In this document: positions 1-64,000 of the stretch, in pieces
Position numbering within the stretch: position 1 is the first letter of the stretch
Layout: every line of letters starts with the position of its first letter
Origin: a plasmid
DNA length: 64,000 nucleotides
Sequence record: NZ_CP084013.1
Direction: 5' to 3' (one strand)
Program-made: the position numbers and the translations under genes
The notes under the pieces: generated by a model
What the model saw: the letters and a program-made list of their open reading frames with translations, nothing else
Told to the model about the DNA's origin: nothing
Database searches by the model: none

Positions 1-268
1 GCCCGTATCCCACATGACTAGGCCGTATATCCACGAAGGTGATGTGCGGCGGCAGACTACCATCCGCGCGTTGCACAAGCATGGAAGCGGCGCCGCCCAA
101 CGAAACAAGCAAGGCTCCCTCGTCGGTGATGACAGCCGGACCCGCGAGTTCGGCTCCGCTGTCATACCGGACCCGCAGCATCAGGTCTCCGTTTTTCTTC
201 GGATTGGTCAACGCTCCTCCTCTTTTTATGTGGACTTCTTCAGTATAACAACCATATTGTATTTTACA

Positions 269-292
269 TGTTATACTGAATATGTCCACATA
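269..292 (+). promoter_or_regulatory. motif-1 copy (extended -10 TGTTATACT + TATGT-CC-ACATA dyad)
   Basis: exact tgttatactgaatatgtccacata 30 bp upstream of ORF 322..807. Confidence 0.55.
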
Positions 293-321
293 AAAAGATT
301 GAAAGAGAAAACCAAAGGAAA

Positions 322-807
322 ATGCAACCCATACAAGACGTCACAGACGCACGAAAGACCTACACCCTATACGAGTGTGAAAAATGCGGAAGCCTGCGAC
401 TCGAAAGATCCGGCAAGCCCATCACCAAGTGCGCCTACTGCGACAACCTCTCCCTAAAACAGAGATTCCTCTCCGCACTGATCTCCATCGTCCACGAAGC
501 CACATATAAAATCCCAAACCCAAACAACACCGGAATCGTCCAAAACAAGGCAGACACAAAACTGCCCGGGAGTGTCGTCCAAGTCTTCGTGGATAACCCG
601 GAAACCTACTGCACAACGAAAATTCAGCTCGGAACCACATCCATCGACTACTCCTATGATTGCACATCAGGGGACATTCGTATCGTTGCGAAAAATTGGG
701 ATCCATTCGACTTGGAAAATGCCGACCTCGGTACGGGATGGCATATCCGACTGCTGGTGCAGACATGGCGCAACGAAATTGCCAAGCGAATGGAACTGAC
801 GGCGTGA
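322..807 (+). CDS. hypothetical protein with CxxC zinc-ribbon motifs
   Basis: ORF follows a motif-1 promoter; CEKCGS...CAYCDN motifs; stop overlaps next start. Confidence 0.45.
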   Translation: MQPIQDVTDARKTYTLYECEKCGSLRLERSGKPITKCAYCDNLSLKQRFLSALISIVHEATYKIPNPNNTGIVQNKADTKLPGSVVQVFVDNPETYCTTKIQLGTTSIDYSYDCTSGDIRIVAKNWDPFDLENADLGTGWHIRLLVQTWRNEIAKRMELTA

Positions 808-1589
808 ACAACATCGACAGCATCGAAAACGCACTGGAGCAATTCCCCCAGCAACGCATCATTTCCGCATGGATAGAAGGAGACTACGCGCATGGTTTAG
901 CGGCGAAGGACAACAAGCCCTCGCTTTGCGTCATCACGATGCCGCAGCCTTGGGAGATACTGCTCGGCGAAGCTCGAACGACTCAGAACATGCGTGATCT
1001 CGATATCAGAATCCTCACACCTCTTTCTTATATCGACGGACTGCTCGACGGCCATCGTAGCCTGTTGGAATCGTTGACATTGCCAACCGAATGCTTTCTG
1101 CTGGACGCCGGCTTCATTCGCGCCATCGAGCCTTTCGCCCATCGGTTGACCACCAGCAATGTCGTCAAGACGGCTTTGGATGACGCTCGCGGGAACCTGT
1201 CCGTTTTGCGGCACTGGCCGGGCATGAAGAGCGCGAAACGCAATAAATCCATGGCCGAGACCGCACGATTGCTGAACGGAGTACGTCATATCCAGTCAGG
1301 AACGGAAGCCTGGCCGTGTCTGCTGGATGCGGATGAAATCACGCTGCTCCGTCGCATCCGATTGCAGGGAATGAATCTTGCCGATCTGGAAAGAGACTAT
1401 GGCCTTCTTGCAGATACCCGCAAAACGCCCCCTCTCCCCCCGTTGGAGCCTTATGTCCGCAGACAGATCGAAGACGTAGTTCTCGGATTGAATCGTCGAA
1501 TCGTCAACCGCGAGGCGGAATCATTTTCCGTCAAGAATCTGATACATGCCCTGCATGGTTTCGGAGACGGGATTACGGCTGATGCCTAA
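804..1589 (+). CDS. hypothetical protein (GTG start overlapping upstream stop)
   Basis: in-frame GTG at 804 overlaps TGA of 322..807, consistent with translational coupling; no recognisable domain. Confidence 0.4.
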   Translation: MNNIDSIENALEQFPQQRIISAWIEGDYAHGLAAKDNKPSLCVITMPQPWEILLGEARTTQNMRDLDIRILTPLSYIDGLLDGHRSLLESLTLPTECFLLDAGFIRAIEPFAHRLTTSNVVKTALDDARGNLSVLRHWPGMKSAKRNKSMAETARLLNGVRHIQSGTEAWPCLLDADEITLLRRIRLQGMNLADLERDYGLLADTRKTPPLPPLEPYVRRQIEDVVLGLNRRIVNREAESFSVKNLIHALHGFGDGITADA

Positions 1590-1752
1590 CCGAAAAGACT
1601 GGCAGCCCGAGGACACGCAAGTGGAGACCGCGGCTATGGCGCTACGTGCCCAGCAAATGCGCCTGTGGAATCTCGTCGAGGACAGTGCGACTGTCGACCG
1701 CTGCTGGCAGCAGAAACGGATTAAGGAATCGTTGAAAGGTCAGGACAATTGA
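1582..1752 (+). CDS. small hypothetical protein
   Basis: ATG overlaps the end of the previous ORF; part of a coupled small-gene operon. Confidence 0.3.
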   Translation: MPNRKDWQPEDTQVETAAMALRAQQMRLWNLVEDSATVDRCWQQKRIKESLKGQDN

Positions 1753-1949
1753 TTGTCGAGCTGAATGATGATGTGTTGACCAAGCCCGCTGGATGCTTTC
1801 TTTGCGGAAGCACGATGGGTTTGGTGCCGAGCATGTATGGTCCGGTTTGCATGGAATGCGTGTTGTCCGACAAACAGGTTGGCCCGAATCGCGCGAGTCT
1901 GCTTTTCACGTTGTTTGGCGACGGTCGCGGTCGGAAGGTTCCTGCCTGA
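1749..1949 (+). CDS. small zinc-finger protein (CxxC...CxxC)
   Basis: CFLCGS...CMEC motifs; start overlaps upstream stop. Confidence 0.35.
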   Translation: MIVELNDDVLTKPAGCFLCGSTMGLVPSMYGPVCMECVLSDKQVGPNRASLLFTLFGDGRGRKVPA

Positions 1950-1962
1950 CATCGATTTGTCT

Positions 1963-1986
1963 GCTATACTGAATATGTCCACATAA
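1963..1986 (+). promoter_or_regulatory. motif-1 copy
   Basis: tgctatactgaatatgtccacata 25 bp upstream of the exonuclease gene. Confidence 0.55.
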
Positions 1987-2010
1987 TCTTAGAGAACACA
2001 GGAACACCCA

Positions 2011-2601
2011 ATGAGCTACTGGGACAAATACCGAAGCGACGATCCACGACGCATCCCGCCGCTGGAGGCGCCATTGCTCGACTACATCGTGCTCGACACC
2101 GAAACCACCGGCCTCAACCCGGAAGATGGCGCGAAACTCATCGAAATCGGCGCCGTGAAAGTCAAGAACGGACGAATCGTCGACACCTACAGCCAACTCA
2201 TCAACCCGCAAATGATCGTCCCGCCACACATCACGCAATTGACGGGAATCACCACTTACGACGTGAGCGGCAAACCGACTGTCAAGCATGCGATGAAAGA
2301 GTTCGAACGGTGGCTGGGATTCGAAACGCCCTTCCTCGCACACAACGCGACGTTCGATTTGAAATTCCTCGACTGGGCCACGGCGGAAACCTGGCCGAAT
2401 CGCCCCCTGTTCGACCACCCATTCCTGGATACCTTGGAAATGAGCCGTGACATCCATCCGGAAATTCGCCATCACAAGGTCGCGGATCTGATCAAACGCT
2501 ATCACGTGGCAGACGTGGAACAGCATCGAGCTCTTTCCGACGCAATGCAAGAGCAAGCCTTGTACCAGATTATGTGCAAGGAGTATTTCCTCGGAGCCTG
2601 A
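2011..2601 (+). CDS. DnaQ-like DEDDh 3'-5' exonuclease (DNA pol III epsilon-like)
   Basis: Exo I LDTETTGL, Exo II HNATFDLKFL and Exo III HRALSDA motifs. Confidence 0.8.
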   Translation: MSYWDKYRSDDPRRIPPLEAPLLDYIVLDTETTGLNPEDGAKLIEIGAVKVKNGRIVDTYSQLINPQMIVPPHITQLTGITTYDVSGKPTVKHAMKEFERWLGFETPFLAHNATFDLKFLDWATAETWPNRPLFDHPFLDTLEMSRDIHPEIRHHKVADLIKRYHVADVEQHRALSDAMQEQALYQIMCKEYFLGA

Positions 2602-2673
2602 TTTGCAGTTGTTGTGTTTGCGGTCGAATGCGGCTATAATTTATTTTACATATTATGATTGGAGGTGTTTGGT

Positions 2674-3297
2674 ATGCGCACGTATCTTCGGAGGGCCGAG
2701 GCGGCGAACCGTCTGCACATATCGACCACCGCGTTCAAAACGCTCGTAGCCGAGGGGAAAATCAAATACGAGCTGTCGCCCGGCGGGCAGAAGGTGTATG
2801 ACCCGAAGGAAATCGACCGTTTCGCCGCCCGCGTTCAGGGTAGGGAGCCGGCGGAAGGCGTTCTCGTGTTCTACGTGCGGGACAGCGAGGGCAACACGAC
2901 GCGAATGAGAAATCAGGAGGAGCGGCTAGAGAAGGCGTATGGCGCTCCGTCAAAAGTGTACCGCGACCGCGCCTCCGGATTGAATGAGAACCGCAAGGGA
3001 CTGGCACGACTGCTCGACGACGCGGAGGAGGGACGTTTCGACCGGGTGGCCGTCACCGCCAAAGACAGGTTGAGCAGGTTCGGCGCATCTTATCTACAAC
3101 GGCATCTCGCGTTCCTCGGCATCGACCTGATTGTGTTGGACGGGGAACGGGAGAAGGGGATGATGGACGAACTCATGGACGACTTCATGGCTTTGCTCGC
3201 CTCGTTCTCCGGACGGTTCTACAAGCTGCGCAGCATCGAACATGAGAAACTGCTGCTCGACCGGGCGCGCGAAAGACTGGAGGAGCGTGGAGCATGA
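2674..3297 (+). CDS. tnpA: IS607-family TnpA serine recombinase with N-terminal MerR-like HTH
   Basis: HTH followed by a resolvase core: YVRDSEG (candidate catalytic Ser), SGLNENRKGLARLL, DRVAVTAKDRLSRFG; TGA overlaps the tnpB ATG. Confidence 0.7.
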   Translation: MRTYLRRAEAANRLHISTTAFKTLVAEGKIKYELSPGGQKVYDPKEIDRFAARVQGREPAEGVLVFYVRDSEGNTTRMRNQEERLEKAYGAPSKVYRDRASGLNENRKGLARLLDDAEEGRFDRVAVTAKDRLSRFGASYLQRHLAFLGIDLIVLDGEREKGMMDELMDDFMALLASFSGRFYKLRSIEHEKLLLDRARERLEERGA

Positions 3298-4952
3298 AAA
3301 CCGGTGAAATCGCCTGCGCTGTTCCAGACCTGCACGACTACCGTCTATACGACCACAGGACAGGCGAACCGTTGGACCCGGTGGAGGCCGAAACGCTGCT
3401 CTGGCTGCACTTGGACCATTGCCGGCAATGCCAGAACCGGATGATTCACGACCCGAGGAACCGGAATCTCAAACGGGGCGGAAATGCTGGGAGAGGCAAC
3501 GAATGGGCGAGGAAGAACGTCGCCTGCACAAGCCTGCCCTCCAAGTTCAGAAACCTCTCCCATCAGAACCGCGTCAATCAGACCGAGGCCGCCCGACTGC
3601 TCCTCGCATGGCGGGAACGCGAGGACATCGCCACCGCAATCGACGCCATCGGCTGGGAGAAGGCCACCTACGGGAACGTGCAGAAACGTTTGAGCCGGGA
3701 CATCGACCGTGAACTGTTCACGAACGTGCTCAACAGCGGCGGTCATCCAAGCCTGCCCACCGTGGAGCGCACGCAGTTCCCCTACGCGTACTCGAACAAC
3801 AACTCCTGCGGCATGTACGTCATCGACCAGCCCGCCGGGGTCATCCGATACGAGCGGATGGCCGTCTACGACAGGTTCGTGGACGTTGAGATATACGCGC
3901 CGCACATCATGCGCCTGCATCCGAACCTGACGAAGGTGTCCCGGCCCACGCTACGGTGGAACGGGGACTGCGTGACATGGGATGTCATCGTCTTCGAACC
4001 AAAACCCCGCAAAGAGGATGTGAACAAGGTGAGCCACGTCGTCGGCTTCGACCTGAACGCCGACTGGCATGGTGGCATCAGCGGGGCGCGACTCTCCTAC
4101 AACGGGACGGTGAGCCGAGAACTCGTAGCCGGCATCGACACACGCCGCCAGCAAACCGTGTTGGAGGAGCTGTATGTCCAATACCAGCGGTGTTTGAAGA
4201 AGCTCGACCGGCTCATGCCATGGCAGCGGCCACACGACCCGGACGACCCGCAGCAAGTGGCAGCCCACCCCGAATGGCGGCGACTCTACGAACAGTCGCT
4301 CAACCTCCGGGATAAGATGTACCGCATCAAAACCCTGTTGGACTGGCGGTACGCGCACGACATCACCGACCATGCCAAACCCGGCGAACTCATCGCCGTG
4401 GAGAAACTTTCCCCGTTCGATGCGGCAGGACGCGTCGAGTTCCGGCACGGCAGCCAACTGGAAAAACTGGAACACGTCGCCTCCAAGACCGGACAGCGCG
4501 TGGTGCAGGTCAACCCGGCGCACACGTCCGCCACCTGCCCGTGGTGCGATACCGTCAACAAGGTCGGCAAAGCCAGACAATACCGGTGCGCAGGATGCAG
4601 ACGTGACATCCCCCGCGACTACGGGTCTGGCGTCAACATCGCCAAACGCGGCGCACGCTATCTCGGACACAAAAACGTCCGACCTACCCCGCCGAAGGGA
4701 CACGCCACACCCAAACGTCCACCGGTCAGACACAAACGACCGGACGAAAAAACACGAGAACTTCTCACACAGATAACGTCAGGAACCGGCAAGGGGCCGG
4801 AATCCTTATGGGCCAAGACCACTCCACTGGAATGGCACATCCCATCGACGGCGACTATCGAGAATACAAGGAACCGACTAGCCCTCGCAAACCAGCGAGA
4901 CCGGGCAGCAACGGGGTTACGGCAGAAACCGCAACCACCCCATTCTCGATAA
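3294..4952 (+). CDS. tnpB: TnpB (OMEGA RNA-guided nuclease family), IS607-associated
   Basis: C-terminal zinc finger CPWCDTVN...CAGCRRD and RuvC-like context; translationally coupled to the serine recombinase gene. Confidence 0.7.
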   Translation: MKTGEIACAVPDLHDYRLYDHRTGEPLDPVEAETLLWLHLDHCRQCQNRMIHDPRNRNLKRGGNAGRGNEWARKNVACTSLPSKFRNLSHQNRVNQTEAARLLLAWREREDIATAIDAIGWEKATYGNVQKRLSRDIDRELFTNVLNSGGHPSLPTVERTQFPYAYSNNNSCGMYVIDQPAGVIRYERMAVYDRFVDVEIYAPHIMRLHPNLTKVSRPTLRWNGDCVTWDVIVFEPKPRKEDVNKVSHVVGFDLNADWHGGISGARLSYNGTVSRELVAGIDTRRQQTVLEELYVQYQRCLKKLDRLMPWQRPHDPDDPQQVAAHPEWRRLYEQSLNLRDKMYRIKTLLDWRYAHDITDHAKPGELIAVEKLSPFDAAGRVEFRHGSQLEKLEHVASKTGQRVVQVNPAHTSATCPWCDTVNKVGKARQYRCAGCRRDIPRDYGSGVNIAKRGARYLGHKNVRPTPPKGHATPKRPPVRHKRPDEKTRELLTQITSGTGKGPESLWAKTTPLEWHIPSTATIENTRNRLALANQRDRAATGLRQKPQPPHSR

Positions 4953-4999
4953 CCCTAATCCCGGGCATACTGGATTCTATTCTTTCCTGATATTTTGCT

Positions 5000-5023
5000 T
5001 GTTAAACTGAATATGTCCACATA
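5000..5023 (+). promoter_or_regulatory. motif-1 copy
   Basis: tgttaaactgaatatgtccacata upstream of 5053..5382. Confidence 0.5.
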
Positions 5024-5052
5024 ACACCAGAGCAGAAAGGCATGACCTTGAA

Positions 5053-5382
5053 GTGTGCGAAAAACTAACAGTACACGTGCGACTCATTCCCTACGGTAAC
5101 CTGCGAGATGCGGCAAAGCTCCACCATTACGAGCTGCGTCGCAGAAACATGGTCAGGGATGCCGGCAAGGAGCCAAATCCATTCGTCTTGGAACGCTGGA
5201 TGGTCAATTATGCCCGGCATGCGTTGACCGATTACGACCAGCAGTGCCATGACTTGGATCAAGATAGGTATGTCGAGCTTCGGACGGCGACATTGGACGC
5301 CATAGCCGACACGTATCCGCCATTGAGACATGAATGCGAACGTCAGAAAAGAATCCAGAATCCAGAAAAGGAGCCCGAGTGA
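5053..5382 (+). CDS. hypothetical protein
   Basis: ORF downstream of a motif-1 copy. Confidence 0.4.
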   Translation: MCEKLTVHVRLIPYGNLRDAAKLHHYELRRRNMVRDAGKEPNPFVLERWMVNYARHALTDYDQQCHDLDQDRYVELRTATLDAIADTYPPLRHECERQKRIQNPEKEPE

Positions 5383-5708
5383 GTAAGGAAAACAGCGCCG
5401 GCGAAACCATCGGGGCGACTACGACGATCATTCTGGAACCGGCTCGAATCAGTGGCAGTACCGTCGAACCGTCGCGGCGCGAAATAGCGAGAAAGCGTCG
5501 GAAGGAACGACGTTTGAACTGGGCTCTCGTGCTGGGAATGCTGGTTTTCGCGGTGTTCTGGCTGTTGGGGATGCAGTTGGTTTCCTGGCTTGCGGTTGGG
5601 GTGCCTTTGATGTGGAGGCTCGTACTGACGGTGTCTTCGCTTGTTTTTGCGGCCGCGTCCATGGTCCCCTCTTTGGTATATGCGTTTCGTCGAGAAAGGA
5701 AAAATTAG
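5380..5708 (+). CDS. small membrane protein (2 predicted TM helices)
   Basis: GTG after an aaaggag RBS; hydrophobic helices LVLGMLVFAVFWLLG and LVLTVSSLVFAAASMV. Confidence 0.4.
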
Positions 5709-5978
5709 TTGGGTGTCGGGTTGGCTGATGTGGCCGCTGAATATGTCCGATTGCACCGGGTCGAGCGGCAGTCTTTGCAGATTCGCAGTGTTAATCGCGT
5801 CGAGTTGACTGTGATACAGAATTTGTGGGCGGATAGGGTCGGGAAAGCTCGATTGGATATCCGTTCCGCTCCGGAGGTGGTGATGCGTGCGATCGAGCGG
5901 TCGAAGCGTGGTCACGAGCTTTTCGGTCGGGTTCGTGAGACTCCCGTATTGGTTGTGTACGAACTGAAGACACTTACC

Positions 5979-6002
5979 TGACATACTGAATATATTCACA
6001 TG
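5979..6002 (+). promoter_or_regulatory. degenerate motif-1 copy
   Basis: tgacatactgaatatattcacatg upstream of 6018..6500. Confidence 0.4.
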
Positions 6003-6017
6003 TGGTAAGATTGTTCC

Positions 6018-6500
6018 ATGACATCGCAAACTGAACCCTTCAAGATAGACGGACTTACCTTGATGCTACGAATAGGCCACGCCCCACGAGGGCGAATCTC
6101 CTATTTTAGCCCGCAAACCACCATCGAAGAATTCCTCCGTCATGCCGCCGAGCACGAGGGAAGACTGCTGTTCGTCGGCAACTTTAAATCATTGCGAAAC
6201 AAAATAGGCTTTAATTATTTGCTGCTCTGGTCACCCCAAAGCGCAATCAAACTCGTTGGAACGGTGACCAATTTCGGAGAGGCATACAATCCAAAAACCT
6301 GGAATCCGAAATCCCACTATCAGGCACCATTCCCATGGGGAAGAACGCCTGCCAACTACTGGTTGGCGTTGGACAATGTGCAGCAATTGGGAGATTTCGA
6401 TCCGGACAAGTTCGAGAGATTGGGCTACAACGCCAAAAAGATATCGCTGGCGGATGAGATGGAAACAAATGCAGCCACGTTCATAATCCGCCCTATTTAA
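6018..6500 (+). CDS. hypothetical protein
   Basis: ORF followed by a strong GC hairpin (cccccgcct...aggcggggg) at 6512-6548. Confidence 0.45.
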   Translation: MTSQTEPFKIDGLTLMLRIGHAPRGRISYFSPQTTIEEFLRHAAEHEGRLLFVGNFKSLRNKIGFNYLLLWSPQSAIKLVGTVTNFGEAYNPKTWNPKSHYQAPFPWGRTPANYWLALDNVQQLGDFDPDKFERLGYNAKKISLADEMETNAATFIIRPI

Positions 6501-6607
6501 CCTTCCTCGCCAAGGATTCCCCCGCCTCTAAGCGAAGCGTAGGCGGGGGATGAATTGGCGTATCTATATATGTTATACTGTAATCAGTCGTATATGTTAT
6601 AAACGAG

Positions 6608-7015
6608 GTGATTGCAGTGGAATTGGAGTCGAATCATCATTCGGTGTTCCTGTTGTATTATCATCTCGTGCTCGTCGTGAAATACCGTCGCAAGGTGTTC
6701 GACGACATCGTTTCGGCGCGTGCGCGTGAGATATTCGAGTACATCGCACCCAAGTATGGGATAACCGTTGAGGAATGGAACCACGACATGGACCACGTGC
6801 ACGTATTGTTCCGTGCCCAGCCGAAGAGCGAGTTGAGCAAGTTCATCAACGCTTACAAGAGCGCGTCGAGTCGTCTGCTCAAGCAGGAGTTTCCGCAGAT
6901 TCGGCAGAAACTGTGGAAGGAGTATTTCTGGAGCCGCAGCTTCTGCCTACTGACCACAGGAGGCGCGCCAATCGAAGTCATCCGCAAATACATCGAGAAC
7001 CAAGGCAGGAAGTAA
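6608..7015 (+). CDS. tnpA: IS200-like HUH Y1 transposase TnpA
   Basis: about 135 aa; HxH-type motif HDMDHVHVLF and conserved YRRKVF-like region typical of IS200 transposases. Confidence 0.85.
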   Translation: MIAVELESNHHSVFLLYYHLVLVVKYRRKVFDDIVSARAREIFEYIAPKYGITVEEWNHDMDHVHVLFRAQPKSELSKFINAYKSASSRLLKQEFPQIRQKLWKEYFWSRSFCLLTTGGAPIEVIRKYIENQGRK

Positions 7016-7029
7016 GGAGGTGAACCATC

Positions 7030-8151
7030 ATGCAGGTGAAACGTCATTGCGCGGTCAAGTACCGCATGTACCCGAACAGGGCTCAGGCGGCATTGATTGA
7101 CCGCACCATCGGTTGTGCGAGGTTCATCTACAATCAGATGCTTGAAACCCGCATCGGCACCTATAAGGCTACGGGTAAGTCGTGCAATCCGACTCCCGCC
7201 CAGTACAAGGACAGGTATCCGTTCCTGCGTGAGGTGGACAGCCTCGCACTGTGCAACGCCCAATTGAACGTGGCGAAGGCGTACAGGAACTTCTTCCGCG
7301 ACCCCAAGCACATCGGCTTCCCGAAGTACAAGGCGAAGCATCGCAATCGTCAGACCTACACGACGAACAACAGCAATAACAACGTCACCCTCGATGAAGG
7401 AGGCAGGCATCTCAAACTACCGAAAGTAGGGATTGTGCGCGTCCGCCAGCATAAACGCATACCCGAAGACTGGAAACTGAAGAGCGTGACCATCGAGCAT
7501 TGCAAAAACGGCGAATACACGGCGACGATACTGTTCGAGTACGAGACCCAAGCACTCGAACCCGTCCGACCCGTGCATATCGTCGGATTGGATTACTCCT
7601 CCCACGGCCTGTACGTGTCCAGCGACGGCGAACGAGCCGACTATTCGCGTTTCTACCGGCGGATGGAGCCACGGCTGATGCGCGAGCAACGTAGACTCAG
7701 CCACATGGTAAAAGGGTCCGGTAATTGGGTGAAACAGAAGCGGCGCATCGCCAAGCTCGCCGCCAAGGTCGGGAACCAGCGAGCCGACTTCCTGCATAAG
7801 ACGGCCAACCGGCTCGCCGCCCGATATGATTGCGTCGGCGTGGAGGACTTGGACATGAAGAACATGAGCCAATCCCTCACACTCGGCAAAAGCACGATGG
7901 ACAACGGGTACGGCATGTTCCGCACCATGCTCGCATACAAGCTCGAACGGCAAGGCAAGCAGCTGGTCACGGTAGACAGGTTCTACCCGTCCAGTCAACT
8001 ATGCTCCGATTGCGGATACCGCAATAAGGATACGAAGGACCTGCATATCCGCGAATGGACATGCCCTGACTGTGGCGTTTGGCATGACAGGGACGTGAAC
8101 GCCGCGACCAACATCATGCACGAAACACGACGACTCATGCAGGAACGATAA
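7030..8151 (+). CDS. tnpB: IS605 OrfB/TnpB RNA-guided nuclease
   Basis: 373 aa; RuvC-like motifs and C-terminal zinc finger CSDCGY...CPDCG; directly downstream of tnpA. Confidence 0.85.
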   Translation: MQVKRHCAVKYRMYPNRAQAALIDRTIGCARFIYNQMLETRIGTYKATGKSCNPTPAQYKDRYPFLREVDSLALCNAQLNVAKAYRNFFRDPKHIGFPKYKAKHRNRQTYTTNNSNNNVTLDEGGRHLKLPKVGIVRVRQHKRIPEDWKLKSVTIEHCKNGEYTATILFEYETQALEPVRPVHIVGLDYSSHGLYVSSDGERADYSRFYRRMEPRLMREQRRLSHMVKGSGNWVKQKRRIAKLAAKVGNQRADFLHKTANRLAARYDCVGVEDLDMKNMSQSLTLGKSTMDNGYGMFRTMLAYKLERQGKQLVTVDRFYPSSQLCSDCGYRNKDTKDLHIREWTCPDCGVWHDRDVNAATNIMHETRRLMQER

Positions 8152-8288
8152 CAAAAAACTTACGAGAACCGTGGGGCGCACGGGAATAGCCTGTAGACAC
8201 TGACTCGGATACGAGCCTTGAGCAGGAAGCCCCCACCTCAGATCGCGAAGCGGTCAGGTGGCGGGAGCACGTCACCCTCTGTCGTGGC

Positions 8289-8312
8289 TGTTATACTGAA
8301 AACATCTGCATA
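8289..8312 (+). promoter_or_regulatory. degenerate motif-1 copy at the IS605 right flank
   Basis: tgttatactgaaaacatctgcata upstream of 8325..8855. Confidence 0.4.
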
Positions 8313-8324
8313 AAAGGAAGACTT

Positions 8325-8855
8325 ATGGCAACACTATACGATCGACGAGCGCTCTTCGTGCGCTACAAGAAACAGTCATCCTATCCAGGACGGCAATCGG
8401 TCAAACTCGCCGACGGAATCACCTGCCGGTATAACTGGGATCTGGATAAAACCATTCTGGATTACATAGAGGAGCATGCCGAGAAATCCGACGGGAAAGT
8501 GCTGTTCCCTCTCAAGTTCAACGTGTCCGATTTGACCGTCAACACATGTAAAAAAGCGTTCTTATGGATGACGGATGACACTTACATTGAGGCCGACATT
8601 CATGATTCAGGCGCATATTACGCTTACGGCATGAATGACTATGACGGGTTCACAGCGCCGCCAAGCCTCACCATCCCCGAAGCGCGGTGCTGGGTGAAAC
8701 TCGAGCACGTATCGAAAATAAAAACCAAGTTCCCCATCGACGATTACAGCATCCAAGCATATAAGGGCGGAGGCGTCGTCAAAGAAACCCCTCTGCGCGA
8801 AATCCTGAAAACCACTCACATGAATTGCATGTACATCACCCGAAACGAGGGTTAA
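8325..8855 (+). CDS. hypothetical protein
   Basis: ORF with good coding potential; no recognisable domain. Confidence 0.45.
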   Translation: MATLYDRRALFVRYKKQSSYPGRQSVKLADGITCRYNWDLDKTILDYIEEHAEKSDGKVLFPLKFNVSDLTVNTCKKAFLWMTDDTYIEADIHDSGAYYAYGMNDYDGFTAPPSLTIPEARCWVKLEHVSKIKTKFPIDDYSIQAYKGGGVVKETPLREILKTTHMNCMYITRNEG

Positions 8856-8857
8856 TC

Positions 8858-9184
8858 ATGTCGAAAATCATATCCAGCATCCCAAGCATCCGATACACGG
8901 CGGACGTGGCATATCAGTTGGAACCAAACATCACCGTCCAAGGGACACTGAAATATGCGGGGGGACGTCGCGAGCTGACCGCAAGGACCCTGTTCGTCCA
9001 CTTGGACCGTGACGACAAGGGCAAGATGACGGTGACCAACGTCGCGGTCAGCGCCAGTCGTAAATCCAACGGCAACTCGGCCTTCTACCGTACCGATGAC
9101 TTCGACATGACACCGGAACTGCAGCGGGCCGTCGATCACGTGCGTGAACTAGTCAACCAGGACTGCGTCGGCGTGGACGACTAA
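8858..9184 (+). CDS. hypothetical protein
   Basis: ATG after a gaggg RBS; followed by the hairpin cccgaccattgcggtcggg + T-run. Confidence 0.45.
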   Translation: MSKIISSIPSIRYTADVAYQLEPNITVQGTLKYAGGRRELTARTLFVHLDRDDKGKMTVTNVAVSASRKSNGNSAFYRTDDFDMTPELQRAVDHVRELVNQDCVGVDD

Positions 9185-9196
9185 CCGGCAACCTTT

Positions 9197-9233
9197 CCTA
9201 ATCTCCCGACCATTGCGGTCGGGATATTTTTTT
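9197..9233 (+). terminator. rho-independent terminator
   Basis: cccgac cattgc ggtcggg hairpin followed by a T8 run. Confidence 0.6.
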
Positions 9234-9276
9234 TGGATATCGCCACCAACCGAAAAACGGGTATTTTCAATAGAAT

Positions 9277-9306
9277 ATCGGTTAATAACAACATCAAAAT
9301 CTATCG
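9277..9306 (+). promoter_or_regulatory. motif-2 copy (GAATATCGGTTAATAACAA)
   Basis: shared with the upstream regions of the FtsK-like, ParA-like, rep and 53539..54207 genes. Confidence 0.5.
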
Positions 9307-9314
9307 TGGAATAT

Positions 9315-12300
9315 ATGCCACGAGGAAACTTCTACCGTCCAGAAAGCTTTATAAGCCCGGCCAGCGAATACGGGCTGCTCCGTTCTGCCACGCCGGATCG
9401 CACCGTATGGCTGTACGCGCGCATCCCCTGGAGCACTGCATTGCTGGATGGAGCCAACGACCGGAAACGCAACGATGCCGCGCAACAGCTGATGGCGTTC
9501 TTCGACGGCCTCGCCAATCAGGTCACGGTTGCCGGTATGCGCTACCGTTACATGCTTCAAAGCGAATATCGCGAATTCCATCTACTCACCGGATCCATGC
9601 CCGTCCGATACAGTCCGCCGGCCAGCATGAGGGACACCGACCTCGGACGATACCAGGCGCAGTACTACCGTAGCCAGAAGGTATGCAAGCAGTTCGCGGT
9701 CATCGGCGTTCCTTTGAAACTGGTCGGGGATCATAGCAACAATCGCAAGCCCGGCATGCTGCAACGCGCCCTGACATGGTACGACCGCATGTGCTATTCG
9801 GTGGCAAACGGATGCCCAATGTTCGAAGAGTATCTGCCAGACGCGCATAATATCGAACGAATCATGCTCAACGCCGGGCTGGAACCATTCACCATCATGG
9901 ATGAGCAGGAACGCGAACAGCTGGTCGCCATGATGGAATCATGGTGGGTGGGGCGCGCCAACTCGTCGGCCCTGCCTATCCTGGCGGAGAACGCACACGT
10001 GCATTTCTTCCCGGATAACGCGACCTGCGCCCACGCCAAAAACCTGTACGACAATGGCGTGGACTGCACCGAGTGGAATATCGACGAAGAATACCCGGCC
10101 AGCATCTGCTTCGCACGCACGGCGGATTTCAACCAAAGCAGCATCACGGATCCAAACAACCTGTGGATTGCTAGACTCATGGAAGTCGGACGAGCCGGCG
10201 GAGCCAATGCGGTCGCCACAAGCATCCGAGGCAAAGTCGAACCGGCGAAAGTCACCGCCGACCAGATTCGACGCAACAGCCGCACCATCGACGAAAGCAT
10301 TAAGGAACGGTACGAGAAAGGCCATGAAGCCCCCGGTGATATGACCGAAATCAAGGAGCGTTTGGATTATAAGAAGGCAATCTACAATACTCCGGACATG
10401 CCGCCCAGCATCATTGATCTGAGCGTCGCCACCTGCGTGGCGGGCAACGAGCAGATGGCCATCGACGCTTTGGGGTGTATCCCCAACATCGAGTTCGTCA
10501 ATCTGACGACGGCTAGCGAACAGTTGATGGCGTTCAAAAGCATGCAGGCCTGTTCGAACGTACGCATGACCCCCTATGAGATCCACTGGGCCGCAACATG
10601 CGTCGCGGGAGGAGGCGTGAGCAGTTTCGCCAAAGCAGGCGACAGGGACGGAGCTCTTGTCGGATTGTCCGAAGCCAACAGGCAACCGGTGTATATCGGG
10701 ACAACAACCGTGCAGGACAAGGACAGGCGTCCAATTTTGGCTATTATCGGAGATACAGGAAGCGGGAAGGCCGTTCACATTTCCTCCACAATTCCGGTTC
10801 CCCCTCAGGCTAGCTTCCCCCATGGAAAAATGGCTAAGATCAGCGATTTGCATGAGGGAGACCTCGTCTACGGGCGGGACGGAAAACCTTATCCACTCCT
10901 CAAGCTTCATCCGATTCACACGGAAGATCTTTACGAAGTCACCCTCAGTGACGGTCAAACGATAAAAGCCAGCGGGAACCACCAGTGGATCGTCTCCGAT
11001 TTCAAAGATCGAAACAAATTCAGAAAACCAAAACATTTGAAATCCCAACAGCGTAAGAACATGCTGTCGGAGACATACGATGAGCTATGTCGGATGTCTG
11101 ATGCGCTACCGGCCCAATCAACCATGAGCGTGAACGAGCTTGCAGAGTTTGTCCATCCAGTAACGAGTCGTTGGTGGAGCGGAGAGAGCAATGCCAAGAC
11201 CATTGCCGCAGCGCTGCGATTTATGGGAGTTGAATCTCATCAAGAACAGCGAGACCGCGCGATAGCGGATACAAAAAAACCTTTTAAGACTCGGCAGAAC
11301 TGTAGGCGCTATAACACGCAGGAAGCTCTTCGGGCTTTGATTGCACATTATGATGGCGTGGCGCAGCATGCGAAAAGATGGAACGATCTCGCCAGGGAGC
11401 GTGCGGATGTCCTAAGAAAGCATTTGGAAGATAACTATCCGAAGGGCATCAGCATCACTGACATACAGAAGATGCTCGAGGATCGTTCACCAAGCCGTTC
11501 CTCTATCGCATCTGTCATAAAAACGCTCAATCCAATCAGTGAGTGGGATACGGAAGAACGAATTCACTCCGACAGAATGCGTCATGATTCGGTATCCGTA
11601 TACAACGTTCGAGAAGCATGCAGAGCCATAGGGCAACGCATGATGCTTCGTTATGAGGGGGCCTTCAACGAGACCAATTCCCTTGGATATTGTGAACAGG
11701 TTGTGACTACGCGAGACATGCTTGCGTCTGGTCTAAAGGATTCAGGCAATCGTGCGCAATGGGCAATCCGAGCCGCGATGCCTGTTGCCAACCCGCAAGC
11801 CGACCTGCCACTTGACCCATGGGTTTTAGGGGCTTGGTTAGCCGACGGTAGTATCGGCACTGGAATCATCGCTTCAGATAACAGGAATGGTGATTTGCAG
11901 CATGTGAAGTCCTGTCTCACCTCTGCGGGATTTTCTCTAGGAAGCATCAATACGCCGATGGTCGTGAATGTGAAGGGGCTTGTCTCCATTCTTCGCGATA
12001 TGGGGATACTCCGCGAAAAACGCATTCCTGAGATCTACTTCTCGGCGAGCATCGAGCAAAGACTCTCCCTCGTGCAGGGGTTGCTGGATCAGGATGGGAC
12101 CATCTCCTCAAATGGGAATATAGAGTTCACCCAGTCCGCCGATCATCTGCCGATTGTCCGAGGAATGGTGCGCCTGCTGAGATCTCTGGGAATCGTCGTT
12201 CACGAACCCCATCTCAACAAAGCAGGATACACGGCTGATGGTGTGCGTCACGAGGCTCAGGATCGTTATCGCATCACCTTCACGACGGATCTGCCGGTAT

Positions 12301-13634
12301 TCTCTTTGCAACGCAAAGCGGCTTTAATCCCTACGACGTTGAGACAAACCCAGCAATGGCTATACGTCAAAGACATCAGGAAGATATCCAACGCGCCTCA
12401 TCGTTGTCTGACCGTTGGAAGCCCTGACCATTCGTTCCTCATCGCTGATTACGTGCCGACCCATAATACGATGGCGGCGTTCAGCCTGTTTCTGCAATGG
12501 TCGAAGATTGACGCGCGTGACGGTAAAGGCAAGACCCCGTGCATTTACATTAATCCGAAGGCCGGTAATGATTTGGAGGATGCGACCCGTTCGCAGGGTG
12601 GTACGGTCATCCGGTTGGATTCCGATGTGGCCAACGGCACGTTCGACCCGTTCAACGTGATTCCGAATGTGGAGGAGGCCAAGGAAATCGCCGTCCTGAT
12701 GATGACGAACATTCTTGGCGGTGACACAAAGATGGAATCCGCCATGACAGCCATGCTGGATTACGGCGTCAAACACGGGGCGCGTTACGTAGGCCGGGCT
12801 CTGCTTGTCGCCGCCCAAGCTGTTGCGAAGACCATCAAAGCGGGGAACACGGCGGAGTCCATTGGGTTGCCTTCCAACACCCTCGAGGTGTTTTCGACAA
12901 TCAGCATGAACCTGAAGGCGAACCAGGGACTACGTCTTATCTTCGGCACCGATAATGACACCAAGCCGTTGACGATCAGCCAAAACCTGACCCTCATCAA
13001 TGCCGGAGACCGTTCACTCATCCCCGAAGGCCAAGATGATTCCATGACCGCTCGCATCCGCCAGTGGACGTTGCGAATGGTCGTCATGGGAGCCGGCACC
13101 GCCGTTCGAGGCCGCGATGGCATGGTAGGTGTCGATGAGGCATGGGTGTTCATGGGCAAGGACAAGGGAGCTTCCCGAACCTTCGAACAATGGGTGCGTA
13201 TGGCCCGTTCGCAACGATTCACGCCTGTCATCATCAGCCAGAAAGTGCAGGAGTTCATCGATGCCGACTTGACCGGAGGTATCAGCCGCGCCCTCCTTCT
13301 GGCGTTGGACAACCCGGAAGAAGCCAATGGCACGGTCAGTCCGGCCAAATCAGCGGAACGACTCCTAGGCATCGAAGACCCCAATGGTCGGATCTTGCAG
13401 CGCATGGGAGCCGATGATACTTTGGACAACGGTCAGCCGAACCCGAACAGTCTGAAGCGCCTGGTAAGCGCATCGACGAGGAAGACCGTTCGCGGAGCCG
13501 TCGCCTATTTCAAAGACGGGTCCAAGCAGCCTATTCCAGTGGAAATCGTGATTCCTCCGGCATTGTTGAAGGAAATCAGCACCACTGCCACGGACAAGAT
13601 CGCACGAGAACAACGAAAGAACAAGGAGCAGTGA
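9315..13634 (+). CDS. VirB4/TraE-like conjugative ATPase interrupted by an intein
   Basis: Walker A GDTGSGK|...|T is split by the insertion; Walker B VDEAWVFMG downstream; the first ATG after the upstream terminator is taken as start (the ORF track opens at a TTG at 9213). Confidence 0.75.
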   Translation: MPRGNFYRPESFISPASEYGLLRSATPDRTVWLYARIPWSTALLDGANDRKRNDAAQQLMAFFDGLANQVTVAGMRYRYMLQSEYREFHLLTGSMPVRYSPPASMRDTDLGRYQAQYYRSQKVCKQFAVIGVPLKLVGDHSNNRKPGMLQRALTWYDRMCYSVANGCPMFEEYLPDAHNIERIMLNAGLEPFTIMDEQEREQLVAMMESWWVGRANSSALPILAENAHVHFFPDNATCAHAKNLYDNGVDCTEWNIDEEYPASICFARTADFNQSSITDPNNLWIARLMEVGRAGGANAVATSIRGKVEPAKVTADQIRRNSRTIDESIKERYEKGHEAPGDMTEIKERLDYKKAIYNTPDMPPSIIDLSVATCVAGNEQMAIDALGCIPNIEFVNLTTASEQLMAFKSMQACSNVRMTPYEIHWAATCVAGGGVSSFAKAGDRDGALVGLSEANRQPVYIGTTTVQDKDRRPILAIIGDTGSGKAVHISSTIPVPPQASFPHGKMAKISDLHEGDLVYGRDGKPYPLLKLHPIHTEDLYEVTLSDGQTIKASGNHQWIVSDFKDRNKFRKPKHLKSQQRKNMLSETYDELCRMSDALPAQSTMSVNELAEFVHPVTSRWWSGESNAKTIAAALRFMGVESHQEQRDRAIADTKKPFKTRQNCRRYNTQEALRALIAHYDGVAQHAKRWNDLARERADVLRKHLEDNYPKGISITDIQKMLEDRSPSRSSIASVIKTLNPISEWDTEERIHSDRMRHDSVSVYNVREACRAIGQRMMLRYEGAFNETNSLGYCEQVVTTRDMLASGLKDSGNRAQWAIRAAMPVANPQADLPLDPWVLGAWLADGSIGTGIIASDNRNGDLQHVKSCLTSAGFSLGSINTPMVVNVKGLVSILRDMGILREKRIPEIYFSASIEQRLSLVQGLLDQDGTISSNGNIEFTQSADHLPIVRGMVRLLRSLGIVVHEPHLNKAGYTADGVRHEAQDRYRITFTTDLPVFSLQRKAALIPTTLRQTQQWLYVKDIRKISNAPHRCLTVGSPDHSFLIADYVPTHNTMAAFSLFLQWSKIDARDGKGKTPCIYINPKAGNDLEDATRSQGGTVIRLDSDVANGTFDPFNVIPNVEEAKEIAVLMMTNILGGDTKMESAMTAMLDYGVKHGARYVGRALLVAAQAVAKTIKAGNTAESIGLPSNTLEVFSTISMNLKANQGLRLIFGTDNDTKPLTISQNLTLINAGDRSLIPEGQDDSMTARIRQWTLRMVVMGAGTAVRGRDGMVGVDEAWVFMGKDKGASRTFEQWVRMARSQRFTPVIISQKVQEFIDADLTGGISRALLLALDNPEEANGTVSPAKSAERLLGIEDPNGRILQRMGADDTLDNGQPNPNSLKRLVSASTRKTVRGAVAYFKDGSKQPIPVEIVIPPALLKEISTTATDKIAREQRKNKEQ
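10770..12467 (+). other. intein (566 aa) with LAGLIDADG homing-endonuclease domain inside the VirB4 P-loop
   Basis: N-extein ends GSGK and the C-extein resumes TMAAFSLF, restoring GxxGxGKT; the insert ends ...ADYVPTHN before +1 Thr; two LAGLIDADG blocks (LGAWLADGSIG, LVQGLLDQDGTIS); Hint-like N-terminal block DLVYGRDG. Confidence 0.75.
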
Positions 13635-13640
13635 CCCCTT

Positions 13641-14402
13641 ATGGGATACAAAGACATATTCGATGACTCATTTTCCACACCGGCTTCCGACAAGTCGGAG
13701 GAATCATCTGCCGTTACCCCTTTGACCCCGGAGCCGGAGGAACAGCAGCAGTCGAAACCATTGCTGTTCCCTGGTTTCGGTAGCGGACGTCCTCTCCTAT
13801 TGGAACGCCCCAGCAGATATATCCAACGTCTCAGCGATACCGCATCCAAAGTGTATGCGGTACCTGACGGAGACCCATACGGAGGAGTGGAAAACCGTAT
13901 CCTGTACTCCCCCGTGATCAGCCTCCCCGTATTTCTGCTTCAGGGGAATGAGCTGTTCGCGAATCATGACGTGCTCAAGTATCCTTTGCTGAATCCTCCA
14001 CTGAATCACGCTTGGGATGGAAGCGACATCAGCGTGTACATGCTCACCATCATCGCCGCATATACTTCAGCGGGCATCCTGCATGAGGATGTAGACGGTG
14101 ATGTGCTTGCGTACGATGTCGAATATCCCCTCTCCGTTGCAGACGAGCTTTGGAATGCGGCATCCGATTGGGCTTCCGAAGCGGCTCCGCTGTTGAAGGA
14201 TCTGAACACCGCACGGCTTTTGGGATTCGCGTTGAAGAGTCCCAACGAGGAAACCGATGCTTTGAGGGCTTTGTTTGAATCATGGGATGAGAATCGTTCT
14301 TCAGGTGAGATCATCGAGGCGGGGAAACATGCCGCGAATCTTCTTCGAGACGATTACAACGTGTTCGTCGACGTGGAATTCCGACCATTCCAAGAACGGT
14401 AA
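13641..14402 (+). CDS. hypothetical acidic protein
   Basis: ORF followed by the hairpin aaagtcggtaaa/tttaccgacttt. Confidence 0.45.
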   Translation: MGYKDIFDDSFSTPASDKSEESSAVTPLTPEPEEQQQSKPLLFPGFGSGRPLLLERPSRYIQRLSDTASKVYAVPDGDPYGGVENRILYSPVISLPVFLLQGNELFANHDVLKYPLLNPPLNHAWDGSDISVYMLTIIAAYTSAGILHEDVDGDVLAYDVEYPLSVADELWNAASDWASEAAPLLKDLNTARLLGFALKSPNEETDALRALFESWDENRSSGEIIEAGKHAANLLRDDYNVFVDVEFRPFQER

Positions 14403-14467
14403 TTCACCGAATCATTCAAAGTCGGTAAATTTTTACCGACTTTTGCCTTCCGTAAGGGGGTCATCCT

Positions 14468-15769
14468 TTGAAAACCAGTACAAAACTCATGGCTGCGGGA
14501 GCCGCATTGCTGGTGGGGTTGAACGGTCTTATCGTCATGAACGTGGTGAGTGCCGTTTCCGGCAGTGTCGCGGCCCTTACCAGCAACGTCGGAAAGTCAT
14601 TATCAGCCGCAGAATATGATTGCGGCACCTCATCAGATGATGATTCGACAACCGGGACCACATCGATAGCCCCCAACAAGGTCGCGGTGGCCATAGCCGA
14701 GGCATTCGCCAAAGCCGGGTATTCGAAAGCCAGCACGGCAGGCGCTCTTGGTGTGATCCAATTCGAATCTGGGATGAATCCGGAACAGGAGCAGATAGGA
14801 GAGACCAATCCCGCATTGCGTGGCTTCGGTCTGAATCAGTGGACACCGCGCAGCAAAATCCAAGCATGGATGGATCAGCATAACGTGTCTGGCAAAGACT
14901 CTGATGCCGACGTGCAGATAAAAATGCTGGTTGACACGTCCGAATCCGATTGGAACAACTTCTATCTGGATAACATCGAGGCCGAAGGGTACAACGTCAC
15001 CGACCATGACCTGCACAAATGGTGGCTGCATGCGGATAATCCGGAGGACGCCTCAATCGCATGGCTTGCCGGGTATGGGCGCGGAGCGTGGAACGATCGG
15101 CATGAAGAGGAACGTAAGAAATATGCGCGCTCCTACTATGATTCACCGGAGATTAGTGCGATCGAGTTCACTGGGAAGGCAAGCGACGATTCCCGTGGTT
15201 CCGACAATGTCGTTCAAGCTTCCTGCTCATCCGACGACGATGGTGATGGAGGCAGTGCCGTCGTAGGTTCTGTGGGCGGGGCTCCTATAGGCAAAACCCG
15301 TAATTTTGGCTGGCTGTGCGATACGGATGCAAAAGTGTGTCACGACGGGGACTACGGACCATTCACTTCCTTCGCCAGCGGCGGACATTACCAGTGCTAC
15401 TGGTATGCACTTGTCAGACTATGGGTGATTCACCATCATGACGTGGCAAACTGGAACACCCCCGTGGGTGGTGACGTCCATGTGCATCTCGCCTCCGACC
15501 CTGCATACACAGTCGATTCCAGTCCACACCCGGGGGATGGCGTCAGTCAGTTCGGCGGTGCTTTGGGAGGTGATATGAGCTCCGGGCATATCGCCGTGGT
15601 CGAAGAAGTCAAGCAGGACGCAAACGGATGGAGAATCCGAATCAGCGAGGGAAACTACGGCACGAACGGAAGCGGCCCATGGGAGGGGTACAACAGTCGC
15701 TGGCTCACGCAAAAGCAGTTCGATGGCGCCGGCAACGTGTTCTTCCGGAAGAAAAGCTGGAAGAACTAG
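14468..15769 (+). CDS. secreted peptidoglycan hydrolase with C-terminal CHAP domain (VirB1-like role)
   Basis: N-terminal signal/TM; CHAP Cys (QCYWYAL) and His (GHIAVVEEV); lysozyme-like central region. Confidence 0.7.
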   Translation: MKTSTKLMAAGAALLVGLNGLIVMNVVSAVSGSVAALTSNVGKSLSAAEYDCGTSSDDDSTTGTTSIAPNKVAVAIAEAFAKAGYSKASTAGALGVIQFESGMNPEQEQIGETNPALRGFGLNQWTPRSKIQAWMDQHNVSGKDSDADVQIKMLVDTSESDWNNFYLDNIEAEGYNVTDHDLHKWWLHADNPEDASIAWLAGYGRGAWNDRHEEERKKYARSYYDSPEISAIEFTGKASDDSRGSDNVVQASCSSDDDGDGGSAVVGSVGGAPIGKTRNFGWLCDTDAKVCHDGDYGPFTSFASGGHYQCYWYALVRLWVIHHHDVANWNTPVGGDVHVHLASDPAYTVDSSPHPGDGVSQFGGALGGDMSSGHIAVVEEVKQDANGWRIRISEGNYGTNGSGPWEGYNSRWLTQKQFDGAGNVFFRKKSWKN

Positions 15770-16743
15770 CCGCAGTATCCCGGATTCTGGCAGCCTCCTC
15801 CAACCGATGCCATGGGAATGCTATCCCAAAGATGCCAGTCAACCTTGCCATCCAAGTCCGACTGCGTGACAGGTCCCTTAAGGATGGGCGTCATGCTGGA
15901 ATGGGCGAGGCCCATCTCGGGATCGCCTTTCACTGGGATGGCTATTCTGGTTCCCTCGCTCAAATCGTCGGCCATGTTATTGTCCCAGCGTGTCAGCCAA
16001 GGATTAATCCACCAAGGGTTGTCGCCGTTGATGTTCATGCCGCTGATTTTCCCGTTTGCGATGGTGAGTTCATCGTTGATGTCGTAGTCTCTCCAAGCTG
16101 GAGTCAATGCCCAGATGCTCCCATTGTTGAAGGAATCACCGTCCTGCAAAAGCATGGATTCGACCTTTCCTGTGACCGTGACCGTTCGGTCTTCGTTGAC
16201 CGTCACGTGAGGTCCGTCCGTCCACCGGCTGCCGGTCGCCAACGCCTCACTGTTCCACCATGCTTTCATTGTCGGATACGCTTTACAAGCGTTTTCATAT
16301 TCCTCTTCGCATGGATAGCTGACGGCATCAGGCCCATCGTTCTTATCCGCTGGGATAGCGCTCAGAGCGGGTAGAGGATTGCTTCCGATGTCCGGTGTCC
16401 GCAACTGGTCGATTACCTGTTGAGCATCATGTTGGCTGAGTGAGTCCAAATTGATCGTGGGGTCACTCCCCCAGTTGCGGGCTGCCTGTTCGAATTGGAT
16501 GGCCAGATCCGTGTACTGTTGTTTCTCCTCATCGGTCAGCTGATTTGCGGCAGCCTCAGCGGCTTTCTTGCGTTCCTCCGACTTATGTTTTTTCAACTGT
16601 TGGGCCTGCACCTGCTGGCGTTCCTCAGCGGTGACTTTTTTACGCCACGTACTCCAAGCCAGGATGCCAGCGACGAGAACCACCACTGTAATAACACTGG
16701 CGAGTATTTTCATAGGCCTGCTGAATGTTCCGTGCATCCTCAA
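15766..16743 (-). CDS. membrane-anchored secreted protein with coiled-coil segment
   Basis: N-terminal TM, Lys/Glu/Gln-rich coiled coil, Cys-rich C-terminus GGGCQNPGYCG. Confidence 0.45.
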   Translation of the reverse strand: MRMHGTFSRPMKILASVITVVVLVAGILAWSTWRKKVTAEERQQVQAQQLKKHKSEERKKAAEAAANQLTDEEKQQYTDLAIQFEQAARNWGSDPTINLDSLSQHDAQQVIDQLRTPDIGSNPLPALSAIPADKNDGPDAVSYPCEEEYENACKAYPTMKAWWNSEALATGSRWTDGPHVTVNEDRTVTVTGKVESMLLQDGDSFNNGSIWALTPAWRDYDINDELTIANGKISGMNINGDNPWWINPWLTRWDNNMADDLSEGTRIAIPVKGDPEMGLAHSSMTPILKGPVTQSDLDGKVDWHLWDSIPMASVGGGCQNPGYCG

Positions 16744-16862
16744 CTCCTAATCCAAAAAAAACGTGTGGTTCCAGCGTATCCTTCCCAGAAAAGCGAATGC
16801 CTCCGATTATCCGAATCGGAGGCATTCTGTCCACTGAGAGATAGTTTTTTTCGGGCGAAGGA

Positions 16863-17330
16863 TCAATCAACCTTCGAATTCTTGTTTTCCTTGATCTCCT
16901 CAAGCTTGACGTACACGTTCAAACCCAGGTTGTACAAGGCCGGCAATGCGAAGATAAGAACACACAGGACACCAGCCCACCGATACTCCAAGCCCCAGGC
17001 CGTGAAGAAGAACGCAGGAATCGGGATGAGAACAATCAGTTCGATGATCATTTGGACGATCAACGGGAGCGCAGATTCCAACATCCTCTCGCTGACGAAG
17101 AACCAGATAACGGCTTGTACTGCGAAAGCCGCAAACAGGATGATGAGCATGACCCCAACGGTCACCAGATCAGCGATCCCAGTGGAAGTCGCATAGTTGA
17201 ACACGTTCACGAACATGCCGCCCATGTCGCTGCTGAAGAACATTCCCATCAACAGGACTATCACCAATCCCAGAACGAGAAGAAAAAGTCCAATCATTGC
17301 CAGCAAGGTAAGCATTGCGACCACCTCCAA
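16863..17330 (-). CDS. polytopic small membrane protein
   Basis: four hydrophobic helices; terminator hairpin downstream at 16797-16830 on the minus strand. Confidence 0.4.
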   Translation of the reverse strand: MEVVAMLTLLAMIGLFLLVLGLVIVLLMGMFFSSDMGGMFVNVFNYATSTGIADLVTVGVMLIILFAAFAVQAVIWFFVSERMLESALPLIVQMIIELIVLIPIPAFFFTAWGLEYRWAGVLCVLIFALPALYNLGLNVYVKLEEIKENKNSKVD

Positions 17331-17440
17331 TCCATGCTCAGCGTTCTGTTATATGCAGTTGCATTGCTTCGTTTGCCTGACCTTATTCTGTGACAGAATT
17401 CATCGACAAGCAAATCAACACCAGCAGTGGCCGCATTGTC

Positions 17441-18751
17441 CTATCTGGATGGTTTGCGCCGCCAATAGTCATGCACCGGATGCCCATCACGATCGTGGGA
17501 GACGACATGCACCATGCCATTGTCGGGAAGGACGAAGCGTTGAGGACTTGGCATGCCACTGTTCGCGACACGAATCTTGTCCAACAGCTTGGCCTGCAGT
17601 TCCGGGGCCAGATCCATATACGCAGTATGCGCATTCAACCGGACCAAGTCGCTGATGCGGATAGCCTCGTCTCGTGCAGTGTCGGAATCGAATCCACAAT
17701 AATCAGCCAACCTCGCATAATGGTCCGGCGTCACTTCACTGGCATGCTCCGCTCCTGAGAATGGCATCGCGAGCTTGTCCGTCAACCCCGGCCATACAGT
17801 CGTGGTCATCACATCGTATGCTGGGCTTAGTTTCCAGGACTCACCATCCAGCGAAGTAGGCATGACTGAATAGTTACGGGCATGCGCATCGCAATTATCG
17901 ACAGCCACGTTGAAGGCCAATCGTCGCAGCCACTCCTCCCCCAGTCTGCCGGACGGATCCATCTTCCGTAGGGTGGTCAGCGTATCGACGGCACTCACCT
18001 TGTACTTCTCGGATGATGGTAGGCCCAATGCCTGCACCATATCCTCCATCGGCAGACGAACCGGCATACCATTTTCGATACGACGATCGAACCGTTCCAC
18101 GATATAGGTCTGCTGGCCGTTGAATTCCTGGATATCCGACTCCGGGGTTTCGATGCCGACCATCTTGGAAAGCATCATGGTCGCATGTTCTACTTCATCA
18201 GCGTCATAAATGCCGGCCGGTTTAAGAATATGAGTCGACGGAACGGCGCCATTGGGCCACACCCATTCATCGCCTACACGGGACAAGGAGAATTTGCCTT
18301 GAGCTCCTGCCAAGGAAAATCTGGCACCTTTGTTCCTGACGAACCATGAATCAGGCGTCCGTTTGACGGCGGCAATACGTGTCGCGATTTCGTCATCGGT
18401 TGCTTCTGCAGGAGGCACACTGGCAATAGTCGGCATCTCATCGTTCCGAGAGAACACCAGCGCACCAGCTGAATCCACGTTTTCCAGCAAGTCGAAGGAT
18501 TCCTGAGATTTCGCGCCGACTGCCTGCATCATGGCATACTTGGCGGCACCTGATTCCGGGAGTAAATTTTCTAGAAAATTCTCCGGTGCATCCTCGCGCC
18601 ACTCTCCATCTTTCGGGAGGCTGAAACTTATCCGTGGAGCATTCCAATCATACTCAAACGCGACTCCTCGTTTGAGAGAGGTGAACACGCCAACGTGGGA
18701 GCCGTTCATCCAGACGTTTAGCCGATCACCTTTTCTCATGCCACCACGCAT
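17441..18751 (-). CDS. hipA: HipA-family Ser/Thr kinase toxin
   Basis: HipA N-terminal region followed by the catalytic motif VDNCDAHARNYS and SPAYDV. Confidence 0.75.
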   Translation of the reverse strand: MRGGMRKGDRLNVWMNGSHVGVFTSLKRGVAFEYDWNAPRISFSLPKDGEWREDAPENFLENLLPESGAAKYAMMQAVGAKSQESFDLLENVDSAGALVFSRNDEMPTIASVPPAEATDDEIATRIAAVKRTPDSWFVRNKGARFSLAGAQGKFSLSRVGDEWVWPNGAVPSTHILKPAGIYDADEVEHATMMLSKMVGIETPESDIQEFNGQQTYIVERFDRRIENGMPVRLPMEDMVQALGLPSSEKYKVSAVDTLTTLRKMDPSGRLGEEWLRRLAFNVAVDNCDAHARNYSVMPTSLDGESWKLSPAYDVMTTTVWPGLTDKLAMPFSGAEHASEVTPDHYARLADYCGFDSDTARDEAIRISDLVRLNAHTAYMDLAPELQAKLLDKIRVANSGMPSPQRFVLPDNGMVHVVSHDRDGHPVHDYWRRKPSR

Positions 18752-19032
18752 TCCGCAGGCAAGGCAGTGGCATCCACTCCAAGAACCTTCATTATCCGTC
18801 GAGTCGGAAGATATGGTGCAACGCCGGTGTCAATCAGCCGTTGCACCACGCTTGAATCGACTCGTGCTTTCTCGGCCACTTCATCGACGGTACGGTGCTG
18901 CATGAACTCGGCCATGACCCTGCGCATACGTTCCGGTGATTCGATGAATCTCACGTTGCTGGCGGTTTTCGGCATGGCCTGCTTGATGCGCTGACGGTAC
19001 TCGTCGCTAACCTGCCATTTCTCGTATATCAT
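18736..19032 (-). CDS. hipB: HipB-like HTH (XRE) antitoxin
   Basis: HTH TVDEVAEKARVDSSVVQRLIDTG; overlaps the hipA start by 16 nt. Confidence 0.55.
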   Translation of the reverse strand: MIYEKWQVSDEYRQRIKQAMPKTASNVRFIESPERMRRVMAEFMQHRTVDEVAEKARVDSSVVQRLIDTGVAPYLPTRRIMKVLGVDATALPAECVVA

Positions 19033-19040
19033 TTTTTTGC

Positions 19041-19322
19041 CTATGCATTAGTAAGGTGTCTGCGAATGTATTCGCTACGACTGATGTGGTACCGCTTCGC
19101 GGCGGCAGTGACCTGTTCGAGCTGGCTTTCGGGCATCTTTATGGTGACGGTGACCATGCGCTCGTCCCGTTTCGGCAGCATGTGGAGACCGTAGTAGATA
19201 GGGCCGGTGATACCGTGGCCGGCGTCCTCGCTTTCCATTCGTTCCACGTCACTGCTGACCTGCTCCTCGGTCATTCCGAATTTCTCCAGCAGTTCCTTGT
19301 CTCGTTCGTTGAAATCGCTCAT
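19041..19322 (-). CDS. BrnA-like ribbon-helix-helix antitoxin
   Basis: C-terminal RHH VTVTIKMPESQLEQVTAAAKRYHISRSEYIRRHL; start overlaps the upstream toxin stop. Confidence 0.5.
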   Translation of the reverse strand: MSDFNERDKELLEKFGMTEEQVSSDVERMESEDAGHGITGPIYYGLHMLPKRDERMVTVTIKMPESQLEQVTAAAKRYHISRSEYIRRHLTNA

Positions 19323-19588
19323 CGTTCACCTCTTTTGCCTTCCAGCTGATTAATTTCCTTTAGTGTTTTCTTCGTCGGAGGTGTCATCACGTGGTAGATC
19401 AGTACGCTGTCGTTCAACTGCTTGTAGACCATCTCCACGTCACGGCCATGTCCGTCAAGACCTATTGCCACCCAAGTGCCATCCGCCCTACGCGCGTCTT
19501 TCATGACACTTCGAAAGGCCGTCAGCACGTCCTCTGATGTCAGCTCCGGATGCCGTTCATGCACGCGCGACAGCACGTAGATTTTCAA
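19319..19588 (-). CDS. BrnT-like (DUF497) ribonuclease toxin; true start probably the internal TTG after a GGAGG RBS
   Basis: WVAIGLDGHGRDVEMVY...IYHVMTPPTKK resembles the BrnT core; the ORF-track N-terminal extension (to 19681) is hydrophobic and implausible. Confidence 0.45.
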   Translation of the reverse strand: MKIYVLSRVHERHPELTSEDVLTAFRSVMKDARRADGTWVAIGLDGHGRDVEMVYKQLNDSVLIYHVMTPPTKKTLKEINQLEGKRGER

Positions 19589-19701
19589 AAAGCAACCTCC
19601 ACTCCTCTTGACGAAACTATTATAACACGCAGGTAATACCAATAGAATACCGCAGAAATGATACATGCCAGCAGAAGCCACAAAAAAACCGAGCCGCCTA
19701 A

Positions 19702-20751
19702 TCAGCCCAACAAAACCCGCGACACCGCCCCCTCATCAGGCAACCCGGAATCCAACAATTCAGCCAAACGCGACGCAACACGATCGGCATCAACACCGGT
19801 GAACATGCCACCCATCCATTCGGACATCAGCGTCCGGACATGCTCGCAGTCGGCGGAATGCACGTGACGTGCGGGACCTTTGCTCTCATCCACTACTTCA
19901 GCCTCAAGGGGAATATCAGCCGACTCGCTCTGCGCAGTCTGTCGCGTTGGAGCATCGGTGCGAGGATAATACTTGATCCCATGCCTGAACGGTTCGGCCC
20001 TCAAATTCGGAGCCGCCTCCAAGACATTCGACAACGCCTGTTTGAACCTGCGCCGGAAGTCCTTCATCGGCAGGCCGGTGCCCTCGAACTGGTCATACAG
20101 TTGACGCCATGAAACGTAGGCGACGTGGTCGAGCCGGTATGTGCGGTACGTCAACCATATATAGACGTCCAACGCCCGCGCCGATTTGCCCAGACGCGAG
20201 ATGACATCCATGCTGAGTGGGACGCTTGGCTTCGACAGCTCGGCCCACATCTCGTCCGTGAACTGGATTGACGCGATGATGTCCTGTTCTGGCCTGAACT
20301 GTGTACGGCCTTTTCTGGCGACGGTGAACGGCGTGCATTCGCCTTTGTTCTCACGACTCTCGTCGGTGTTCATGATGGAGATCGAGGTTCGCGCCAAGTT
20401 CATCAGCGTGTCCTCCGTCTCTTTCTGACAGCCGGAGTGGTTGGATATTCCGGTGTTGTCGCAGAATTCCTGGAAGCTGCCACGAAAGACAACAGTGTGG
20501 GTGTCCTGATCCACGTCGGGATTGTTCTTCATGCGAATCATGGACTGCACGTAGAGGAATATCAGTCGCGGGGTTTTCCCGTAGACCCATTCCTCGGGGC
20601 GACTGGGGGTTATGCGGACTGTTTCCCGACCGTTCGTTCTCTCTATGTAGGATGAGCTTGGTTTCGACACGGGGAAGAGGGCGAGTTTCGCCATGAGCGG
20701 CGGTGCGCCCGTGTTCATTTTCGTTGTGGCGATGGCGTTATTATTGGTCAT
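19702..20751 (-). CDS. RepA-like iteron-type replication initiator (paralog 1)
   Basis: paralogous to 42011..42991 (shared MTNN start and DVYIWLTYRTYRL / DVYVWLTGTFRNL blocks); an iteron array lies immediately 5'; family assignment not verified. Confidence 0.5.
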   Translation of the reverse strand: MTNNNAIATTKMNTGAPPLMAKLALFPVSKPSSSYIERTNGRETVRITPSRPEEWVYGKTPRLIFLYVQSMIRMKNNPDVDQDTHTVVFRGSFQEFCDNTGISNHSGCQKETEDTLMNLARTSISIMNTDESRENKGECTPFTVARKGRTQFRPEQDIIASIQFTDEMWAELSKPSVPLSMDVISRLGKSARALDVYIWLTYRTYRLDHVAYVSWRQLYDQFEGTGLPMKDFRRRFKQALSNVLEAAPNLRAEPFRHGIKYYPRTDAPTRQTAQSESADIPLEAEVVDESKGPARHVHSADCEHVRTLMSEWMGGMFTGVDADRVASRLAELLDSGLPDEGAVSRVLLG

Positions 20752-20845
20752 GTGGTCGCTCCGTTTCAGCGATTGCCAGATACCCGGCCGGTACGAACGG
20801 TGCGGGTATCTTTTTTCTTTTCGTCGTTATTTTATCGCGTTTTTC

Positions 20846-21090
20846 TTAGAATTTTGACACCTTTCTTAGAATTCTGACACCAAATTTAGAATTTGGACAC
20901 CATTTTTAGAATTATGACACCTTTCTTAGAATTTTGACACCATCTCTGCGAATGCCATCGAACCACACCCCGATTGCCTACGATCAGAGCGGTCACAGCC
21001 TTAGAATTTTGACACCCTCGCTTAGAATTTTGACACCGACTCTTAGAATTTTGACACCCGTTCTTAGAATTTTGACACCGACATGGCCTC
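20846..21090. repeat. iteron array: about 9 direct repeats of TTCTTAGAATTTTGACACC (period about 22 bp) in two clusters
   Basis: five copies at 20846-20945 and four at 20999-21085, directly upstream of the rep gene. Confidence 0.75.
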
Positions 21091-21124
21091 TCAGCCCTTA
21101 TGGCAGTAGGGCTAAGCGGCACCC

Positions 21125-21163
21125 CCAAGTGATATTACAAGTGATATTACAAGTGAATATACA
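21125..21163. repeat. 3 tandem 13-bp repeats (AAGTGATATTACA)
   Basis: agtgatattaca agtgatattaca agtgaatataca, followed by the CT-rich ctctctcttaatctctctc. Confidence 0.5.
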
Positions 21164-21365
21164 AACTCTCTCTTAATCTCTCTCCACTTCGACCCGCGAT
21201 CCACCGGGATGCCGCTGACGCGGCAAATGCCACACGCTCTCCTGCACCTGTTTCGACCTCGGAAAAGAAGAATCCAGTCGGTTCGCTTGGCAGCGAACCT
21301 CAGAGCAAACAAAAAAAAAGACTGAATCTCGGACGAACAGGATTGCCGTACTCGTTCTTTCTAGT

Positions 21366-21404
21366 ATCGGTTAATTTCAATAAATCTTCGGTTAATAACA
21401 AAAC
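21366..21404 (+). promoter_or_regulatory. motif-2 copy with two CGGTTAAT half-sites
   Basis: atcggttaatttcaataaatcttcggttaataacaaaac upstream of the FtsK-like gene. Confidence 0.5.
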
Positions 21405-21415
21405 TCGAAGATAGA

Positions 21416-24400
21416 TTGACAATCATGGCAAGCAGAAACAGCAGGAGCAGAACACAGACCCGTCCTATATCGAGTGGCGTCTGGTTTTCGCTGTTTCTTG
21501 TCTTTGGAATTATCCTCTGGTTCTTTTGGCGCCTGCCCTTGGTCCCGTTCCTTTGGCTTGGCATGCTCGCCGGAGGAATCACACAACAGTATCCGGTCAA
21601 CGCTTCCGGAAGCCGCAAGGATCCCCCATCCGACAAGCAGATGATGGTCTACCACCGTTGGAAGGACATGCTTGCCGGTCTTATTCCGAATGCGGATTGG
21701 CTGGAGATTCGTCGTGTTTCCTGGTGGATGGGCTGGATGGGCGGCATGCTGCTGGGATTGAACGGTGCCGTCTGGATTGCCCTGGTGGATGGCCTGTTCG
21801 GTTTCATGCTCGCCCAAGGCTGGTCGCATTACAGGAATCGGCGCGTTGACCGTAGGCATGTCTACAAGGGCGTCAGTATTCCGGCGTTCCTGACCAAATC
21901 GCCCGCCTGGGCGCGGCTTTTGTCCGTCTCCATGGCGTTGCTGGTTTTCGCCGGGGTCCTGGTTTTCGTGTTGGCGGGATACATGAGCTGGCTGAGCGCT
22001 GTGACGCTTCCGGGGTTCGTGTTCCTGCTACTCGTATGGATGTTGGGGCGCAAACCGCAGTCCCGGTACTGGCGTGAGCTGGTCGAAGGGCAACAGCTGC
22101 TTGATGGTTGGCTTGCCGGGGACGATTTGCAGAAGGCATGGTCGGGAGCCTATCTGACGCAGGTCAACAAAATCGGTTCTTCGGATAATCCTCTGATCGT
22201 CTACCGGATTCGTCTGCAGGGGTCGGACGGTAAGCCTCGCTCGAACGAAGGAGTTTTCAAGCTCGGCGTGGAAGCGTTGCGGGCGCCGGCATTGGCGGAC
22301 GGATACCGTTTCGTGTGTCTACTGTCCGCCAAGCAGAAGAAGAAAGGGGCGGAACAGTTCGACCCGTCCAGTGTCCGTCTGGCGCTTGGCATGGACGAAT
22401 CCTGCATCCCCTCCATCGCGGAGAGAAAGGCCGGCGAAGGTCTTGCCTCTCTCGTCGCCGACATCGCCTATGCGCAAACCGCTTTCATCTGGCATAAACG
22501 CGCCCCGTTGACGTTGGCTCATGATGTGAGCGCCGACGAGAGCAAAGCCGCCTGGCTGTTGGAGATCATCACTCCCCCGCAGGGCGGGGATTCCATCGAC
22601 CGCATCAGCTTCGACTGGCTGGAGGGAGAAGGATCTCCTGCCGAGACTCTGCGGATGCCGGTGTTCGCCGACCTGCAGGACAAGTTCCACCTGGTTGCAT
22701 TCGACGATGCGAAACTATCCGACAAGGGCAACAAGTGGCGGCCGGACGGCATGACCCACAAGAAAGCCTTTGACGATTACATCACCATTTCCAAACGGTT
22801 CAAAAGCGACCAGTCCGCTTGGGTCAAATGCCTCCCGTCGAAACTCAATCCACCGGCACCCATCTACGACTATGAGAAAACCCAGGACTGCGACGGCTGG
22901 CAACTGCATTACCTGCCATTGGTACTCACCGCACCAGCCACGCCGTCCGACTACGAGCGTTGCGACCTTGGCCCATTGCAGCCGGAGGCACGGTTCATCG
23001 GACTCGTGGACGAAGGCTCCGACATGGCCGGACTGATCTGGTCCACCGGAAGCGCGCCCGTACGCATCGACCAGCTGACCGGCAACACCCCCCTTCACCG
23101 CAAGTATGCGGAAGCGTTGATATTCAAAACCCTTATCGACGTGCTTCCCGCAAAAGCGTCCGTGAACATCACGGCCTGCACTCCGCAAAGCAAAGACAAG
23201 CCGATTTGGAGCATCCAATTCCAATTAGGCAACGGCGCGACCGTGGAAGACGCCCGCAAACAGTCCGCCAGAATCCAATCGTCGGTCGGGGCGAAACATA
23301 TTTACTGGGAATGGCGGTCAGCCGACAGTGCGACCGTATGGCTGTGCGACGACCCGTGCCTGGATGTCAGGGACATCAGCCACTGGAATCGCAGATCAAA
23401 GCAAAAGCATCTCATCGAACTCGCCTTAAGCGACTCGTGGGGCGTGGCCGGAGTCAGCGATCCCAGCGGACGCACCCCCGATGTGGTCAGTCTCGGCGCG
23501 TTGCCAAGCAACCATGACGTGTTGTTGGCACGATTCCAGATTCCGGCCGGGTTGGATGTGGACAAGCCCTCACGGAACATAGGCAAGTTCCTGACCAGCG
23601 CAGACTACGCCTACGGGCGTATCCTCCCGCGCGGTGAGGAACACGGTTCGAACCTGTACGACATGGTGCTGGCGAAACGCAGCCCGTTCCCCACCATGGT
23701 CAACGCGGACTGGGATTTCGCCCGCCAGTCGAAACCACGCATGTTCCCGTTGGGCGTGGACGATATGGGCAAACCGGTCTACTGGAGCATGAAGGACACG
23801 TTCCACCTGCTCATCAGCGGCAAATCCGGAACCGGTAAATCCTCCATCGCGCAGATCGTGGTCGCCGAAGCGCTGCTCAAAGGCCATGACATCATCCTCA
23901 TCGACCCATCCAAAGGTTGCATCGACTTCACTCAATGGGCGAAACCGTTGGCGTTGGCGTTCGTCGGCTTGGGCCAGATGCGCGAAACCGAAGCCGTCAT
24001 CGCCTGGCTGCGCAACGAGATGGCACAACGGGTGAAACTGTTCAGCCGGTATGGTGTCGGCAGCATCTACGACCTCGACAAAAGCCAGCTCAATGAGGAA
24101 GAGCTTGCCCACACGAAACCCATCGACATCGTGTTCGACGAATTCAACAGCTACCTGCAAGAGGCCGGCAAGACCACGCAGAACCCGAACAGGGACATCC
24201 AGCTGGCCAACGACAATGCGGCCGTCAGCGCGACGAACAATTCGATACGACGCACCATGAGCGCTCTCGGCAAAATCGTCGTGCAGGGGCGTACCGCAGG
24301 CATCAGCGTCATCCTCGGCGCCCAGCGTCTGACCATGGACGACATGAAGCCGTACAACGCGAACGCCTTCTTCCGTTCGCTCGGCCGAATCCTGTTGGGT

Positions 24401-24823
24401 ATGGACTCCACGGCGGGCATCATCAGCGCGCAGAACCTCAGAGAGGCGAACCGGCTCCAACAGTCGTTGAAGGGCGAAGGCGGGAAAATCCCGCAGGGCC
24501 GCGGAATCTTCGAAACCGCGCAAGGCGAACTGCTGGCCGTCCAAACATGGTGGTCGGGAGGCCAAGAAAAGTTGGCGGAACTGTTCGCCGACCGCACTCC
24601 CCCGCAACCCATCGACTATTCGCGGTTCATGCCATCCGAAGCGGAAACCTACGGCGAAGTGTCCGAAGACGAACTTTCCAAGCTGCTCAGCCAAGGAACG
24701 GATCCACAGACAGCCGGCGAGGAAATCAACGACATGGACGAACTCCACGACATGCTCCACCACCCAGACAACAACGATGCCGATTCCGAAGACGGGGACG
24801 ACATCGAAGAAGTCGACTGGTAG
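21416..24823 (+). CDS. FtsK/SpoIIIE-like DNA translocase with N-terminal polytopic membrane domain (TraB/TcpA-like)
   Basis: about 6 TM helices; Walker A GKSGTGKS, Walker B IVFDEF, motor motif VILGAQRL. Confidence 0.7.
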   Translation: MTIMASRNSRSRTQTRPISSGVWFSLFLVFGIILWFFWRLPLVPFLWLGMLAGGITQQYPVNASGSRKDPPSDKQMMVYHRWKDMLAGLIPNADWLEIRRVSWWMGWMGGMLLGLNGAVWIALVDGLFGFMLAQGWSHYRNRRVDRRHVYKGVSIPAFLTKSPAWARLLSVSMALLVFAGVLVFVLAGYMSWLSAVTLPGFVFLLLVWMLGRKPQSRYWRELVEGQQLLDGWLAGDDLQKAWSGAYLTQVNKIGSSDNPLIVYRIRLQGSDGKPRSNEGVFKLGVEALRAPALADGYRFVCLLSAKQKKKGAEQFDPSSVRLALGMDESCIPSIAERKAGEGLASLVADIAYAQTAFIWHKRAPLTLAHDVSADESKAAWLLEIITPPQGGDSIDRISFDWLEGEGSPAETLRMPVFADLQDKFHLVAFDDAKLSDKGNKWRPDGMTHKKAFDDYITISKRFKSDQSAWVKCLPSKLNPPAPIYDYEKTQDCDGWQLHYLPLVLTAPATPSDYERCDLGPLQPEARFIGLVDEGSDMAGLIWSTGSAPVRIDQLTGNTPLHRKYAEALIFKTLIDVLPAKASVNITACTPQSKDKPIWSIQFQLGNGATVEDARKQSARIQSSVGAKHIYWEWRSADSATVWLCDDPCLDVRDISHWNRRSKQKHLIELALSDSWGVAGVSDPSGRTPDVVSLGALPSNHDVLLARFQIPAGLDVDKPSRNIGKFLTSADYAYGRILPRGEEHGSNLYDMVLAKRSPFPTMVNADWDFARQSKPRMFPLGVDDMGKPVYWSMKDTFHLLISGKSGTGKSSIAQIVVAEALLKGHDIILIDPSKGCIDFTQWAKPLALAFVGLGQMRETEAVIAWLRNEMAQRVKLFSRYGVGSIYDLDKSQLNEEELAHTKPIDIVFDEFNSYLQEAGKTTQNPNRDIQLANDNAAVSATNNSIRRTMSALGKIVVQGRTAGISVILGAQRLTMDDMKPYNANAFFRSLGRILLGMDSTAGIISAQNLREANRLQQSLKGEGGKIPQGRGIFETAQGELLAVQTWWSGGQEKLAELFADRTPPQPIDYSRFMPSEAETYGEVSEDELSKLLSQGTDPQTAGEEINDMDELHDMLHHPDNNDADSEDGDDIEEVDW

Positions 24824-24847
24824 CCAAACACAAAAAGGGGAAACAAC

Positions 24848-25567
24848 ATGCTCATCAACCTAGGAACAGACGTTCACGGGAAAAACCTTGGATGGGACAC
24901 GTCCACGGGAACGTCACTCACCATCACCGGGCCCGACGGAAGCGGGAAAACCATACTGCTTGACAGCATCATCCGACAGGCAGATCAGGACGGCACGCTC
25001 GTAACCTTCACCGACCAGCGGGACAGCATCCCACCCTCCCCCACCATCATGTGCGGACGCTACCGGCAACCCTATGAGCTACTGGAAATAGTGCAACGGG
25101 TCAGCATGGAACAGCGACGGCGCATCAAGGGCGAACCCGAGCCGATCAAGCCGATCAAGCCGATACTGCTCGCCTTCGATGACTATGACGTACACAACGG
25201 CTCCCCGGACATGAATCTGCTAAACGTCGGCAGTCAAATCTCCGACGAACTCAGCCGAATCATCGAAATGGCACCCGGAACGAACGTCAACGTGGTCATG
25301 GTCCGCAGCAGCATTCACCCATCCACAGTGGGTCAAAAGCTCTACGACCGGCTTATCGCCGGCAACCATGTGCTATTCCATCCGGCCGGACAGCTCGGCC
25401 CGCACACGCAACCTCTTTTCCACGCCGAAAACACCCGTGAAGCCGAAACCCTCACCTATCTCAACCGGCATTTGGACTTCAAACAGGCCCGCAATTGCCT
25501 GTACGAAACATCAGACAGGCCACTCCGGGCTTTCCATACCCCCATCTACAAGAGAAAGGAAAACTGA
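24848..25567 (+). CDS. small P-loop ATPase (degenerate FtsK-like domain)
   Basis: GPDGSGKT Walker A and LLAFDDYD Walker B. Confidence 0.45.
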   Translation: MLINLGTDVHGKNLGWDTSTGTSLTITGPDGSGKTILLDSIIRQADQDGTLVTFTDQRDSIPPSPTIMCGRYRQPYELLEIVQRVSMEQRRRIKGEPEPIKPIKPILLAFDDYDVHNGSPDMNLLNVGSQISDELSRIIEMAPGTNVNVVMVRSSIHPSTVGQKLYDRLIAGNHVLFHPAGQLGPHTQPLFHAENTREAETLTYLNRHLDFKQARNCLYETSDRPLRAFHTPIYKRKEN

Positions 25568-27414
25568 TGGCCGACCGTCGAAAGAAAATCCCTCTCGAAA
25601 AATTCTTCCCCAATGGTTTTGATAAAACCAATCCGGACGACATGATCAAACTCACCGTCCTCATCCAAGAGAAAGCCGCAAAGAACCCTGAGTTTGAAGG
25701 CTACAGCGTATTCAGCGTCGATTCCGACAACCGGTACGCGATCATCGCGCCGATGGATATGGATTCCGATGATATCAACAACGGAATCAAAGCCGTCAGA
25801 CTCAGCAACAGCGAATGCGCGGACACGGCTTCCCAGAAGAAGACGGTGCAGAACCTGGAAAGCCAACCCCAGTACGAAGGCTATTCCGTCGTCGATTTCG
25901 TTCGAATCAGTTCCAGCGAATTCCTTGTGTTGCTCCAACAGTTGGACGAGAAGGCCGCAGCCACCCGGCGTATATTCGCGAACGTTCTCAAGGTCAAGCC
26001 TTGGGAAATTCGTATCTCACGTACTCCTGAGAACGGTTGGAAAATCCGCATCAAGGAGAACACCGTCACCTATCAGGCCTCCGTATACGACAAGCGAATG
26101 CAGGAAGCCGTCGAAGTGGTCGGCAAAAAAGGCTGGTTCTTCAAGGCCGACCCCGAAAAAGGCGTCATCATGGTGTATCCCGGCACTCCCCCGACTTTTC
26201 CTGCGATGATAACCTGCCCGAAACAGCTGATCGGTAAAAACGACCTACGTCACGCCTATCTGGGCATGAAGCTGCCCGAACGAGGCCGCGAAACCGGCGA
26301 CTGGCTGTCACTCGACTGGAAGTCCGGCCCGGGAATCATGGTCGCCGCCGCAGCCAACAGCGGGAAAAGCGTTGTCATCAACACGCTCATCGCCGCCGCA
26401 CTGGAAGCCGGATTCCAGCTTGCCATCTGCGACGACGAGGACAAGAGCGTCGATTTTCAATGGTGCCGCCCATGGGTCATCACCCACGGCTGGGGTTGTG
26501 ACAGTCCCGAATCGGCTGCCGCGACGTTGATTCATGTGCTTGAGATCTGCTCCTACCGGTCGAAACTCATCAAACAGTACGGTGTCGAAAACTGGTGGGG
26601 GCTTCCCAAGGAAGAACAGGAAAAGAACCCCCTGCTGCTGCTTGTGTGCGATGAGGTGGCCCAATGGGCCGGAAGCGTCACCATTCCAAAGGTCAGCAAG
26701 GACAATCCGATGCGCATCCGAGCCGAGTATGAGGCAAGCATCCATGCGGCGAATATCACGTACGCGATGAAGATCACCCAGAAAGCCCGGTTCTCCGGTG
26801 TCTGCTTCCTGTTCTGCGGACAATCGACCCGCCTGCAGGACGGTTTCGACCCCGGTATGCGAGTCAATCTGACCACGGTCATCTCCCCTACCCTGCAACC
26901 CTCCACCGCTGTCGAAGAGCTGCTGGGAGGAGCGAAGGACTTCCCCGAGATACCGGAAAACATCATGCAACCGGGAATCTCCAGAGGAGCCGGCCTTATC
27001 AGGCTTCCCGGCATGAAACCCGTCATCTACAAGGGCTTCTACGAGGAGAACCAGAAGCAAAGGAAATCATACAGCGATCTGCTGCGTGAACGTCTGACCG
27101 CAATCCGACCGCCGGAAGGCGACATGAACTCGGGACACTGGTCATGGGATGAAATCGTAAATGCCCTGCCAACCGCCGCAGAAAAACCAGATGACGGCAT
27201 GATTGACCCCGGCGGGGATGAGGACGACGGGTTCCCCACAGACGGTTTCGGCGAGGACGGGCGTGATGTCGCAGACCGTGACAAGCCGTTGAAGGGTGCC
27301 GCCGCTGCGGCGCATGCGAGCAAACTGTATGCGGCTGGCGTTGATGTGCCGCACATGAGCGCCATCGATGCCGCTATGAATATCGGGCGCCTATCTGCCG
27401 AAAAAGGTCTATGA
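25566..27414 (+). CDS. FtsK/HerA-superfamily ATPase (soluble)
   Basis: Walker A AAANSGKS and Walker B LLLVCDEV; start taken at MADRRKK after a ggaaa RBS. Confidence 0.65.
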
Positions 27415-27422
27415 CATAGGAT

Positions 27423-29690
27423 GTGTTGATGTTGGCGAAGGATGATGATTGGCTGACGGCGGGGAATCAGTTGGATGATTCCCTGTTGATGGATGATTTG
27501 TGGGATGATGATGCAGCTCCACAGGATGACAAAGGCACAGCGTCACATTCCACTGGTTCCACATTCCCACAGGACAATGCGGAAACGCTTCCACAGAAAG
27601 GCGATGGTGCAGGAAGTAGTTCCAATGTACCCACAGTTCCGCAATCCAACAGGGAATCCATTCCCGGTGAAAATGCGAACACGTTTCCACAGTATTTTGA
27701 TGACTCATTTCCACAGTCTGACGAAAGCACAACCCATCAGTCCGACAGCAACCCATTTCAACAGGAAGACGTAGACCCATTCCAACAGGATGACAGTCAA
27801 TTGTCTACACAGGAGAAAGAGGAATCGTTTTCACGTTCCAATGATTCCACTGTTTCACGTTCCAACAGCGCATCACTTTCACAGGAAGACGCGGAAACGA
27901 TTCCTCATTCCACTGAACACACAGTTCCACAGTCCGACAAAACGACAGATTCGCAGGACAGCAAAGGCACAGCTTCACGTCCCATCAGGACGACAGCCCC
28001 CCAGAACACTGTCGACCCAGTTCAACAGGACACTGCGGATACGACTCCACAGGAGAATGCGAAAAACCCCGATCAGATAGACCTACTCGCCAACGGCTAC
28101 GACCCGTTCAAGGAATTCATCGACTCAGCAGAAGACCATAACGACAAGAAATCAGAAGAACAGTCTGCTGTTTCCGCATTTCCGCAGAACAATGAGGAAA
28201 CACGGGAACAAGGAAAAGGCCCGGAGGAATACGACCCGTTCGAGCAATTCGACCTGCAATCGGACGATTCCAGCGAACCGACAACGGAACAGAACGAACG
28301 TCGAGACGACAACATCATACAAGACAGTTCCGCAGATTCAAAGAAAAACGTTGATATGCAGGAACAGGGAGACATTGAAACTGTTTTCCCATCCAATGTT
28401 CCTATGCAAAATCAATGGAACAGCGAAACAGAAGAACAGTATGACAGTTCGTCCTTCCAACAGGAAGACAGTTCCCCAGTAAGACAGGACACTGGCGAAA
28501 CATACCCGAAGGACACGGACTCTGCGGATCCATTCGACCTTTGGGATGACCCATCCGAACCTCCGGAGGGGGGACCACAAACATCGTCCCCATCCGCCGG
28601 AAGCCTTGGCGCGGATGATTACCCAACGCAAACATTCCAGACGGGAGATGACTTTTGGAGCCAGACGGACGACGAATCGAACGATCAGTGGAATACAGGC
28701 CAGCAAACGAATGGCATGCCCCCGCAACAATTCGACAATCCGCCATTCCCACAGGTAAATGTCTTCCCAGTTGAACACCAGTATGATTCCCCATTCCCAC
28801 AGGAAAACACTGATACAGAAAATAGGGGAAATGGTGGAACGCTGATAAAGATTATCGCAGTCGCGGCCGCCATACTCATAGGCCTCGGAGCACTGATAGG
28901 CGGGGGAGCGTACACCTATCACGCATACACCACTCACGTCGCGGAACAGCAGGCCGAAGCCGACCGCAAACAGCGCCAACAATCCCTGGTGAAGGCACAG
29001 AACAAATGGGACGGGAGGAAACGGAAGGCCGATGACCTGGTCTCCACGATCAAAGCCAGTCCCGTCGCGGAAAACAGCGACGTGCAAAAAGCCATGGAAG
29101 CCCTCCAGAAAACAACCACAGGGAATCCGATGACTGAAAAAGACATCACATCGGCCCTGGAAAAACTGGACGGCGAATATGAGAAAACCAACAGAACCTA
29201 CACGGATGCAATGCAGGCAAAAGCCAAGGAAACCAGAACGACACTCGACGGTCTGGTACAGCAGGCAAATGGTCTTGCTGACGCTCCTGACGGCAACGAC
29301 AAGAAGCAGATGCAAAGCCTCGCATCCCAGTGGAAAAGCACGGAAATAACGTCTGACAACCTGTCCGACGCTATTTCGGCTTCGACCGAGCTGAAGAACC
29401 TCATCTCCAAAGTGGATAAAGCCAAGAAGGATGCGGACGCGAAGAAGAAAGCCGAGGAAGAGGCCAAGGCAAAAGCGGAAGCGGAACGACAGGCCCAAGC
29501 CCAACAGGAGCAGCAGCAGGCGCAGCAGCCTCAGCAGAATCCATACGGGAACATGTACTACTGGGGCGGGGGATATGGTTCGACTGGTGGATCAACCGGC
29601 GGATCAACCGGCAACAGTGGGGGAGGGGTATCCCCGCAACCGCAGCAGGAGATGCCACCCAAGGGCAACAGTGGCGGCAACGTCGGCTGA
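27423..29690 (+). CDS. repetitive acidic low-complexity protein (FPQ/FQQ repeats), single TM, C-terminal coiled-coil and Gly-rich tail
   Basis: about 20 repeats of short (F/V)PQ/Q-containing acidic units; TM LIKIIAVAAAILIGLGALIGG; Lys/Ala/Glu coiled coil; GGSTGGSTG tail. Confidence 0.55.
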   Translation: MLMLAKDDDWLTAGNQLDDSLLMDDLWDDDAAPQDDKGTASHSTGSTFPQDNAETLPQKGDGAGSSSNVPTVPQSNRESIPGENANTFPQYFDDSFPQSDESTTHQSDSNPFQQEDVDPFQQDDSQLSTQEKEESFSRSNDSTVSRSNSASLSQEDAETIPHSTEHTVPQSDKTTDSQDSKGTASRPIRTTAPQNTVDPVQQDTADTTPQENAKNPDQIDLLANGYDPFKEFIDSAEDHNDKKSEEQSAVSAFPQNNEETREQGKGPEEYDPFEQFDLQSDDSSEPTTEQNERRDDNIIQDSSADSKKNVDMQEQGDIETVFPSNVPMQNQWNSETEEQYDSSSFQQEDSSPVRQDTGETYPKDTDSADPFDLWDDPSEPPEGGPQTSSPSAGSLGADDYPTQTFQTGDDFWSQTDDESNDQWNTGQQTNGMPPQQFDNPPFPQVNVFPVEHQYDSPFPQENTDTENRGNGGTLIKIIAVAAAILIGLGALIGGGAYTYHAYTTHVAEQQAEADRKQRQQSLVKAQNKWDGRKRKADDLVSTIKASPVAENSDVQKAMEALQKTTTGNPMTEKDITSALEKLDGEYEKTNRTYTDAMQAKAKETRTTLDGLVQQANGLADAPDGNDKKQMQSLASQWKSTEITSDNLSDAISASTELKNLISKVDKAKKDADAKKKAEEEAKAKAEAERQAQAQQEQQQAQQPQQNPYGNMYYWGGGYGSTGGSTGGSTGNSGGGVSPQPQQEMPPKGNSGGNVG

Positions 29691-29793
29691 AAAAAACGGG
29701 AAAGCCGAGGCAATTGACCTCGGCTTTCCCGTTAATCCCATCGTTTTGCCGTGAGGGTGCCCCCGCCTTTAGGCGTGGGGAGGACGTCAAACA

Positions 29794-30969
29794 TCAGAAC
29801 ATGTCGGGATAATCCTCATCGTCCACGTCATCATCTTCAACCTCGACAGGAGCCGGCTTACGACGGCCCCACGAAGAGGTCTTCTTCGGACGATGGCGCG
29901 GAGCTTCCTCCTCGTCCTCGTCCTCGTCCACGTCATCATCTTCAACCTCGACAGGCTTCGGACGACGACGGGAAACGGCAGCCTTGCGACGTGGCTTGAC
30001 CGCGATTTCACCGGTATCCTCGTCCACCTCATCATCGGAATCAGCCTCATCGAAGTCAGTATCCGCAAGAAGGGCCGCCTCATCATCGGCCTTGGAAGGC
30101 TTTGCGTTCACATGCTTGTCTCGCCAAGCGATAAGAGCCTCGATATCCTCATCGGTGAAGTCCTCATCGTATTCGAAGCTTCCATCTCGCACGCCTCCGC
30201 CAACAATCGTGAGATTATCCAAACGATAGCTGACACCGCTACCGGTCTGAGTCTTCCACGCACGTGCCGTAACCGAAGCCTGCACGTTCTGACCGGGATA
30301 CACCAGCTTATCCCATAAGACCTTGACTTCCTTGGCCTTGGCATCACGCTCCTGAGCCTCCTCAAGATTGCGCGTCGCCTCCAGAACGAGCGTCTTCGCC
30401 TCCTCCCGAGCGTCTTCATCAGCCGTAGCGTAAGCGGCTCGGGCATCATTAAGATTGGCTTGAGCGGCCTGAATGTCCTCCTTTGTCCCGAGAATCGGTT
30501 CGGGGAGCTCACGCAGGATTCCTTCATCGTCGATGTAGCGGATTCCGGGACGACCAGCCTTGGAGCTACGACTGAAGTTCACATAAAAATGGTTGGCTCG
30601 ATTCGGATATTTATCGGTCATGAGGACGGTTTTATCACCGTCAAGGATTTCATCCTCGTCGGCATCCTTGAGACCGTCATTGGAAACGATACGATCCTTC
30701 TTGCCCCATTTCTTCAAGGCGATGGCGTTGGCTTCCGCATTCTTGCTCAGCTTCTGAAGGATTCGGACGGTTCGCATGTGATCGGGGTCATCCTTGTCGA
30801 GAAGCACAGGGAACCCGTATGCAGGCGTGCTTTCGTTTTTCTTCTTATCGTCCTTCTTGGCGGACTTGTCATCGTCCTTGTTTCCCTTGAATGCGACCGC
30901 CTCGTAGAGCTTGGGCCATCCCATCTGGATGACTCCGGTTTTCGCGTGAGTTAGCAGTTCTGTTGCCAT
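29794..30969 (-). CDS. hypothetical protein with SSB-like acidic C-terminal tail (ends DDEDYPDMF)
   Basis: a 30-nt direct repeat within the gene encodes the duplicated PVEVEDDDVD unit; start taken at MATELL. Confidence 0.45.
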   Translation of the reverse strand: MATELLTHAKTGVIQMGWPKLYEAVAFKGNKDDDKSAKKDDKKKNESTPAYGFPVLLDKDDPDHMRTVRILQKLSKNAEANAIALKKWGKKDRIVSNDGLKDADEDEILDGDKTVLMTDKYPNRANHFYVNFSRSSKAGRPGIRYIDDEGILRELPEPILGTKEDIQAAQANLNDARAAYATADEDAREEAKTLVLEATRNLEEAQERDAKAKEVKVLWDKLVYPGQNVQASVTARAWKTQTGSGVSYRLDNLTIVGGGVRDGSFEYDEDFTDEDIEALIAWRDKHVNAKPSKADDEAALLADTDFDEADSDDEVDEDTGEIAVKPRRKAAVSRRRPKPVEVEDDDVDEDEDEEEAPRHRPKKTSSWGRRKPAPVEVEDDDVDDEDYPDMF

Positions 30970-31047
30970 GATGGTTCCTCCTTGACGATTTGACGATCGC
31001 TCCACAGTGCATTGAGGATGGGAGTTTTCGTCTTCTCTTCTTTTTTC

Positions 31048-31073
31048 TATGTGGACATATTCAAATATACGCA
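31048..31073 (-). promoter_or_regulatory. motif-1 copy (minus-strand orientation)
   Basis: reverse complement tgcgtatatttgaatatgtccacata drives 29794..30969; lies in the divergent region shared with the XRE gene. Confidence 0.5.
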
Positions 31074-31241
31074 GTTATCTGAACATGTATATTATTCGGC
31101 GTGTTGCCTTTATTTCCAAGGCGTTTCTCCTTGTTAGAGAATGCTGAAAAACGCAGTTTTCTGCATGTTGTACAATGGGAGCGTGAACACAACCAGAAGA
31201 CTGGACGACACCAGTCCGACCACTGCATCCAGGAGAGGCGA

Positions 31242-31889
31242 ATGAACCAGCTATCAATCAGACGCCTGCGCCAGCTAGCAGGAAAAACCAAAAACGAGAT
31301 AGCCGACCTGCTGGGCATGAGCGTCAACACGTACAGCAAGTACGAGGACAACCCCATGAGCCTGTCCTACGCCGCATACCATCAGCTCATCGAATATCTC
31401 GAAACAGCAATCCAAATCAGGAAAAAACTGGAAAAGGAGCAACCTATGAACACCCCCATCAAAGCGAAAGTCCGATTCGTCGCACCCGACGAAGACGACG
31501 AGGACCGTCTCAGCGACTACACAGTGCCGATCCCCGAAGGACTGACCGAGGAATTCCACCCCTCGCAACCCGTCACACCGAAGCAGCTCCTCGACTGGGA
31601 AACCAAGAACAAGGAACCATACCCGGGTTATTCGGAGGAATTCTTCAACTGGGAGAACGCTTGGGAAGAGGTCAACCGCGCCCAGCAGAAAGCCGATGGC
31701 GGATATCTCCACCTCTCCGACCCGGTGCCCGTCAGCCCGGAGTTCGACGAGACGACCGGAGAACCCATCACCTACGACGAGCCTCACGTCGTCGTGGATC
31801 CGGAAAGCGGCAACACCAGCGTGTACGTCGACGAGGCTGACATGTCAGCCCAGGAAATCGCCGAATCCGATCCAGTGAACAACAAGTAG
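31242..31889 (+). CDS. XRE-family HTH transcriptional regulator
   Basis: HTH LRQLAGKTKNEIADLLGMSVNTYSKYE; aggagaggcg RBS. Confidence 0.6.
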   Translation: MNQLSIRRLRQLAGKTKNEIADLLGMSVNTYSKYEDNPMSLSYAAYHQLIEYLETAIQIRKKLEKEQPMNTPIKAKVRFVAPDEDDEDRLSDYTVPIPEGLTEEFHPSQPVTPKQLLDWETKNKEPYPGYSEEFFNWENAWEEVNRAQQKADGGYLHLSDPVPVSPEFDETTGEPITYDEPHVVVDPESGNTSVYVDEADMSAQEIAESDPVNNK

Positions 31890-31964
31890 CCTCCCCACAT
31901 ACCGTTCCGGCATGCTCCGTCCATAGGCATGCCCGGAACTTGAATCCAAGAAGGAAAGACACCA

Positions 31965-32894
31965 ATGGCCTACGCGAAAATCATCGACATCGACGACCCC
32001 GGCTACTTCCGGTTGAAATCAATCGACCAAAGCCAATTGAAACAATTCCTGAAAAACCCGGCCGACTGGGCATATCACCGTCTCAACGACGACCACAAGC
32101 CCACCGACGCCATGAAGTTCGGTACGGCGTTCCACGCTTACCTGCTCGGCACCAGCGACGTTGTCAGCCTGCCTGAGGGAGAGAGCTTCAGGAGCAAAGA
32201 CAACCAGAAGTGGCGAGCAGACCAGCTGGAAGCAGGAAACATCATCGTCTCCTACAATGACATGCAACTGCTCAAACGCATGAAAGAAGGCATCGAACAG
32301 ACCAGTCTCATGCCCGAATACCCCGATTACATGGAAATCATCGAACAGGGAACCAAGGAACAGTGCATCGAATGGAAGGACCGTCAAACCGGTCTGATGC
32401 TCAAGGCGAAGCCTGATCTGATTCCTGCCGGCACCGATTACCTGGTCGATTTGAAAACCGCCCAGAAGGCCGACGCGGAATCATTCGCCAAGGAAGTCAT
32501 CAACTACGGTTATCACATTCAGACCGTTTTCTACCGTGCCGCGGTAGCCGCATGCAAGCCGGACGCCTTCGACCGTGGATCCAAGGCTCCCAGCACCATG
32601 CAATTCTGGGTGTTCGAGAAATCCGATGCCTGCGACTGGCAGCCTTTCAGCATCAGCGATGACAATCCGATCACGAATCTTGCCGCGACCAGCATCCGCC
32701 AAGCACTCTTGGGCATCGCCTTGATGGTCAAGAAAGCCAAGGAGGAAGGCTACGCAGAGAACACTCCAGACCCCGTGGACGCCGCCGCGAAGTATGCGCT
32801 CCGACATGGTTTCAACAAGAAGGTCAAGGAGGTTTCGTTCCAGAACTGGCAGCTGCTGACTGCGGAAAACATGCTCTGCGATCTCGCCAGCTGA
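31965..32894 (+). CDS. PD-(D/E)XK (RecB/Cas4-like) nuclease
   Basis: motifs GTAFHAYLL, D...DYLVDLKT and QxxxY (YHIQTVFY). Confidence 0.6.
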   Translation: MAYAKIIDIDDPGYFRLKSIDQSQLKQFLKNPADWAYHRLNDDHKPTDAMKFGTAFHAYLLGTSDVVSLPEGESFRSKDNQKWRADQLEAGNIIVSYNDMQLLKRMKEGIEQTSLMPEYPDYMEIIEQGTKEQCIEWKDRQTGLMLKAKPDLIPAGTDYLVDLKTAQKADAESFAKEVINYGYHIQTVFYRAAVAACKPDAFDRGSKAPSTMQFWVFEKSDACDWQPFSISDDNPITNLAATSIRQALLGIALMVKKAKEEGYAENTPDPVDAAAKYALRHGFNKKVKEVSFQNWQLLTAENMLCDLAS

Positions 32895-32962
32895 TTGCCT
32901 GAGGGTTGACGGAGAGGACCATCCAGCACGATGATCCTCTCTTCTTTTTTTTATCGTTTGCT

Positions 32963-32986
32963 CGTTATACTGAATATGTCCACATA
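32963..32986 (+). promoter_or_regulatory. motif-1 copy
   Basis: cgttatactgaatatgtccacata upstream of 33013..34059. Confidence 0.55.
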
Positions 32987-33012
32987 CAGTAAAGACGACA
33001 GAACCAACGCCA

Positions 33013-34059
33013 ATGCCATCAGCACCTCGAACACGCCGGACAACATCCAGCAATCCAAGAAAACCAGCCAACTACAAACGCAGAGGCTACGCCCACGAGT
33101 TCACCATCCCAATCGAATGGTGGAGTACGACCGACACCATACAGACGGAACGCATGCGAGCCAGACGAAGGGCATGGGTGAGGGACTACGCGAAAAACGA
33201 ATGGCGCAACCTCAAGAAAACAGGAAAAGCCTGGAAAGTGGAACGGTTCATCGCCCTTATAGGCGTAGCCTGTCCAAGCCAGAAAAACATTTTCCCGGCG
33301 AGAGCGGCCGAAACCATCAAACCCATCATCGACGGTGGCAGTGATGCCCGACTCTGGGACGACGATGACAGCCAGCACCGGCACAGCACCGTATACATCC
33401 AACTGCCAACACCGGCACCAGTCAACCATTACAGGCTGAGCGTGCTCATCATCCCGGTGCCGGAATCAATGCCGAAATACCAGATCACCTCACGTCTCGC
33501 ATCGAACATCGACCAGCATTGGCGAAATAATCCCAATCCGCCGGCATGGCACGACGGGTACTCGGTGTCATTCACGATTCCCGACAAACAGTGGATAACC
33601 AGCAACTATACGGATAGTGACCTCATCGCCAGACAGAACGGCGAACGGAAATCAGCCACATGGGGGAGGGGAGGCAGCTTCGGCATTCGGGAACGAGTAC
33701 GCGCACAACTCATCGAACTGGCCTTCCAACAGTGGAAAAGACAAGCCTACCGTCCGTATGAAAGATTCGCCATCATCGCCGGAATCGCATACCCGTACGG
33801 GGTGAAAACCGCCGACCCTGACAATGCGGCGGAAACGGTGAACACCATACTGCATTCGGGAACCCGCATCGGAGCCTGGCCGGATGTGAACAGCCAGCAT
33901 TGCAGGGGAGTGGCTTTCGTACGTCTGCCGAATCTCATGACGGGAAACCATATGGTCAGACTTTTTGTTTTCCCGGTGCCCGAGAATTTTCAGATGGCGC
34001 AGAGCATAGCCGAAAGCTCCATCGACGCTTGGGGCGAACATGATCGGAGGATGCGTTGA
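33013..34059 (+). CDS. tandem-duplicated RusA-like Holliday-junction resolvase (single-chain pseudo-dimer)
   Basis: two homologous halves; the second keeps DPDN...WPDVNSQ, matching RusA D-x-D-N...W-L-D-D; the first half is degenerate. Confidence 0.5.
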   Translation: MPSAPRTRRTTSSNPRKPANYKRRGYAHEFTIPIEWWSTTDTIQTERMRARRRAWVRDYAKNEWRNLKKTGKAWKVERFIALIGVACPSQKNIFPARAAETIKPIIDGGSDARLWDDDDSQHRHSTVYIQLPTPAPVNHYRLSVLIIPVPESMPKYQITSRLASNIDQHWRNNPNPPAWHDGYSVSFTIPDKQWITSNYTDSDLIARQNGERKSATWGRGGSFGIRERVRAQLIELAFQQWKRQAYRPYERFAIIAGIAYPYGVKTADPDNAAETVNTILHSGTRIGAWPDVNSQHCRGVAFVRLPNLMTGNHMVRLFVFPVPENFQMAQSIAESSIDAWGEHDRRMR

Positions 34060-34403
34060 ACCTGAGACAAGTGCTAGTCCAGACCGTGATAGGACTCATC
34101 GCTATCCTCATAGCCGTCCTATATGCGATGTTCATCGTCCCGCAGGACTGGTTCATCGACTCCAGGGAATCAGTCGTCACCATATCGGTCATAATCTGCG
34201 CGACCGGATACATCATCACGGTCTGGGCCCGTTATATCCGTCATCTCACACGCCGGAGAATCGATCAACGAATCATCCGCGACGCCGAATCCGAGATGAA
34301 AAAAGGTCTTTGGCAAAAACCGAAAATTCTTCGAAATGAACCGACCGCAACCATACGATTGGACAGGAAGCACATCCGACAATCTCAGAGAAAGAGCCGA
34401 TAA
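34056..34403 (+). CDS. small membrane protein
   Basis: two hydrophobic helices; start overlaps upstream stop. Confidence 0.4.
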   Translation: MNLRQVLVQTVIGLIAILIAVLYAMFIVPQDWFIDSRESVVTISVIICATGYIITVWARYIRHLTRRRIDQRIIRDAESEMKKGLWQKPKILRNEPTATIRLDRKHIRQSQRKSR

Positions 34404-35935
34404 TGGTATGGACTCCAGCAACACAGCCGCGTGACCCCCTTGGCAGATTCCGTAAAACCAATCTCGTCCCCGGCGAATACACGTACACCACGCGCAGCGG
34501 CATCGTCAAGAAATACTATGTCAACGATATGAACCAGCTGGCAGACGGGTCCACCATCCTGCACATGAGCGCCCAAGGCAAGGTGTTCGGCAGTTTCAAG
34601 ACCCAGAACCCCATCGAACGCATCCACATCATCGGCAACAGCGATATGGAACAGATGGCCGTCGCGGCGTCCGGGGAAACCACATTCGGCGTGATCAACC
34701 ACAGCAAGGCCGCCCCACCGGACGTGTTCAGCCTCAACCGCGGACACGATTTCCAACCGGTCGGCTCCAACCTGCCGGACGGGGAAACATCCTTTGGGGG
34801 AAGAGCGGCTCAAATCACCGGCCGTCCGGACGGGAAAACCTATGACACGTTGAACGCCCAGAAAGCCGAACAAGCCAACCTCGCGGCGTTCGCAGACCCA
34901 AGCAACCGCGTCTATTCCGCTGACCCCGGCGACTTCGCCGAAGCTGCGGTCCAGGCACGTCATTACTACGAGAAGGAGTTCGGGCTCAGCGAATCCCAAG
35001 CCCGGGAAATGCCGGTCTACGTGTATGCGGACAAGAACGGCAACGTCACCGTGAAACCCGCATACAAGCCTGAAAGCGTTCCCATGAGCGAACTGGGAAT
35101 GCAGCCAGGCGACCCGGTGCCGGAAGGCTTCCATGTGAACGGGGACAATCTCGTCGCCATGGTGCCCCAGCGGAGCCCCAACACGCATGGAGGCAGCGGC
35201 AGCGTCCGTCTCCGTGGCCGTGACCTCACTCGCATGACCAGGGCCATGCAGAAGGATGGTCTCAAGAGCGTCGACTTCACCGTGAGCGGAGGCACCAAGG
35301 TCTCGGCAAAAAGCGGCAAACCGTTGCAGAACGCCTTGCATTTCCGCACCGACTACATGAACCCCCACAGCGGAGACGACATCACCGTATGGGGTTCCAT
35401 CGAAGCGAAACAGTACGGGACGCAGCCGGTCAAGGCACGCAGGGAGTTCACCACCAACGAGGAATTCCAAGACTATACGCGCAAGGTGCAAGCAGTCCGC
35501 GAACGGGCGGCCGCACCATACGTGGATCCGCAATCCCCACAGGCAGCCGCGAAACTGCTGCGAGCCAAGTATGGAACGAATCGGTTCTACAGCAGCGACA
35601 TCCAGATGCGCGACGGCAAAGAGGGAGTGGCCTTTGCCGTCAATACTCCCGGCGGACACGCCCGCATGCTGTCCAACGGGAACGGTGTCTGCATCGGCAA
35701 GGAGCCGGCCGACGCGGAGGGCTTCGCATCCATGTTCAATAACGGCAAGAGTCCGGCCAATCGTATCACCGCCGACAACGTGAAGGTCTTGTCGGATGGT
35801 AATTTCCGCGTCCGGAAAAACGGTCAGGAAACGTTCTACACGCCATCCCTGTCCACTACCCGCGGGACTCGTAGCCGCAACGGAAAACTTTACGGCTACA
35901 ACGAGGCCGGAGATTTCGTCAACTTACCGCGATGA
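34403..35935 (+). CDS. hypothetical protein (510 aa)
   Basis: long ORF with good coding bias; an IS1341-like element is inserted directly after its stop. Confidence 0.45.
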   Translation: MVWTPATQPRDPLGRFRKTNLVPGEYTYTTRSGIVKKYYVNDMNQLADGSTILHMSAQGKVFGSFKTQNPIERIHIIGNSDMEQMAVAASGETTFGVINHSKAAPPDVFSLNRGHDFQPVGSNLPDGETSFGGRAAQITGRPDGKTYDTLNAQKAEQANLAAFADPSNRVYSADPGDFAEAAVQARHYYEKEFGLSESQAREMPVYVYADKNGNVTVKPAYKPESVPMSELGMQPGDPVPEGFHVNGDNLVAMVPQRSPNTHGGSGSVRLRGRDLTRMTRAMQKDGLKSVDFTVSGGTKVSAKSGKPLQNALHFRTDYMNPHSGDDITVWGSIEAKQYGTQPVKARREFTTNEEFQDYTRKVQAVRERAAAPYVDPQSPQAAAKLLRAKYGTNRFYSSDIQMRDGKEGVAFAVNTPGGHARMLSNGNGVCIGKEPADAEGFASMFNNGKSPANRITADNVKVLSDGNFRVRKNGQETFYTPSLSTTRGTRSRNGKLYGYNEAGDFVNLPR

Positions 35936-36041
35936 CGAGCATCGCGGCTTGTCCCTGTCCAGCGGTAAAAGCGAGACATTCGTGATGATTGTCTCTCCCG
36001 CCTTTGATTCCGTTTCCCCGAGGGGTTGCGGTGACGGAACA

Positions 36042-37268
36042 TCATGGGATGGTTGGCTGCACCCCTGCGACGTCAAGCGTGTTGGCGTCGCACTGCATCA
36101 CGGTAAGGTCGTAGCCTTTGTGACGCAGGTTCATCGCGGCTATCCGGTCGTCGTTCGACCGGTAGCCGCAGTTGCGGCAGCGGAACGTGTGCGTTTCCTT
36201 GTTGCGGTTCTTGCGGGACACGTATCCGCATCGGGGGCATGTCTGGCTCGTGTACGCTGGGTCCACTGCTATCGTGGCCTGCCCGTTGCGGGCGGCCTTG
36301 TATTCGATGAACGAGCGGAGTTGGCTGAACGCCCACGAGACTTGCACGTAACGTTGTTGGACTTTCACGGTTTCCGCCGTATTGCGGATGCCTGTGAGGT
36401 CTTCGAGCGTGAAGAGCGTGTCCTTGCCGTACTGGTTGACGAGTGCCTTAGAGACCTGATGGTTGATGTCGGTCATCCAACGGTTTTCTCGACTGCCTAT
36501 GGCTTTGAGACGTTTTCTCGCGCTGCGCGTGCCCCTGTGTTGCAACTGTTTGCGGAGTTCCTTGTATTTGCCGCGCCGGTGTTTCACCTCCTTCCCATCG
36601 TAGAAAACGGTGCGCTCCCCGTCGTAGGAGGTAGCAAGGAACCGGATACCCAGGTCGATGCCGACGATGGTCTTCGGATGTTCCGTGGCATCCGGCGTTG
36701 GGATGGTGACGGGGATGAGCAGATGCCATTTGTCCCGCTTGCGGATGAGGCGTGCGGTTCCGAACCTCCCATGCCGGTATTGGTCGGGAATGCTGGCCCA
36801 TTCGGCTTTCACTTTGATGCGCCCATCCATGACGGGGAGGCTGAACAGGCCTGTCTTGGTGGAGTACGAGTAGTCCCTGTTCCACAACAGGTCGGCACCG
36901 TCCGGCGCATACTGGGGTTTGATACTGTAATATGCTGGGATTTTCCTCCTCTTGCGCCTCTTCCCGTTCTTCTTACCTTTGCTCTCCTCGCGGAGGTTAG
37001 CGATTCGCGTGTGGATGGCCTTGTAGTTGGCGATGACCCGGCGTATCGCCGATTGGGTCATCTGCGCGAGCAGCCCATGGGTTTCGCGCAACTGGTGGTA
37101 GATGGCCTTGTTGATTTTCTTCTGGCTGAGCGTGTGCGTGGAGTCCACGTAGTCAGCCACGTCGTTGCAGCAGTCGGCGAACGTCGAACACAACGCTGCG
37201 AGAGCGTCCGCTTGCCGCCGTGTGGGCGATAGACGGACGCACATCGTCAACGTCAACTCAGCCATCAA
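36042..37268 (-). CDS. tnpB: solo TnpB (IS1341-like, IS605 OrfB family)
   Basis: 408 aa; zinc finger CPRCGY...CRNCGY; no adjacent tnpA. Confidence 0.8.
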   Translation of the reverse strand: MMAELTLTMCVRLSPTRRQADALAALCSTFADCCNDVADYVDSTHTLSQKKINKAIYHQLRETHGLLAQMTQSAIRRVIANYKAIHTRIANLREESKGKKNGKRRKRRKIPAYYSIKPQYAPDGADLLWNRDYSYSTKTGLFSLPVMDGRIKVKAEWASIPDQYRHGRFGTARLIRKRDKWHLLIPVTIPTPDATEHPKTIVGIDLGIRFLATSYDGERTVFYDGKEVKHRRGKYKELRKQLQHRGTRSARKRLKAIGSRENRWMTDINHQVSKALVNQYGKDTLFTLEDLTGIRNTAETVKVQQRYVQVSWAFSQLRSFIEYKAARNGQATIAVDPAYTSQTCPRCGYVSRKNRNKETHTFRCRNCGYRSNDDRIAAMNLRHKGYDLTVMQCDANTLDVAGVQPTIP

Positions 37269-37383
37269 ACCTCCAATAAGACAAATAATATCATAAACTT
37301 AGTGGAAAGAAAAGTGGCGTTCACCCGCGACGACAAGCATCGCGGTACCCCGCCATAAACACTCATGGAATTGCCGAATCGCT

Positions 37384-37417
37384 GACTCTAGGAAAATGCC
37401 GGGTGGTTTTTACTTCC
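37384..37417. terminator. bidirectional hairpin terminator
   Basis: aaaatgccgggtggtttttacttcccggcatttt. Confidence 0.5.
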
Positions 37418-37429
37418 CGGCATTTTACC

Positions 37430-37453
37430 TGTTATACTGAATCTGTCCACATA
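37430..37453 (+). promoter_or_regulatory. motif-1 copy
   Basis: tgttatactgaatctgtccacata upstream of the DivIVA-like gene. Confidence 0.55.
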
Positions 37454-37486
37454 GAAAAAAGTGAAGTCAGGAGACCCAAATCCACC

Positions 37487-38311
37487 ATGCCCATCATCGA
37501 ATTCGACACGAAGATGCGAGGCTACGATCCCCAACAAGTCAATGACGCCGTAACCAATTTCCAGGACACCATCAACAAGTATGCGCAAGCAAACACTGAT
37601 CTGAAGAGAACCCTGGATACGGTCAACAACCAGTTCACCCAGGCAAACCAAGACATCGATCAGCTGCAAGCCGAAAACAAGAAGCTCTCCGAACGGATCG
37701 AAGAACTCGAAAAGCAGAACGACGATCTGGAAGCAAAACTCAAGAACAAGTACACGAGCGTGGGCGACGATGTGAGGAAACTCCTCGAAGACACCCAGAC
37801 CGTTTATCATGCTGCGGAAAAGAACGCAGCCGACATCAAGAACAAGGCGCTGCAGGAAGCTGAAAACATTCGCAAGCAGAGCCAGTCCGCCGCGGAGAAA
37901 GCGATAGTGGACGCGCGGCAGGTCGCCGAAAAGAACGTGAAGGAATCCCAAGCGAAGTCGAAGCAGATCATCGAATCCGCGCAGCAGTCCGCCGCACAGT
38001 TGCGTAAGGAAGCCGACTCGTATGCCACTGGACGGCAAAACATCGCGGAGCAGGCCGATGCAAGGGTTCGTGCGATTCTCGGCCGTCTTGAGGAGGCAAG
38101 CAAAGTGCTTGACAACGCCTACCAGTCCGGACGCAAGCCTAACGCCACTACAGTCCAGTCAGCTCCGAAGGATGCGCCAACACCGGTCATCGCCGGCCAG
38201 GCCACTAATCCGAACGAGGCGGATCTTGAAGACGATAGGACCATCGCCTTCGCTCAAATCCATGCGAAGAACACCGCATCCGCACCCGCGACCCCTGTTG
38301 ACGCCCAATAA
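37487..38311 (+). CDS. DivIVA-domain coiled-coil protein
   Basis: N-terminal DivIVA signature FDTKMRGYDPQQVNDAV followed by a long coiled coil. Confidence 0.65.
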   Translation: MPIIEFDTKMRGYDPQQVNDAVTNFQDTINKYAQANTDLKRTLDTVNNQFTQANQDIDQLQAENKKLSERIEELEKQNDDLEAKLKNKYTSVGDDVRKLLEDTQTVYHAAEKNAADIKNKALQEAENIRKQSQSAAEKAIVDARQVAEKNVKESQAKSKQIIESAQQSAAQLRKEADSYATGRQNIAEQADARVRAILGRLEEASKVLDNAYQSGRKPNATTVQSAPKDAPTPVIAGQATNPNEADLEDDRTIAFAQIHAKNTASAPATPVDAQ

Positions 38312-38326
38312 GACCATTCCCGGAAC

Positions 38327-38569
38327 GTGAGAATCTTGATCCTCCAATACGTAATGGTTATGACCGGAGGATATGCCAGTTCATGGCTTATCCTCCATGT
38401 CGGCATGCTGTTCGGGCAAGGCGCGAAGAACGCCGCTTCTCTGGACCGAATCAAGGAAGCCCGCTGTTGGAACATCGCATATTATCTGTGCGTCATCCTG
38501 ACGTTCCTGTGCGTCATTGCCGGATCATTGGGTCTCATGCTCCTGTTCAAGAAGCTGATCATTGACTGA
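38327..38569 (+). CDS. small membrane protein
   Basis: two hydrophobic helices. Confidence 0.3.
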   Translation: MRILILQYVMVMTGGYASSWLILHVGMLFGQGAKNAASLDRIKEARCWNIAYYLCVILTFLCVIAGSLGLMLLFKKLIID

Positions 38570-38783
38570 AAAAACATCCCTCAAGCAGTCCCGTAATCCT
38601 TTCCTGACCATCGGACGCTATGTCCGGCAGGTAATCGATGAAACCCGTAAGACGGTGACTCCAACCGCCCGCGAATGGATGGCCTGGAGTATTGCCGCAT
38701 TCGTGTTCGTCATCCTGCTCATGATATTGGTCACGGGCATGGATTTCGGGCTCGGCAAACTCACTCTCATGGTGTTCGGGTGA
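38562..38783 (+). CDS. secE: SecE-like preprotein translocase subunit paralog
   Basis: 73 aa; FLTIGRYVRQVIDETRKTVTPTAREWMAWSIAAFVFVILLMILVTGMDFGLGKLTLMVFG matches the SecE C-terminal TM pattern. Confidence 0.65.
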   Translation: MTEKTSLKQSRNPFLTIGRYVRQVIDETRKTVTPTAREWMAWSIAAFVFVILLMILVTGMDFGLGKLTLMVFG

Positions 38784-38964
38784 CGGTCACACATCCCGTG
38801 ACCCTTGCCATGCTGCTATGGATGGGTATCGCCCTGCTCACGTTTCTTCTCATGAGCGTATGGACGGATAATCCACAGCATCGCAGCACCTATCGCCATT
38901 GGGCTGTCGCATACCTGACAGCCCTGATCATCTTCATCGCCATCTTCTATTCCGAAGGAACCCT

Positions 38965-39207
38965 ATGGCCGTTCTCATCATCGTTTTGAAAACCATCGTC
39001 GCCGTCCTGAGCGTCCTGCTATCCCTGCTGATTCTTCTGCACAAAGGCAAGGGCGGGGGATTGTCCGACATGTTCGGCGGCGGCTTGACCGCAAACGCAG
39101 GCACATCCGGGGTCGCGGAGAAGAACCTCAACCGTTGGACGGTCGGCATCGCGATCCTATGGGTTTTGCTGATCGTCTCGATCAGCCTCATCGCAAAAAC
39201 CATCTGA
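38965..39207 (+). CDS. secG: SecG-like preprotein translocase subunit paralog
   Basis: LLILLHKGKGGGLSDMFGGG...AEKNLNRWTVGIAILWVLLIV is the SecG signature. Confidence 0.65.
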   Translation: MAVLIIVLKTIVAVLSVLLSLLILLHKGKGGGLSDMFGGGLTANAGTSGVAEKNLNRWTVGIAILWVLLIVSISLIAKTI

Positions 39208-39330
39208 CGAAACAGGAGACCTCATGCTAATTGCCATCATCTGCCTATTTACGGGCTTCACCCTTGGCTTCTTCACCGCAGCCCTATGCCAAGCAGCATC
39301 ACACTCAGATTCTGACAGAAAGGACAACCA

Positions 39331-39513
39331 ATGAAAAACAACTGGTTCTGCCCCAACTGCGGGCAGCCGATGGAAGCGCAACGCCACGTGGACAATCCCA
39401 CCGGCCGTATCACATGGACAATCGGCTGCCTCAACCCGAAACACTTCCACACGCGCGGCTACATGAACGCCGCCATCGCCGAAATCCAACTCGAAAAACT
39501 CCTCCACCAGTGA
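39331..39513 (+). CDS. small zinc-ribbon protein
   Basis: CPNCGQ...; stop overlaps the GTG start of the methyltransferase. Confidence 0.35.
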   Translation: MKNNWFCPNCGQPMEAQRHVDNPTGRITWTIGCLNPKHFHTRGYMNAAIAEIQLEKLLHQ

Positions 39514-41210
39514 AATACGTCAGCATCTTCAGCGGCATTGAAGCCGCCACCGTCGCATGGCATCCACTGGGATGGGAGCCGCTGGCCTTCAGCGAAATCG
39601 ACCCATTCCCCTCAACCGTCCTGCAACACCATTACCCGGATATCCCGAATCTTGGAGATATCACGAAAATCGATTGGAGCCCGTATGTGGGAGCAGCAGA
39701 CATTGTTGTCGGAGGTAGCCCCTGTCAAAGCTTCTCTGTCGCAGGCAAGAGGGAAGGACTCGCAGGAGCTTCCGGACTCATGTTCGAATACATTCGAGCG
39801 GTACGTGAACTCCGTCCACGTTGGTTTGTCTGGGAGAACGTCCCAGGAGCGTTCACAAGCGAGCGGGGGGAGGCTTACCGCCAGCTCCTGTCAGAGATGG
39901 ATGCGCTCGGGTATGGTCTGGCATGGCGAGTATTGGATGCGCAGTTTTTCGGTGTGGCCCAAAGACGCGAGCGTGTGTTCCTTGTTGGAAGTCTTGGAAC
40001 CATGCGTTGCGCGGAAGTACTTTTTGAGCGCGAAAGCCTGTCGTGGAATCATCAGTCGAGCCGACAGAAGAGGCAAGCCCTTACCGAAGAGGCTCAGGAA
40101 CGCGTTGGAGAAGCAGATCATGATTCTGGCTGCCTGAATCCCGGCGAAACCCAGAGTCGAAGGGTTTATCCGGCTTCCGGCGTATATCCGACGTTGTCCA
40201 CGAGAGAAAAGTCAGGGCAAAATCAGGAAAGCGTTTTCACCCAGTTCGGTGATGATGTCGCCGGCACTCTCACCTCACGATACGATAGTTCCCCCTGCGT
40301 TGACCGTGGAGCAAACGTCGTCGTTGACGAACGGGATAAAGTATTCCTTTGCCAGACGGCGCAAACCGGCAGCAACGGGAAACTCGTCAAACAGGACGAT
40401 GTAATGAACACGTTGGATCGGACGAACAGCACCGCAGTGGCCGCATTGGACTTCAATCCGACCGATGCCAGACTCCGGTATGCGAATGATGACGTCAGCC
40501 AGACATTGACCGCACGGGCCGGAACCGGAGGCAACCAAGTCCCATTGGTGCAGGTGCAGCCGCTCGCGTTCCTGTATAACCAAGGTGCGAAGGCCCGGAG
40601 TCTAGGGATAAGTGAAATAAGCCCTACGTTAAAAACCGACCATAATCCGGTTGCAGCATTCGCTTCAAATCAGCGTGACGAGGTTCGTGAACTGGAAGTC
40701 GCAGGCGCATTGGCCGCGCAGCCTGGCATCAAACAGCAGACGTACATCTGCCGGGCCGACGGACAGACGAACGCGATGGAAGGCGAAAATCTCGCTCCCA
40801 CGTTGACCTCGCACGCGAAGAAGGATCCACCGCTCATCTATCCTGCTGAAGATTCAACCGGGGAAGATGAGCCTGTCACCTCGCAGATTCACGGCGGGAA
40901 ACCCGGCGGCGGGAAAGGTGCCTTAATCCAACGGGATATGAGCGCCACATTGTCCACTCATAACACCCAGACGCCGATAACAGGCGACCACGAGAAGAGA
41001 GATCTCACCGTCCGTCGGCTGACACCACGAGAATGCGAACGCTTGCAAGGCTTCCCCGACGATTACACCGATATCCCATACCGCAACAAGGAACACGCTC
41101 CGGACGGTCCCCGTTACAAGGCGTTGGGCAACAGCATGGCCGTACCGGTCATGCGATGGATCGGAGAACGCATTCGGACGGTCGAAGAAGCCGCCGAAAC
41201 AACCGATTAG
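39510..41210 (+). CDS. DNA (cytosine-5)-methyltransferase, orphan
   Basis: motif I FSGIEA, motif IV GGSPCQSFS, motif VI ENVPG, C-terminal motifs RECERLQGFPDDY...NSMAVPV; no adjacent restriction endonuclease. Confidence 0.8.
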   Translation: MKYVSIFSGIEAATVAWHPLGWEPLAFSEIDPFPSTVLQHHYPDIPNLGDITKIDWSPYVGAADIVVGGSPCQSFSVAGKREGLAGASGLMFEYIRAVRELRPRWFVWENVPGAFTSERGEAYRQLLSEMDALGYGLAWRVLDAQFFGVAQRRERVFLVGSLGTMRCAEVLFERESLSWNHQSSRQKRQALTEEAQERVGEADHDSGCLNPGETQSRRVYPASGVYPTLSTREKSGQNQESVFTQFGDDVAGTLTSRYDSSPCVDRGANVVVDERDKVFLCQTAQTGSNGKLVKQDDVMNTLDRTNSTAVAALDFNPTDARLRYANDDVSQTLTARAGTGGNQVPLVQVQPLAFLYNQGAKARSLGISEISPTLKTDHNPVAAFASNQRDEVRELEVAGALAAQPGIKQQTYICRADGQTNAMEGENLAPTLTSHAKKDPPLIYPAEDSTGEDEPVTSQIHGGKPGGGKGALIQRDMSATLSTHNTQTPITGDHEKRDLTVRRLTPRECERLQGFPDDYTDIPYRNKEHAPDGPRYKALGNSMAVPVMRWIGERIRTVEEAAETTD

Positions 41211-41269
41211 ACAACAGAAACAGGTGGATCGTCGCAGAAGAGGGGGCGACGTTCCTCAAAAAAACAATA

Positions 41270-42020
41270 CAGCGATAGGCCACGATCTTGTTCAGGATTT
41301 CCTTTTGTTCGGCGAAATCACCAGAAGCAAGAAGAATCATGGCCGTCGCTCGACTCCGCAAGGAAAATCAAGTGGACAACACCCTCCTAGGAGATCAAGA
41401 TCGTGGCCTATCGGTGTAAATGTATTCACCGATAGGCCACTATCGTTCGTTCTCGTTCTTACTGCTATAAAAGAGTATGTCCAGTATGTAGTATGACTAT
41501 AAGCACTGCCCGTCAGCCCTTATAGGAGAAGCGGTTTGAGCAGGTTCGTTACACCGATAGTCCACGGATTCGGCAGTGATATTCCACGGAAACGACACTG
41601 ATAGGTCACTAAAACAGCAGCGATAGTCCACTATCATTGCATGGATACTCCACGTTGCAAGACCATCGTCAAAGGCGATTGCACCGATAGTCCATCATTG
41701 GATGCACCGATAGGCCACTATCCGCGAAAAGTGCCGGATAGTGGCAGTATACAAGGCATGGAACCGTCGGATAAGCAACGCAGTAATACTGCGGAAGAAA
41801 GGTTTTTGCACCGATAGGCCATCAACAGAGACAAGAAAACAGCATCGATAGGCCACTACGTGTGGGATGAAATCCACGAATCAACTTCAAAAAAATTGGG
41901 AAACTGCACCGATAGGCCACGTGTCGATACAGCGATATGCCATCAGCATCAAAAACCGACTGCATTAAGCACTGATCTGCATCAGCGAATAAGGTGGGAC
42001 GATTAGTGGCCTATCGCTGC
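41270..42020. repeat. array of at least 12 copies of CACCGATAGGCCAC-like 14-mers (both orientations)
   Basis: copies near 41276, 41403, 41428, 41551, 41596, 41620, 41685, 41708, 41738, 41810, 41848, 41901, 41926 and 42005; about 750 bp without a credible ORF. Confidence 0.7.
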
Positions 42021-42991
42021 CAATCGCCCCGCCCCTCGTCCAAAGCACGCCGTTCCGCCTTGGGTGGGACGGACGTTGGCGACGGGTGCAGGATGATGCC
42101 GTCCCGGGTGGTTTCCACGTTCGCGGCGGGATACACGTCGTGAATCTTCTTCAATGCTTCACGGAACTTGGCTTTGAACACGCGGCGTTCCTTGATGCTG
42201 TCGCCGAAACGTCCGTGCAGCCAATCCCAATCCAATGTGAGGTCGTGATGCAGGTTGCGGAATGTTCCGGTCAGCCACACGTACACGTCGTAGGGGAGCA
42301 CTGATTTGCCGGACAGCAGGTAGTTGGTGGCACGAGTGTCGAATGGTGCCGACTCCTGGGCGAGCCTGTCCCACACTTCATCGGTGAGGATGAACTTGGC
42401 GCCGCTGAAATCCTGATTATTGTTATCGTTCAGGAAGCTGACGGCCTTCACCATCTGCATGTTCACGGAGTCGAACCGATCCCGGTTGCCCGCAAACCCG
42501 GTTTTCTGCCTGATGCTGATATGACAGTACAGGAGACGGCGCAACTGTTCCTGCAAACGTTTCGATGACTGTCCTCCACGGGGTATGCCGAGCTCTTCGG
42601 ACAACTGGTACATGCTGGGAATCGTGATGGTGTGCTGCGACGGGTCAACGGTCGGGGTTTTCCTTGTTCCCGCAGAGCGAATCTGCTTTGCCATCCACGC
42701 CATCAACAGTCGGGGATATTTCCCGTAGGGGAAGTCCCTTGACCTGGTGAGGCTATCGATACCGGCTTCGAGGATGTATTCGACGGTACTGTTGTCTTTG
42801 CTGACGAAGTCGGTGCCTTCCGCCGGGGGAGTGGCGGGGAAAAGGGTGCTGGTGAGGATGCTGTGCCCGTACCAGATTTCCTTACTGTCCGGCAAACGGT
42901 TTTCGATGTCTGAGATCGTGGCTACCCGGTCGAGCACGAGGTCGGTTGAATGGGTAGCTGGTTTCGTGTTGTCCGGACTGTTGTTGGTCAT
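42011..42991 (-). CDS. RepA-like replication initiator (paralog 2)
   Basis: paralog of 19702..20751; 14-mer array at its 3' side; motif-2 copy about 110 bp upstream. Confidence 0.5.
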   Translation of the reverse strand: MTNNSPDNTKPATHSTDLVLDRVATISDIENRLPDSKEIWYGHSILTSTLFPATPPAEGTDFVSKDNSTVEYILEAGIDSLTRSRDFPYGKYPRLLMAWMAKQIRSAGTRKTPTVDPSQHTITIPSMYQLSEELGIPRGGQSSKRLQEQLRRLLYCHISIRQKTGFAGNRDRFDSVNMQMVKAVSFLNDNNNQDFSGAKFILTDEVWDRLAQESAPFDTRATNYLLSGKSVLPYDVYVWLTGTFRNLHHDLTLDWDWLHGRFGDSIKERRVFKAKFREALKKIHDVYPAANVETTRDGIILHPSPTSVPPKAERRALDEGRGDWQR

Positions 42992-43097
42992 GGTTCTCTA
43001 TGGTAGCGGCAATCAGCGGAATACGAAAAAACGATGTTTGGTGGCGCTTGTCCGGGTTTTCCCCGGTGCGACACGCCGTATATCAAACATATTTTTT

Positions 43098-43124
43098 TGT
43101 TATTAACCGTTGATATTTCAACAT
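43098..43124 (-). promoter_or_regulatory. motif-2 copy (minus-strand orientation)
   Basis: reverse complement gaaatatcaacggttaataacaa upstream of paralog-2 rep. Confidence 0.45.
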
Positions 43125-43171
43125 TATGGCTTGTTTATAGGGTTTCTCTTTTTTGACAGCATCAAAATACT

Positions 43172-43195
43172 TGTTATACTGAATGTGTCCACATA
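43172..43195 (+). promoter_or_regulatory. motif-1 copy heading the RNA-gene region
   Basis: tgttatactgaatgtgtccacata; the next credible features downstream are a structured noncoding stretch, the tmRNA and the tRNA array. Confidence 0.5.
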
Positions 43196-43750
43196 GAAAT
43201 GAAAGAGGTTCAAGGATCCATCAAATCGGATCATTTCTTCGACTTCTCTCAAGACTGCAATCCGACAAAAGCGGATCATCCCGGAGCAAGACCGGGGCAG
43301 TCGCGAAGCATCCTGCGTAGGAAGCCAACCACTACACCACGCACGTGATGCGGACGCTTGAAAACCGAAGAGAGACACCAAAAACATTCGTGTCCAAGGC
43401 AACTCTAGCCCGCATGGGCGTGAGGACAAGACCTTGGACCATACGCCACCCTTGCAAGGTGGCAGCAGTAAAGACATGGGTTGAACGGCTGAAGTTCACG
43501 CCGTTCAACCCATATCACCTGTTCAGTTCGGCCGGTTCTGGTTTCGGATGTACCGCGACTACAATGCGGCCCTGAACATTCTCGACGCGGCAGGGCTTGC
43601 CGAGTCGTTAAACGCGCATGGAGACGGTATAAGACTGCGCTTGGCTTCGGCCAAGCGCAGCAGCCGTCAGGGAAGTGCGAACCCTACAGGCGGAACGCTT
43701 GCGCGTTCCGCGCTGGGAATCCCGGTGCTAAAGCACCGGGAGGAAGTCAA

Positions 43751-44136
43751 TGGGGCTGACAGGCTTTCGATAGCCTGCCGGAAACCATTTGCTACGTGCC
43801 GGAGGCCGGTAAGGACAACCGTCATCAACCTTGCCACAAGAATAGACGCCAACACCGTTTCTTCTTCCCGTTTCACCCTCGTAGCGTGAAACCCGACTTT
43901 GATCCCATTGCCGATTAACGGGTCAAAGCCGGAAAACTTTGAATCGGACTGGTCGGACAGTCGGACGATGGATTCGCCCGACCAGTACATGAACATCGTC
44001 TACAAGCCGTGCGGGTTCGCCGAACGCACCCGTCCACGGATGATCTTCCCCACGCAAGTGGGGATAAACCTACGCACGTGACAGCAAGCAAAGGCTGACA
44101 GCAGGCCAGATCCGAGTTCGATTCTCGGCAGCTCCA
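43751..44136 (+). ncRNA. ssrA: tmRNA (ssrA-like), tag reading frame (A)NTVSSSRFTLVA
   Basis: 5' GGGGCUGACAGGCUUUCGAUAGCC matches the tmRNA P1/P2 consensus; 3' GAGUUCGAUUCUCGG CAGCUCC A forms a T-arm with an acceptor strand complementary to the 5' GGGGCUG; tag ORF GCC AAC ACC ... GTA GCG TGA at about +95. Confidence 0.6.
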
Positions 44137-44244
44137 CGACCCTGATCCATCTCCCATGAGCTTGTGCAGACTCACGGTCTGCGGGTACAGATGAATCGGG
44201 CACGGTACGCATCGCACCGTGACGGACGACAGAAGCGATGCACC

Positions 44245-44326
44245 GGTGGTGTGGCCCAGCGGCGACGGCAGCAGACTGTAAATCTGCGACAAGGAAACAC
44301 CGGAGGTTCGAGTCCTCCCGCCACCA
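44245..44326 (+). tRNA. tRNA-Tyr(GTA), long variable arm
   Basis: acceptor GGUGGUG/CGCCACC, anticodon loop cuGUAaa, T-loop UUCGAGU. Confidence 0.65.
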
Positions 44327-44525
44327 CTATCCGCCTGGTTGCAAACAGGCGGATTAACAGGTAGCGGCGCCTTCAAGGCCGTGCTGTGGTTTTCGTTTGC
44401 ACACAGTATCTAAACAACAAACGGATTTTATCCGCTGTCAGGCCAGTCTCATTAGTCTGACAGCGAACGGTAAAAGCCGGAATGATACGCGCCATGAGAC
44501 GACGCGTTCCGGCCGGCTTCGTAGC

Positions 44526-44585
44526 TCAAACGGCGGAGCATGCATGGTTGGTGGTTCGAATCCACCCGGAGCCACGTTTTTGACA
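44526..44585 (+). pseudogene. tRNA-like element lacking the anticodon arm (60 nt)
   Basis: acceptor, D-arm and T-arm (GGUGG UUCGAAU CCACC) present but only 10 nt between D and T arms. Confidence 0.35.
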
Positions 44586-44821
44586 GGTCTTACAACCGGA
44601 GAGTCGAGGACTGTGAAGAAAAACTGGAAGAGCGTGCAAATCCTAGGTCGCACGCTTGGAAGGGGAGGTTTCGCAGGAGGTTAGGAAAACCGGTGGAGAC
44701 AGTCTAAACACGCGAAAGAATCAAGATGAAAGCATCGTGGTACTGGCTTAAGACGGTGCCAGAATCTGAGGAAATCGCGTTTAATAGGGCACGTACGTAG
44801 CTGGTAAGCCACGGAGTCCTG

Positions 44822-44895
44822 TCAAAAATATCGGATTGTGGCGCAGTTTGGTAGCGCACGTGCTTTGGGAGCATGGGGTCGCAGGTTCGAATCCT
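44822..44895 (+). tRNA. tRNA-Pro(TGG)
   Basis: cloverleaf with anticodon loop uuUGGga. Confidence 0.65.
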
Positions 44896-44975
44896 GTCAA
44901 TCCGACTCGGAGACCAGCCATCCCTCTTTCGGCTGGCGGACTATACGTCACCGCCGTGCGACGTATCCGAAAAAA

Positions 44976-45050
44976 GCACGGCAATGCGGATGTGGTGCAG
45001 TGGCAGCACGCCTGCTTCCCAAGCAGGAAACCGCGGGTTCGAACCCCGTC
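44976..45050 (+). tRNA. tRNA-Gly(CCC), CCA encoded
   Basis: acceptor GCGGAUG/CAUCCGC, loop uuCCCaa. Confidence 0.7.
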
Positions 45051-45185
45051 ATCCGCTCCATCCGGAAAACCAAAACAATGGATCTGATCCAACAATGGGA
45101 CTCGTAACCGTCCTTTCCATGGGACGTTTCCGGAGAAACATGGACGAACAGCCTCGGCATGGGCGCACATCGTCTAGGAAGAAAA

Positions 45186-45257
45186 CATGCCAGTCGCCCC
45201 GGTAGCTCAGAGGAAGAGCAGGTGCCTTTTAAGCACTGGGTCCGGATATCGTAATTC
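45186..45257 (+). tRNA. tRNA-Lys(TTT), atypical T-loop AUCGUAA
   Basis: acceptor GCCCCGG/UCGGGGC, loop cuUUUaa. Confidence 0.55.
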
Positions 45258-45431
45258 CGTCGGGGCACGATGCTTGGTACATCGCCGAGCATAAGCGCAT
45301 CAATCTATTATCGGATAGGCTGCGGCAACTTCTTCTTCCGGCCGCGCGCGAAACAAGGGAAGGAAAACACACAGTGCGACGGACCAGGGAAGGGCCTATA
45401 ACCCAGATCCCATAACAGTCCGTCGTACGGT

Positions 45432-45503
45432 GCCTCTGTAGCTTAAATGGTAGAGCAACGGTCTGAAGCACCGTGGATGCTGGTTCGATTCCAGACGGAG
45501 GCA
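45432..45503 (+). tRNA. tRNA-Phe(GAA)
   Basis: loop cuGAAgc, T-loop UUCGAUU. Confidence 0.6.
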
Positions 45504-45831
45504 CGAAGCAATCCATCCGATCAATGGACTGCTTTCAGGGAGTGATCGAACAATCGCATCGGAAACGAGGCGATAAGATGAGCCGGGCCCGGCAGGGTGG
45601 TTTGCGACCGAACCGGCGGCACGTCCAGAGGGGATCTGACATGATCTCGTTTGTCCTCGACGTTGCTGGTAAAACCCAATCCAGTCTCCCGATTCCCCTC
45701 CATCTGTCATTCAGGACGGATGGGGAGGACGCTCTTTTTGCAGCGATGGTCTCCGGAGCGACATCAATGAGGACCATGCCGAACACGGCCCGGCACAGGC
45801 GTACGTCGTTAAAGGAACGAAATGTGCCATC

Positions 45832-45907
45832 GCCCTCGTAGCTCAATCGGATTCAGAGCGTTGGTCTACGGAACCGGAGGTTGCGGGTTCGAACCCCGCC
45901 GAGGGCA
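45832..45907 (+). tRNA. tRNA-Arg(ACG)
   Basis: acceptor GCCCUCG/CGAGGGC, loop cuACGga. Confidence 0.7.
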
Positions 45908-45958
45908 CTCGGAGCAGGAAGCTATTCCGCTGCCTATCTTCGGCTTCCTGCTCCACAT

Positions 45959-46033
45959 GCGTCGGTAGCTTAACGGCAGAGTACCGGTCTCCAAAACCGG
46001 TGGGTGTGAGGTCGAGACTCACCCGACGTGCCA
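45959..46033 (+). tRNA. tRNA-Trp(CCA), CCA encoded
   Basis: anticodon stem CCGGU/ACCGG, loop cuCCAaa. Confidence 0.6.
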
Positions 46034-46157
46034 GGACGGTATTGTTTGGCTCCTTACTCACTCACGGATTCGTCAAGCCGAATGATACCGTTCCACCCGG
46101 TTCCGATCGTCGTTTGAAGGATTTCCTATTCTCTTCGGCTGTTCGACCGGAACCATC

Positions 46158-46239
46158 GCCCCGTTGGCGGAACTGGTAGACGCATCCGGCTCAAACCCGG
46201 ATTCCTGACGGAGTGAGGGTTCAACTCCCTCATGGGGCA
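46158..46239 (+). tRNA. tRNA-Leu(CAA), long variable arm
   Basis: loop cuCAAac, T-loop UUCAACU. Confidence 0.65.
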
Positions 46240-46493
46240 CTATCCGTTGGAACCTTTTCGCACTCGCTTTGAAAAGATTTCAACGGATATTCTTCCGATT
46301 GGCGTGCCTAGTTTCTTTCTTCTTTCATTGACAGGTACGGCATGTTCCAGCTGCCTTGGAGTCGGACAGTGGAAGAAAAAAACGACTCCAAATAATCTTG
46401 GATGGCCGGTTTGAAAACAGATAACCAATGCGAAATTACTCCTTTGGAAAAGGGTTGTCGCTTTTTCTTGAACCACCCGGCCATCCACCATCC

Positions 46494-46568
46494 GCTTCCG
46501 TAGCTCAGTGGAATCAGAGCAGACGGCTTCTAATCGTCCGGTCGTGGGTTCGAATCCCACCGGGAGCA
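46494..46568 (+). tRNA. tRNA-Arg(TCT)
   Basis: loop cuUCUaa, T-loop UUCGAAU. Confidence 0.7.
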
Positions 46569-46618
46569 CGAGATCCACACGAATACGTCAACCAGTTTGT
46601 TCCTTCGTGCGGATCGGT

Positions 46619-46703
46619 GGAGTAGTGGCAGAGCGGTCGAATGCGACTGTCCCGAAAGCAGCAGGGGCGCAAGCCCCCGGAGGTTCGAATCCTCCCTACT
46701 CCG
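46619..46703 (+). tRNA. tRNA-Ser-type (long variable arm), anticodon tentatively CGA
   Basis: acceptor GGAGUAG/CUACUCC, T-arm GGAGG UUCGAAU CCUCC; anticodon loop parse ambiguous (C33). Confidence 0.45.
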
Positions 46704-46782
46704 CGAACCCCGCATGAAAATCGTTCCCATGAGGGGTTTATCGAGGTTTGGCCGGTGTGCCCCGTACTGAAAACACTGGCAT

Positions 46783-46868
46783 GGATGGTGGGCCGTGCGG
46801 CAAAGGCGCAGTCCTGCTAAGACTGTTGGGGCGGAAGTCCCTGGCGAGTTCGACTCTCGCACCATCCG
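46783..46868 (+). tRNA. tRNA-Ser(GCT), long variable arm
   Basis: anticodon stem CAGUC/GACUG, loop cuGCUaa. Confidence 0.65.
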
Positions 46869-46985
46869 CTAGCCGATCTGCAGTGATAGGCCACGGGATA
46901 GGACCTGGAATCCAGTCAGCAAAACGGGTTGGATCGGCATGGCGGAACGCAGTCGGGCATACGTGTCCGATGCGTTCGCGCACAT

Positions 46986-47056
46986 TCCTCCTTGGTGTAA
47001 CGGCAGCACACGGGTCTTTGGAACCCATAGTCCTGGTTCGAAACCAGGAGGAGGAG
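46986..47056 (+). tRNA. tRNA-Gln(TTG)
   Basis: U1-A72, loop cuUUGga, T-loop UUCGAAA. Confidence 0.6.
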
Positions 47057-47164
47057 CTTAGCGGCAGCACCTCGAATTGATTTTCCCTCTACACTCGATT
47101 CGACGTTTGTTGTACCGGACATACAGGAGGTCAGGCGCCAACCCAAGCCGCGAAACGACGCCAC

Positions 47165-47237
47165 GCCCTTGTAGCTCAGTGGATAGAGCGTCCGTCTCCG
47201 GAACGGAAGGCCACGAGTCCGATTCTCGTTGAGGGCA
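47165..47237 (+). tRNA. tRNA-Arg(CCG)
   Basis: loop cuCCGga. Confidence 0.65.
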
Positions 47238-47332
47238 CGCACGAAAACTCCGCCAACCATAATGCACGGAGCCCTTCTTCTCTTCTCTCTCAAACCGTCG
47301 CGCCTCGTACGGCTCGTGCATCACGAGGCAAC

Positions 47333-47405
47333 GCCCTTGTAGCTCAACGGATAGAGCGCCGGTTTCCTAAACCGGGCGCAGCCGGTCCGACTCCGGCCAT
47401 GGGCA
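47333..47405 (+). tRNA. tRNA-Arg(CCT)
   Basis: anticodon stem CCGGU/ACCGG, loop uuCCUaa. Confidence 0.65.
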
Positions 47406-47409
47406 CGAT

Positions 47410-47483
47410 GCCTTGTTAGCTCAGTCGGTTAGAGCGCGGAGCTCATAACTCCATGGTCGTTGGTTCAAGCCCAACACGAGGCA
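47410..47483 (+). tRNA. tRNA-Met/Ile2 (CAT) copy 1
   Basis: loop cuCAUaa, T-loop UUCAAGC. Confidence 0.6.
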
Positions 47484-47615
47484 CTAGGATACCGTCGTCA
47501 ACGTCACCGCCTGTTCTCTCGATCCATGGGGAATGGGGATGGAGCGATGGATGGCATTGCAGCTTTTAGTCCTTTCAGCTTAGGCTAAGCCGTTCAGCGT
47601 CGGCATCCGATAATC

Positions 47616-47689
47616 GCATTGCTAGCTCAGTCGGTTAGATCACCCTGCTCATAACGGGGAGGTCGTTGGTTCGATTCCAGCGCAATGCA
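47616..47689 (+). tRNA. tRNA-Met/Ile2 (CAT) copy 2
   Basis: acceptor GCAUUGC/GCAAUGC, loop cuCAUaa. Confidence 0.6.
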
Positions 47690-47820
47690 CGAGTGCCGTA
47701 TTTTGACGGTTCCCGCACTCGGTAAAAACGGAACCGTTGGAGTCCCGACCGGCCTCCGTCGTGATAAATCCCCGGTCAGGCAAACGCATGGGTCGTACGA
47801 TCATGACGCGCAACCGTGCG

Positions 47821-47890
47821 GGGCGTTGGTGTAATGGCAGCACGCCACCCCCTGTGGGTGGAGATCCGGGTTCGAATCCCGTGGCGTCCG
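47821..47890 (+). tRNA. tRNA, anticodon uncertain (possibly CTG, Gln)
   Basis: T-arm CCGGG UUCGAAU CCCGU; anticodon stem CCACC/GGUGG; short, G-U-rich acceptor. Confidence 0.4.
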
Positions 47891-47931
47891 CTAAGGAATC
47901 CGCTTCTGATACGGTGTGCGGATTCCTGTTT

Positions 47932-48003
47932 GCGGTGTTAGCACAACGGTTAGTGCCTCAGTCTTCCAAACTGATTACGCGGGTTCGATTCCCGTACACC
48001 GCT
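47932..48003 (+). tRNA. tRNA-Gly(TCC)
   Basis: acceptor GCGGUGU/ACACCGC, loop cuUCCaa. Confidence 0.7.
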
Positions 48004-48421
48004 CGATACGATTCCATGCCCGTTGGGAGTTCCCGGCGGGGAAGCCATGACCATGCGACTCGTGTCCGATGATCCGCGCCTCCGTTTGTTCGACGGACAC
48101 GCGGATATCGCCGGCGCCCATCATTCCAGGATGATGCGAACAGCCCCCGTCGGAGGGGTCGGCGCGAATCCGATCTGCCCATCCGCCAAGTGCGGACAGG
48201 GTTTCCTGAGTCGTAATCGATTACGCCTCTTGTCAGCCGATCCACATGATGTGGAAACGGTCTCGGTGGAGCATGGGCGTCATAGCCCGTGATCCTCGTC
48301 ATGCCTCATGCCGTAGTATGCGCGTCCACCGCAAGCATGAGTGCAAGGATCCGGCACGAGTGGCCGGATCGATTGTGGACTGTGCGGATATTGCGACCTC
48401 GCAAGGGTGGTATCCGCACAT

Positions 48422-48495
48422 GCTTTCGTAGCCCAACCGGTAGAGGCAACAGTCTAAGGAACTGTCCAGTCCGGGTTCGAACCCCGGCGAAAGCA
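48422..48495 (+). tRNA. tRNA with anticodon AAG (class I, atypical)
   Basis: acceptor GCUUUCG/CGAAAGC, anticodon stem ACAGU/ACUGU, loop cuAAGga, short variable arm. Confidence 0.45.
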
Positions 48496-48756
48496 CCAGC
48501 GGAAGCAACGGCGTCAACGCCACCCGATCCGGTTCGAACGTCTGACGGAACGGGAACGATGCTACGGTAGGTTCTCTCCATAACTGGGACCCGTAACCGT
48601 TGCAGCGCCCACTTCCGCTCATATTCTTGCGGAATATGATGTCAACGCCACCACCCGCCCGCTGCCATATTGGGGCGGAGTGGAACGATGGTCAAGGCGC
48701 AGGCCTGCACCTCAGTGGCCTGAACAGAACCGCCTCTCCAGCATCGTATCCGCAAC

Positions 48757-48831
48757 ACCGCTTCGTCCTTTAACGGTAGGATGCTCTGTTTTTTTTTGGA
48801 GTAATGCGGGTTCGAATCCCGTCGAAGCACG
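48757..48831 (+). pseudogene. degenerate tRNA-like sequence with T9 run in anticodon region
   Basis: T-arm GCGGG UUCGAAU CCCGU present but the anticodon arm is disrupted. Confidence 0.3.
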
Positions 48832-48968
48832 ATGGGCCCAGTGGCCACATGCGAAAAAACTGGGTTCCCGAATGGGAGCAGTCTGTGGCCGATGGCATGA
48901 ACCGGCCGCAGGACAAGCATCCCTGCCTCGCATGGCCCATCCGCCGTTCCTCATGCCGGAACGGTTCC

Positions 48969-49041
48969 GCCGTCGTAGCTCAGCTGGCAGAGCAGCGCCC
49001 TCGTAATGCGCAGGTCACCGGTCCGAATCCGGTCGATGGCT
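48969..49041 (+). tRNA. tRNA-Thr(CGT)
   Basis: acceptor GCCGUCG/CGAUGGC, loop cuCGUaa. Confidence 0.65.
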
Positions 49042-49066
49042 CTTTCTCCACTAAAAACCGACCTGT

Positions 49067-50409
49067 TTGGCCTTTCGCTGTTTGGTGTGGGTGGGTCTGT
49101 CAGGTGGTGACGGTGCTGAGGTCGAGTTTGCCGCAGGTCAGGTAGATCATGGTGCTGAAGTAGCCCATGTTCTTGAATCCGCGGGCTCGGGTCTTGACGT
49201 TCTGGATGACGCTGTTGAGTCCTTCGAGGATCGCGTTGGTGTAGGGGTGGTCGAAGTAGGCGAGGATGTCCCGCCAGTGGCGGCGTATCTGGCGGGCGAA
49301 CTCTTTCATGGGTTCGAGTCGGGAGCGCGTCATCCACGAGCACAGACGCTTGAGGGCCGTCTCGGCCTCGGCTCGATCGGCGCTGGTGTCGTAGATGTCC
49401 TGGAGGGTCTCGCGCATCTGACAGGCGCGTCCGGTTTTCAATCGTCGCCGTTGCAGGCTGCGCTTGGTTTCCAATTGCAGGCCGGTCAGGTTCGATTCGT
49501 TCCTCAACCACAGGTACTTGGTCCGCTTGAGCAGCGCGTTGCCGCGGGCCTCCTGTTTGCGGACCTTGTCGACGGCCTCGTTGGCGTGTTTGATCACGTG
49601 GAACTTGTCGATGATTCTCGCCGCGTTGGGCAGCCGCTCGCGGATGCCCTTGGCGAACCCCAGGCTCATGTCGCAGGTAACCAGACGCACCCGGTCGGGA
49701 TCGCCGTTGTGATCCATGAAATCCCGCGCGAACCGTTTGATCGTGGTCGAGTCCTTGCCCGGGACCACGCAGATTACGTTGCGCTCCACCAGGTCGGCGA
49801 CCACGGTGATGTACCGGTGGCCCTTCCGGCTGGTCTCGTCGATGCCTATGGCCTCCACGCCCGTGTAGTCCTCGTAAAGCCTCGCCTCGTCCACGTAATG
49901 GCGGATGAACCGCCACAGGCGGGTGTCATGTTCGCCGACCTGCTCGGCGATGTCCGCGACCGGCTGGCTTTTGGCCAGCTCCACGACCATCGCCTCGAAC
50001 AGGAGCGTGAACCCGCTTCCCGGCCTCGCCCACGGCACCGGGACCGCGTGCACGCCGTGGGCGGGGCACGTCACGCGCGGCACGCCCGCGTGAATGAACG
50101 CCTTGTACTGGAAGAAGTTCAGATGCCGCCACACGCGCTCCCTCGCGTCATGCACCGGACACGCGGCCTCGCCGCACCCCGGTTCCGGGCAGGGGAACCG
50201 CGAACCCGCCGCGAACCCGATCGCGATATGCAGTTCCCGTCTGCCGTCCTCCTCGTCACGGAACTCCACGCCCGACACCCTCCACGGGTCAGGCAGTTGC
50301 AGAGCGGCGGTGAACAACGACGTGGTATCCATACCCCCCAAACTACCCGACCAGCACCACCACCCCCCGACCCACTCACCCACACCAAACAGCGAAAGGC
50401 CAAAAAATA
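49067..50409 (-). mobile_element. ISL3-family insertion sequence
   Basis: about 32-bp terminal inverted repeats TTTGGCCTTTCGCTGTTTGGTGTGGGTG at 49067-49097 and 50361-50397 (inverted), flanking a transposase gene. Confidence 0.65.
49100..50332 (-). CDS. ISL3-family transposase
   Basis: MDTTSLFTAALQLPDPWRV N-terminus and overall ISL3 transposase architecture (410 aa). Confidence 0.8.
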   Translation of the reverse strand: MDTTSLFTAALQLPDPWRVSGVEFRDEEDGRRELHIAIGFAAGSRFPCPEPGCGEAACPVHDARERVWRHLNFFQYKAFIHAGVPRVTCPAHGVHAVPVPWARPGSGFTLLFEAMVVELAKSQPVADIAEQVGEHDTRLWRFIRHYVDEARLYEDYTGVEAIGIDETSRKGHRYITVVADLVERNVICVVPGKDSTTIKRFARDFMDHNGDPDRVRLVTCDMSLGFAKGIRERLPNAARIIDKFHVIKHANEAVDKVRKQEARGNALLKRTKYLWLRNESNLTGLQLETKRSLQRRRLKTGRACQMRETLQDIYDTSADRAEAETALKRLCSWMTRSRLEPMKEFARQIRRHWRDILAYFDHPYTNAILEGLNSVIQNVKTRARGFKNMGYFSTMIYLTCGKLDLSTVTT

Positions 50410-50445
50410 CTCATCGGTTTCCTTGTCGTTCTGAATTACGGTCTC

Positions 50446-50640
50446 TTATCGGCCCGCCATCGGCTGATATCCGTCGAGTTCTCGAAGCAGTTCCTCCTGC
50501 CAGTCCTTGTCATCAAGGGACTGCTTCTTCTCCTTTTCGAACCAGCAGGAAGAGCAGAGTCCGGTCTGTCTCTCATCTGCCGACAGGAGGGTTCCACATC
50601 CTCGGCAGAAGTGGTTCAGGATTTTCGTTCGGAACCGCAT
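50446..50640 (-). CDS. small zinc-ribbon protein
   Basis: CRGCG...CSSC. Confidence 0.35.
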   Translation of the reverse strand: MRFRTKILNHFCRGCGTLLSADERQTGLCSSCWFEKEKKQSLDDKDWQEELLRELDGYQPMAGR

Positions 50641-50897
50641 TTCATTTCCTTTCGCGCATCGTTGAAGGCTTTGAACGCTTCGTTGATGTACCGGTTCTGA
50701 TCTCGTTTCGGGAGTTGCCCGAAGTCGAGAATCTGACGGCCACTACGACCTTCGACGAGCCGGTATAGGGCTTTCGTCGCGGCAAGAACCTCGGCGGTGG
50801 TGCCAAGATCCGCAGCGTCAACCGTTCTCTTGTGCAGTGGTCCAGGAATAGGCGGAGAGAGACGCAGTTGGTCGAAAATGTTGGTGACGGATTGCAT
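50616..50897 (-). CDS. hypothetical protein
   Basis: ORF in a three-gene minus-strand operon. Confidence 0.35.
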   Translation of the reverse strand: MQSVTNIFDQLRLSPPIPGPLHKRTVDAADLGTTAEVLAATKALYRLVEGRSGRQILDFGQLPKRDQNRYINEAFKAFNDARKEMKCGSERKS

Positions 50898-50906
50898 TCT
50901 CTCCCC

Positions 50907-51575
50907 TCACAGTTCTTCATCATGGAATCGGAATGGAGCTTTCGAGGACAGATCCTTTGTCGTTGAATCGTTGACGTTTTCTCCCGTCTTGCCGATTAGC
51001 AGCGCAGGGCCGTTCATCCAACGCCCATCGGACTCGCGTATCTGCATGATCCAAAGCTCCTGACCGTTTTTCCACACGGTGTACAGGCCGTCTGACTTGT
51101 CCTCCCACAGTCCGGGGCGATCCGGAATTCGTGCGGGTGCCGGTCGCAAAGCATGGTCGAATGCGTCGTCATCAATCCGATAGGTGTTGGAGTCAATCAG
51201 GACTAGACAATGGCCGTCATCGGTGATTTCCTGTACTGGATATTTGTTCCCGTTCGTTTGCACGAAGACGTCTCTGGGTTGCACGCCGGTGATGTCTTCG
51301 ATGATTTTGTATTCGGGTTCGTCGGGTAGCAGCTTGATGCTGACGGGTGCTTTCTGCCGGGTGAGTTCCATGAATCCGTCATGGCCTTCGTGGAACAGTT
51401 CGCCGATGTCGAAGCCGTTGACAGTGTATTGCCGGGCTCCGAGCGTGTGTCCGATTCCGGGAGTGAGTCGGAATTCGAGGATCATGTCGCCGCCGTATGC
51501 GGAGACTCGTACCCGTCGGTTTCTGAGCTGGGCGAATGTCATGTTTCGCCAGAAGCGTTTGTCGTGTTCTTCCAT
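50907..51575 (-). CDS. hypothetical protein
   Basis: first gene downstream of the minus-strand motif-1 copy. Confidence 0.45.
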   Translation of the reverse strand: MEEHDKRFWRNMTFAQLRNRRVRVSAYGGDMILEFRLTPGIGHTLGARQYTVNGFDIGELFHEGHDGFMELTRQKAPVSIKLLPDEPEYKIIEDITGVQPRDVFVQTNGNKYPVQEITDDGHCLVLIDSNTYRIDDDAFDHALRPAPARIPDRPGLWEDKSDGLYTVWKNGQELWIMQIRESDGRWMNGPALLIGKTGENVNDSTTKDLSSKAPFRFHDEEL

Positions 51576-51600
51576 TGGTTGTCGTTGTTTTCTTTCGATT

Positions 51601-51624
51601 TATGTGGACGTATTTAGTATAACA
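51601..51624 (-). promoter_or_regulatory. motif-1 copy (minus-strand orientation)
   Basis: reverse complement cttgttatactaaatacgtccacata. Confidence 0.5.
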
Positions 51625-51671
51625 AGTAAAAGAGAATTAAGGGGAGGGGGTGAATCTTCGGAGTGTCGCGA

Positions 51672-51692
51672 TATGCTGAACGCGTCCACATA
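51672..51692 (+). promoter_or_regulatory. degenerate motif-1 copy
   Basis: atatgctgaacgcgtccacata upstream of 51841..52251. Confidence 0.35.
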
Positions 51693-51840
51693 AAAAAACA
51701 AAAGATACACACCGAGAAAACAGCGGAACCCCCAACGCAATTACCTCAGGGCCACCACAAGCGATGCCGAAGACGGCGATTGCGGTTCCCCCAAAACGAC
51801 AAAACGTAATCGGTTGATATCAAAAAAAACAGGAGCCAAC

Positions 51841-52251
51841 ATGACCTTCACGGCAGAACCGAACATCGGATCGCACCTCGTCGAAGCGACACCACCAAAC
51901 CTCTTGGAGCGCTTCGACGAACACATCAAATTTCTCCGGGAATGCAAAATCACCTTCACGAGAAGCATCGGAAGAGGGGACATCCCGTACACGAAAAGCG
52001 CGATGACATTGCTCAACAACATCGACGTGCTGATCGCCGGCGAGGAAGCCGACAAGGAAGTCCTCCGATTCAACAGCGGGGACATGATGGGCATGATACC
52101 GCCAGCCACCAAGCACTATAGGCCCGACCTCGACCTCAGGACCCAGAGTCTCATGGACGGCGGATACACCGAAGCGATGATCAATTCAGACAGGCAGATG
52201 TGGGGCGGCTCGCCCATCTCATTCCCGAACGGCCCGCAGTGGAACAAATAA
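51841..52251 (+). CDS. hypothetical protein
   Basis: ORF downstream of the degenerate motif; exact start uncertain. Confidence 0.4.
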   Translation: MTFTAEPNIGSHLVEATPPNLLERFDEHIKFLRECKITFTRSIGRGDIPYTKSAMTLLNNIDVLIAGEEADKEVLRFNSGDMMGMIPPATKHYRPDLDLRTQSLMDGGYTEAMINSDRQMWGGSPISFPNGPQWNK

Positions 52252-52707
52252 GAACCACGACCGGCGGGCATGCCGAGTGACGACCCCAACGCCTCCAGCA
52301 TGCCCGCCTTTTTTTTGACCAACTTGGACGGCGCGTCGGCCGTCGAATCCGGATGCGAATCGGTGTGAATCGGAGGTTGTTTTTTCTGATGGCGAGGCAT
52401 AAGTCTCACGAGGAGGAACCATTGGGTTGGAGTGTCGGTGATTTCGCTTTGTCGGATCCGGGGTGTCGACTGTATATCGACATGGCCCGGAATGCGTATG
52501 GGAAACTCGACCCGAAACTGGTGTCCTGCAGAATTCATTACCGGCTGCAGTGTCTGAACCTCAGTCCCAGGAAGAAAGGCCAGTAGGTCTTCGGTTCGAC
52601 GGTGTAAAACAAGCATCTGCCTTACTGGGTATGTTGGCATGTCGCGTATGAAAAACCGTAAAATTGTTGGTATCAACCGAAAAAGCAAAAACAGGGGAAG
52701 AGTCGGG

Positions 52708-53472
52708 ATGCTCAACAAAATACACAGGCTGAGAAGCGTCGGGATGGACAACGGCATAGCCACAGGATTCGGAATTCTTTACGTCGCGGAAGAGGCATAC
52801 CCGCTCATCCCATACGTGCGCGGCAACGAACATCCGCTCGCATTCGGCAGGACGCCTCGACTCCTAAGCATCCTGTTCACGACATTCGTGAACACACAAA
52901 ACGCGGATTACAACGGCAAGACCAGGACGCTGACCATCGGCAAGGACGTACGGCAAGTGGCCCGCAGAATGGGCATGCTGACGGGAGGCTGCGGCCGACA
53001 GAATACGGTCACCAGCATCATCGGCTATCAGGACATCACGTTCACTTCAAGGGACGGCAAAGAAATAAAACCGATCGAAGAGACGAACATCGTCCAAGGC
53101 GAAAGCTGGAACGAAAAAACCATTACCTTCACTTGGGAATACGTCCGATTGATGTCGCGCGAACCGAAGGAGATTCCTCTTTCCGCCGTCGTCGGAACCA
53201 GTGGCGGAAGCCTGTCCTTGGATCTGCTGGTGTTCGCGACGCTCTACTGTCCGGAGCAGAAGGAACTGTATATCAGTCGAAATAATCTATACAAGATCGT
53301 CCCCGGTACGAGCACGGAGACGGTGTCCACCAAGCACCTCACCGTCAGCCTCACAAAGCTCAACCAGATTCAGAAAATCTGGGTATTCTCGTTGACGAGG
53401 GCGGGCCTCGTGATCAGACCATACGGGATGCCGCCAAAGGCGGAGAACCGTGTGCAGCTCATCGCGGAATAA
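52708..53472 (+). CDS. hypothetical protein
   Basis: internal ATG after a ggggaagag RBS; ORF extends from 52639. Confidence 0.4.
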   Translation: MLNKIHRLRSVGMDNGIATGFGILYVAEEAYPLIPYVRGNEHPLAFGRTPRLLSILFTTFVNTQNADYNGKTRTLTIGKDVRQVARRMGMLTGGCGRQNTVTSIIGYQDITFTSRDGKEIKPIEETNIVQGESWNEKTITFTWEYVRLMSREPKEIPLSAVVGTSGGSLSLDLLVFATLYCPEQKELYISRNNLYKIVPGTSTETVSTKHLTVSLTKLNQIQKIWVFSLTRAGLVIRPYGMPPKAENRVQLIAE

Positions 53473-53477
53473 TAAAA

Positions 53478-53516
53478 AACGGTTGGATACGGATCCATGT
53501 TCGTATCCAACCGTTC
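53478..53516. terminator. bidirectional terminator
   Basis: aacggttggatacg...cgtatccaaccgtt hairpin between convergent genes. Confidence 0.55.
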
Positions 53517-53538
53517 AAGCATCCCGAGATGCCGGCCG

Positions 53539-54207
53539 TCAGATTTTCAGCTTCTCAACCACACTGAGATCAACGCCGTCACCCCAGTGTTCAGCCACCG
53601 CATTGACATCCTTCATCGGCTCACCGGACGCGCGGCCGAAACCACGATCCGGTTCGGCGGCATTCAAAACAGCGAACAGAGTCTTGGACAGAGTCTTGTC
53701 TTCCATGAACGCGAAAGCAAGCCTCATCTTCAGGTCGGACGGTTGAGCGCCAGCCAGTTCCTTGACGAACTTGGAGAATTCGGCGACCCGCTTCCGCGTC
53801 TTGGTTTCCGTCAACACCTCAAGCAGAACCGGAGCGTCGGTCTTGCTGGTCTCGCACAGAATCTTGGCGATGTTCGCGGTACGGTCATCGGAAAGAACGT
53901 CGAGCATGTCCTTGATCTTCGCGTACGAGGCGGCTTCCAAATGAGGGAAGGACGAGTTTTTCTTCGCGGTCTTGCGCCGCGTGGTCTTGGCACCCTTGAC
54001 GGAGGTTTCTTCCTCACGGTCGGGCGTTGTCTCATCGACGGAATCCGTCTCTTCCGGCTGGACGTCAGGCTGAGAATCCTCGCCCGATGCCGACCAGTTC
54101 TCAGAATCGTCCGCTTGCCCGGCTTCGTTCACCGGCTTGGAATCGTCGACCGGCGCCGGGGCTGGGGTCGGGGTGCCGAAATTGTTGTTCCATGGAAAAT
54201 CTGCCAT
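53539..54207 (-). CDS. hypothetical acidic protein
   Basis: Pro/Asp/Glu-rich N-terminus; motif-2 copy upstream on the minus strand. Confidence 0.45.
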   Translation of the reverse strand: MADFPWNNNFGTPTPAPAPVDDSKPVNEAGQADDSENWSASGEDSQPDVQPEETDSVDETTPDREEETSVKGAKTTRRKTAKKNSSFPHLEAASYAKIKDMLDVLSDDRTANIAKILCETSKTDAPVLLEVLTETKTRKRVAEFSKFVKELAGAQPSDLKMRLAFAFMEDKTLSKTLFAVLNAAEPDRGFGRASGEPMKDVNAVAEHWGDGVDLSVVEKLKI

Positions 54208-54283
54208 CGTTAACTCCCTTCGTCAAGGCAGGACCGTTCGAGTGAACCGTCTTCAACGACTGTATCCGAGCAAACAACGAATA

Positions 54284-54309
54284 ACCGAAAAAATATTGAA
54301 ATTAACCGT
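54284..54309 (-). promoter_or_regulatory. motif-2 copy (minus-strand orientation, two CGGTTA half-sites)
   Basis: reverse complement cggttaatttcaatattttttcggtt. Confidence 0.45.
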
Positions 54310-54647
54310 TTTGACTTCGGCGCGGCGTCGCGCGGCCGCCGTTTCTCATGCAAACTAGCGGACCAGAAAAATCACGGACAAAAACAAAAGAGCAGACAGG
54401 CAACCAAGAAAAGTCAGAAAAAAAGAAGAGAAGAAAAAATAAGAAAAAGACAATCCGAGAACAAGAGAAAGAAGCCAACCCGCAACACATCACACAAACA
54501 CCAAGACACCATTACCACATCACAGCAGGGTAAAACCAGAGCAACGAACCGCAACATTGCCAACAAAGCAACGAACCTACGGAACGAAAACGCAACAAAG
54601 CAACGAACCGCAACAACCCATACATCAGCAAAGTCATCATCCTGAAT

Positions 54648-54680
54648 GGTTAATTTCAACAAATATTCGGCACATAACAA
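54648..54680 (+). promoter_or_regulatory. motif-2 copy
   Basis: ggttaatttcaacaaatattcggcacataacaa, followed by GATTGAC as in the 21366 copy. Confidence 0.45.
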
Positions 54681-54844
54681 GATATGACGTAATATCAAGA
54701 AATGAACAGACAGGACGATTGACGAACAAGCAACAAAAAACAGTCAATAAAACTAAATCAGTGTTGTTTCGTCAAAAATGGTCTCTTTCCGGAGCAAACC
54801 CCCGGAACAAGCAAAAAAACAGTTCAAAGGAACTTGGAGAAAAG

Positions 54845-56002
54845 ATGGCAAGTCTGATAATCGGACATGGAGGCATCCTCGACGTGCTGCGATCCAAGGT
54901 CCCCGAACAGCGTTGGAGGGTGCCCGCAGGAGAGGATTTCGCAGCCCAGGCAGACTTCCTGACAAGGCACCCGGTGCGTCCAGGCCGTCAGGGAATCGTG
55001 TTCACGAACCTCCCGGGAAACTGGATGCCGGTCGCCGATGCAGGCTGGACAATCTACTGGATCGACCGCGGACAGATACCCATCGGAGCGCAGGCCCTCC
55101 CCGAATATTTCATGGACCGAAGCATCACGGATTTCGTCCACGAGTTCTGGCGGATACAGACAATCGACAAGCGTCTGGTAGGCGATATCATCCTGAACAG
55201 GACCCGCCAGACGGCACCCATGATCATTGTCACATCGAACACTGGAGGCGTGGGAAAGACGGTTTCCTCACGCAGATTATGCGAGCGGGCAAAAGAAAAA
55301 GGACTACGCCCCCTCCTTATCGACGGCAACATGAGACAGTCATCGCAACGTTCCTTCTTCGACCCTGGGCAGCGTATGCCGGCGCGCACCATAGCCGACT
55401 GGCGTCCCGGCATGGCGGCACAATACGGCGCCAATTCGGGACGAATGTTCAACATCGGTTACGATGTTTCGTTCGCTCCACCGGCCGGTGCGATGGTGTC
55501 GTGGGACCACTACCGCGCATACATCGAGGAAGCACGCAAGCTCTGGGACTTCGTCGTCTTGGATCTCGACCGTATCAGCGCAGATGATCTGCAGGACAGC
55601 ACCACAGCCGCCGGAGGAATGGTCGTCCCCTACGTTCTCGCCGGCGACCTTTGCCTGGTCATCGTCAAAGCCGGCGTGCAAACGCAAGGAGATGCGTTGA
55701 ATCTGCTCAGCGCGTTTCCCCGTTACGGTTTGCCCCGAGAATGTATCGGAATAAAAGACACGGTCCCGGTCGGAATGACAGACTACCGGCCACTTGATTA
55801 TTCAAGATACGGGATTTTTCTCGGAGTCGAGTACCAGACGGTCGAGGCCGGCAATCTGATCGCATCCGGTAAATCGAATTGGGCTGACTCGAATCTGGAC
55901 TTGGCGAGAGAGCAGACCCTTGAATGGGTTCTGCCCGATAAAGGATTCGAACCGGCCAAGTTCGAAGTGAAAAAGAAAAAAGGGTGGTTCCATCGTGGTT
56001 GA
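54845..56002 (+). CDS. ParA/MinD-family ATPase with about 110-aa N-terminal extension
   Basis: deviant Walker A SNTGGVGKT. Confidence 0.65.
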   Translation: MASLIIGHGGILDVLRSKVPEQRWRVPAGEDFAAQADFLTRHPVRPGRQGIVFTNLPGNWMPVADAGWTIYWIDRGQIPIGAQALPEYFMDRSITDFVHEFWRIQTIDKRLVGDIILNRTRQTAPMIIVTSNTGGVGKTVSSRRLCERAKEKGLRPLLIDGNMRQSSQRSFFDPGQRMPARTIADWRPGMAAQYGANSGRMFNIGYDVSFAPPAGAMVSWDHYRAYIEEARKLWDFVVLDLDRISADDLQDSTTAAGGMVVPYVLAGDLCLVIVKAGVQTQGDALNLLSAFPRYGLPRECIGIKDTVPVGMTDYRPLDYSRYGIFLGVEYQTVEAGNLIASGKSNWADSNLDLAREQTLEWVLPDKGFEPAKFEVKKKKGWFHRG

Positions 56003-57197
56003 TCTCTCACTCACACCGAATCCCGATGACCGTGCTCTATGGCCGATGGGTAGCGACGCCGATTGGATTCGCGGAAGCGACGTGGCGAACAACGAACACC
56101 CCGGAGTGTTGGCGCAACGTCATCAGTGGATCGTCCCGAACCGATTGTTCGCGGAAAGCATGGTCAAGGCAAACAGTGAATTGGTTACGAGCATCATCGG
56201 CGCATTGCTTTCATGGAGGACATGCACCGTCGACCAGCTTCGGGCGGGACTCTCCGTGAAAGGAGCTCCCGAATTCCATCGCGACGAACCGAACCTGTAC
56301 GGCGCGTTGTGTCGGCTGGGAGTCATCGACATCGGCTTCAGTCCTTACGAAAGATTTTCCGGGCAGATAATCCCGCAAACCTGGTTGTCGTTGAGCTCCG
56401 ACAAGAAACTCATCCGAAACACGCTCGGCCTGTTTAATTCAGCAACTTGGCTTCGTAGAATGCTTTCGGACAAGCAGTTGATCGGAATGAGACGCCACGT
56501 GCGCCACAATACGTATGCGGCGCACGTCGGACTGCATCTCGGTGTCAATCCGGACATCAAACTCGTCGGCGGCGACGGTTGGGGAGCGTTCCGGCTCATC
56601 GACCCGCAGGCGGTCAGCGAAGCCGGACTGCCTCACAGCTGTTCGACGGACATCACCGCACTCGCATCGAACAACGTGCTTGCGGGAATCGAAGTGCAGG
56701 TCCACCCAAATAACATGAGCCAGAAAATCTCCAATTGGTCGAAGCTGCTCGCCTACTCGCCGATGCAACGACGTGGACTCATCTGTATCTGGCTGCTCAT
56801 ACGCGACACCAGCCAATGGCAGTACCCGGCATTGGGCAGCATCATCGAAACGGCAAGCCATGCCGACGAGATGTTGGTCGGCGACCCATCCGTGGCGTCG
56901 CGTATGGGATTCGCGTTATGGGACGACTGGTTCGACGAGCAAGGCAACCCGACCGGCGGGATCGGAACATACCGGGACATGCTGAACGTCGAACGCAGCA
57001 TGTTCTCACCGGACTGGAGCCGATGCGCCCCATCAACAAAACCTGTGACGACAATCCGTGACTGGGGATGGACAGTCATGGATGAAACAATCAGACACCA
57101 ATGGGGCTGGGATGTCAGTGGATGGCGGAAGCCGGAAGCATACCGGGGAGGATTCTACGGGTATATCGGAGGTGAAAGCGTTGAACTCTCTTCCTGA
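55995..57197 (+). CDS. hypothetical protein with putative winged-helix region
   Basis: GTG overlaps the ParA stop; wHTH-like TSIIGALLSWRTCTVDQLRAGL. Confidence 0.4.
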   Translation: MVDLSLTPNPDDRALWPMGSDADWIRGSDVANNEHPGVLAQRHQWIVPNRLFAESMVKANSELVTSIIGALLSWRTCTVDQLRAGLSVKGAPEFHRDEPNLYGALCRLGVIDIGFSPYERFSGQIIPQTWLSLSSDKKLIRNTLGLFNSATWLRRMLSDKQLIGMRRHVRHNTYAAHVGLHLGVNPDIKLVGGDGWGAFRLIDPQAVSEAGLPHSCSTDITALASNNVLAGIEVQVHPNNMSQKISNWSKLLAYSPMQRRGLICIWLLIRDTSQWQYPALGSIIETASHADEMLVGDPSVASRMGFALWDDWFDEQGNPTGGIGTYRDMLNVERSMFSPDWSRCAPSTKPVTTIRDWGWTVMDETIRHQWGWDVSGWRKPEAYRGGFYGYIGGESVELSS

Positions 57198-57636
57198 AAA
57201 TTTCGCAACCAACCAGCAGCGTTTGGAGGAAGCCAAGACCGAACGCTACCGTGCATTGCAGAAGATACGGACGCTTTGCGAAACAGGACGCCGTTCGCTG
57301 GTGGTCCCGTTCCTCATGGTCAACCTGCAACGCAATCCGGCTTTGAAAAAAATACGACTCTGGCAATTGGATGCGATCATGTTCGACGTTTCCAAATACA
57401 TTGCGGTGAAGACCATACGACGGATGAGGGAAACCATCGGCGACCAGAGCACCGTCAAGGACGGGTATGCGGATTTGGGATGGGCGTTGGCAGACAAGGA
57501 TGCGACGGTCCGTATGACCACATGGCTATATCAACTGTTGGAAAGAGAGAAGCTGACCAAGTTCGACTTGCCGGAAGGATTCCCCTTGGCCATGCTCTAC
57601 TCCACCGAACCGGCAACCGCAGAACAATCGAATTGA
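57058..57636 (+). CDS. hypothetical protein (start uncertain, possibly GTG near 57174)
   Basis: ORF overlaps the preceding gene in another frame. Confidence 0.3.
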   Translation: MTGDGQSWMKQSDTNGAGMSVDGGSRKHTGEDSTGISEVKALNSLPENFATNQQRLEEAKTERYRALQKIRTLCETGRRSLVVPFLMVNLQRNPALKKIRLWQLDAIMFDVSKYIAVKTIRRMRETIGDQSTVKDGYADLGWALADKDATVRMTTWLYQLLEREKLTKFDLPEGFPLAMLYSTEPATAEQSN

Positions 57637-57651
57637 CAGGAGGGCATCGGA

Positions 57652-60267
57652 ATGAGAGAAAAAGAAAAAGCATGGTACGAGGTGACTCGCAGCATCAGCC
57701 AACTCGATGGCGACCAGTTGAGATCCATCGCGGATGATGTCCCAGGAAATCTGGAGGACTGCACGCTGCTGCTCGTCAGAGTGAGAAACGAGCCGGTCCG
57801 TGAATATGTGCATGGCGATGGCGAAGGCATACGCAAGGCGGGTGATCTCGCCGGCTTTTCCATCAGCCCACTGCCAGGGAACGGCGAACCCGAACTGCCG
57901 GAAGGAATCAGCAGATCAGCTCACTCTCTTGTGCCATGGCGGGCCCGCTTGAATTCAAAGGCGACGATGGAGAAGATGCGCACCGATTCCGCCGGCATTC
58001 GGAAAAGCGTCGAAGCATTGATGCCGGCAGACAGTTATGTCAGCGTAACGCTCCGCAGGCAAGGATATTTCGAACAGGCCCGAATTCGAGATTGGGTTGC
58101 CGACGAGCATTCCACCGTCGAGGACGGCAACGAATTTGTCGCCGCTCACACGCTCTGCGCGCGAGTCACCGCAGCATGCGCCGACAGCCGCCGGAACGCA
58201 GAACTCGCACAACGGGCTGGACAGGCCATGTTCCCGCTGCTCTCCAACATGAGCAGTCATCCCAGCTACCCAAAGTTGGGCGGACTCATCGTGACCTTGG
58301 CTGTCACCCTGTTGACGATGGTATTGTCCGTCATCACTCCGATTCGTCTTGCCACATTCTTCTGGCTGGCGGGAACGGTAGCGGCGATGCTGCTGGTGCC
58401 TTGGGTTTTGAGTGGACTACTCTCCGCAAACGCGAAAGCCATGCTGAACGACGACAACAGCACTCGAATGTACTTCCGAGTACCGCCGCACTACAAATTC
58501 GCATGTCTTGGACTGTTGGCGTACTGCTCTTTGATGCTGTTGCCGATACCGTCATGGTTGTGGATCGTTCCTCTTGCCTTCACTGTTGCAGCTGGAATCA
58601 GATGGTGGAGGAACACTCTATGGGATGATATTCTCCAACGCCCACGCCGATACTGGTGGCTTCGCCGCAAACGCAAGGCGAATCTCAGTGACACCGAAAC
58701 AAAACTCGGCATGAAAGACAAACGAGTGTATGCGACGGGATATGGCCCGCAACGCACCACTTTGATCTTCAGCCCAATGACCACGACCACACTGTTCATG
58801 CCGGTGCAGAAATCCACGGCGGTGAAACAGGACCTTCACCCGGTGCCCGAACCATTGTCCCATGGAGGCGTCCTGATCGGATTGGACGATTCCGGACGTC
58901 CCGGATACTTGGATCCGACACAGCTCTATGGCGGAATCGCAATCAGCGGTGAAGCCGGATCAGGAAAAACCGTTCTGACCCACGGCATCAGCCAATGGGC
59001 CATCAGCCATCGCAATGATACCGGCCGTGACGTGTGGGGGACGGATTCACGACTCATCCACTTCTGGATGAAGGACGACACCGGAGTGGAAGTGCTGGAC
59101 CGGTATCGGCAAACGCAGGGGATTGACTCCCATCCACGTGTCATATACCTCACCGACCCTTCCAGCATCGGTCTCGATTTGCTCGGAATGCAGGAGGGAA
59201 GGAACGCCCAGGAGACGGCGGAAAGCGTCGCCAAAACCATGAGATACGCATTCAATGCCGGCGACATTCAGAACGACTCCCAAAACATCATCACCCAATC
59301 CATGACCATCGGCGTGGCCGCAAGCCGATACGACCAACACAAGCCAGGGGACATCCTAAGAAGATGCAGACAACTCGAGCAACAGTATCCCGGGGCCGGT
59401 CAACTCAGGCAACAGCAGTCACCCATCGGCTGGGCCGTGGTCGCATTGTGTGGGTCGGATGGTCAAACCGGATCAGCCAGAGCGCTTGGACAGGTATGCA
59501 GGGCTCTCGCATTGGAGTTGAAGGACGATCCTCTCGGAATAGACATGACGTTGGCCGCGCGTGCCGCAGAACAACTGTACGGACGACCGGATCAGAAGGG
59601 GCAGGCGGCGCGAAGCGATCGTGAAATACTGCAGCGTACCAACGCCTCGGTGAACAAGGTCAACCAGTTCCTCGCCATCGAACACATGTTCACACCGCGA
59701 CGCAGCACCGTCACATGGAAGTGGATATTGGATCACCCGGGCGACTATCACATCGTGCTCGCCCCGCACAATGGCCACTCGCTTCCCGAACTCATGGACA
59801 AGATTCTGGGCTCGTGGCTCATGTACCGGTTCTGGAACACGGTGTTCGCACACTGCAAGGACTGGTTAACGCTTGGCAAACACACGATGCTCGTCTGCGA
59901 CGAGCTGAGCCTGCTGGCGAACGGGTCGGACGACGTGTTGAAGAATCTGAGGGAGCAGGGGCGTTCGTTCGGATTGATTCTCGTGTTTGCCACCCAATAC
60001 CCGACCCAGTTGTCCGACACGTTGTTGGATTCGTTCCTGGGGTACACGACGTTCATCAGCTACAACACGTCGATTCCGCGCATAGCCACGCTGACCGCGG
60101 CACGTCTGACCGACAATGAGGGATTGGATGGGTGGACTGGAGGAGCGGTGACGAACCTCCCCAAATACCATGCCGCTGTAAGAACCAGAAACATGGAACA
60201 GATCCAGCCGGCGTTCATCGTGAGCGTGAAAGACTTCGACGACGGTTATCGCCCCGGCGACAAGTAG
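57652..60267 (+). CDS. VirD4/TraG-like type IV coupling protein
   Basis: TM helices after a about 190-aa N-domain; Walker A GEAGSGKT, Walker B MLVCDELS, motif ILVFATQYPTQL. Confidence 0.7.
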   Translation: MREKEKAWYEVTRSISQLDGDQLRSIADDVPGNLEDCTLLLVRVRNEPVREYVHGDGEGIRKAGDLAGFSISPLPGNGEPELPEGISRSAHSLVPWRARLNSKATMEKMRTDSAGIRKSVEALMPADSYVSVTLRRQGYFEQARIRDWVADEHSTVEDGNEFVAAHTLCARVTAACADSRRNAELAQRAGQAMFPLLSNMSSHPSYPKLGGLIVTLAVTLLTMVLSVITPIRLATFFWLAGTVAAMLLVPWVLSGLLSANAKAMLNDDNSTRMYFRVPPHYKFACLGLLAYCSLMLLPIPSWLWIVPLAFTVAAGIRWWRNTLWDDILQRPRRYWWLRRKRKANLSDTETKLGMKDKRVYATGYGPQRTTLIFSPMTTTTLFMPVQKSTAVKQDLHPVPEPLSHGGVLIGLDDSGRPGYLDPTQLYGGIAISGEAGSGKTVLTHGISQWAISHRNDTGRDVWGTDSRLIHFWMKDDTGVEVLDRYRQTQGIDSHPRVIYLTDPSSIGLDLLGMQEGRNAQETAESVAKTMRYAFNAGDIQNDSQNIITQSMTIGVAASRYDQHKPGDILRRCRQLEQQYPGAGQLRQQQSPIGWAVVALCGSDGQTGSARALGQVCRALALELKDDPLGIDMTLAARAAEQLYGRPDQKGQAARSDREILQRTNASVNKVNQFLAIEHMFTPRRSTVTWKWILDHPGDYHIVLAPHNGHSLPELMDKILGSWLMYRFWNTVFAHCKDWLTLGKHTMLVCDELSLLANGSDDVLKNLREQGRSFGLILVFATQYPTQLSDTLLDSFLGYTTFISYNTSIPRIATLTAARLTDNEGLDGWTGGAVTNLPKYHAAVRTRNMEQIQPAFIVSVKDFDDGYRPGDK

Positions 60268-60287
60268 GACCGCAAAAAAACATGCCA

Positions 60288-60325
60288 ACCCATCCGGCTT
60301 CCATTGACGCCGGATGGGTTTTTCT
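60288..60325 (+). terminator. rho-independent terminator
   Basis: cccatccggc...gccggatggg hairpin followed by TTTTT. Confidence 0.6.
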
Positions 60326-60465
60326 TAATCTGCGTCCTCCGTGTTGTCTGAGAATGCAAGAAACTTTGTTAAAAACCGAAAACCTATCGTTATCAACCGA
60401 TTCCGTTGATACACTCGGGAAACGCAGGAGGGTTCCTTCAAACCAAATTCGAAGGGAATCCAATA

Positions 60466-60813
60466 ATGGGCAACACCATAGAAATCGCCGCTTCCAGCAA
60501 TCTTGTCGGAAGCTATCACGCCATGTTTGACGGCATCCTCAACTCGACCGCCGGACAGCTCATCACCAAGGTGGGCGCCGCTGCCGCAGTGATCTTGGCC
60601 TTGGGGCTTATCCTGGGAGGAATCAGCAAGGCGATGGGGCGAAGCAACCAGCTGGTCTCCATGTTCTGTCCAAGCGTCACACGAGTCATCGTCGTTCTCG
60701 CCGTCATCTTCATCTTCGCTGGCCCGACCATAACCATCCCGGCATTGCTGACAGCTCTTGACTGGATCGTCAACGCCGTGGGCAGTCAGGGCAAAGACTA
60801 CCTCGGAATCTGA
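60466..60813 (+). CDS. small two-TM membrane protein (pilin/VirB2-like candidate)
   Basis: two hydrophobic helices; start at MGNTIEIA. Confidence 0.45.
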   Translation: MGNTIEIAASSNLVGSYHAMFDGILNSTAGQLITKVGAAAAVILALGLILGGISKAMGRSNQLVSMFCPSVTRVIVVLAVIFIFAGPTITIPALLTALDWIVNAVGSQGKDYLGI

Positions 60814-60828
60814 TCGGGGAACATATTC

Positions 60829-61233
60829 ATGGGCGAGCAAAGACAATTGCATCCAAGGGAAACCATGGATGACATCACCGAGGTCTCATCCACCGCATCA
60901 ATCGAACGTAAGAACACGTTCATGATCACGAAAAGCACGGAAGCCCGATCCAAGACCGTGTTCTCGACAATCATCGGCGGTGTTATAGGACTGTTGATCT
61001 GTCTTATGCTCGCCCCGATCATCGGCATCACATTCGGCGTGGTGTTCATTCTCATCGGCTTGGTCGCCGCACCATTCCTCATGGTCGGCCAAGTCAAAGA
61101 CCGGACCCAGCAGGTCCGATGGAAAAGACTCCTCAGGAGATTGCAGAGCCGGAACATCGCCGGAGAGGTTTTCTACCCCAATTCGAATCAGCCAGAGCAT
61201 CTAAGCAGTCTGAAGGAGATGTGGATACTGTGA
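60829..61233 (+). CDS. small two-TM membrane protein (VirB3/TcpE-like candidate)
   Basis: helices IIGGVIGLLICLMLAPIIGITFGVVFILIGLVAAPFLMV. Confidence 0.45.
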   Translation: MGEQRQLHPRETMDDITEVSSTASIERKNTFMITKSTEARSKTVFSTIIGGVIGLLICLMLAPIIGITFGVVFILIGLVAAPFLMVGQVKDRTQQVRWKRLLRRLQSRNIAGEVFYPNSNQPEHLSSLKEMWIL

Positions 61234-61271
61234 GCGCTTCAACCCAGATGCAGCCCAGCCTCCCGGTCAGG

Positions 61272-64000
61272 ATGAAAGCGCGACGGAACATGCTGTTCAT
61301 TGTTCTGCTCGTCGTTCTGATGACAGTGGCCGTACTGCCCTCCCAAGCATTCGCCATGGTCGAGAACGATGGCGGTGCGAGTGCGCCGGCATGCGCTACG
61401 ACCACAAGCACCCAAGTCGATTACACGACATGTCTTCCGTCCGGCCGATGGGGAAGCAATGTCGGCAGCATAACCAGCCGCATCGAACCATCGAGCGGCA
61501 TCCTTGGTTTCATCGCCAACGTGCCCGCCATGATCAGCCATACGACGAGGGACATCCTGCCGAACATGCTGATGCAGATCACGCAGCTCTGCTGGTCGTG
61601 CGCCTTGTCGCTAAGCCAGTTCGCGGCAAGCTTCACCCCATTGAAGACCGCCGGAGCGTCGGTCGACCACGCCACGGCGAACCTTATCGACAGTGTCATG
61701 GCCGGCGGCATTCCCGCGGCGTTGATGGTGACCGCCATCGTCGTATGGCTTCTCGCGGCGGGATTCGACATCGGGACCACGAAAGAGGCGAGCAAACGAC
61801 TGCTTGCCACGGTATTGTGTCTTGCGGCTCTCATCGTGTTGGGGACAGGAGCCTCGAAAACCGCGGAGAATGCGACCGAACCGGCGACCGGCAGTCCCTG
61901 GTGGGTCGTCAACACCATCAACGGCGCAGTCAACAAGCTCACCGTCGGACTTGATCTGGACGGGTTGAACGACGGCGAATCGAACATGATGGCGTTCAGC
62001 AACAAAGCACTCAACCGTAATACGAACTGCCAGGATTACCTGTATGCCATGCACCAGCAGTACGACACCGCGACCAGCGGCAACGGGGGAGACACATCCT
62101 CTATCACCAAGGCCGTGAACCGCATGTGGGAGGAAACGGCTCTCCGATCGTGGGTGACGATGCAATGGGGTAATCCGTCAGCGGGGCCGAACACGCCGTC
62201 AGGTGTGGCCGACAACGCACAGCAAGCGTACTGCCATGTGCTTGACATGAACACGAACACCGATCCTGCGGTGCAAATGACATTGACGAATGCGGCAACC
62301 GGTTTGAGTATCGATTCCAGCACAGCGGAATGGTTGTTCAGCGAACACGGTTGGATCGACCCTCAGGACAGTTCCGTCAATGACAAGGAAAAGGAGCAGA
62401 ACGACCGGGATAAATATGTTCGACTGACCAGAGCGGGGATCTTTTGGGAGACCTGCGGTATCGACGGCAGTGGGAAGGTGTACGGCCGTGACGGCTGGAA
62501 CATCCTCGTCAAAAACATGGGGGACAAGGATACAGGAGCCATCAAAAACGGGAAGCTCACCGTCAGATTGAAGAAGGATGGATTCAGCGACATCTCAGGC
62601 GGGAACGGGGCCCACTTCTACGGGGACGATGTCAAGGTAGACCAGAACATACTCCAATTGTGCAATGTGGCTTTGGGCACAAAGCAATTCAAAGGCGACC
62701 AGTATCAGGCCTTCCACAACGACAATGACTTCCGTGATTCGAGCGGCAACGTCCAGAACACGGACATCGCCGATGCCGCGAACCTGGGCTGGCGTTTCGA
62801 TATCCCCAACGTCGGCGGAACCTGGCGTGAAGCCAACCTTGGTAACACGCAGGATTCTTCGACCGGAGAAGGAGCGATGCGAATCACCCTGGACAACCTG
62901 TACGGCAATTCAGCGCCTGACAATCTGGGTGCATTCGGTTCCGTGCTCGGTGGCATCTGCAACATGATCGTCTGGGGATTGCTCAGCGTCATCCTCATCA
63001 TGACCAAGCTCATGCTCGTCCTGATGGTGCTGTTCCTCGTCGTAGCGTTCCTCGTGAGAGCTTTCCCCATAGGCGAAGCTCCGAAGAACGTGTTGAAGAA
63101 CTGGGTGAAATACACGTGCAACCTGAGCATGACCGGCGGATTGTATTCGGCTTTGGGAGCCATCGCCACATTCATCTGCCAGCTTATGTTGAAGTTCTGT
63201 TCCGAAATGAGCAGCAGCTTCATGTACAACGTGATCAGCGGTTTCAGTCCGGTGCTTGCAATCGCGGCCATCAGCCTGTTTTGTACCAGCGTGCTCAAAG
63301 TCGGCAACCCGTTCAGTTTCAAAGCGATGATGGGAATCGCCACCGGTGGAGCCATGGCAGGCGGAGTGCTGGCCGGCCTCAGGAGAATCGGCGGAGGAAT
63401 AAGCAGCGGTCTCCTCATGGGACGGCTCCTCACAAGCCGAAACCACGGCGGCATGTCCAGTCGCAACGCCGGACCGCGCCACAGGATGTTCGGTCCCACC
63501 GCCGGCGAAAGCAAACTCGACTCCATGCTCGATTCGGAGAGGAAGAATCTTGACCTCGACGGCGGCGACCGCAACCTGTACGGACGCAACGCGAAAGAAT
63601 ACGATGCGATCGCAGCCCGTGGAGCAGACTCCCTCAGTTATAGATGGGGGCGCATGAACGAAGGCACCGTACGCGGGTCCCTCGCAGGAGTCGCCGCACG
63701 TTTCGCCAACCAAGCCGACAGAGCTCAGGCGTTCATGACGGGCGGCATGTCCTACGATGATCGCGTCAAGAACTATATGGCCCGCCATCCCGGCGCATCG
63801 CTCGGCCGCGCCCGTACCATGGCAAAAGGTGCAAGCCTGCTTAATCAGACCGCACGCGGCCTGGGCGGAGGAGCTATGCTGTTGGGCGCGACAGGCAAGG
63901 CAGCCCTAGGTGTCATGCAATCCCAACCGTTGCGTGACGTGGTCAAGCGTGGCGCCAAAGTCGCGGCGACCGGTATCGCCGCTGCCGCACTCACATCCAA
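61272..64000 (+). CDS. large polytopic membrane protein, partial (VirB6/TcpH-like), open at window end
   Basis: manual translation shows no stop from 61272 to 64000; signal peptide MKARRNMLFIVLLVVLMTVAVLPSQAFA; several TM helices around 62950-63400. Confidence 0.5.
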   Translation, partial: MKARRNMLFIVLLVVLMTVAVLPSQAFAMVENDGGASAPACATTTSTQVDYTTCLPSGRWGSNVGSITSRIEPSSGILGFIANVPAMISHTTRDILPNMLMQITQLCWSCALSLSQFAASFTPLKTAGASVDHATANLIDSVMAGGIPAALMVTAIVVWLLAAGFDIGTTKEASKRLLATVLCLAALIVLGTGASKTAENATEPATGSPWWVVNTINGAVNKLTVGLDLDGLNDGESNMMAFSNKALNRNTNCQDYLYAMHQQYDTATSGNGGDTSSITKAVNRMWEETALRSWVTMQWGNPSAGPNTPSGVADNAQQAYCHVLDMNTNTDPAVQMTLTNAATGLSIDSSTAEWLFSEHGWIDPQDSSVNDKEKEQNDRDKYVRLTRAGIFWETCGIDGSGKVYGRDGWNILVKNMGDKDTGAIKNGKLTVRLKKDGFSDISGGNGAHFYGDDVKVDQNILQLCNVALGTKQFKGDQYQAFHNDNDFRDSSGNVQNTDIADAANLGWRFDIPNVGGTWREANLGNTQDSSTGEGAMRITLDNLYGNSAPDNLGAFGSVLGGICNMIVWGLLSVILIMTKLMLVLMVLFLVVAFLVRAFPIGEAPKNVLKNWVKYTCNLSMTGGLYSALGAIATFICQLMLKFCSEMSSSFMYNVISGFSPVLAIAAISLFCTSVLKVGNPFSFKAMMGIATGGAMAGGVLAGLRRIGGGISSGLLMGRLLTSRNHGGMSSRNAGPRHRMFGPTAGESKLDSMLDSERKNLDLDGGDRNLYGRNAKEYDAIAARGADSLSYRWGRMNEGTVRGSLAGVAARFANQADRAQAFMTGGMSYDDRVKNYMARHPGASLGRARTMAKGASLLNQTARGLGGGAMLLGATGKAALGVMQSQPLRDVVKRGAKVAATGIAAAALTS

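Follow-up and report, generated by a model that had tools for sequence, protein, structure and literature searches.

The 64,000-nucleotide stretch of plasmid record NZ_CP084013.1 analysed here (the window) carries a dispersed 24-bp sequence, TGTTATACTGAATATGTCCACATA, in which an extended -10 promoter element is followed by an asymmetric box positioned at the predicted transcription start. Judging by its similarity to sequenced plasmids, the window is part of a Bifidobacterium longum megaplasmid of the pMP7017 family, and its motif is identified as the promoter motif already published for pMP7017, present here on a B. longum member of that family. We propose, with a confidence slightly better than even, that the motif is a family-specific promoter cassette of pMP7017-type Bifidobacterium megaplasmids whose start-site box would be read by a plasmid-encoded factor.

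Motif copies and their plasmid family

Window DNA is 97–99% identical to four B. longum megaplasmids in PLSDB and approximately 81% identical to pMP7017 across the shared parts. The VirB4-like protein shows 98.7–99.8% identity to proteins of four B. longum plasmids and 73% to its pMP7017 counterpart. The window thus belongs to a conjugative megaplasmid of the pMP7017 family rather than to a phage. The published pMP7017 motif spans 34 bp with the consensus AWAYATGYTATACTGAATATGTCCACATAAAAWA, overlaps the -10 element, occurs in 19 copies associated with about 56 genes, has RNA-seq support, and does not occur on bifidobacterial chromosomes (Dineen et al. 2024, Microb Biotechnol, PMC10832533). That consensus has the same 24-nt core as the copies in the window. 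Both motifs overlap the -10 just upstream of start codons, share the same plasmid family and family specificity, and precede orthologous genes, including an exonuclease, a DivIVA-like/SecE/SecG unit and the tmRNA array, among others.

In the window, eight copies lie within three mismatches of TGTTATACTGAATATGTCCACATA (227(-), 269, 1962, 5000, 32963, 37430, 43172 and 51601(-)), compared with none in 100 dinucleotide shuffles; the repeat noticed in the preliminary description is thus real. Loosening the cut-off to seven mismatches adds four degenerate copies (5979, 8289, 31048(-) and 51669), giving a total of 12. All are intergenic and oriented in the same direction as the downstream gene or RNA array:

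227..250, minus strand: copy TGTTATACTGAAGAAGTCCACATA, 2 mismatches, back to back with the copy at 269; heads a leftward gene leaving the window
269..292, plus strand: perfect copy; ATG 322 (ORF 322-807) lies 29 nt downstream
1962..1985, plus strand: copy with 1 mismatch, 25 nt before a 3'-5' exonuclease gene (2011-2601); pMP7017 ortholog at 81976
5000..5023, plus strand: copy with 1 mismatch and a -10 of TAAACT, between an IS607-like insertion (2659-4952) and ORF 5053-5382
5979..6002, plus strand: degenerate copy TGACATACTGAATATATTCACATG, 5 mismatches, before ORF 6018-6500; the pMP7017 ortholog (83242) is likewise degenerate
8289..8312, plus strand: degenerate copy TGTTATACTGAAAACATCTGCATA, 5 mismatches, before ORF 8325-8855; pMP7017 ortholog at 83814
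31048..31071, minus strand: perfect box with a shifted, non-extended -10 (CGTATATTTGAATATGTCCACATA); heads a DUF2815 / Enc34-like ssDNA-binding gene (29794-30969)
32963..32986, plus strand: copy with 1 mismatch, 26 nt before ORF 33013-34059
37430..37453, plus strand: copy with 1 mismatch, 36 nt before ATG 37490
43172..43195, plus strand: copy with 1 mismatch and a perfect TTGACA -35 at 43153 (16-nt spacer); faces the tmRNA (43752) and a tRNA array
51601..51624, minus strand: copy with 2 mismatches, 25 nt before ORF 50907-51575(-); forms a divergent pair with the copy at 51669
51669..51692, plus strand: perfect box with a weak 5' half (CGATATGCTGAACGCGTCCACATA), followed by a long leader and ORF 51814-52251; pMP7017 ortholog at 56050(-)

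Most of these sites appeared in the preliminary description, which missed the copy at 227-250(-) and placed two others at 1963 and 51672 rather than 1962 and 51669. Two partial copies that it had counted are not members: 6571 has the 5' half only (ATGTTATACTG), within an IS200/605 copy whose tnpA lies downstream, and 5741 is a 12-nt fragment (CTGAATATGTCC) within an ORF. The distance of 25–40 bp that it gave between motif and gene applies to about half of the copies; measured from the end of the motif, start codons in fact lie anywhere between about 12 and about 120 nt away. At 31048(-) the distance is 78 nt, the likely start codon being the ATG at 30969, behind AAGGAGGA. At the corresponding DUF2815 promoter in pMP7017, the spacer is shortened by a 1-nt deletion, whereby the shifted -10 regains its usual gap to the G. 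The copy at 43172 shares an identical TGT spacer variant with its pMP7017 ortholog at 120542. The ORF at 37490 is the counterpart of a protein annotated in CP146883 as 'cell division protein DivIVA' and is followed by secE and secG. Directly upstream of the 37430 copy, an inverted repeat, ATGCCGGG...CCCGGCAT, was read by eye; it does not appear in the terminator-scan listing.

At up to seven mismatches, pMP7017 has 27 copies beside the 12 of the window, against 0-1 in shuffles, and three further box-bearing copies were found separately. One genome per species (185,579 species, 596 Gb) was searched, with seven isolated matches, at or below the approximately 17 estimated by chance. Furthermore, all 117 motif-carrying IMG/VR stretches are homologous to the pMP7017 plasmid family. 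The motif is confined to pMP7017-type plasmids.

That the motif might instead be the terminus of a repeated mobile element had been named in the preliminary description as grounds for abandoning the promoter interpretation. The copy at 5000 does adjoin the IS607-like insertion, and the half-copy at 6571 lies within an IS200/605 element. However, similarity between copies stops within about 45 bp, no inverted pairs of copies surround transposase genes, and the 6571 sequence contains the -10 half only. At 5000, the copy is outside the IS: alignment with CP146883 begins at 4954, so that its left breakpoint falls at the IS end and the copy is within the aligned part. Orthologous positions are also retained between diverged plasmids. 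This explanation was rejected, its probability being close to nil.

The extended -10 half and the conserved box

The 5' half has the near-invariant diagnostic positions of an extended -10 element, as the preliminary description had recognized. Within the hexamer, the -11 A (A5) is present in 38/39 copies and the -7 T (T9) in 39/39; the TG extension at -15/-14 is similarly maintained (T1 in 33/39, G2 in 35/39). A TTGACA-like -35 element, matching at least five of six bases at a 16-18 nt spacer, accompanies 7/39 copies, compared with 1.2% of controls, and the remainder lack it. A generic sigma-70 scan places the motif sites at the top of its ranking. Downstream, 61 of 87 non-redundant family sites are followed within 60 nt by a Shine-Dalgarno sequence and start codon; on the opposite side, 14 are. 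In sum, the 5' half acts like a sigma-A extended -10 element with an optional -35, and the copies head separate transcription units, in agreement with the earlier account.

This anatomy also bears on whether the motif could serve a plasmid-encoded RNA polymerase or alternative sigma factor, following a T7-like logic. The block is long, highly conserved, spans the start site and is limited to one element family, features that such an enzyme would explain. Its conserved positions are nevertheless those of the housekeeping -10 and TG, a subset has a canonical, correctly spaced TTGACA -35, and no RNA polymerase or sigma gene was found in the pMP7017 annotation or among the window ORFs scanned. We regard a dedicated polymerase or sigma factor as very improbable.

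The box, GTCCACATA, begins 7 nt past the -10, at the predicted start site, where variable positions 13-15 give way to the near-invariant positions 16-24. It has ten exact occurrences in the window, all within motif copies, against 0.38 expected by chance. Occurrences that lack a correctly spaced -10 number 0/10 in the window and 3/26 in pMP7017, and these three orphans approximate the number estimated by chance.

The preliminary description had interpreted the 3' half as a dyad operator. That symmetry is not maintained: position 3 and positions 13-15, the latter forming the left arm, are among the least conserved in the core, and the pairs 13-24, 14-23 and 15-22 are complementary in only 26-28/39 copies, all breaks arising from the left arm while ACATA is fixed. 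What is conserved is an asymmetric box, GTCCACATA(AA), beginning at the predicted +1.

Nine orthologous site pairs connect the window with pMP7017. Across them, identity is 91% in the box, 85% in the -10, 63% in spacer positions 13-15 and 32-35% in ungapped flanks. Retention of the box while flanks and leaders have diverged to background indicates purifying selection at the individual sites, beyond any recent copying; by this comparison, purifying selection is shown to act on the motif copies.

Candidate readers of the box

In the reading that we favor, host sigma-A RNA polymerase would recognize TGnTATACT as an extended -10, with the -35 optional, and transcription would most likely start at the G of GTCCACATA, 7 nt past the -10, a prediction from sequence. 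Every transcript would consequently open with GUCCACAUA(AA) and continue through an unstructured, A-rich leader to a Shine-Dalgarno sequence, and the asymmetric box would cover approximately +1 to +12. Since host promoters, to our knowledge, require nothing downstream of the -10, the box is taken as a shared cis-regulatory site. A plasmid-encoded factor, most likely a repressor seated on the start site, would read it and would co-ordinate accessory, replication/repair and RNA-gene units amounting to roughly one quarter of the plasmid's genes, a logic akin to the global regulons of broad-host-range conjugative plasmids. We infer where exactly transcription starts, that a trans-acting factor exists, and in which direction it acts.

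Transcript data from pMP7017, where boundaries were drawn from RNA-seq coverage and refined by hand, bear on this proposal (PMC10832533). The element-wide regulon put forward in the preliminary description agrees with that RNA-seq-based account, in which motif-headed units are transcribed and six motif promoters rank in steady state among the most highly expressed units; any repression would thus be at most partial. Expression of motif-headed units nevertheless ranges from high to below threshold, most of the cas operon having no detectable transcription (PMC10832533).

A self-sufficient cassette with no dedicated regulator is possible, though we consider it unlikely. It would consist of a very strong host-type promoter combined with a favorable initial transcribed sequence and leader, spread across the plasmid by duplication or gene conversion and retained for high expression. 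Such spreading is consistent with the T-rich bases just upstream of the TG, present in 7/8 copies in the window, 6/6 in CP146883 and 164/199 in IMG/VR but in only 3/21 in pMP7017, and with a whole leader, AAATAATCGAAAGAGGAAA, common to 5/27 pMP7017 copies. The high steady-state expression of several motif promoters (PMC10832533) would fit, as would the outcome of Pfam/PHROG domain scans of the first genes behind the motif, which yielded no regulator candidate. Against it, the box is 91% conserved between orthologous sites whose flanks and leaders are at background, canonical bifidobacterial promoters as described in the pMP7017 study require nothing downstream of the -10 (PMC10832533), and the wide expression range of motif-headed units argues for an additional layer of control. 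Paralogous copies within one plasmid have lineage-specific flanks in common; copying between sites would also produce this pattern, so not all similarity need reflect a binding site.

As regulator, the preliminary description had proposed the product of the following gene:

31242..31889, plus strand: XRE-family HTH gene

This is a conserved HTH protein of the plasmid family, 79% identical to that of pMP7017, and its gene adjoins the motif copy at 31048(-). However, nothing connects it to the motif. The gene itself has no motif copy in front; its promoter region instead has two copies of a different element, at 31153 (GCAGTTTTCTGC) and at 31071 (GCAGTTATCTGA), and pMP7017 retains both in the corresponding positions. 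Elsewhere in the window this pattern occurs at chance level, which points to a local operator; the arrangement looks like local control of the divergent gene pair. Symmetric sites are the usual targets of XRE HTH proteins, whereas the symmetry of the motif is not conserved, and the nearest solved relatives of this protein are, by weak matches, HipB-type antitoxins. Binding of the dispersed motif by the XRE protein appears distinctly improbable.

Asymmetric sites of 9-12 bp are unusual for the dimeric HTH repressors common on plasmids, a point against the reading that we favor. A more novel reading, which we rate as fairly improbable, dispenses with a conventional DNA operator: the conserved sequence between +1 and about +12 would act as a signal at the start site or 5' terminus and be read by a co-evolving plasmid-specific factor. 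If so, this factor might be a protein that works together with RNA polymerase in the open complex, or it might recognize the single-stranded 5' end GUCCACAUAAA that about one quarter of the plasmid's transcripts would have in common. The concerted change upstream of the TG, T-rich in B. longum plasmids and A-rich in pMP7017, would then be a footprint of co-evolution.

A signal acting after transcription, at the RNA level, is likewise improbable. Here GUCCACAUAAA would be a single-stranded 5'-terminal tag on plasmid mRNAs, read by a plasmid-encoded RNA-binding or processing factor or setting mRNA stability or translation. The sharp switch from variable to near-invariant positions (13-15 to 16-24) exactly at the predicted +1 is consistent with such a tag, as are the first 12 nt, predicted to be unpaired (mean probability 0.82), a leader that is 53% A, and the RNA-related cargo of the plasmid family (tmRNA, tRNAs and an RNA ligase family protein). 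However, conserved secondary structure is absent (mean z = 0.06), and reverse-complement box occurrences are all promoter copies, bar chance-level orphans, with no complementary sequence elsewhere. Among the units that the box heads is the tmRNA/tRNA array, for which translation is irrelevant, and we know of no precedent for a 5'-terminal tag of this sort on bacterial mRNAs.

Comparison with known systems

Relative to Dineen et al. (2024), the carrier here is a B. longum member of the family rather than pMP7017 itself, and our looser search finds 27-30 copies in pMP7017 where 19 were reported. That study treats the block as a single transcription-factor site; its description does not include a two-part structure, the lack of dyad conservation, the position of the box at the predicted +1 or the lineage-specific upstream flank.

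The motif copies resemble ordinary housekeeping sigma-70/sigma-A extended -10 (TGn) promoters, with TG one base before TAnnnT and a dispensable -35. In such promoters the sequence between +1 and +12 is not conserved, and the added box sets the motif family apart from them.

In the IncP-1 regulons (RK2 KorA/KorB), operators are repeated at many promoters and KorA sites overlap the -10. The motif similarly places one short sequence over the core promoter at many promoters of a conjugative plasmid, and plasmid-wide co-ordinate control is proposed here. Whereas the KorA and KorB operators are palindromic and their cognate proteins known, the present site is asymmetric and lies on the predicted start site; no KorA/KorB homologue was found among the proteins scanned or in the pMP7017 annotation.

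T7-like phage promoters, approximately 23 bp long, conserved from -17 to +6 and unlike sigma-70 promoters, are read by an element-encoded single-subunit polymerase. Like the motif, they are long, nearly identical from copy to copy, extend across the start site and are scattered over a single genetic element; the motif, in contrast, has sigma-A anatomy, and no single-subunit polymerase gene was seen. The start-associated sequences of Cluster K mycobacteriophages are likewise short conserved repeats that closely precede many genes of a mobile element from Actinobacteria, but they lie within a few bases of the start codon and have a presumed role in translation. The motif, by contrast, keeps a fixed spacing to a -10, with the start codon about 12 to about 120 nt away.

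Identity of the megaplasmid and prior description of the motif

The gene content of the window fits a conjugative megaplasmid and comprises the following elements.

ATPases and replication: FtsK/SpoIIIE-like and AAA_10 ATPases, and RepA with iterons
RNA genes: tmRNA and about 20 tRNAs
Other genes: HipA toxin, IS607 and IS200/605 copies, a recombination module and a DNA methyltransferase

The VirB4-like ATPase (1473 aa) is 98.7-99.8% identical to the proteins of four Bifidobacterium longum plasmids of 184-198 kb, and 73% identical to the protein of the B. breve megaplasmid pMP7017. At the DNA level, the first 25 kb shares 97-99% identity with those B. longum plasmids and approximately 81% with pMP7017 over the shared parts. 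A phage origin was rejected: with the first 25 kb as query, megablast matched only an IS copy among 50,697 phage records, and the PHROG matches were confined to IS, FtsK-like, methylase and recombination genes, with no virion genes among them. Several further features of the window were recorded.

2659-4952: IS607-like unit (serine recombinase and TnpB), parting an exonuclease gene from the genes that lie directly downstream of it in pMP7017
~6507-8275: IS200/605 unit (tnpA and tnpB), 89.6% identical to the 'Bacteriophage sp.' contig MT837053
9213-13634, plus strand: VirB4-like AAA_10 ATPase, in which a Pfam homing endonuclease at aa 938-1031 marks an intein-like insertion; alignment to the 885-aa pMP7017 ortholog falls into two segments that together span 63% of the query
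20844-21082 and 41264-41933: two iteron arrays, one of 21-bp CTTAGAATTTTGACACC repeats beside repA and one of CACCGATAGGCCACTATC repeats beside a repB-like gene, both corresponding to repeats studied in PMC8313286, a paper that also made GUS reporter fusions of repA and repB in pNZ272
43752-49042, plus strand: plasmid-borne tmRNA with tag ANTVSSSRFTLVA, then about 20 tRNA genes, already described for pMP7017
49066-49118 and 50352-50404: inverted repeat of 53 nt, 87% complementary, flanking an ORF (49067-50434, 455 aa) that has no PHROG match and is accompanied by a long ORF on the opposite strand

The pMP7017 transcriptome was mapped by Dineen et al. 2024 (PMC10832533), who saw the motif at six highly expressed genes before locating it at 13 further sites. 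They predicted that it drives 56 genes, about 24% of the coding capacity of pMP7017, and termed it a presumed pMP7017-specific regulon and a likely transcription-factor site. It was noted in plasmid homologues and was absent from bifidobacterial chromosomes, and no regulator was named (PMC10832533). The same study reports pMP7017-type megaplasmids in approximately 10% of human gut microbiome samples, mostly from infants and mothers (PMC10832533). Among the papers covered by our full-text search, PMC10832533 alone contained the motif string, and no later paper naming a regulator of the motif was found. Since the string was already in print, its occurrence on a B. longum member of the family is a re-discovery; the motif is known, and what is added here is a sharper anatomy.

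Copies of the motif and promoter anatomy

Searching the window with TGTTATACTGAATATGTCCACATA at up to three mismatches identified 8 copies, compared with 0 in 100 dinucleotide-preserving shuffles. Loosening the cut-off to seven mismatches yielded 12 copies. The positions in the preliminary description were correct overall, apart from small offsets and the omission of the copy at 227-250.

227-250, minus strand: motif copy, back to back with copy 269, 18 bp between them
269: motif copy
1962: motif copy
5000: motif copy
5979: motif copy
8289: motif copy
31048, minus strand: motif copy
32963: motif copy
37430: motif copy
43172: motif copy, oriented toward the tmRNA/tRNA array
51601, minus strand: motif copy
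51669: motif copy

All 12 copies are intergenic and oriented toward the next gene or, in the case of 43172, the tmRNA/tRNA array. Between the end of the motif and the start codon lie about 12 to about 120 nt, a spread well beyond the 25-40 bp initially proposed. Two partial copies suggested earlier were not retained as members: that at 6571 has only ATGTTATACTG in common with the motif and lies inside the IS200/605 copy, upstream of tnpA, and that at 5741 is a 12-nt fragment within an ORF. The possibility that the motif is the terminus of a mobile element was also rejected, on the grounds that similarity between copies stops within about 45 bp, that the copies do not bracket transposases, and that copy 5000 sits beyond the IS607-like insertion, as shown by the alignment with CP146883, a related B. 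longum plasmid, which starts at 4954 and takes in this copy.

For anatomical analysis, the 12 window copies were pooled with 27 copies from pMP7017 (up to seven mismatches; 0-1 in shuffles), giving 39 sites. Within the TATACT hexamer, the second base is A in 38/39 sites and the last is T in 39/39, the two bases diagnostic of a housekeeping -10. One base upstream of the hexamer lies TG (T in 33/39, G in 35/39), and a generic sigma-70 scan of 30.5-44 kb gave the motif sites its highest ranks and flagged their TG. These features uphold the earlier reading of the 5' half as an extended -10. A match to TTGACA of at least 5/6 at a 16-18 nt spacer was found in 7 of the 39 copies, versus 1.2% of control positions; a perfect TTGACA occurs at 43153, ahead of the RNA-gene array, and most copies have no -35, which is thus optional at motif promoters. 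That the motif is the signature of host sigma-A extended -10 promoters, rather than of a plasmid-specific polymerase, is well supported.

Conservation within the core is lowest at positions 3 and 13-15, while positions 16-24 (GTCCACATA, hereafter the box) hardly vary and run into two or three A's. Per-position conservation across the 39 sites therefore defines a bipartite motif: TGnTATACTGAA, three loose bases, and GTCCACATA(AA). The 3' half had been described as a dyad, a repressor operator with arms 13-17 and 24-20. Pairs 13-24, 14-23 and 15-22 are complementary in just 26-28 of 39 sites, and since every break falls in the left arm with the right arm unchanged, the symmetry of the consensus is not the conserved feature. 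The dyad operator was accordingly discarded.

The first base of the box, G16, is the seventh base past the hexamer, where transcription usually starts, and the boundary between variable (13-15) and invariant (16 onward) positions coincides with it. Transcription would thus be predicted to start at this G. For pMP7017, published transcript boundaries derive from RNA-seq coverage adjusted by hand (PMC10832533). At the promoter of the DUF2815 gene, the best hexamer in the window copy is TATATT, displaced one base upstream; in the pMP7017 ortholog, loss of 1 nt from the spacer brings the gap back to its usual length. A second -10-like, sigma-dependent pause element within CACATAAAAT was considered from its presence in many pMP7017 copies, and was dropped because the B. 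longum copies do not conserve it.

Conservation of the box and its restriction to the plasmid family

Nine orthologous promoter pairs from the window and pMP7017 were compared without gaps.

Identity by region in nine orthologous promoter pairs
Upstream flanks: 35%
TGn: 74%
-10 hexamer: 85%
GAA: 81%
Positions 13-15: 63%
Box (16-24): 91%
Leaders: 32%

Exceeding all other regions, the box is the best-kept part, site by site, in otherwise unalignable DNA. All 10 exact occurrences of the box in the window fall inside motif copies (0.38 expected). In pMP7017, a -10 at the right spacing accompanies 23 of 26 occurrences, leaving 3 orphans, close to the number estimated for chance; this search added three copies overlooked by the mismatch search (37480, 106684 and 157273), bringing the pMP7017 total to about 30.

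The bases directly upstream of TG, roughly -21 to -19 from the presumed start, differ between plasmid lineages in concert. They are T-rich (TTTTAC/TTTGCT) in B. longum plasmids (window 7/8, CP146883 6/6, IMG/VR 164/199) and A-rich or mixed (AAATA/AAACA) in pMP7017, where only 3/21 are T-rich; orthologous sites display the switch. The whole leader AAATAATCGAAAGAGGAAA is common to 5/27 pMP7017 copies versus 1/12 window copies. The lineage-specific flank suggests either within-plasmid homogenisation among copies or tracking of, and co-evolution with, a plasmid-encoded factor. One of the two main rivals to a factor-binding box belongs here, namely a self-sufficient cassette spread by copying.

The other main rival is a 5' tag acting at the RNA level. 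Leaders folded from G16 showed no excess of structure (mean z = 0.06, 29 leaders); the initial 12 nt come out as unpaired in the prediction, at a mean probability of 0.82, and A makes up 53% of the 25 nt that follow. Rfam detected only tmRNA and tRNAs in the window, and, promoter copies apart, reverse complements of the box that might serve as antisense partners were no commoner than chance in the window and in pMP7017. Any action of the box in RNA would be as a single-stranded 5' end.

The exact pattern TATACTGAANNNGTCCACATA was scanned in one genome per species across 185,579 species, returning 7 isolated matches versus about 17 expected by chance according to our own arithmetic. These single matches, including that in B. 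ramosum, were dismissed after inspection of ORFs and given the chance level estimated for an 18-base pattern in 596 Gb. In IMG/VR the pattern occurs in 117 stretches spread over 43 contigs, every one with homology to the window or pMP7017, indicating that the megaplasmid family has been filed there as viral. These 43 'viral' contigs, up to 171 kb in length and some from isolate genomes, belong to the conjugative megaplasmid family and are not phages.

Candidate regulators and proposed mechanism

The XRE protein (31242-31889, plus strand), previously put forward as possible regulator of the motif, combines an HTH at the N-terminus with an acidic tail whose fold is unknown. Identity to the pMP7017 ortholog is 79%, and the nearest solved relatives are HipB-type antitoxins, with weak scores. 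Its own promoter carries a different, twice-repeated element: GCAGTTTTCTGC at 31153-31164 adjoins the likely -10 of the XRE gene, and GCAGTTATCTGA at 31071-31082 lies about 80 bp away, in the spacer of the divergent DUF2815 promoter. Both occur at the same places in pMP7017, and elsewhere in the window the pattern is at chance level. The pair is probably a local operator through which the XRE protein acts on the divergent DUF2815 and XRE genes; nothing ties this protein to the dispersed motif, although it might still bind there. Pfam and PHROG scans of the window and pMP7017 found no DNA-binding domains in the first genes behind motif copies, and likewise no match for the pMP7017 gene upstream of ImmA/IrrE. 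A WhiB gene sits within one motif-headed pMP7017 operon (locus L126), though no WhiB-type mechanism for reading a +1 box is known to us. Along with the XRE protein and this WhiB, a CopG-family protein encoded at 19041-19322 is a candidate.

A second dispersed element, CGGTTAAT-N13-CGGTTAAT(AACAA), was observed at five places.

9258-9291, plus strand: second-element copy
21368-21401, plus strand: second-element copy
54647-54680, plus strand: second-element copy
43095-43126, minus strand: second-element copy
54282-54308, minus strand: second-element copy

These copies precede VirB4-like ATPase, FtsK-like, ParA/CobQ-like and repB-like genes, and the octamer CGGTTAAT occurs 5 times versus 1.0 expected. 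The element may constitute an operator family of its own, serving the backbone and transfer genes, where the main motif is lacking.

For the main motif, we propose that host sigma-A reads it as an extended -10 promoter, that transcription would start at the G of the box, and that the box, from +1 to about +12, may be the shared site of a plasmid-encoded factor, most probably a start-site repressor. Such a factor would place accessory, repair, defence and RNA-gene units under plasmid-wide co-ordinate control. Support falls in that order, from sigma-A promoter through start site to factor site. In favour of a putative factor site, host promoters do not need such a box, it is under stronger selection than any other motif part, it is confined to the plasmid family, and the motif-headed units of pMP7017 span expression levels from high to below threshold. 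Counting against it are the asymmetry of the site, the lack of any known factor and the high steady-state activity of several motif promoters.

A single motif heads about one quarter of the megaplasmid genes, including those for defence, anti-restriction and recombination as well as the tmRNA/tRNA array. Identifying the reader of the box would explain how the plasmid co-ordinates its cargo and, if it is found, could provide a portable, possibly switchable, strong promoter for Bifidobacterium genetics. In logic, the motif is similar to the global operators of IncP-1 plasmids, from which it differs by its asymmetry, its position and the absence of a known protein. The closest known system is the published pMP7017 motif, all of whose defining features are shared by the motif of the window.

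Follow-up and report, generated by a model that had tools for sequence, protein, structure and literature searches.

Within 64,000 nucleotides of plasmid DNA (the whole stretch analysed here, the window) lie three tnpB genes. Given how widespread TnpB elements are, finding them on this plasmid is unsurprising. The question that this locus raises is whether the three genes are working RNA-guided nucleases, each with an omegaRNA and a recognisable target, or something else that happens to be carried along. The reading that we favour, and regard as very probable, is that the plasmid was colonised by three TnpB insertion sequences, each with an omegaRNA-guided TnpB that cuts element-free sites.

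Three insertions in a conjugative megaplasmid

The window is 97–99% identical to megaplasmids of Bifidobacterium longum and about 81% identical to pMP7017 from B. breve JCM 7017, with which it shares its backbone, tRNA array and tmRNA. Judged from its sequence, it is part of a pMP7017-type conjugative B. longum megaplasmid, a replicon of roughly 190 kb. The initial annotation had treated the carrier as a single 'element', a description that gives way to a conjugative megaplasmid with plasmid matches at 98–99%. The same matches led us to drop a phage origin, an idea prompted by PHROG matches resembling terminases and by the presence of a tmRNA and an array of tRNAs; a search of a phage collection matched solely an IS copy (a whole IS200/IS605 element). 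pMP7017 has its own copy of element 3, 98.8% identical, although its insertion sites are not those of the window. The paper on the pMP7017 transcriptome mentions neither transposases nor TnpB throughout.

A phmmer search of all six-frame ORFs in the window recovered exactly three TnpB paralogues, together with a single serine recombinase and a single Y1 TnpA. Together with the Pfam domains this agrees with the three contexts that were recognised at the outset, i.e. two tnpA–tnpB pairs, one of the IS607 type and one of the IS200/IS605 type, and an IS1341-like tnpB on its own. The original coordinates also hold apart from the choice of start codons, which we took from the RefSeq annotation of near-identical copies (ATG at 2674, GVG at 6617 and ATG at 37265). 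Calling the region a 'hotspot' is loosely justified but overstated: the insertions are common insertion sequences that have accumulated in a particular isolate, and IS load differs among isolates.

Sister plasmids that are 97–99% identical to the window and lack one or more of the three insertions provide empty alleles, which fix the ends of the three elements to the base (Table 1). For element 1 the empty allele in two sister loci (L002 and L003) reads ...GGAGCCT|AATCCCGGG. The boundary is uncertain by 3 bp because the left flank has CCT in common with the right end; comparison with the empty allele reveals nothing shared beyond this CCT, and no target-site duplication. The empty allele of element 2, again in L003, reads CCCTATTTAA|CCTCTGTCG, and element 3 is absent from L004 and four B. 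longum plasmids, in both cases with no duplication.

Near-identical copies at other sites elsewhere indicate that all three elements moved recently. Element 1 has a second copy at another site in L003 (99.45% identical) and a further copy in L106, with copies at least 99% identical at three or more sites. Copies of element 2 also occupy three or more sites, one of them in an unrelated fecal contig (L001; 89% identical, with identical end bases). Element 3 is found at five sites in all, including copies that are 98–100% identical at other sites in pMP7017 (L005), L066 and L068, and a few of its metagenomic copies are truncated. The three insertion sequences are mutually unrelated and colonised the megaplasmid independently. 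They are new members of well-known families, the IS607-type one being an unusual variant.

Table 1. Positions of the three elements and their parts in the window; TAMs and guides are candidates, scaffolds are predictions
Feature	Position	Strand	Basis and remarks
Element 1, IS607-type	2600–4956	+	2357 bp; ends from empty allele
TAM-1 and target motif, AGCCT	2595–2599	+	for TnpB-1
Serine recombinase TnpA	2674–3297	+	207 aa; ORF 2659/2674–3297; Pfam
TnpB-1	3294–4952	+	552 aa, long and divergent; Cas12f1-like_TNB 2.7e-12 (Pfam)
omegaRNA-1 scaffold	4777–4956	+	entirely inside the tnpB-1 ORF tail
Guide-1, AATCCCGGGCATACTGGATT	4957–4976	+	3' extent assumed
Element 2, IS200/IS605, ISDra2-like	6501–8275	+	1775 bp; ends from empty allele
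TAM-2, TTTAA	6496–6500	+	left flank
Left-end subterminal hairpin, CCCCGCCT-N13-AGGCGGGG	6520–6548	+	sequence inspection; conserved in L001
Y1 (HUH) transposase TnpA	6617–7015	+	ORF 6608/6617–7015; Y1_Tnp 4.9e-44 (Pfam)
TnpB-2	7030–8151	+	373 aa; HTH_OrfB_IS605, OrfB_IS605, TNB (Pfam, to 8.9e-26)
Right-end subterminal hairpin	about 8233–8262		
omegaRNA-2 scaffold	8169–8275	+	minimum extent; 5' end may lie further out
Guide-2, CCTCTGTCGTGGCTGT	8276–8291	+	flank differs in every independent copy
Element 3, solo-tnpB, IS1341-like	35918–37364	-	1447 bp, one gene; ends from empty allele
TAM-3, TTCCAT (element strand), core TCYAT	37365–37370	-	
Left-end subterminal hairpin, CCGCGACGACAAGCATCGCGG	37325–37345	-	near-twin of right-end hairpin
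TnpB-3	36042–37265	-	407 aa; ORF 36042–37268; OrfB_IS605, TNB 2.5e-22 (Pfam)
Right-end hairpin	35927–35947		inside omegaRNA-3
omegaRNA-3 scaffold	35918–36065	-	overlaps the last 8 tnpB-3 codons
Guide-3, GAAATCTCCGGCCTCGTTGT	35898–35917	-	flank varies between copies

The three TnpB proteins

Loss of the RuvC triad had been named beforehand as the sign of an inactive relic. We looked for it, and the D/E/D triad and the CxxC..CxxC zinc finger are kept in all three proteins, with the zinc-ribbon (TNB, PF07282) inserted in RuvC scoring above the Pfam cut-off in each. TnpB-2 (triad D188/E272/D355) matches the ISDra2 TnpB structures 8h1j and 8bf8 along residues 5–365 (E ~1e-75). TnpB-3 has D204/E288/D373 and two CxxC pairs, and its best solved relatives are the Cas12f/TnpB structures 9nzq (8e-26) and 9nzp. 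A plus-strand ORF that overlaps tnpB-3 (35796–37232) has no Pfam match and was set aside as a shadow ORF.

TnpB-1 is the divergent member. It differs from the solved IS607-type TnpBs, its sequence match to them being confined to the C-terminal 115 residues, and it belongs to a rare clade of 552-aa proteins that is found only in Bifidobacterium. Its triad D253/E370/D442 is invariant in 10 relatives and near-invariant in 36, while the four cysteines (C415, C418, C432 and C435) are invariant in the family. An AlphaFold2 model (pLDDT 83.6, with residues 494–552 below 50) has the WED-REC-RuvC fold along its full length, and Foldseek aligns it with AsCas12f, OsCas12f and ISDra2 TnpB over ~490 columns (E 1e-13 to 7e-11).

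Could the three genes nevertheless be decaying relics, i.e. inactive passengers without a guide-RNA function? In favour of this, frameshifts interrupt two TnpB-1 relatives from Bifidobacterium (L006 and L007), and a few metagenomic copies of element 3 (L070, L071) are truncated. The three ORFs in the window, however, are full length with catalytic triad and zinc finger intact, copies that are 98–100% identical stand at several sites, and the core of TnpB-1 has a codon-position variability of 0.18/0.12/0.48, which indicates strong purifying selection. We therefore consider decay extremely unlikely as an account of these genes, and continue with the reading that they encode guided nucleases.

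Element ends and predicted guide RNAs

Element 1 has much in common with canonical IS607 elements (IS607, IS1535 and CboIStron). Its serine recombinase is of the HTH-first type (HTH_17 at residues 9–58, then Resolvase at 70–194, 1.4e-18) and overlaps the downstream tnpB; an identical gene in L003 is an IS607 family transposase in RefSeq, and the pairing of a serine recombinase carrying an N-terminal DNA-binding domain with a following tnpB recurs in all loci of the family. The lack of inverted repeats and of a target duplication, the short sequence common to target and right end, and the structured right-end RNA are further likenesses. A repeat search found no terminal inverted repeats in element 1, the sole match being the helix that closes the RNA. 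The differences lie in the ORF, which reaches 4 nt from the right end, and in the core CCT and target AGCCT, whereas the standard in the IS607 literature is a strict GG core with G-rich TAMs (TGGG, AGGAG and GAGGG). Neither a GG core in target and right end nor a G-rich TAM was found for element 1. Seven members of its family end in ...ATAACCCT, with GG solely on the opposite strand, and RGCCT lies directly 5' of eight element-1-type insertions, most but not all of them at demonstrably different sites (AGCCT in seven, GGCCT in one). The exact border between TAM and guide is ambiguous within AGCCT.

Element 2 closely follows ISDra2 of Deinococcus radiodurans: a Y1 TnpA (with an HVH motif and the tyrosine of a C-terminal RKYIENQ in its translation) is followed by TnpB, subterminal hairpins lie at both ends in place of inverted repeats, insertion is 3' of a conserved T-rich pentanucleotide without duplication, and a predicted structured RNA extends up to the right end. 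In contrast to the TTGAT of ISDra2 its TAM appears to be TTYAA, given left flanks of TTTAA in the window, TTCAA in L001 and L019 and CTCAAG in L020, and its host is a Bifidobacterium megaplasmid.

Element 3 consists of tnpB alone between hairpin ends of the IS200/IS605 type, as in the IS1341 group and the Cas12f-related TnpBs that include its best solved relatives; unlike Cas12f-related nucleases it has no associated CRISPR array. It lacks inverted repeats and is inserted 3' of the pentanucleotide TCYAT (the five sites read TTCCAT, TTCCAT, TTCTAT, CTCCAT and GTCCAT), and its right end GGTA(A)GTTGAC is common to relatives that are 46–50% identical. No tnpA lies inside the element, and among the six-frame ORFs of the window there is no Y1 TnpA that matches it. 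An extra IS200/IS605 element in L002 was considered as an autonomous partner and rejected: its TnpB is only 24% identical, along no more than a fragment, and its ends differ.

The initial annotation expected an omegaRNA in the 150–250 nt after each tnpB. The expectation of a structured RNA at each 3' end is borne out by covariation; its placement is not, in the case of the IS607-type element, where the scaffold falls within the ORF. A predicted omegaRNA at the 3' end of each tnpB, ending at the right end of the element, is supported, since covariation exceeds both shuffled and slid controls in all three cases, in alignments that are small (5–7 sequences). Compensatory changes were found in 28/69 pairs of omegaRNA-1 (7 sequences; slid controls 3–6), 9/33 pairs of omegaRNA-2 (5 sequences; slid controls 0–3) and 14/25 pairs of omegaRNA-3 (6 sequences; slid controls 2–3). 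Out of 500 shuffles, none reached the value for omegaRNA-1, the covariation score of omegaRNA-2 or any measure for omegaRNA-3, which also has a single-sequence fold z of -2.8. Rfam scans of each right end, at gathering level and at E<=10, returned nothing relevant to any of the predicted RNAs. IS607-family TnpBs guided by RAGATH-18 were reportedly described by Ren et al. in 2024; an Rfam 15 scan of 4400–5000, among whose models RAGATH-18 may be missing, gave no family at E<=10 apart from two chance lncRNA matches.

Further helices of omegaRNA-1 possibly extend upstream to about 4665. The last ~57 codons of tnpB-1, which overlap this scaffold, show no codon periodicity, the corresponding part of the model has a pLDDT below 50, and the DNA is conserved up to ATAACCCT even in relatives where the ORF ends 20 nt sooner. 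Taken together, these show that the tail of the ORF is constrained as RNA and not as protein, a clean case of a coding sequence of this kind.

Conserved structures at the right end might instead be DNA recognition sites of the transposases, part of the right-end architecture and not guide-RNA scaffolds at all. Subterminal single-stranded DNA hairpins are recognised by IS200/IS605 transposases, and the last helix of both omegaRNA-2 and omegaRNA-3 coincides with such a hairpin; covariation in these terminal hairpins cannot separate RNA from DNA function, because the hairpin is also the ssDNA site of TnpA. IS607 TnpA, for its part, requires ~60 bp of the right end. That said, the structured region of element 1 is at least 175 nt long, and this element moves as double-stranded DNA, so that a function in DNA gives no reason for its base pairs to covary. 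In the other two elements helices upstream of the terminal hairpin covary too (helix 3 of omegaRNA-2, helices 1–2 of omegaRNA-3), and TnpB-2 is close to the TnpB of ISDra2, for which a structure of the complex with its RNA has been solved. Recognition sites without a scaffold are thus a very unlikely explanation, and we retain the guide-RNA reading.

Guides, targets and possible roles

In the sister-plasmid empty alleles of all three sites the TAM and the guide match are contiguous and perfect. Copies of element 1 begin to diverge from one another at the flank taken as guide-1, which in the window has no match beyond itself; guides 2 and 3 likewise have no second match there. A search of the window for further targets of these guides gave only matches with 3 mismatches, at the level expected by chance.

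By analogy with published TnpB systems (Karvelis 2021, PMC8612924; the Zedaveinyte preprint, 10.1101/2023.11.20.567912; a review, PMC13565253), we infer how the three elements may work, from transcription and processing of the RNA and the length of the guide to cleavage, homing and the mobilisation of element 3 in trans. Transcription of the 3' part of each element would run past the right end and on into flanking DNA, giving an omegaRNA with a structured scaffold and about 16–20 nt of flank as guide. TnpB with its intact RuvC domain would bind this RNA and cut DNA where the element's own 5' motif (AGCCT, TTYAA and TCYAT, respectively) abuts a match to the guide. That arrangement would exist only in a vacated donor site or an uninserted sister allele, and repair from an occupied copy would restore or spread the element. 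Element 3 would be non-autonomous, mobilised by a TnpA supplied in trans.

The perfect targets in natural sister plasmids at all three sites also invite a stronger idea: that the three TnpB-omegaRNA pairs act beyond self-maintenance, as allele-specific weapons or gene drives against sister megaplasmids, the IS-free ones being cut and then converted or eliminated. At one point where a sister plasmid has an IS607 copy, the window is without the 138 bp holding the target, possibly a repair scar. The idea is purely inferential, however, incompatible sister plasmids are probably co-resident only transiently, and the deletion has other possible causes; we judge it unlikely. A broader proposal strikes us as doubtful, namely the conjunction of a Bifidobacterium-restricted IS607 subgroup (a core read as CC(T) on the coding strand in place of GG, TAM AGCCT, a non-RAGATH-18 omegaRNA lying wholly in an ORF tail that is translated but free of constraint on the protein, plus a long TnpB of 552 aa), three pairs acting on IS-free sister plasmids by homing or competition, and the 138-bp deletion at ~1709–1714 as a cleavage scar.

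Three unrelated TnpB systems share one replicon of a human-gut commensal, and for each of them natural occupied and empty alleles yield ends fixed to the base together with a candidate TAM, a candidate guide and a model of the scaffold, all open to direct tests, which gives the locus practical value. Bifidobacterium is hard to manipulate, and the three systems could seed endogenous genome-editing tools for it. The IS607-type clade, for its part, widens the repertoire of ends and TAMs known for its family.

Gene content and the three nucleases

Judged from sequence, all three elements are intact OMEGA systems that moved recently; they belong to known kinds and reside on a known plasmid family. 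The five genes of the initial annotation were all recovered by Pfam where it had placed them, and in a phmmer search of all six-frame ORFs of the window the TnpB paralogues numbered exactly three, alongside a single serine recombinase and a single Y1 TnpA, in agreement with the tnpB genes and partners proposed. Start positions in the first table follow the RefSeq annotation of near-identical copies. The RuvC triad is intact in TnpB-1, TnpB-2 and TnpB-3 (second table), which makes inactive relics unlikely. An ORF of 478 aa antisense to tnpB-3 matched no family and was set aside as a shadow ORF, as expected in GC-rich DNA.

Coordinates of features in the window
Feature	Position	Details
138-bp segment absent	1709-1714	sister plasmids: L002 2572-2709; L003 215-337 plus flanks of its IS607 copy
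Fourth IS200/IS605 kind, in CP146883	~1637	L002 677-2492
3'-5' exonuclease gene	2011-2601	element 1 inserted in its stop codon (2597-2602)
Element 1 (IS607-type)	2600-4956	+ strand
Serine recombinase gene	2674	start
tnpB-1	3294	start
omegaRNA-1, well-supported core	4777-4951	predicted
10-bp helix of core	4856-4865 with 4942-4951	predicted
Element 2 (ISDra2-like)	6501-8275	+ strand
Y1 tnpA	6617	start
tnpB-2	7030	start
AAA_10 ATPase	9213-13634	1473 aa
Iteron-like tandem repeats	20842-21082	two blocks
ORF ending at element 3	34403-35935	510 aa
Shadow ORF	35796-37232	+ strand
Element 3 (IS1341-like)	35918-37364	minus strand
Element-3 insertion in ORF	35915-35935	
tnpB-3	37265	start, minus strand
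tRNA array and tmRNA	43752-49042	single array

TnpB-1 is divergent, with TNB the sole domain found by Pfam. Within the family the residues of its triad and zinc finger do not vary, and in 36 remoter relatives they are invariant or near-invariant. An AlphaFold model built on this alignment is confident (pLDDT 83.6), and this predicted fold matches AsCas12f, OsCas12f and ISDra2 TnpB over ~490 columns (E 1e-13 to 7e-11). Searching 5.8 billion proteins by word index turned up 16 relatives, every one of them from a gut metagenome or Bifidobacterium. Among 185,579 species genomes scanned there were three such loci (B. callitrichos, B. cuniculi and B. amazonense), and two of them carry frameshifts. 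A profile search run exhaustively over 1.84 billion representatives gave 33 clusters at E < 1e-30, mostly of 490-680 aa and aligned over their full length. Every relative whose DNA was readable is paired with a serine recombinase.

Insertion sites and copies

The limits of element 1 follow from the sister plasmids CP146883 (L002) and CP143940 (L003), where the site is uninterrupted, ...TTTCCTCGGAGCCT|AATCCCGGGCAT. The left flank and the right end have CCT in common, with no target duplication. CP143940 has a copy (99.45% identical) ~0.9 kb from this site, oppositely oriented, at GCAGCCT|TCTCGCTC, and a further copy, at locus L106, follows AAAGCCT|CACAGGAAG. Across the family AGCCT precedes seven of eight insertions and GGCCT the other, most sites being demonstrably different, and the right end is ATAACCCT in 7/7 sequenced members. 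According to the literature, IS607 elements depend strictly on GG and have G-rich TAMs and RAGATH-18-type RNAs; in the element-1 clade, by contrast, GG occurs on the opposite strand only. Its gene content and mechanics, as read from sequence, make element 1 IS607-type, but without the GG feature, because CCT/AGCCT stands at its ends and target. Excision would leave a donor joint reading GGAGCCTAATCCC and a circle junction ...ATAACC[CT]GATTTG.

Element 1 sits within the stop codon of the exonuclease gene, which ends ...GCC TAA in the empty allele and ...GCC TGA in the occupied one; as TGA takes the place of TAA, the ORF is unchanged. Nearby, a 138-bp intergenic stretch found in the sister plasmids is missing from the window, and 3-6 bp of microhomology mark the junction. 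Within the missing stretch lies the exact target, GCAGCCT|TCTCGCTC, used by the IS607 copy of CP143940. The deletion may be a scar left by repair after TnpB-1 cut a vacated site, or a coincidence.

Element 2 is delimited by the empty allele in CP143940, CCCTATTTAA|CCTCTGTCGTGGCTGT, and by a copy of 89% identity in MT837053, an unrelated contig, where similarity begins a single base past TTCAA on the left and stops exactly at ...CGTCAC on the right. Left flanks are TTTAA, TTCAA, TTCAA and one CTCAAG, and each copy has its own downstream flank. Element 3 is absent from four B. longum plasmids, and its limits follow from the empty allele in a further sequence (L004), GGAGATTTC|ATGGAATTG. The B. 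breve megaplasmid pMP7017 has a 98.8% identical copy at another place; flanks of this element are TTCCAT, TTCCAT, TTCTAT, CTCCAT and GTCCAT, with differing downstream flanks. By analogy, it was presumably moved by a trans-acting transposase. It sits 21 nt before the stop of an ORF whose last seven codons it replaces with sequence of its own.

The term 'hotspot' proved overstated: each insertion is specific to particular isolates, and yet another IS200/IS605 type occurs in a sister plasmid. This fourth kind, in CP146883, has a divergently oriented tnpA and a TnpB of 428 aa with only 30% identity to TnpB-2, which brings the TnpB lineages of the plasmid family to at least four.

Guides, RNA scaffolds and the tnpB-1 tail

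For all three elements, it is only in the empty allele that the target motif directly adjoins the downstream flank. A TAM directly abutting the guide match is the configuration that TnpB cuts (PMC8612924). With the motif abutting the flank-derived guide, the vacated or uninserted site of each element would be a TnpB target; elsewhere in the window, none of the three 16-nt guides has a credible match.

As the right-end RNAs matched no Rfam family, their structure was tested by covariation, which exceeds shuffled and slid controls for all three and supports the omegaRNA suggested at each 3' end.

Nucleases and predicted guide RNAs
Property	System 1	System 2	System 3
TnpB length	552 aa	373 aa	407 aa
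RuvC triad	D253/E370/D442	D188/E272/D355	D204/E288/D373
Zinc finger	C415/C418/C432/C435	two CxxC pairs	two CxxC pairs
Closest solved relatives	residues 337-453 only (PDB sequences)	ISDra2 TnpB, residues 5-365, E about 1e-75	Cas12f/TnpB 9nzq, 8e-26; also 9nzp
omegaRNA sequences	7 (53-79% protein identity)	5	6 (down to 46% protein identity)
Compensatory pairs	28/69	9/33	14/25
Shuffles reaching	0/500	0/500 (covariation score)	0/500 (every measure)
Slid controls	3-6 pairs	0-3 pairs	2-3

The 10-bp helix of omegaRNA-1 closely precedes the right end. For elements 2 and 3, the final helix is not decisive alone, because it is also the TnpA hairpin; helices upstream of it covary too. By analogy, transcription, RNA processing, cleavage and homing are predicted at all three elements.

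Since the tnpB-1 ORF stops 4 nt before the right end, the predicted omegaRNA-1 scaffold is wholly coding. Variability over codon positions is flat in the last 57 codons (0.288/0.267/0.294), compared with 0.177/0.115/0.479 in the RuvC core, and residues 494-552 are predicted to be disordered (pLDDT < 50). Two relatives have their stop codon 20 nt earlier, with the DNA still conserved up to ATAACCCT. These three observations argue that the tail is under RNA-level, not protein-level, constraint; its indels are multiples of three.

The host replicon

The window (GC ~55%) matches four B. longum megaplasmids of 184-198 kb, CP065398, CP065396, CP146883 and CP143940 among them, at 98-99% identity over tens of kb (megablast against plasmids), versus ~81% for pMP7017. 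It carries about 20 tRNA genes and one tmRNA, the same array reported for pMP7017, whose literature makes no mention of transposases or TnpB. A phage identity was rejected, the phage collection giving one match only, an IS copy. IMG/VR contigs (L014-L021, 31-171 kb), filed as viral genomes, have the element with identical megaplasmid flanks and are probably misclassified megaplasmid.

The window also codes for FtsK/SpoIIIE-like and AAA_10 ATPases and a DNA methyltransferase. Residues 938-1031 of the 1473-aa AAA_10 ATPase form a homing-endonuclease (Hom_end) segment, probably an intein, with which the PHROG 'terminase' matches coincide. The iteron-like repeats, of 20-21 bp (CTTAGAATTTTGACACC), lie upstream of the 1135-aa FtsK/SpoIIIE-like ORF.

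Follow-up and report, generated by a model that had tools for sequence, protein, structure and literature searches.

Introduction

In the KorA/KorB/TrbA system of RK2 and the omega system of pSM19035, one plasmid protein acts at many promoters and coordinates transfer with maintenance; KorA and KorB recognise palindromic operators, and the omega sites consist of contiguous 7-bp heptads, repeats that omega can bind in either orientation. Rep_3 initiators (RepE of F, pi of R6K, RepA of pPS10) use bipartite winged-helix recognition of asymmetric repeats of ~15–22 bp that lie about two helical turns apart, and related sites serve as operators for autorepression. Sites of XylS/AraC class II activators and of the P2 C-repressor likewise consist of two direct repeats with a period of 21–22 bp, and their proximal repeat overlaps an element of the core promoter. 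To our knowledge, the only conjugative plasmids known in Bifidobacterium are the pMP7017-type megaplasmids, and we know of no established function of a Rep paralogue as the regulator of a conjugation regulon.

Megaplasmids of the pMP7017 type occur in ~10% of surveyed gut metagenomes, mostly of infants and mothers (Dineen et al. 2024, PMC10832533). In pMP7017, RepA, a RepA_C family protein dispensable for replication (the functional origin is downstream of repB), binds the direct repeats A1–A8, and carriage of the plasmid brings about a 3.7-fold repression of the repA promoter (Dineen et al. 2021, PMC8313286). These repeats are 15 bp long with a period of 20–21 bp, the last lying at −40 to −26 of the mapped transcription start. 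Motif 1, the 34-bp sequence AWAYATGYTATACTGAATATGTCCACATAAAAWA overlapping the −10 box, has been proposed as a transcription-factor site (Dineen et al. 2024, PMC10832533). Here we analyse motif 2, which is not described in the published pMP7017 papers and is a previously undescribed control sequence ahead of DNA-transfer genes. It was studied in a 64-kb window (the whole stretch of DNA analysed), part of a Bifidobacterium longum megaplasmid of the pMP7017 family, and compared with the B. longum reference plasmid NZ_CP146883.1 (pBL), Bifidobacterium breve pMP7017 and the lineages L064–L066.

Results

Motif 2 is a pair of direct units with a 21-bp period

The original prediction placed a conserved motif upstream of five genes, and the observation is real: CGGTTAAT is found at 9279 (+), 21368 (+), 21389 (+), 43109 (−) and 54308 (−), that is, five times in the window against 1.04 expected, a count that none of 100 shuffles reached. 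The copy at 54648 reads TGGTTAAT. The related regions align without gaps, and the aligned element is a composite of ~36 nt rather than a single 19-mer, and consists of two direct units of 13–15 nt, CGGTTAATwwCAAwA (or, as a 13–15 bp consensus, CGGTT[A/G]ATwwC[A/G]A). All pairs are exactly 21 bp apart, a period of two helical turns, with units of 15 nt and a spacer of 6 nt; the half-sites at 21366, thought to be 17 bp apart, are 21 bp apart start-to-start (13-bp gap). The units are thus iteron-like, asymmetric direct repeats of the ~15–22 bp class at a period in the ~20–22 bp range.

A position weight matrix (PWM, a per-position scoring table) for the unit, trained on the five sites first proposed, gave seven pairs in the window versus 0.47 in shuffles. 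Scanning spacings of 13–60 bp on the real window sequence, a control that keeps both composition and AT-richness, yielded seven pairs at exactly 21 bp and zero or one at each other spacing, and the same spike at 21 bp was found in the window, pBL and pMP7017. Motif 2 therefore survives the shuffled-sequence control for AT-rich low complexity as well as the spacing control. It is also distinct from motif 1, as had been supposed: the sequences differ, and none of the 11 motif-1 copies in the window coincides with a motif-2 promoter. The ending GATTGAC common to the 21366 and 54648 copies, on the other hand, is coincidental, since it is not enriched (14 observed versus 13.0 expected) and its offset from the start of the proximal unit differs, 25 nt at the FtsK-like gene, where it is the −10 box TAGATT followed by GAC, and 49 nt at the ParA-like gene.

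These data bear on the possibility that no dedicated factor exists, and that the motif is AT-rich low-complexity sequence or a set of copied ancestral promoter cassettes read by host RNA polymerase alone, perhaps through an unusual −35 or UP-like element or with an alternative sigma factor. The units are indeed AT-rich and the forward sites all align ungapped, as duplicated cassettes would. Nevertheless, a composition effect is excluded by the shuffle and spacing controls, the spacers between unit and −10 box are unconserved in the ungapped alignment while the units are conserved, and no sigma factor is annotated on pBL or pMP7017. Given also the inverted and leader sites, which are not promoter elements, and a unit that differs between lineages with closely related hosts, and does so concertedly at every site (both described below), we regard this explanation as very improbable, and motif 2 as very probably a genuine operator for a trans-acting factor or a genuine promoter class.

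Motif 2 sits at the −35 position in a fixed promoter register

Motif 2 is present at nine locations in the window and at two elsewhere on the plasmid, the latter being independent sites of the same architecture (pBL 98336 and 121345). A TAnnnT −10 box lies 23 nt from the unit start in five of the six forward sites and 22 nt in the sixth. The CGGTTA of the promoter-proximal unit occupies the −35 position, with this unit covering about −36 to −22 and the second about −57 to −43; no canonical sigma-70 promoter was found in the motif-2 spacers, and the forward-type promoters are without any −35 match.

For the VirB4-like gene (9315–13634, +), PWM and alignment locate the distal unit CGGGTATTTTCAATA at 9258..9272 (+), directly downstream of a terminator (9204–9234) that precedes the cassette; the PWM also finds the proximal unit CGGTTAATAACAACA at the −35 position (9279..9293, +), followed by the −10 box TATCGT (9302..9307, +), 7 nt and the ATG at 9315. 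The promoter of the FtsK/SpoIIIE-like gene (21425–24823, +) has the same layout, with PWM-detected distal CGGTTAATTTCAATA (21368..21382, +) and proximal CGGTTAATAACAAAA (21389..21403, +) units, the latter again at the −35 position, and the −10 box TAGATT (21412..21417, +) separated by 7 nt from the ATG at 21425. Judged from their predicted transcription starts, both genes look leaderless, in the manner of leaderless actinobacterial genes with TAnnnT 6–8 nt before the start codon and no Shine–Dalgarno sequence. The layout of −10 box, 7 nt and ATG is kept in three lineages (B. longum type, pMP7017 and L066), with TAGCAT and TAGTCT ahead of the VirB4-like and FtsK-like genes, respectively, in pMP7017 and TACAAT ahead of the VirB4-like gene in L066. 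An RNA element was rejected as an explanation because the motif is upstream of the transcript in the leaderless genes.

The other two forward promoters of the window serve orf222 (53539–54207, −) and the operon headed by a MinD/ParA-like gene (54845–56002, +, with the operon downstream). The PWM finds CGGTTAATTTCAATA as the distal unit (54294..54308, −) at orf222 and, as the proximal one, CGGTTATTCGTTGTT (54273..54287, −), whose 3′ half is degenerate; the −10 box TACAGT (54259..54264, −) keeps the register, at 23 nt from where the proximal unit starts. At the MinD/ParA-like operon, the PWM-detected distal unit TGGTTAATTTCAACA (54647..54661, +) is paired with CGGCACATAACAAGA (54668..54682, +), which is degenerate in its 5′ half and varies among metagenome copies, and the −10 box TAATAT (54690..54695, +) lies 22 nt from the proximal unit start, with a leader of ~140 nt. 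The sequence TAATATCAAGAAATGAACAGAC in this −10 region is conserved in pMP7017.

Single and inverted units occur in leaders and across promoters

Two sites have a single unit. One, CGGTTAATAACAAAA (43095..43109, −), lies in the repB leader without an in-register −10 box. The mapped repB transcription start of pMP7017 (PMC8313286) aligns with a position ~48 nt upstream of this unit, which is absent at pMP7017 repB. The proposed link to rep genes is weakened, since it comes down to a lone unit in the repB leader, seen in the B. longum lineage only. The other, CGGTTGATATCAAAA (51811..51825, +), is just 5′ of the ribosome-binding site in the leader of gene 51841–52251, which has a motif-1 promoter at 51672 and is the only case of a motif-1 promoter combined with a motif-2 unit. 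Its pMP7017 orthologue carries GTTAATTGCGAA at the same place in the leader.

Three further sites are inverted pairs of units 21 bp apart. The pair CGGTTGATACCAACA and CGGTTTTTCATACGC (52644..52679, −) brackets the TTGGCA(52634)-N19-TAAAAT(52659) promoter of a gene that we term Rep-like; CGGTTGATAACGATA and CGGTTTTTAACAAAG (60364..60399, −) lie 5′ of the membrane-protein gene 60466–60813, where the reverse-complemented unit gives a −35-like TCGTTA and the −10 box is TACACT at 60410–60415; and CGGTTCATTTCGAAG and CGGTTTTTGCCAAAG (34308..34343, −) lie 5′ of gene 34403–35935, whose promoter has the −10 box TACGAT at 34354–34359. Inverted units sit at the same position as direct ones.

The sign of regulation can be weighed from this anatomy. 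Units in transcribed leaders or across the −10 box, as at gene 51841 (in both lineages), repB and the Rep-like promoter, and at pMP7017 orf222 (unit at 53349, −, in the leader or across the −10 box), count in favour of repression together with the fact that either orientation works. Counting against a repressor are the lack of a −35 match and the 15+6+15 geometry with the proximal unit over −35, which are what one would expect of activator-dependent promoters where a class II activator (AraC/XylS-, PhoB- or SARP-like) substitutes for −35 and recruits RNA polymerase. Such an activator would also account for the strict register in six promoters, and a published RNA-seq study reports high transcription, in cells carrying the plasmid, of the surface-protein genes that lie 3′ of one such promoter (PMC10832533), which fits either activation or incomplete repression. 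We nevertheless consider an activator rather unlikely: inverted units occur at the same position, units are found in 5′ leaders or across −10/+1 where an activator would not act, and RepA, the sole characterised analogue on the plasmid, represses. Moreover, a Pfam scan of 126 pBL ORFs gave no strong AraC, OmpR or MerR-type match and no SARP-type domain among its 25 strongest families, to which the AraC family (HTH_18) does not belong; 43 weaker families lie beyond these. By analogy with RepA on the same plasmid, we lean slightly towards a repressor as the factor acting at motif 2.

The predicted regulon is mainly conjugative transfer

From the genes that it precedes, the motif-2 regulon would be mainly one of conjugative transfer (T4SS, translocases, surface and pilus operons). 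Motif 2 marks the VirB4-like ATPase operon, FtsK-like translocases, the operon led by the MinD/ParA-like gene and small membrane proteins, besides orf222 and the Rep-like gene, and outside the window it marks surface-protein and pilus operons. This promoter set is coherent and resembles transfer control, in line with the conjugation part of the conjugation/maintenance circuit originally envisaged; membership of partition and rep genes is weak. In particular, the label of partition is doubtful for the 'ParA-like' gene, which encodes a MinD/CpaE/BY-kinase-like P-loop protein and heads a long transfer-type operon, while the annotated ParA family gene is elsewhere on the plasmid (pBL 136940–137602). 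No relatives of the ParA-like protein were found in a scan of genome contigs.

The sites could also be read as a dispersed centromere that doubles as an operator set, served by the MinD/ParA-like ATPase together with a partner protein, for example orf222; a single protein would then combine partition with global repression, on the model of KorB/IncC of RK2 or omega of pSM19035. Five of the nine window sites lie at 51.8–60.4 kb, in the neighbourhood of the ParA-like gene and of orf222, which is divergent from it, and the sites as a whole are dispersed over the plasmid like KorB operators. Furthermore, orf222 resembles ParA-partner proteins in that its N-terminal peptide is conserved and it also contains a disordered linker, a patch of basic residues and a helical domain. 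This arrangement is improbable, however, given that the ATPase has no clear ParA signature and its gene stands first in an operon resembling those for transfer, that a separate ParA family gene exists, that orf222 keeps a highly conserved C-terminal domain across lineages though the unit sequence changes, and that a centromere does not need a strict promoter register.

Units change in concert between lineages while the register is kept

In B. breve pMP7017, whose intergenic DNA is not alignable by BLAST with that of the B. longum type, the register is kept at orthologous promoters and the unit is changed (GTTAATTGCGAA): GTTAAT, the spacing and the −10 box persist, and the 3′ halves of the units have become TGCGAA or ACCGTA in a concerted change. 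L064–L066 have other repeats at the same promoters, as in L064, which has two copies of CATGTAAAA at a distance of exactly 21 bp and, 24 nt from the start of the proximal copy, TAAGCT. The comparison spans a handful of lineages, and metagenome and IMG/VR scans, which yielded 54 loci from two lineages only, added little variation. A unit that changes at a kept register, with still other units in distant lineages, points to a plasmid-encoded factor co-evolving with its sites.

A RepA_C-like paralogue is a candidate binder

The Rep-like gene (52744..53472, +) encodes a 242-aa protein whose family aligns by hhalign with RepB/RepA/P0057 (probability 99.2%, E 1.1e-19, 201 columns), and P0057, a remote relative of the family, matches Pfam RepA_C at 4.7e-19. 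It is thus a third RepA_C-like paralogue, of a winged-helix family of iteron binders, encoded on the plasmid besides the known initiators. The Rep-like protein is 46% identical between lineages, matching the divergence of the operator, while RepA and RepB are ~90% identical. This match, and the units bracketing its own promoter, are circumstantial grounds on which we infer, tentatively, that the Rep-like protein is the motif-2 binder. Against it we count a weak pairwise BLAST match to RepB and a pLDDT of 30 for its AlphaFold2 model without an alignment. Sequence searches of the PDB with the 242-aa, 222-aa and 136-aa proteins and the 242-aa family profile returned nothing meaningful.

Alternative putative binders may be the nearby orphans orf222, the 136-aa protein, p400 and p151; orf222, p400 and p151 gave no ParB, HTH or other domain matches, and the orf222 fold no significant PDB match. 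The protein encoded at 55995–57197, first put forward as a 'wHTH protein', has no detectable DNA-binding domain and is a poorer candidate than the Rep-like protein. We rejected the XRE regulator (31242–31889), whose recognition helix is identical in both lineages and whose own promoter has no unit; the only annotated CopG ribbon–helix–helix gene (pBL 21139–21420), which is not conserved in pMP7017 and has no annotation at the syntenic position there; and RepA and RepB, which are ~90% conserved while the unit differs and whose own repeats are different sequences (PMC8313286).

Discussion

With moderate confidence, we favour motif 2 as a plasmid-family-specific cis-regulatory cassette controlled by a plasmid-encoded binder, for which the Rep-like protein, perhaps acting as a repressor, is the best candidate. 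In this cassette, whose units keep a fixed register to the TAnnnT −10 box, the −35 hexamer would be replaced by the proximal unit, and a plasmid-encoded sequence-specific protein would bind each pair cooperatively on one helix face and so control access of RNA polymerase. The 242-aa RepA_C-like paralogue, as a regulator recognising iteron-like direct repeats, may fill this role, repressing through occlusion of the −35 region or, in leaders, by acting as a roadblock; its own gene may be among those repressed. A bolder and doubtful extension is that the conjugation regulon has come under a domesticated paralogue of a replication initiator (RepA_C/Rep_3 fold), which would serve as its master regulator by reading 'mini-iterons', two-unit sites at the −35 position of each transfer promoter; protein and operator would then diversify as a pair between lineages to give private specificity of transfer control, much like phage immunity or plasmid incompatibility groups.

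The motif-2 cassette provides a concrete map of a transfer regulon, together with a set of predicted promoters, two leaderless ones among them, and a specific protein as candidate regulator. Were the Rep-like protein the binder, this would reveal a route from iteron-binding initiators to transcription factors and supply orthogonal, lineage-specific promoter/regulator pairs for bifidobacterial genetics.

How does motif 2 compare with known systems? Like the KorA, KorB and omega operators, it occupies fixed positions in many promoters. Its units differ from KorB/ParB-type sites in being asymmetric direct repeats, not palindromes, and from omega/ParG heptads in having a period of 21 bp, not 7; ParB, KorA or a conserved ribbon–helix–helix protein were not identified. 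With AraC/XylS class II sites it shares two direct repeats 21 bp apart, the proximal overlapping −35; it differs from the XylS/AraC and P2 C systems in that an AraC-type family was not found among the Pfam families listed, and that the XRE recognition helix is identical despite the unit difference. To the Rep_3 initiators it is linked by the 242-aa protein, a profile-level homologue, but the arrangement is not that of a replication origin: a site comprises only two units, in fixed register with a −10 box and a gene start (here those of transfer genes), and no AT-rich or DnaA-box region adjoins it. Motif 1, like motif 2, is plasmid-family-specific and promoter-associated, yet it overlaps −10 instead of −35, drives defence, replication and tRNA/tmRNA genes, and is identical between lineages whereas motif 2 diverges. 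RepA and A1–A8 resemble the proposed motif-2 system in the plasmid family, in 15-bp direct repeats with the last over −35, in a RepA_C-family binder and in repression in plasmid-bearing cells. The RepA repeat, GGTGTCAAAATTCTA, nevertheless forms 8–9 tandem copies at one locus where a single gene is autoregulated, whereas motif 2 has two copies per site, at no fewer than nine dispersed promoters and in both orientations.

Paired direct repeats 21 bp apart recur on the plasmid

By megablast, the window belongs to a Bifidobacterium longum megaplasmid of the pMP7017 family, being 99% identical to NZ_CP146883.1 (pBL) and ~80% identical to B. breve pMP7017 (KM406416; pMP), which were both compared as complete plasmid sequences. 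RepA, RepB and the iterons of this plasmid have been studied (Dineen et al. 2021; PMC8313286), and a transcriptome analysis (Dineen et al. 2024; PMC10832533) described a 34-bp motif overlapping the -10 box, the motif 1 of the original prediction. Motif 1 occurs in the window in 11 copies (at 247, 272, 1965, 5003, 5982, 8292, 32966, 37433, 43175, 51621 and 51672), that at 43175 preceding tmRNA (43752-44137) and a 20-tRNA array ending at 49042. Full-text searches found the CGGTTAAT motif (motif 2) in neither paper nor elsewhere in the searchable literature and, as far as this literature shows, it is unpublished.

Copies of CGGTTAAT are present at places claimed in the original prediction (5 observed, 1.04 expected; five were reached in none of 100 shuffles). 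Instead of a 19-mer, however, the aligned sites show a composite: a distal unit (consensus CGGTTAATTTCAATA) and a proximal unit (CGGTTAATAACAAAA) flank a variable spacer of 6 nt, forming direct repeats with a start-to-start distance of 21 bp. The half-sites at 21366, described as 17 bp apart, are separated by 21 bp with a 13-bp gap; GATTGAC, taken as a common ending, is not enriched (14 versus 13.0 expected) and lies out of register at both sites; and the copy assigned to repB exists, but as one lone unit. A per-position scoring table for the unit, trained only on the five predicted sites, found 7 pairs in the window (0.47 in shuffles) and 9 distinct pairs on pBL (~1 in shuffles). When the real sequence was kept and only the spacing varied, from 13 to 60 bp, the window gave 7 pairs with the 21-bp spacing and 0-1 with any other, with 9 pairs at 21 bp on pBL and also on pMP when scored with its own unit. 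Since pairs concentrate at 21 bp on real sequence, and given the shuffles, AT-rich low complexity is excluded as an explanation. Motif 2 is real, and it is mechanistically interpretable.

The proximal unit occupies the -35 position

In the window, forward pairs precede the VirB4-like gene (9315-13634), the FtsK-like gene (21425-24823), orf222 (53539-54207, minus strand) and the MinD/ParA-like gene (54845-56002, plus strand), with -10 hexamers TATCGT, TAGATT, TACAGT and TAATAT, respectively; two more lie at pBL 98336 and 121345 (TATGGT and TACAGT). At these six sites the proximal unit starts 23 nt 5' of the TAnnnT hexamer, or 22 nt in the case of the ParA-like gene, which puts CGGTTA exactly at the position expected of a -35 hexamer with a 17-bp spacer, and a consensus scan of the forward-site spacers found no canonical sigma-70 promoter. 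An intrinsic terminator (9204-9234) closes the upstream motif-1-driven operon, so that only the cassette remains to drive the VirB4-like gene. In both this and the FtsK-like gene 7 nt separate the -10 box from the ATG, and by this layout they are predicted to be leaderless; it is kept in pMP (TAGCAT+7+ATG and TAGTCT+7+ATG, respectively) and in a distant lineage (TACAAT+7+ATG).

Four pairs are inverted relative to the downstream gene (34308-34343, 52644-52679 and 60364-60399 in the window; pBL 117076). At three of these, the reverse complement of the unit provides a hexamer of TTGnnA type 17-18 nt upstream of a TAnnnT box, and therefore the same span is occupied in either orientation. The units at 52644-52679 flank the -10 of a TTGGCA-N19-TAAAAT promoter. 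Lone units lie before the ribosome-binding site of gene 51841, in the leader transcribed from the motif-1 promoter at 51672, and in the repB leader, ~48 nt downstream of the position aligned with the pMP7017 primer-extension start (PMC8313286).

Other elements were noted in the window. A perfect palindrome, CGGTAAATTTTTACCG (14423-14438), directly 5' of the lysozyme gene, and a near-palindrome, CGGTTGAAATCAATCG (32010-32025), 45 nt within a PD-(D/E)XK gene, both resemble the unit, neither with a partner at 21 bp. Adjoining the repB unit is TTGAAATATCAA (43110-43130), a near-palindrome similar, in reverse orientation, to the distal unit's 3' part. Between the divergent promoters of orf222 and the ParA-like gene is a ~340-bp purine-rich spacer (54320-54640) containing three copies of CAACAAAGCAACGAACC (54534-54609); this spacer could be a centromere-like or oriT-like site.

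The putative motif-2 regulon is mainly the conjugative-transfer apparatus

Downstream of the cassettes, with gene assignments drawn partly from PMC10832533 Table S2, are genes for the VirB4-like ATPase (AAA_10), a 253-aa protein, lysozyme and two FtsK/SpoIIIE proteins; an operon headed by a MinD/CpaE/BY-kinase-like P-loop protein, followed by 400-aa and 151-aa proteins, an 871-aa ATPase, small membrane proteins and a >1000-aa protein; and, elsewhere on the plasmid, surface-protein, pilin, sortase and PrgA-like genes. A partition role for the "ParA-like" gene is doubtful; another gene of the ParA family is annotated at pBL 136940-137602. The replication link amounts to one lineage-specific unit in the repB leader. 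Hence, of the proposed conjugation/maintenance control circuit, the genes downstream of the cassettes support the conjugation half and not the maintenance half.

The VirB4-like protein itself has 1439 aa in the window versus 885 aa in pMP7017, to which it aligns contiguously only over aa 1-491; its aa 904-997 match Hom_end, a Pfam domain of homing endonucleases. This suggests an intein-like insertion in the transfer ATPase.

Regulon membership is conserved while the operator diverges

BLAST gave no alignment between pBL and pMP intergenic DNA. GTTAAT is nevertheless kept in pMP, at the same distance from the TAnnnT box, at five orthologous promoters: those of the VirB4-like, FtsK-like and ParA-like genes, the pilus/surface operon head (pMP 22404) and a large surface protein (pMP 172376). 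The 3' half of the unit changes in concert across sites, from wwCAA in pBL to TGCGAA or ACCGTA in pMP, as it also does in the gene 51841 leader unit and in the pair before the gene for a 242-aa protein (52744-53472). In pMP the orf222 pair lies between the -10 box and the Shine-Dalgarno sequence, not at -35, and repB has no unit.

Homologues of orf222 led to three further lineages, Bifidobacterium sp. SO1 (L064) and two Logan assemblies (L065 and L066), in which gene order around orf222 and the ParA-like gene is conserved despite much greater divergence. Repeats at equivalent promoters, as exemplified by L064 and L066, differ from the B. longum units: in L064 two copies of CATGTAAAA are spaced by exactly 21 bp, the proximal one starting 24 nt from TAAGCT, and L066 carries ATACATT-type units ahead of the -10 boxes of orf222-like, membrane-protein, VirB4-like and CHAP genes, and AATGTAGT, an ATACATT-type word in reverse orientation, before its ParA-like gene. 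L064 also retains motif-1-like promoters (TGTTATACTG...CACATAAA). Conserved membership with a divergent operator is the signature of a plasmid-encoded factor co-evolving with its sites; on these comparisons, a host factor or polymerase element as the reader of motif 2 does not fit.

A third Rep-like protein is the favoured candidate binder

The protein originally suggested as DNA binder (55995-57197) has no detectable domain. No family match was obtained for orf222 or a 136-aa protein; orf222 is confidently predicted to fold as a helical domain, with no significant relative in the PDB. The XRE HTH regulator (31242-31889) is unfit because the B. longum and B. breve lineages have identical recognition helices in this protein while the unit changes. 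Motif 1 is likewise identical in both, and the regulator, which adjoins a motif-1 promoter (31050-31075), is a possible motif-1 factor.

The 242-aa protein has, on reading, a double winged-helix appearance; pairwise BLAST matches were weak and single-sequence structure prediction gave no usable model. An exhaustive HMMER search retrieved relatives in 43 representative clusters (E up to 0.001), one of which (P0057) is a Pfam RepA_C protein (E 4.7e-19), and in hhalign the 33-member family profile matched a profile with the plasmid's RepB and RepA (probability 99.2%, E 1.1e-19, 201 columns). The plasmid therefore encodes a third Rep-like protein. We favour it as the candidate motif-2 binder on four points: members of its family bind asymmetric direct repeats spaced by about two helical turns; its identity between the two lineages is 46%, compared to ~90% for RepA and RepB, matching the divergence of the operator; units flank its own promoter in both lineages, which looks like autoregulation; and its gene is beside orf222 in all five lineages.

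Direction of control and comparison with RepA

RepA, a RepA_C protein dispensable for replication, binds 15-bp direct repeats (GGTGTCAAAATTCTA) on this plasmid, and repA promoter activity is 3.7-fold lower in plasmid-bearing cells (PMC8313286). The window contains nine such iterons (20861-21093, minus strand) in two arrays with periods of 21 and 20 bp, and the last one in pMP7017 lies at positions -40 to -26 relative to the mapped start of repA transcription. Motif 2 thus matches these repeats in unit length, period and position in the promoter. Because of this RepA-like layout, and of units in leaders, across a -10 box and in both orientations, we lean towards repression, in which a factor sitting on the units would block transcription by occlusion or roadblock. 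Activation, which the forward promoters without any -35, their class II activator geometry and the high transcription reported for surface-protein genes would favour, seems less likely. That the units are bound, by which protein and with what effect on transcription are inferences. The circuit belongs to a known kind, that of plasmid global regulation; what is unusual is the use of two-unit iteron-like operators in place of the -35 element, plausibly read by a Rep-derived regulator, in a regulator/operator pair that diversifies between lineages.
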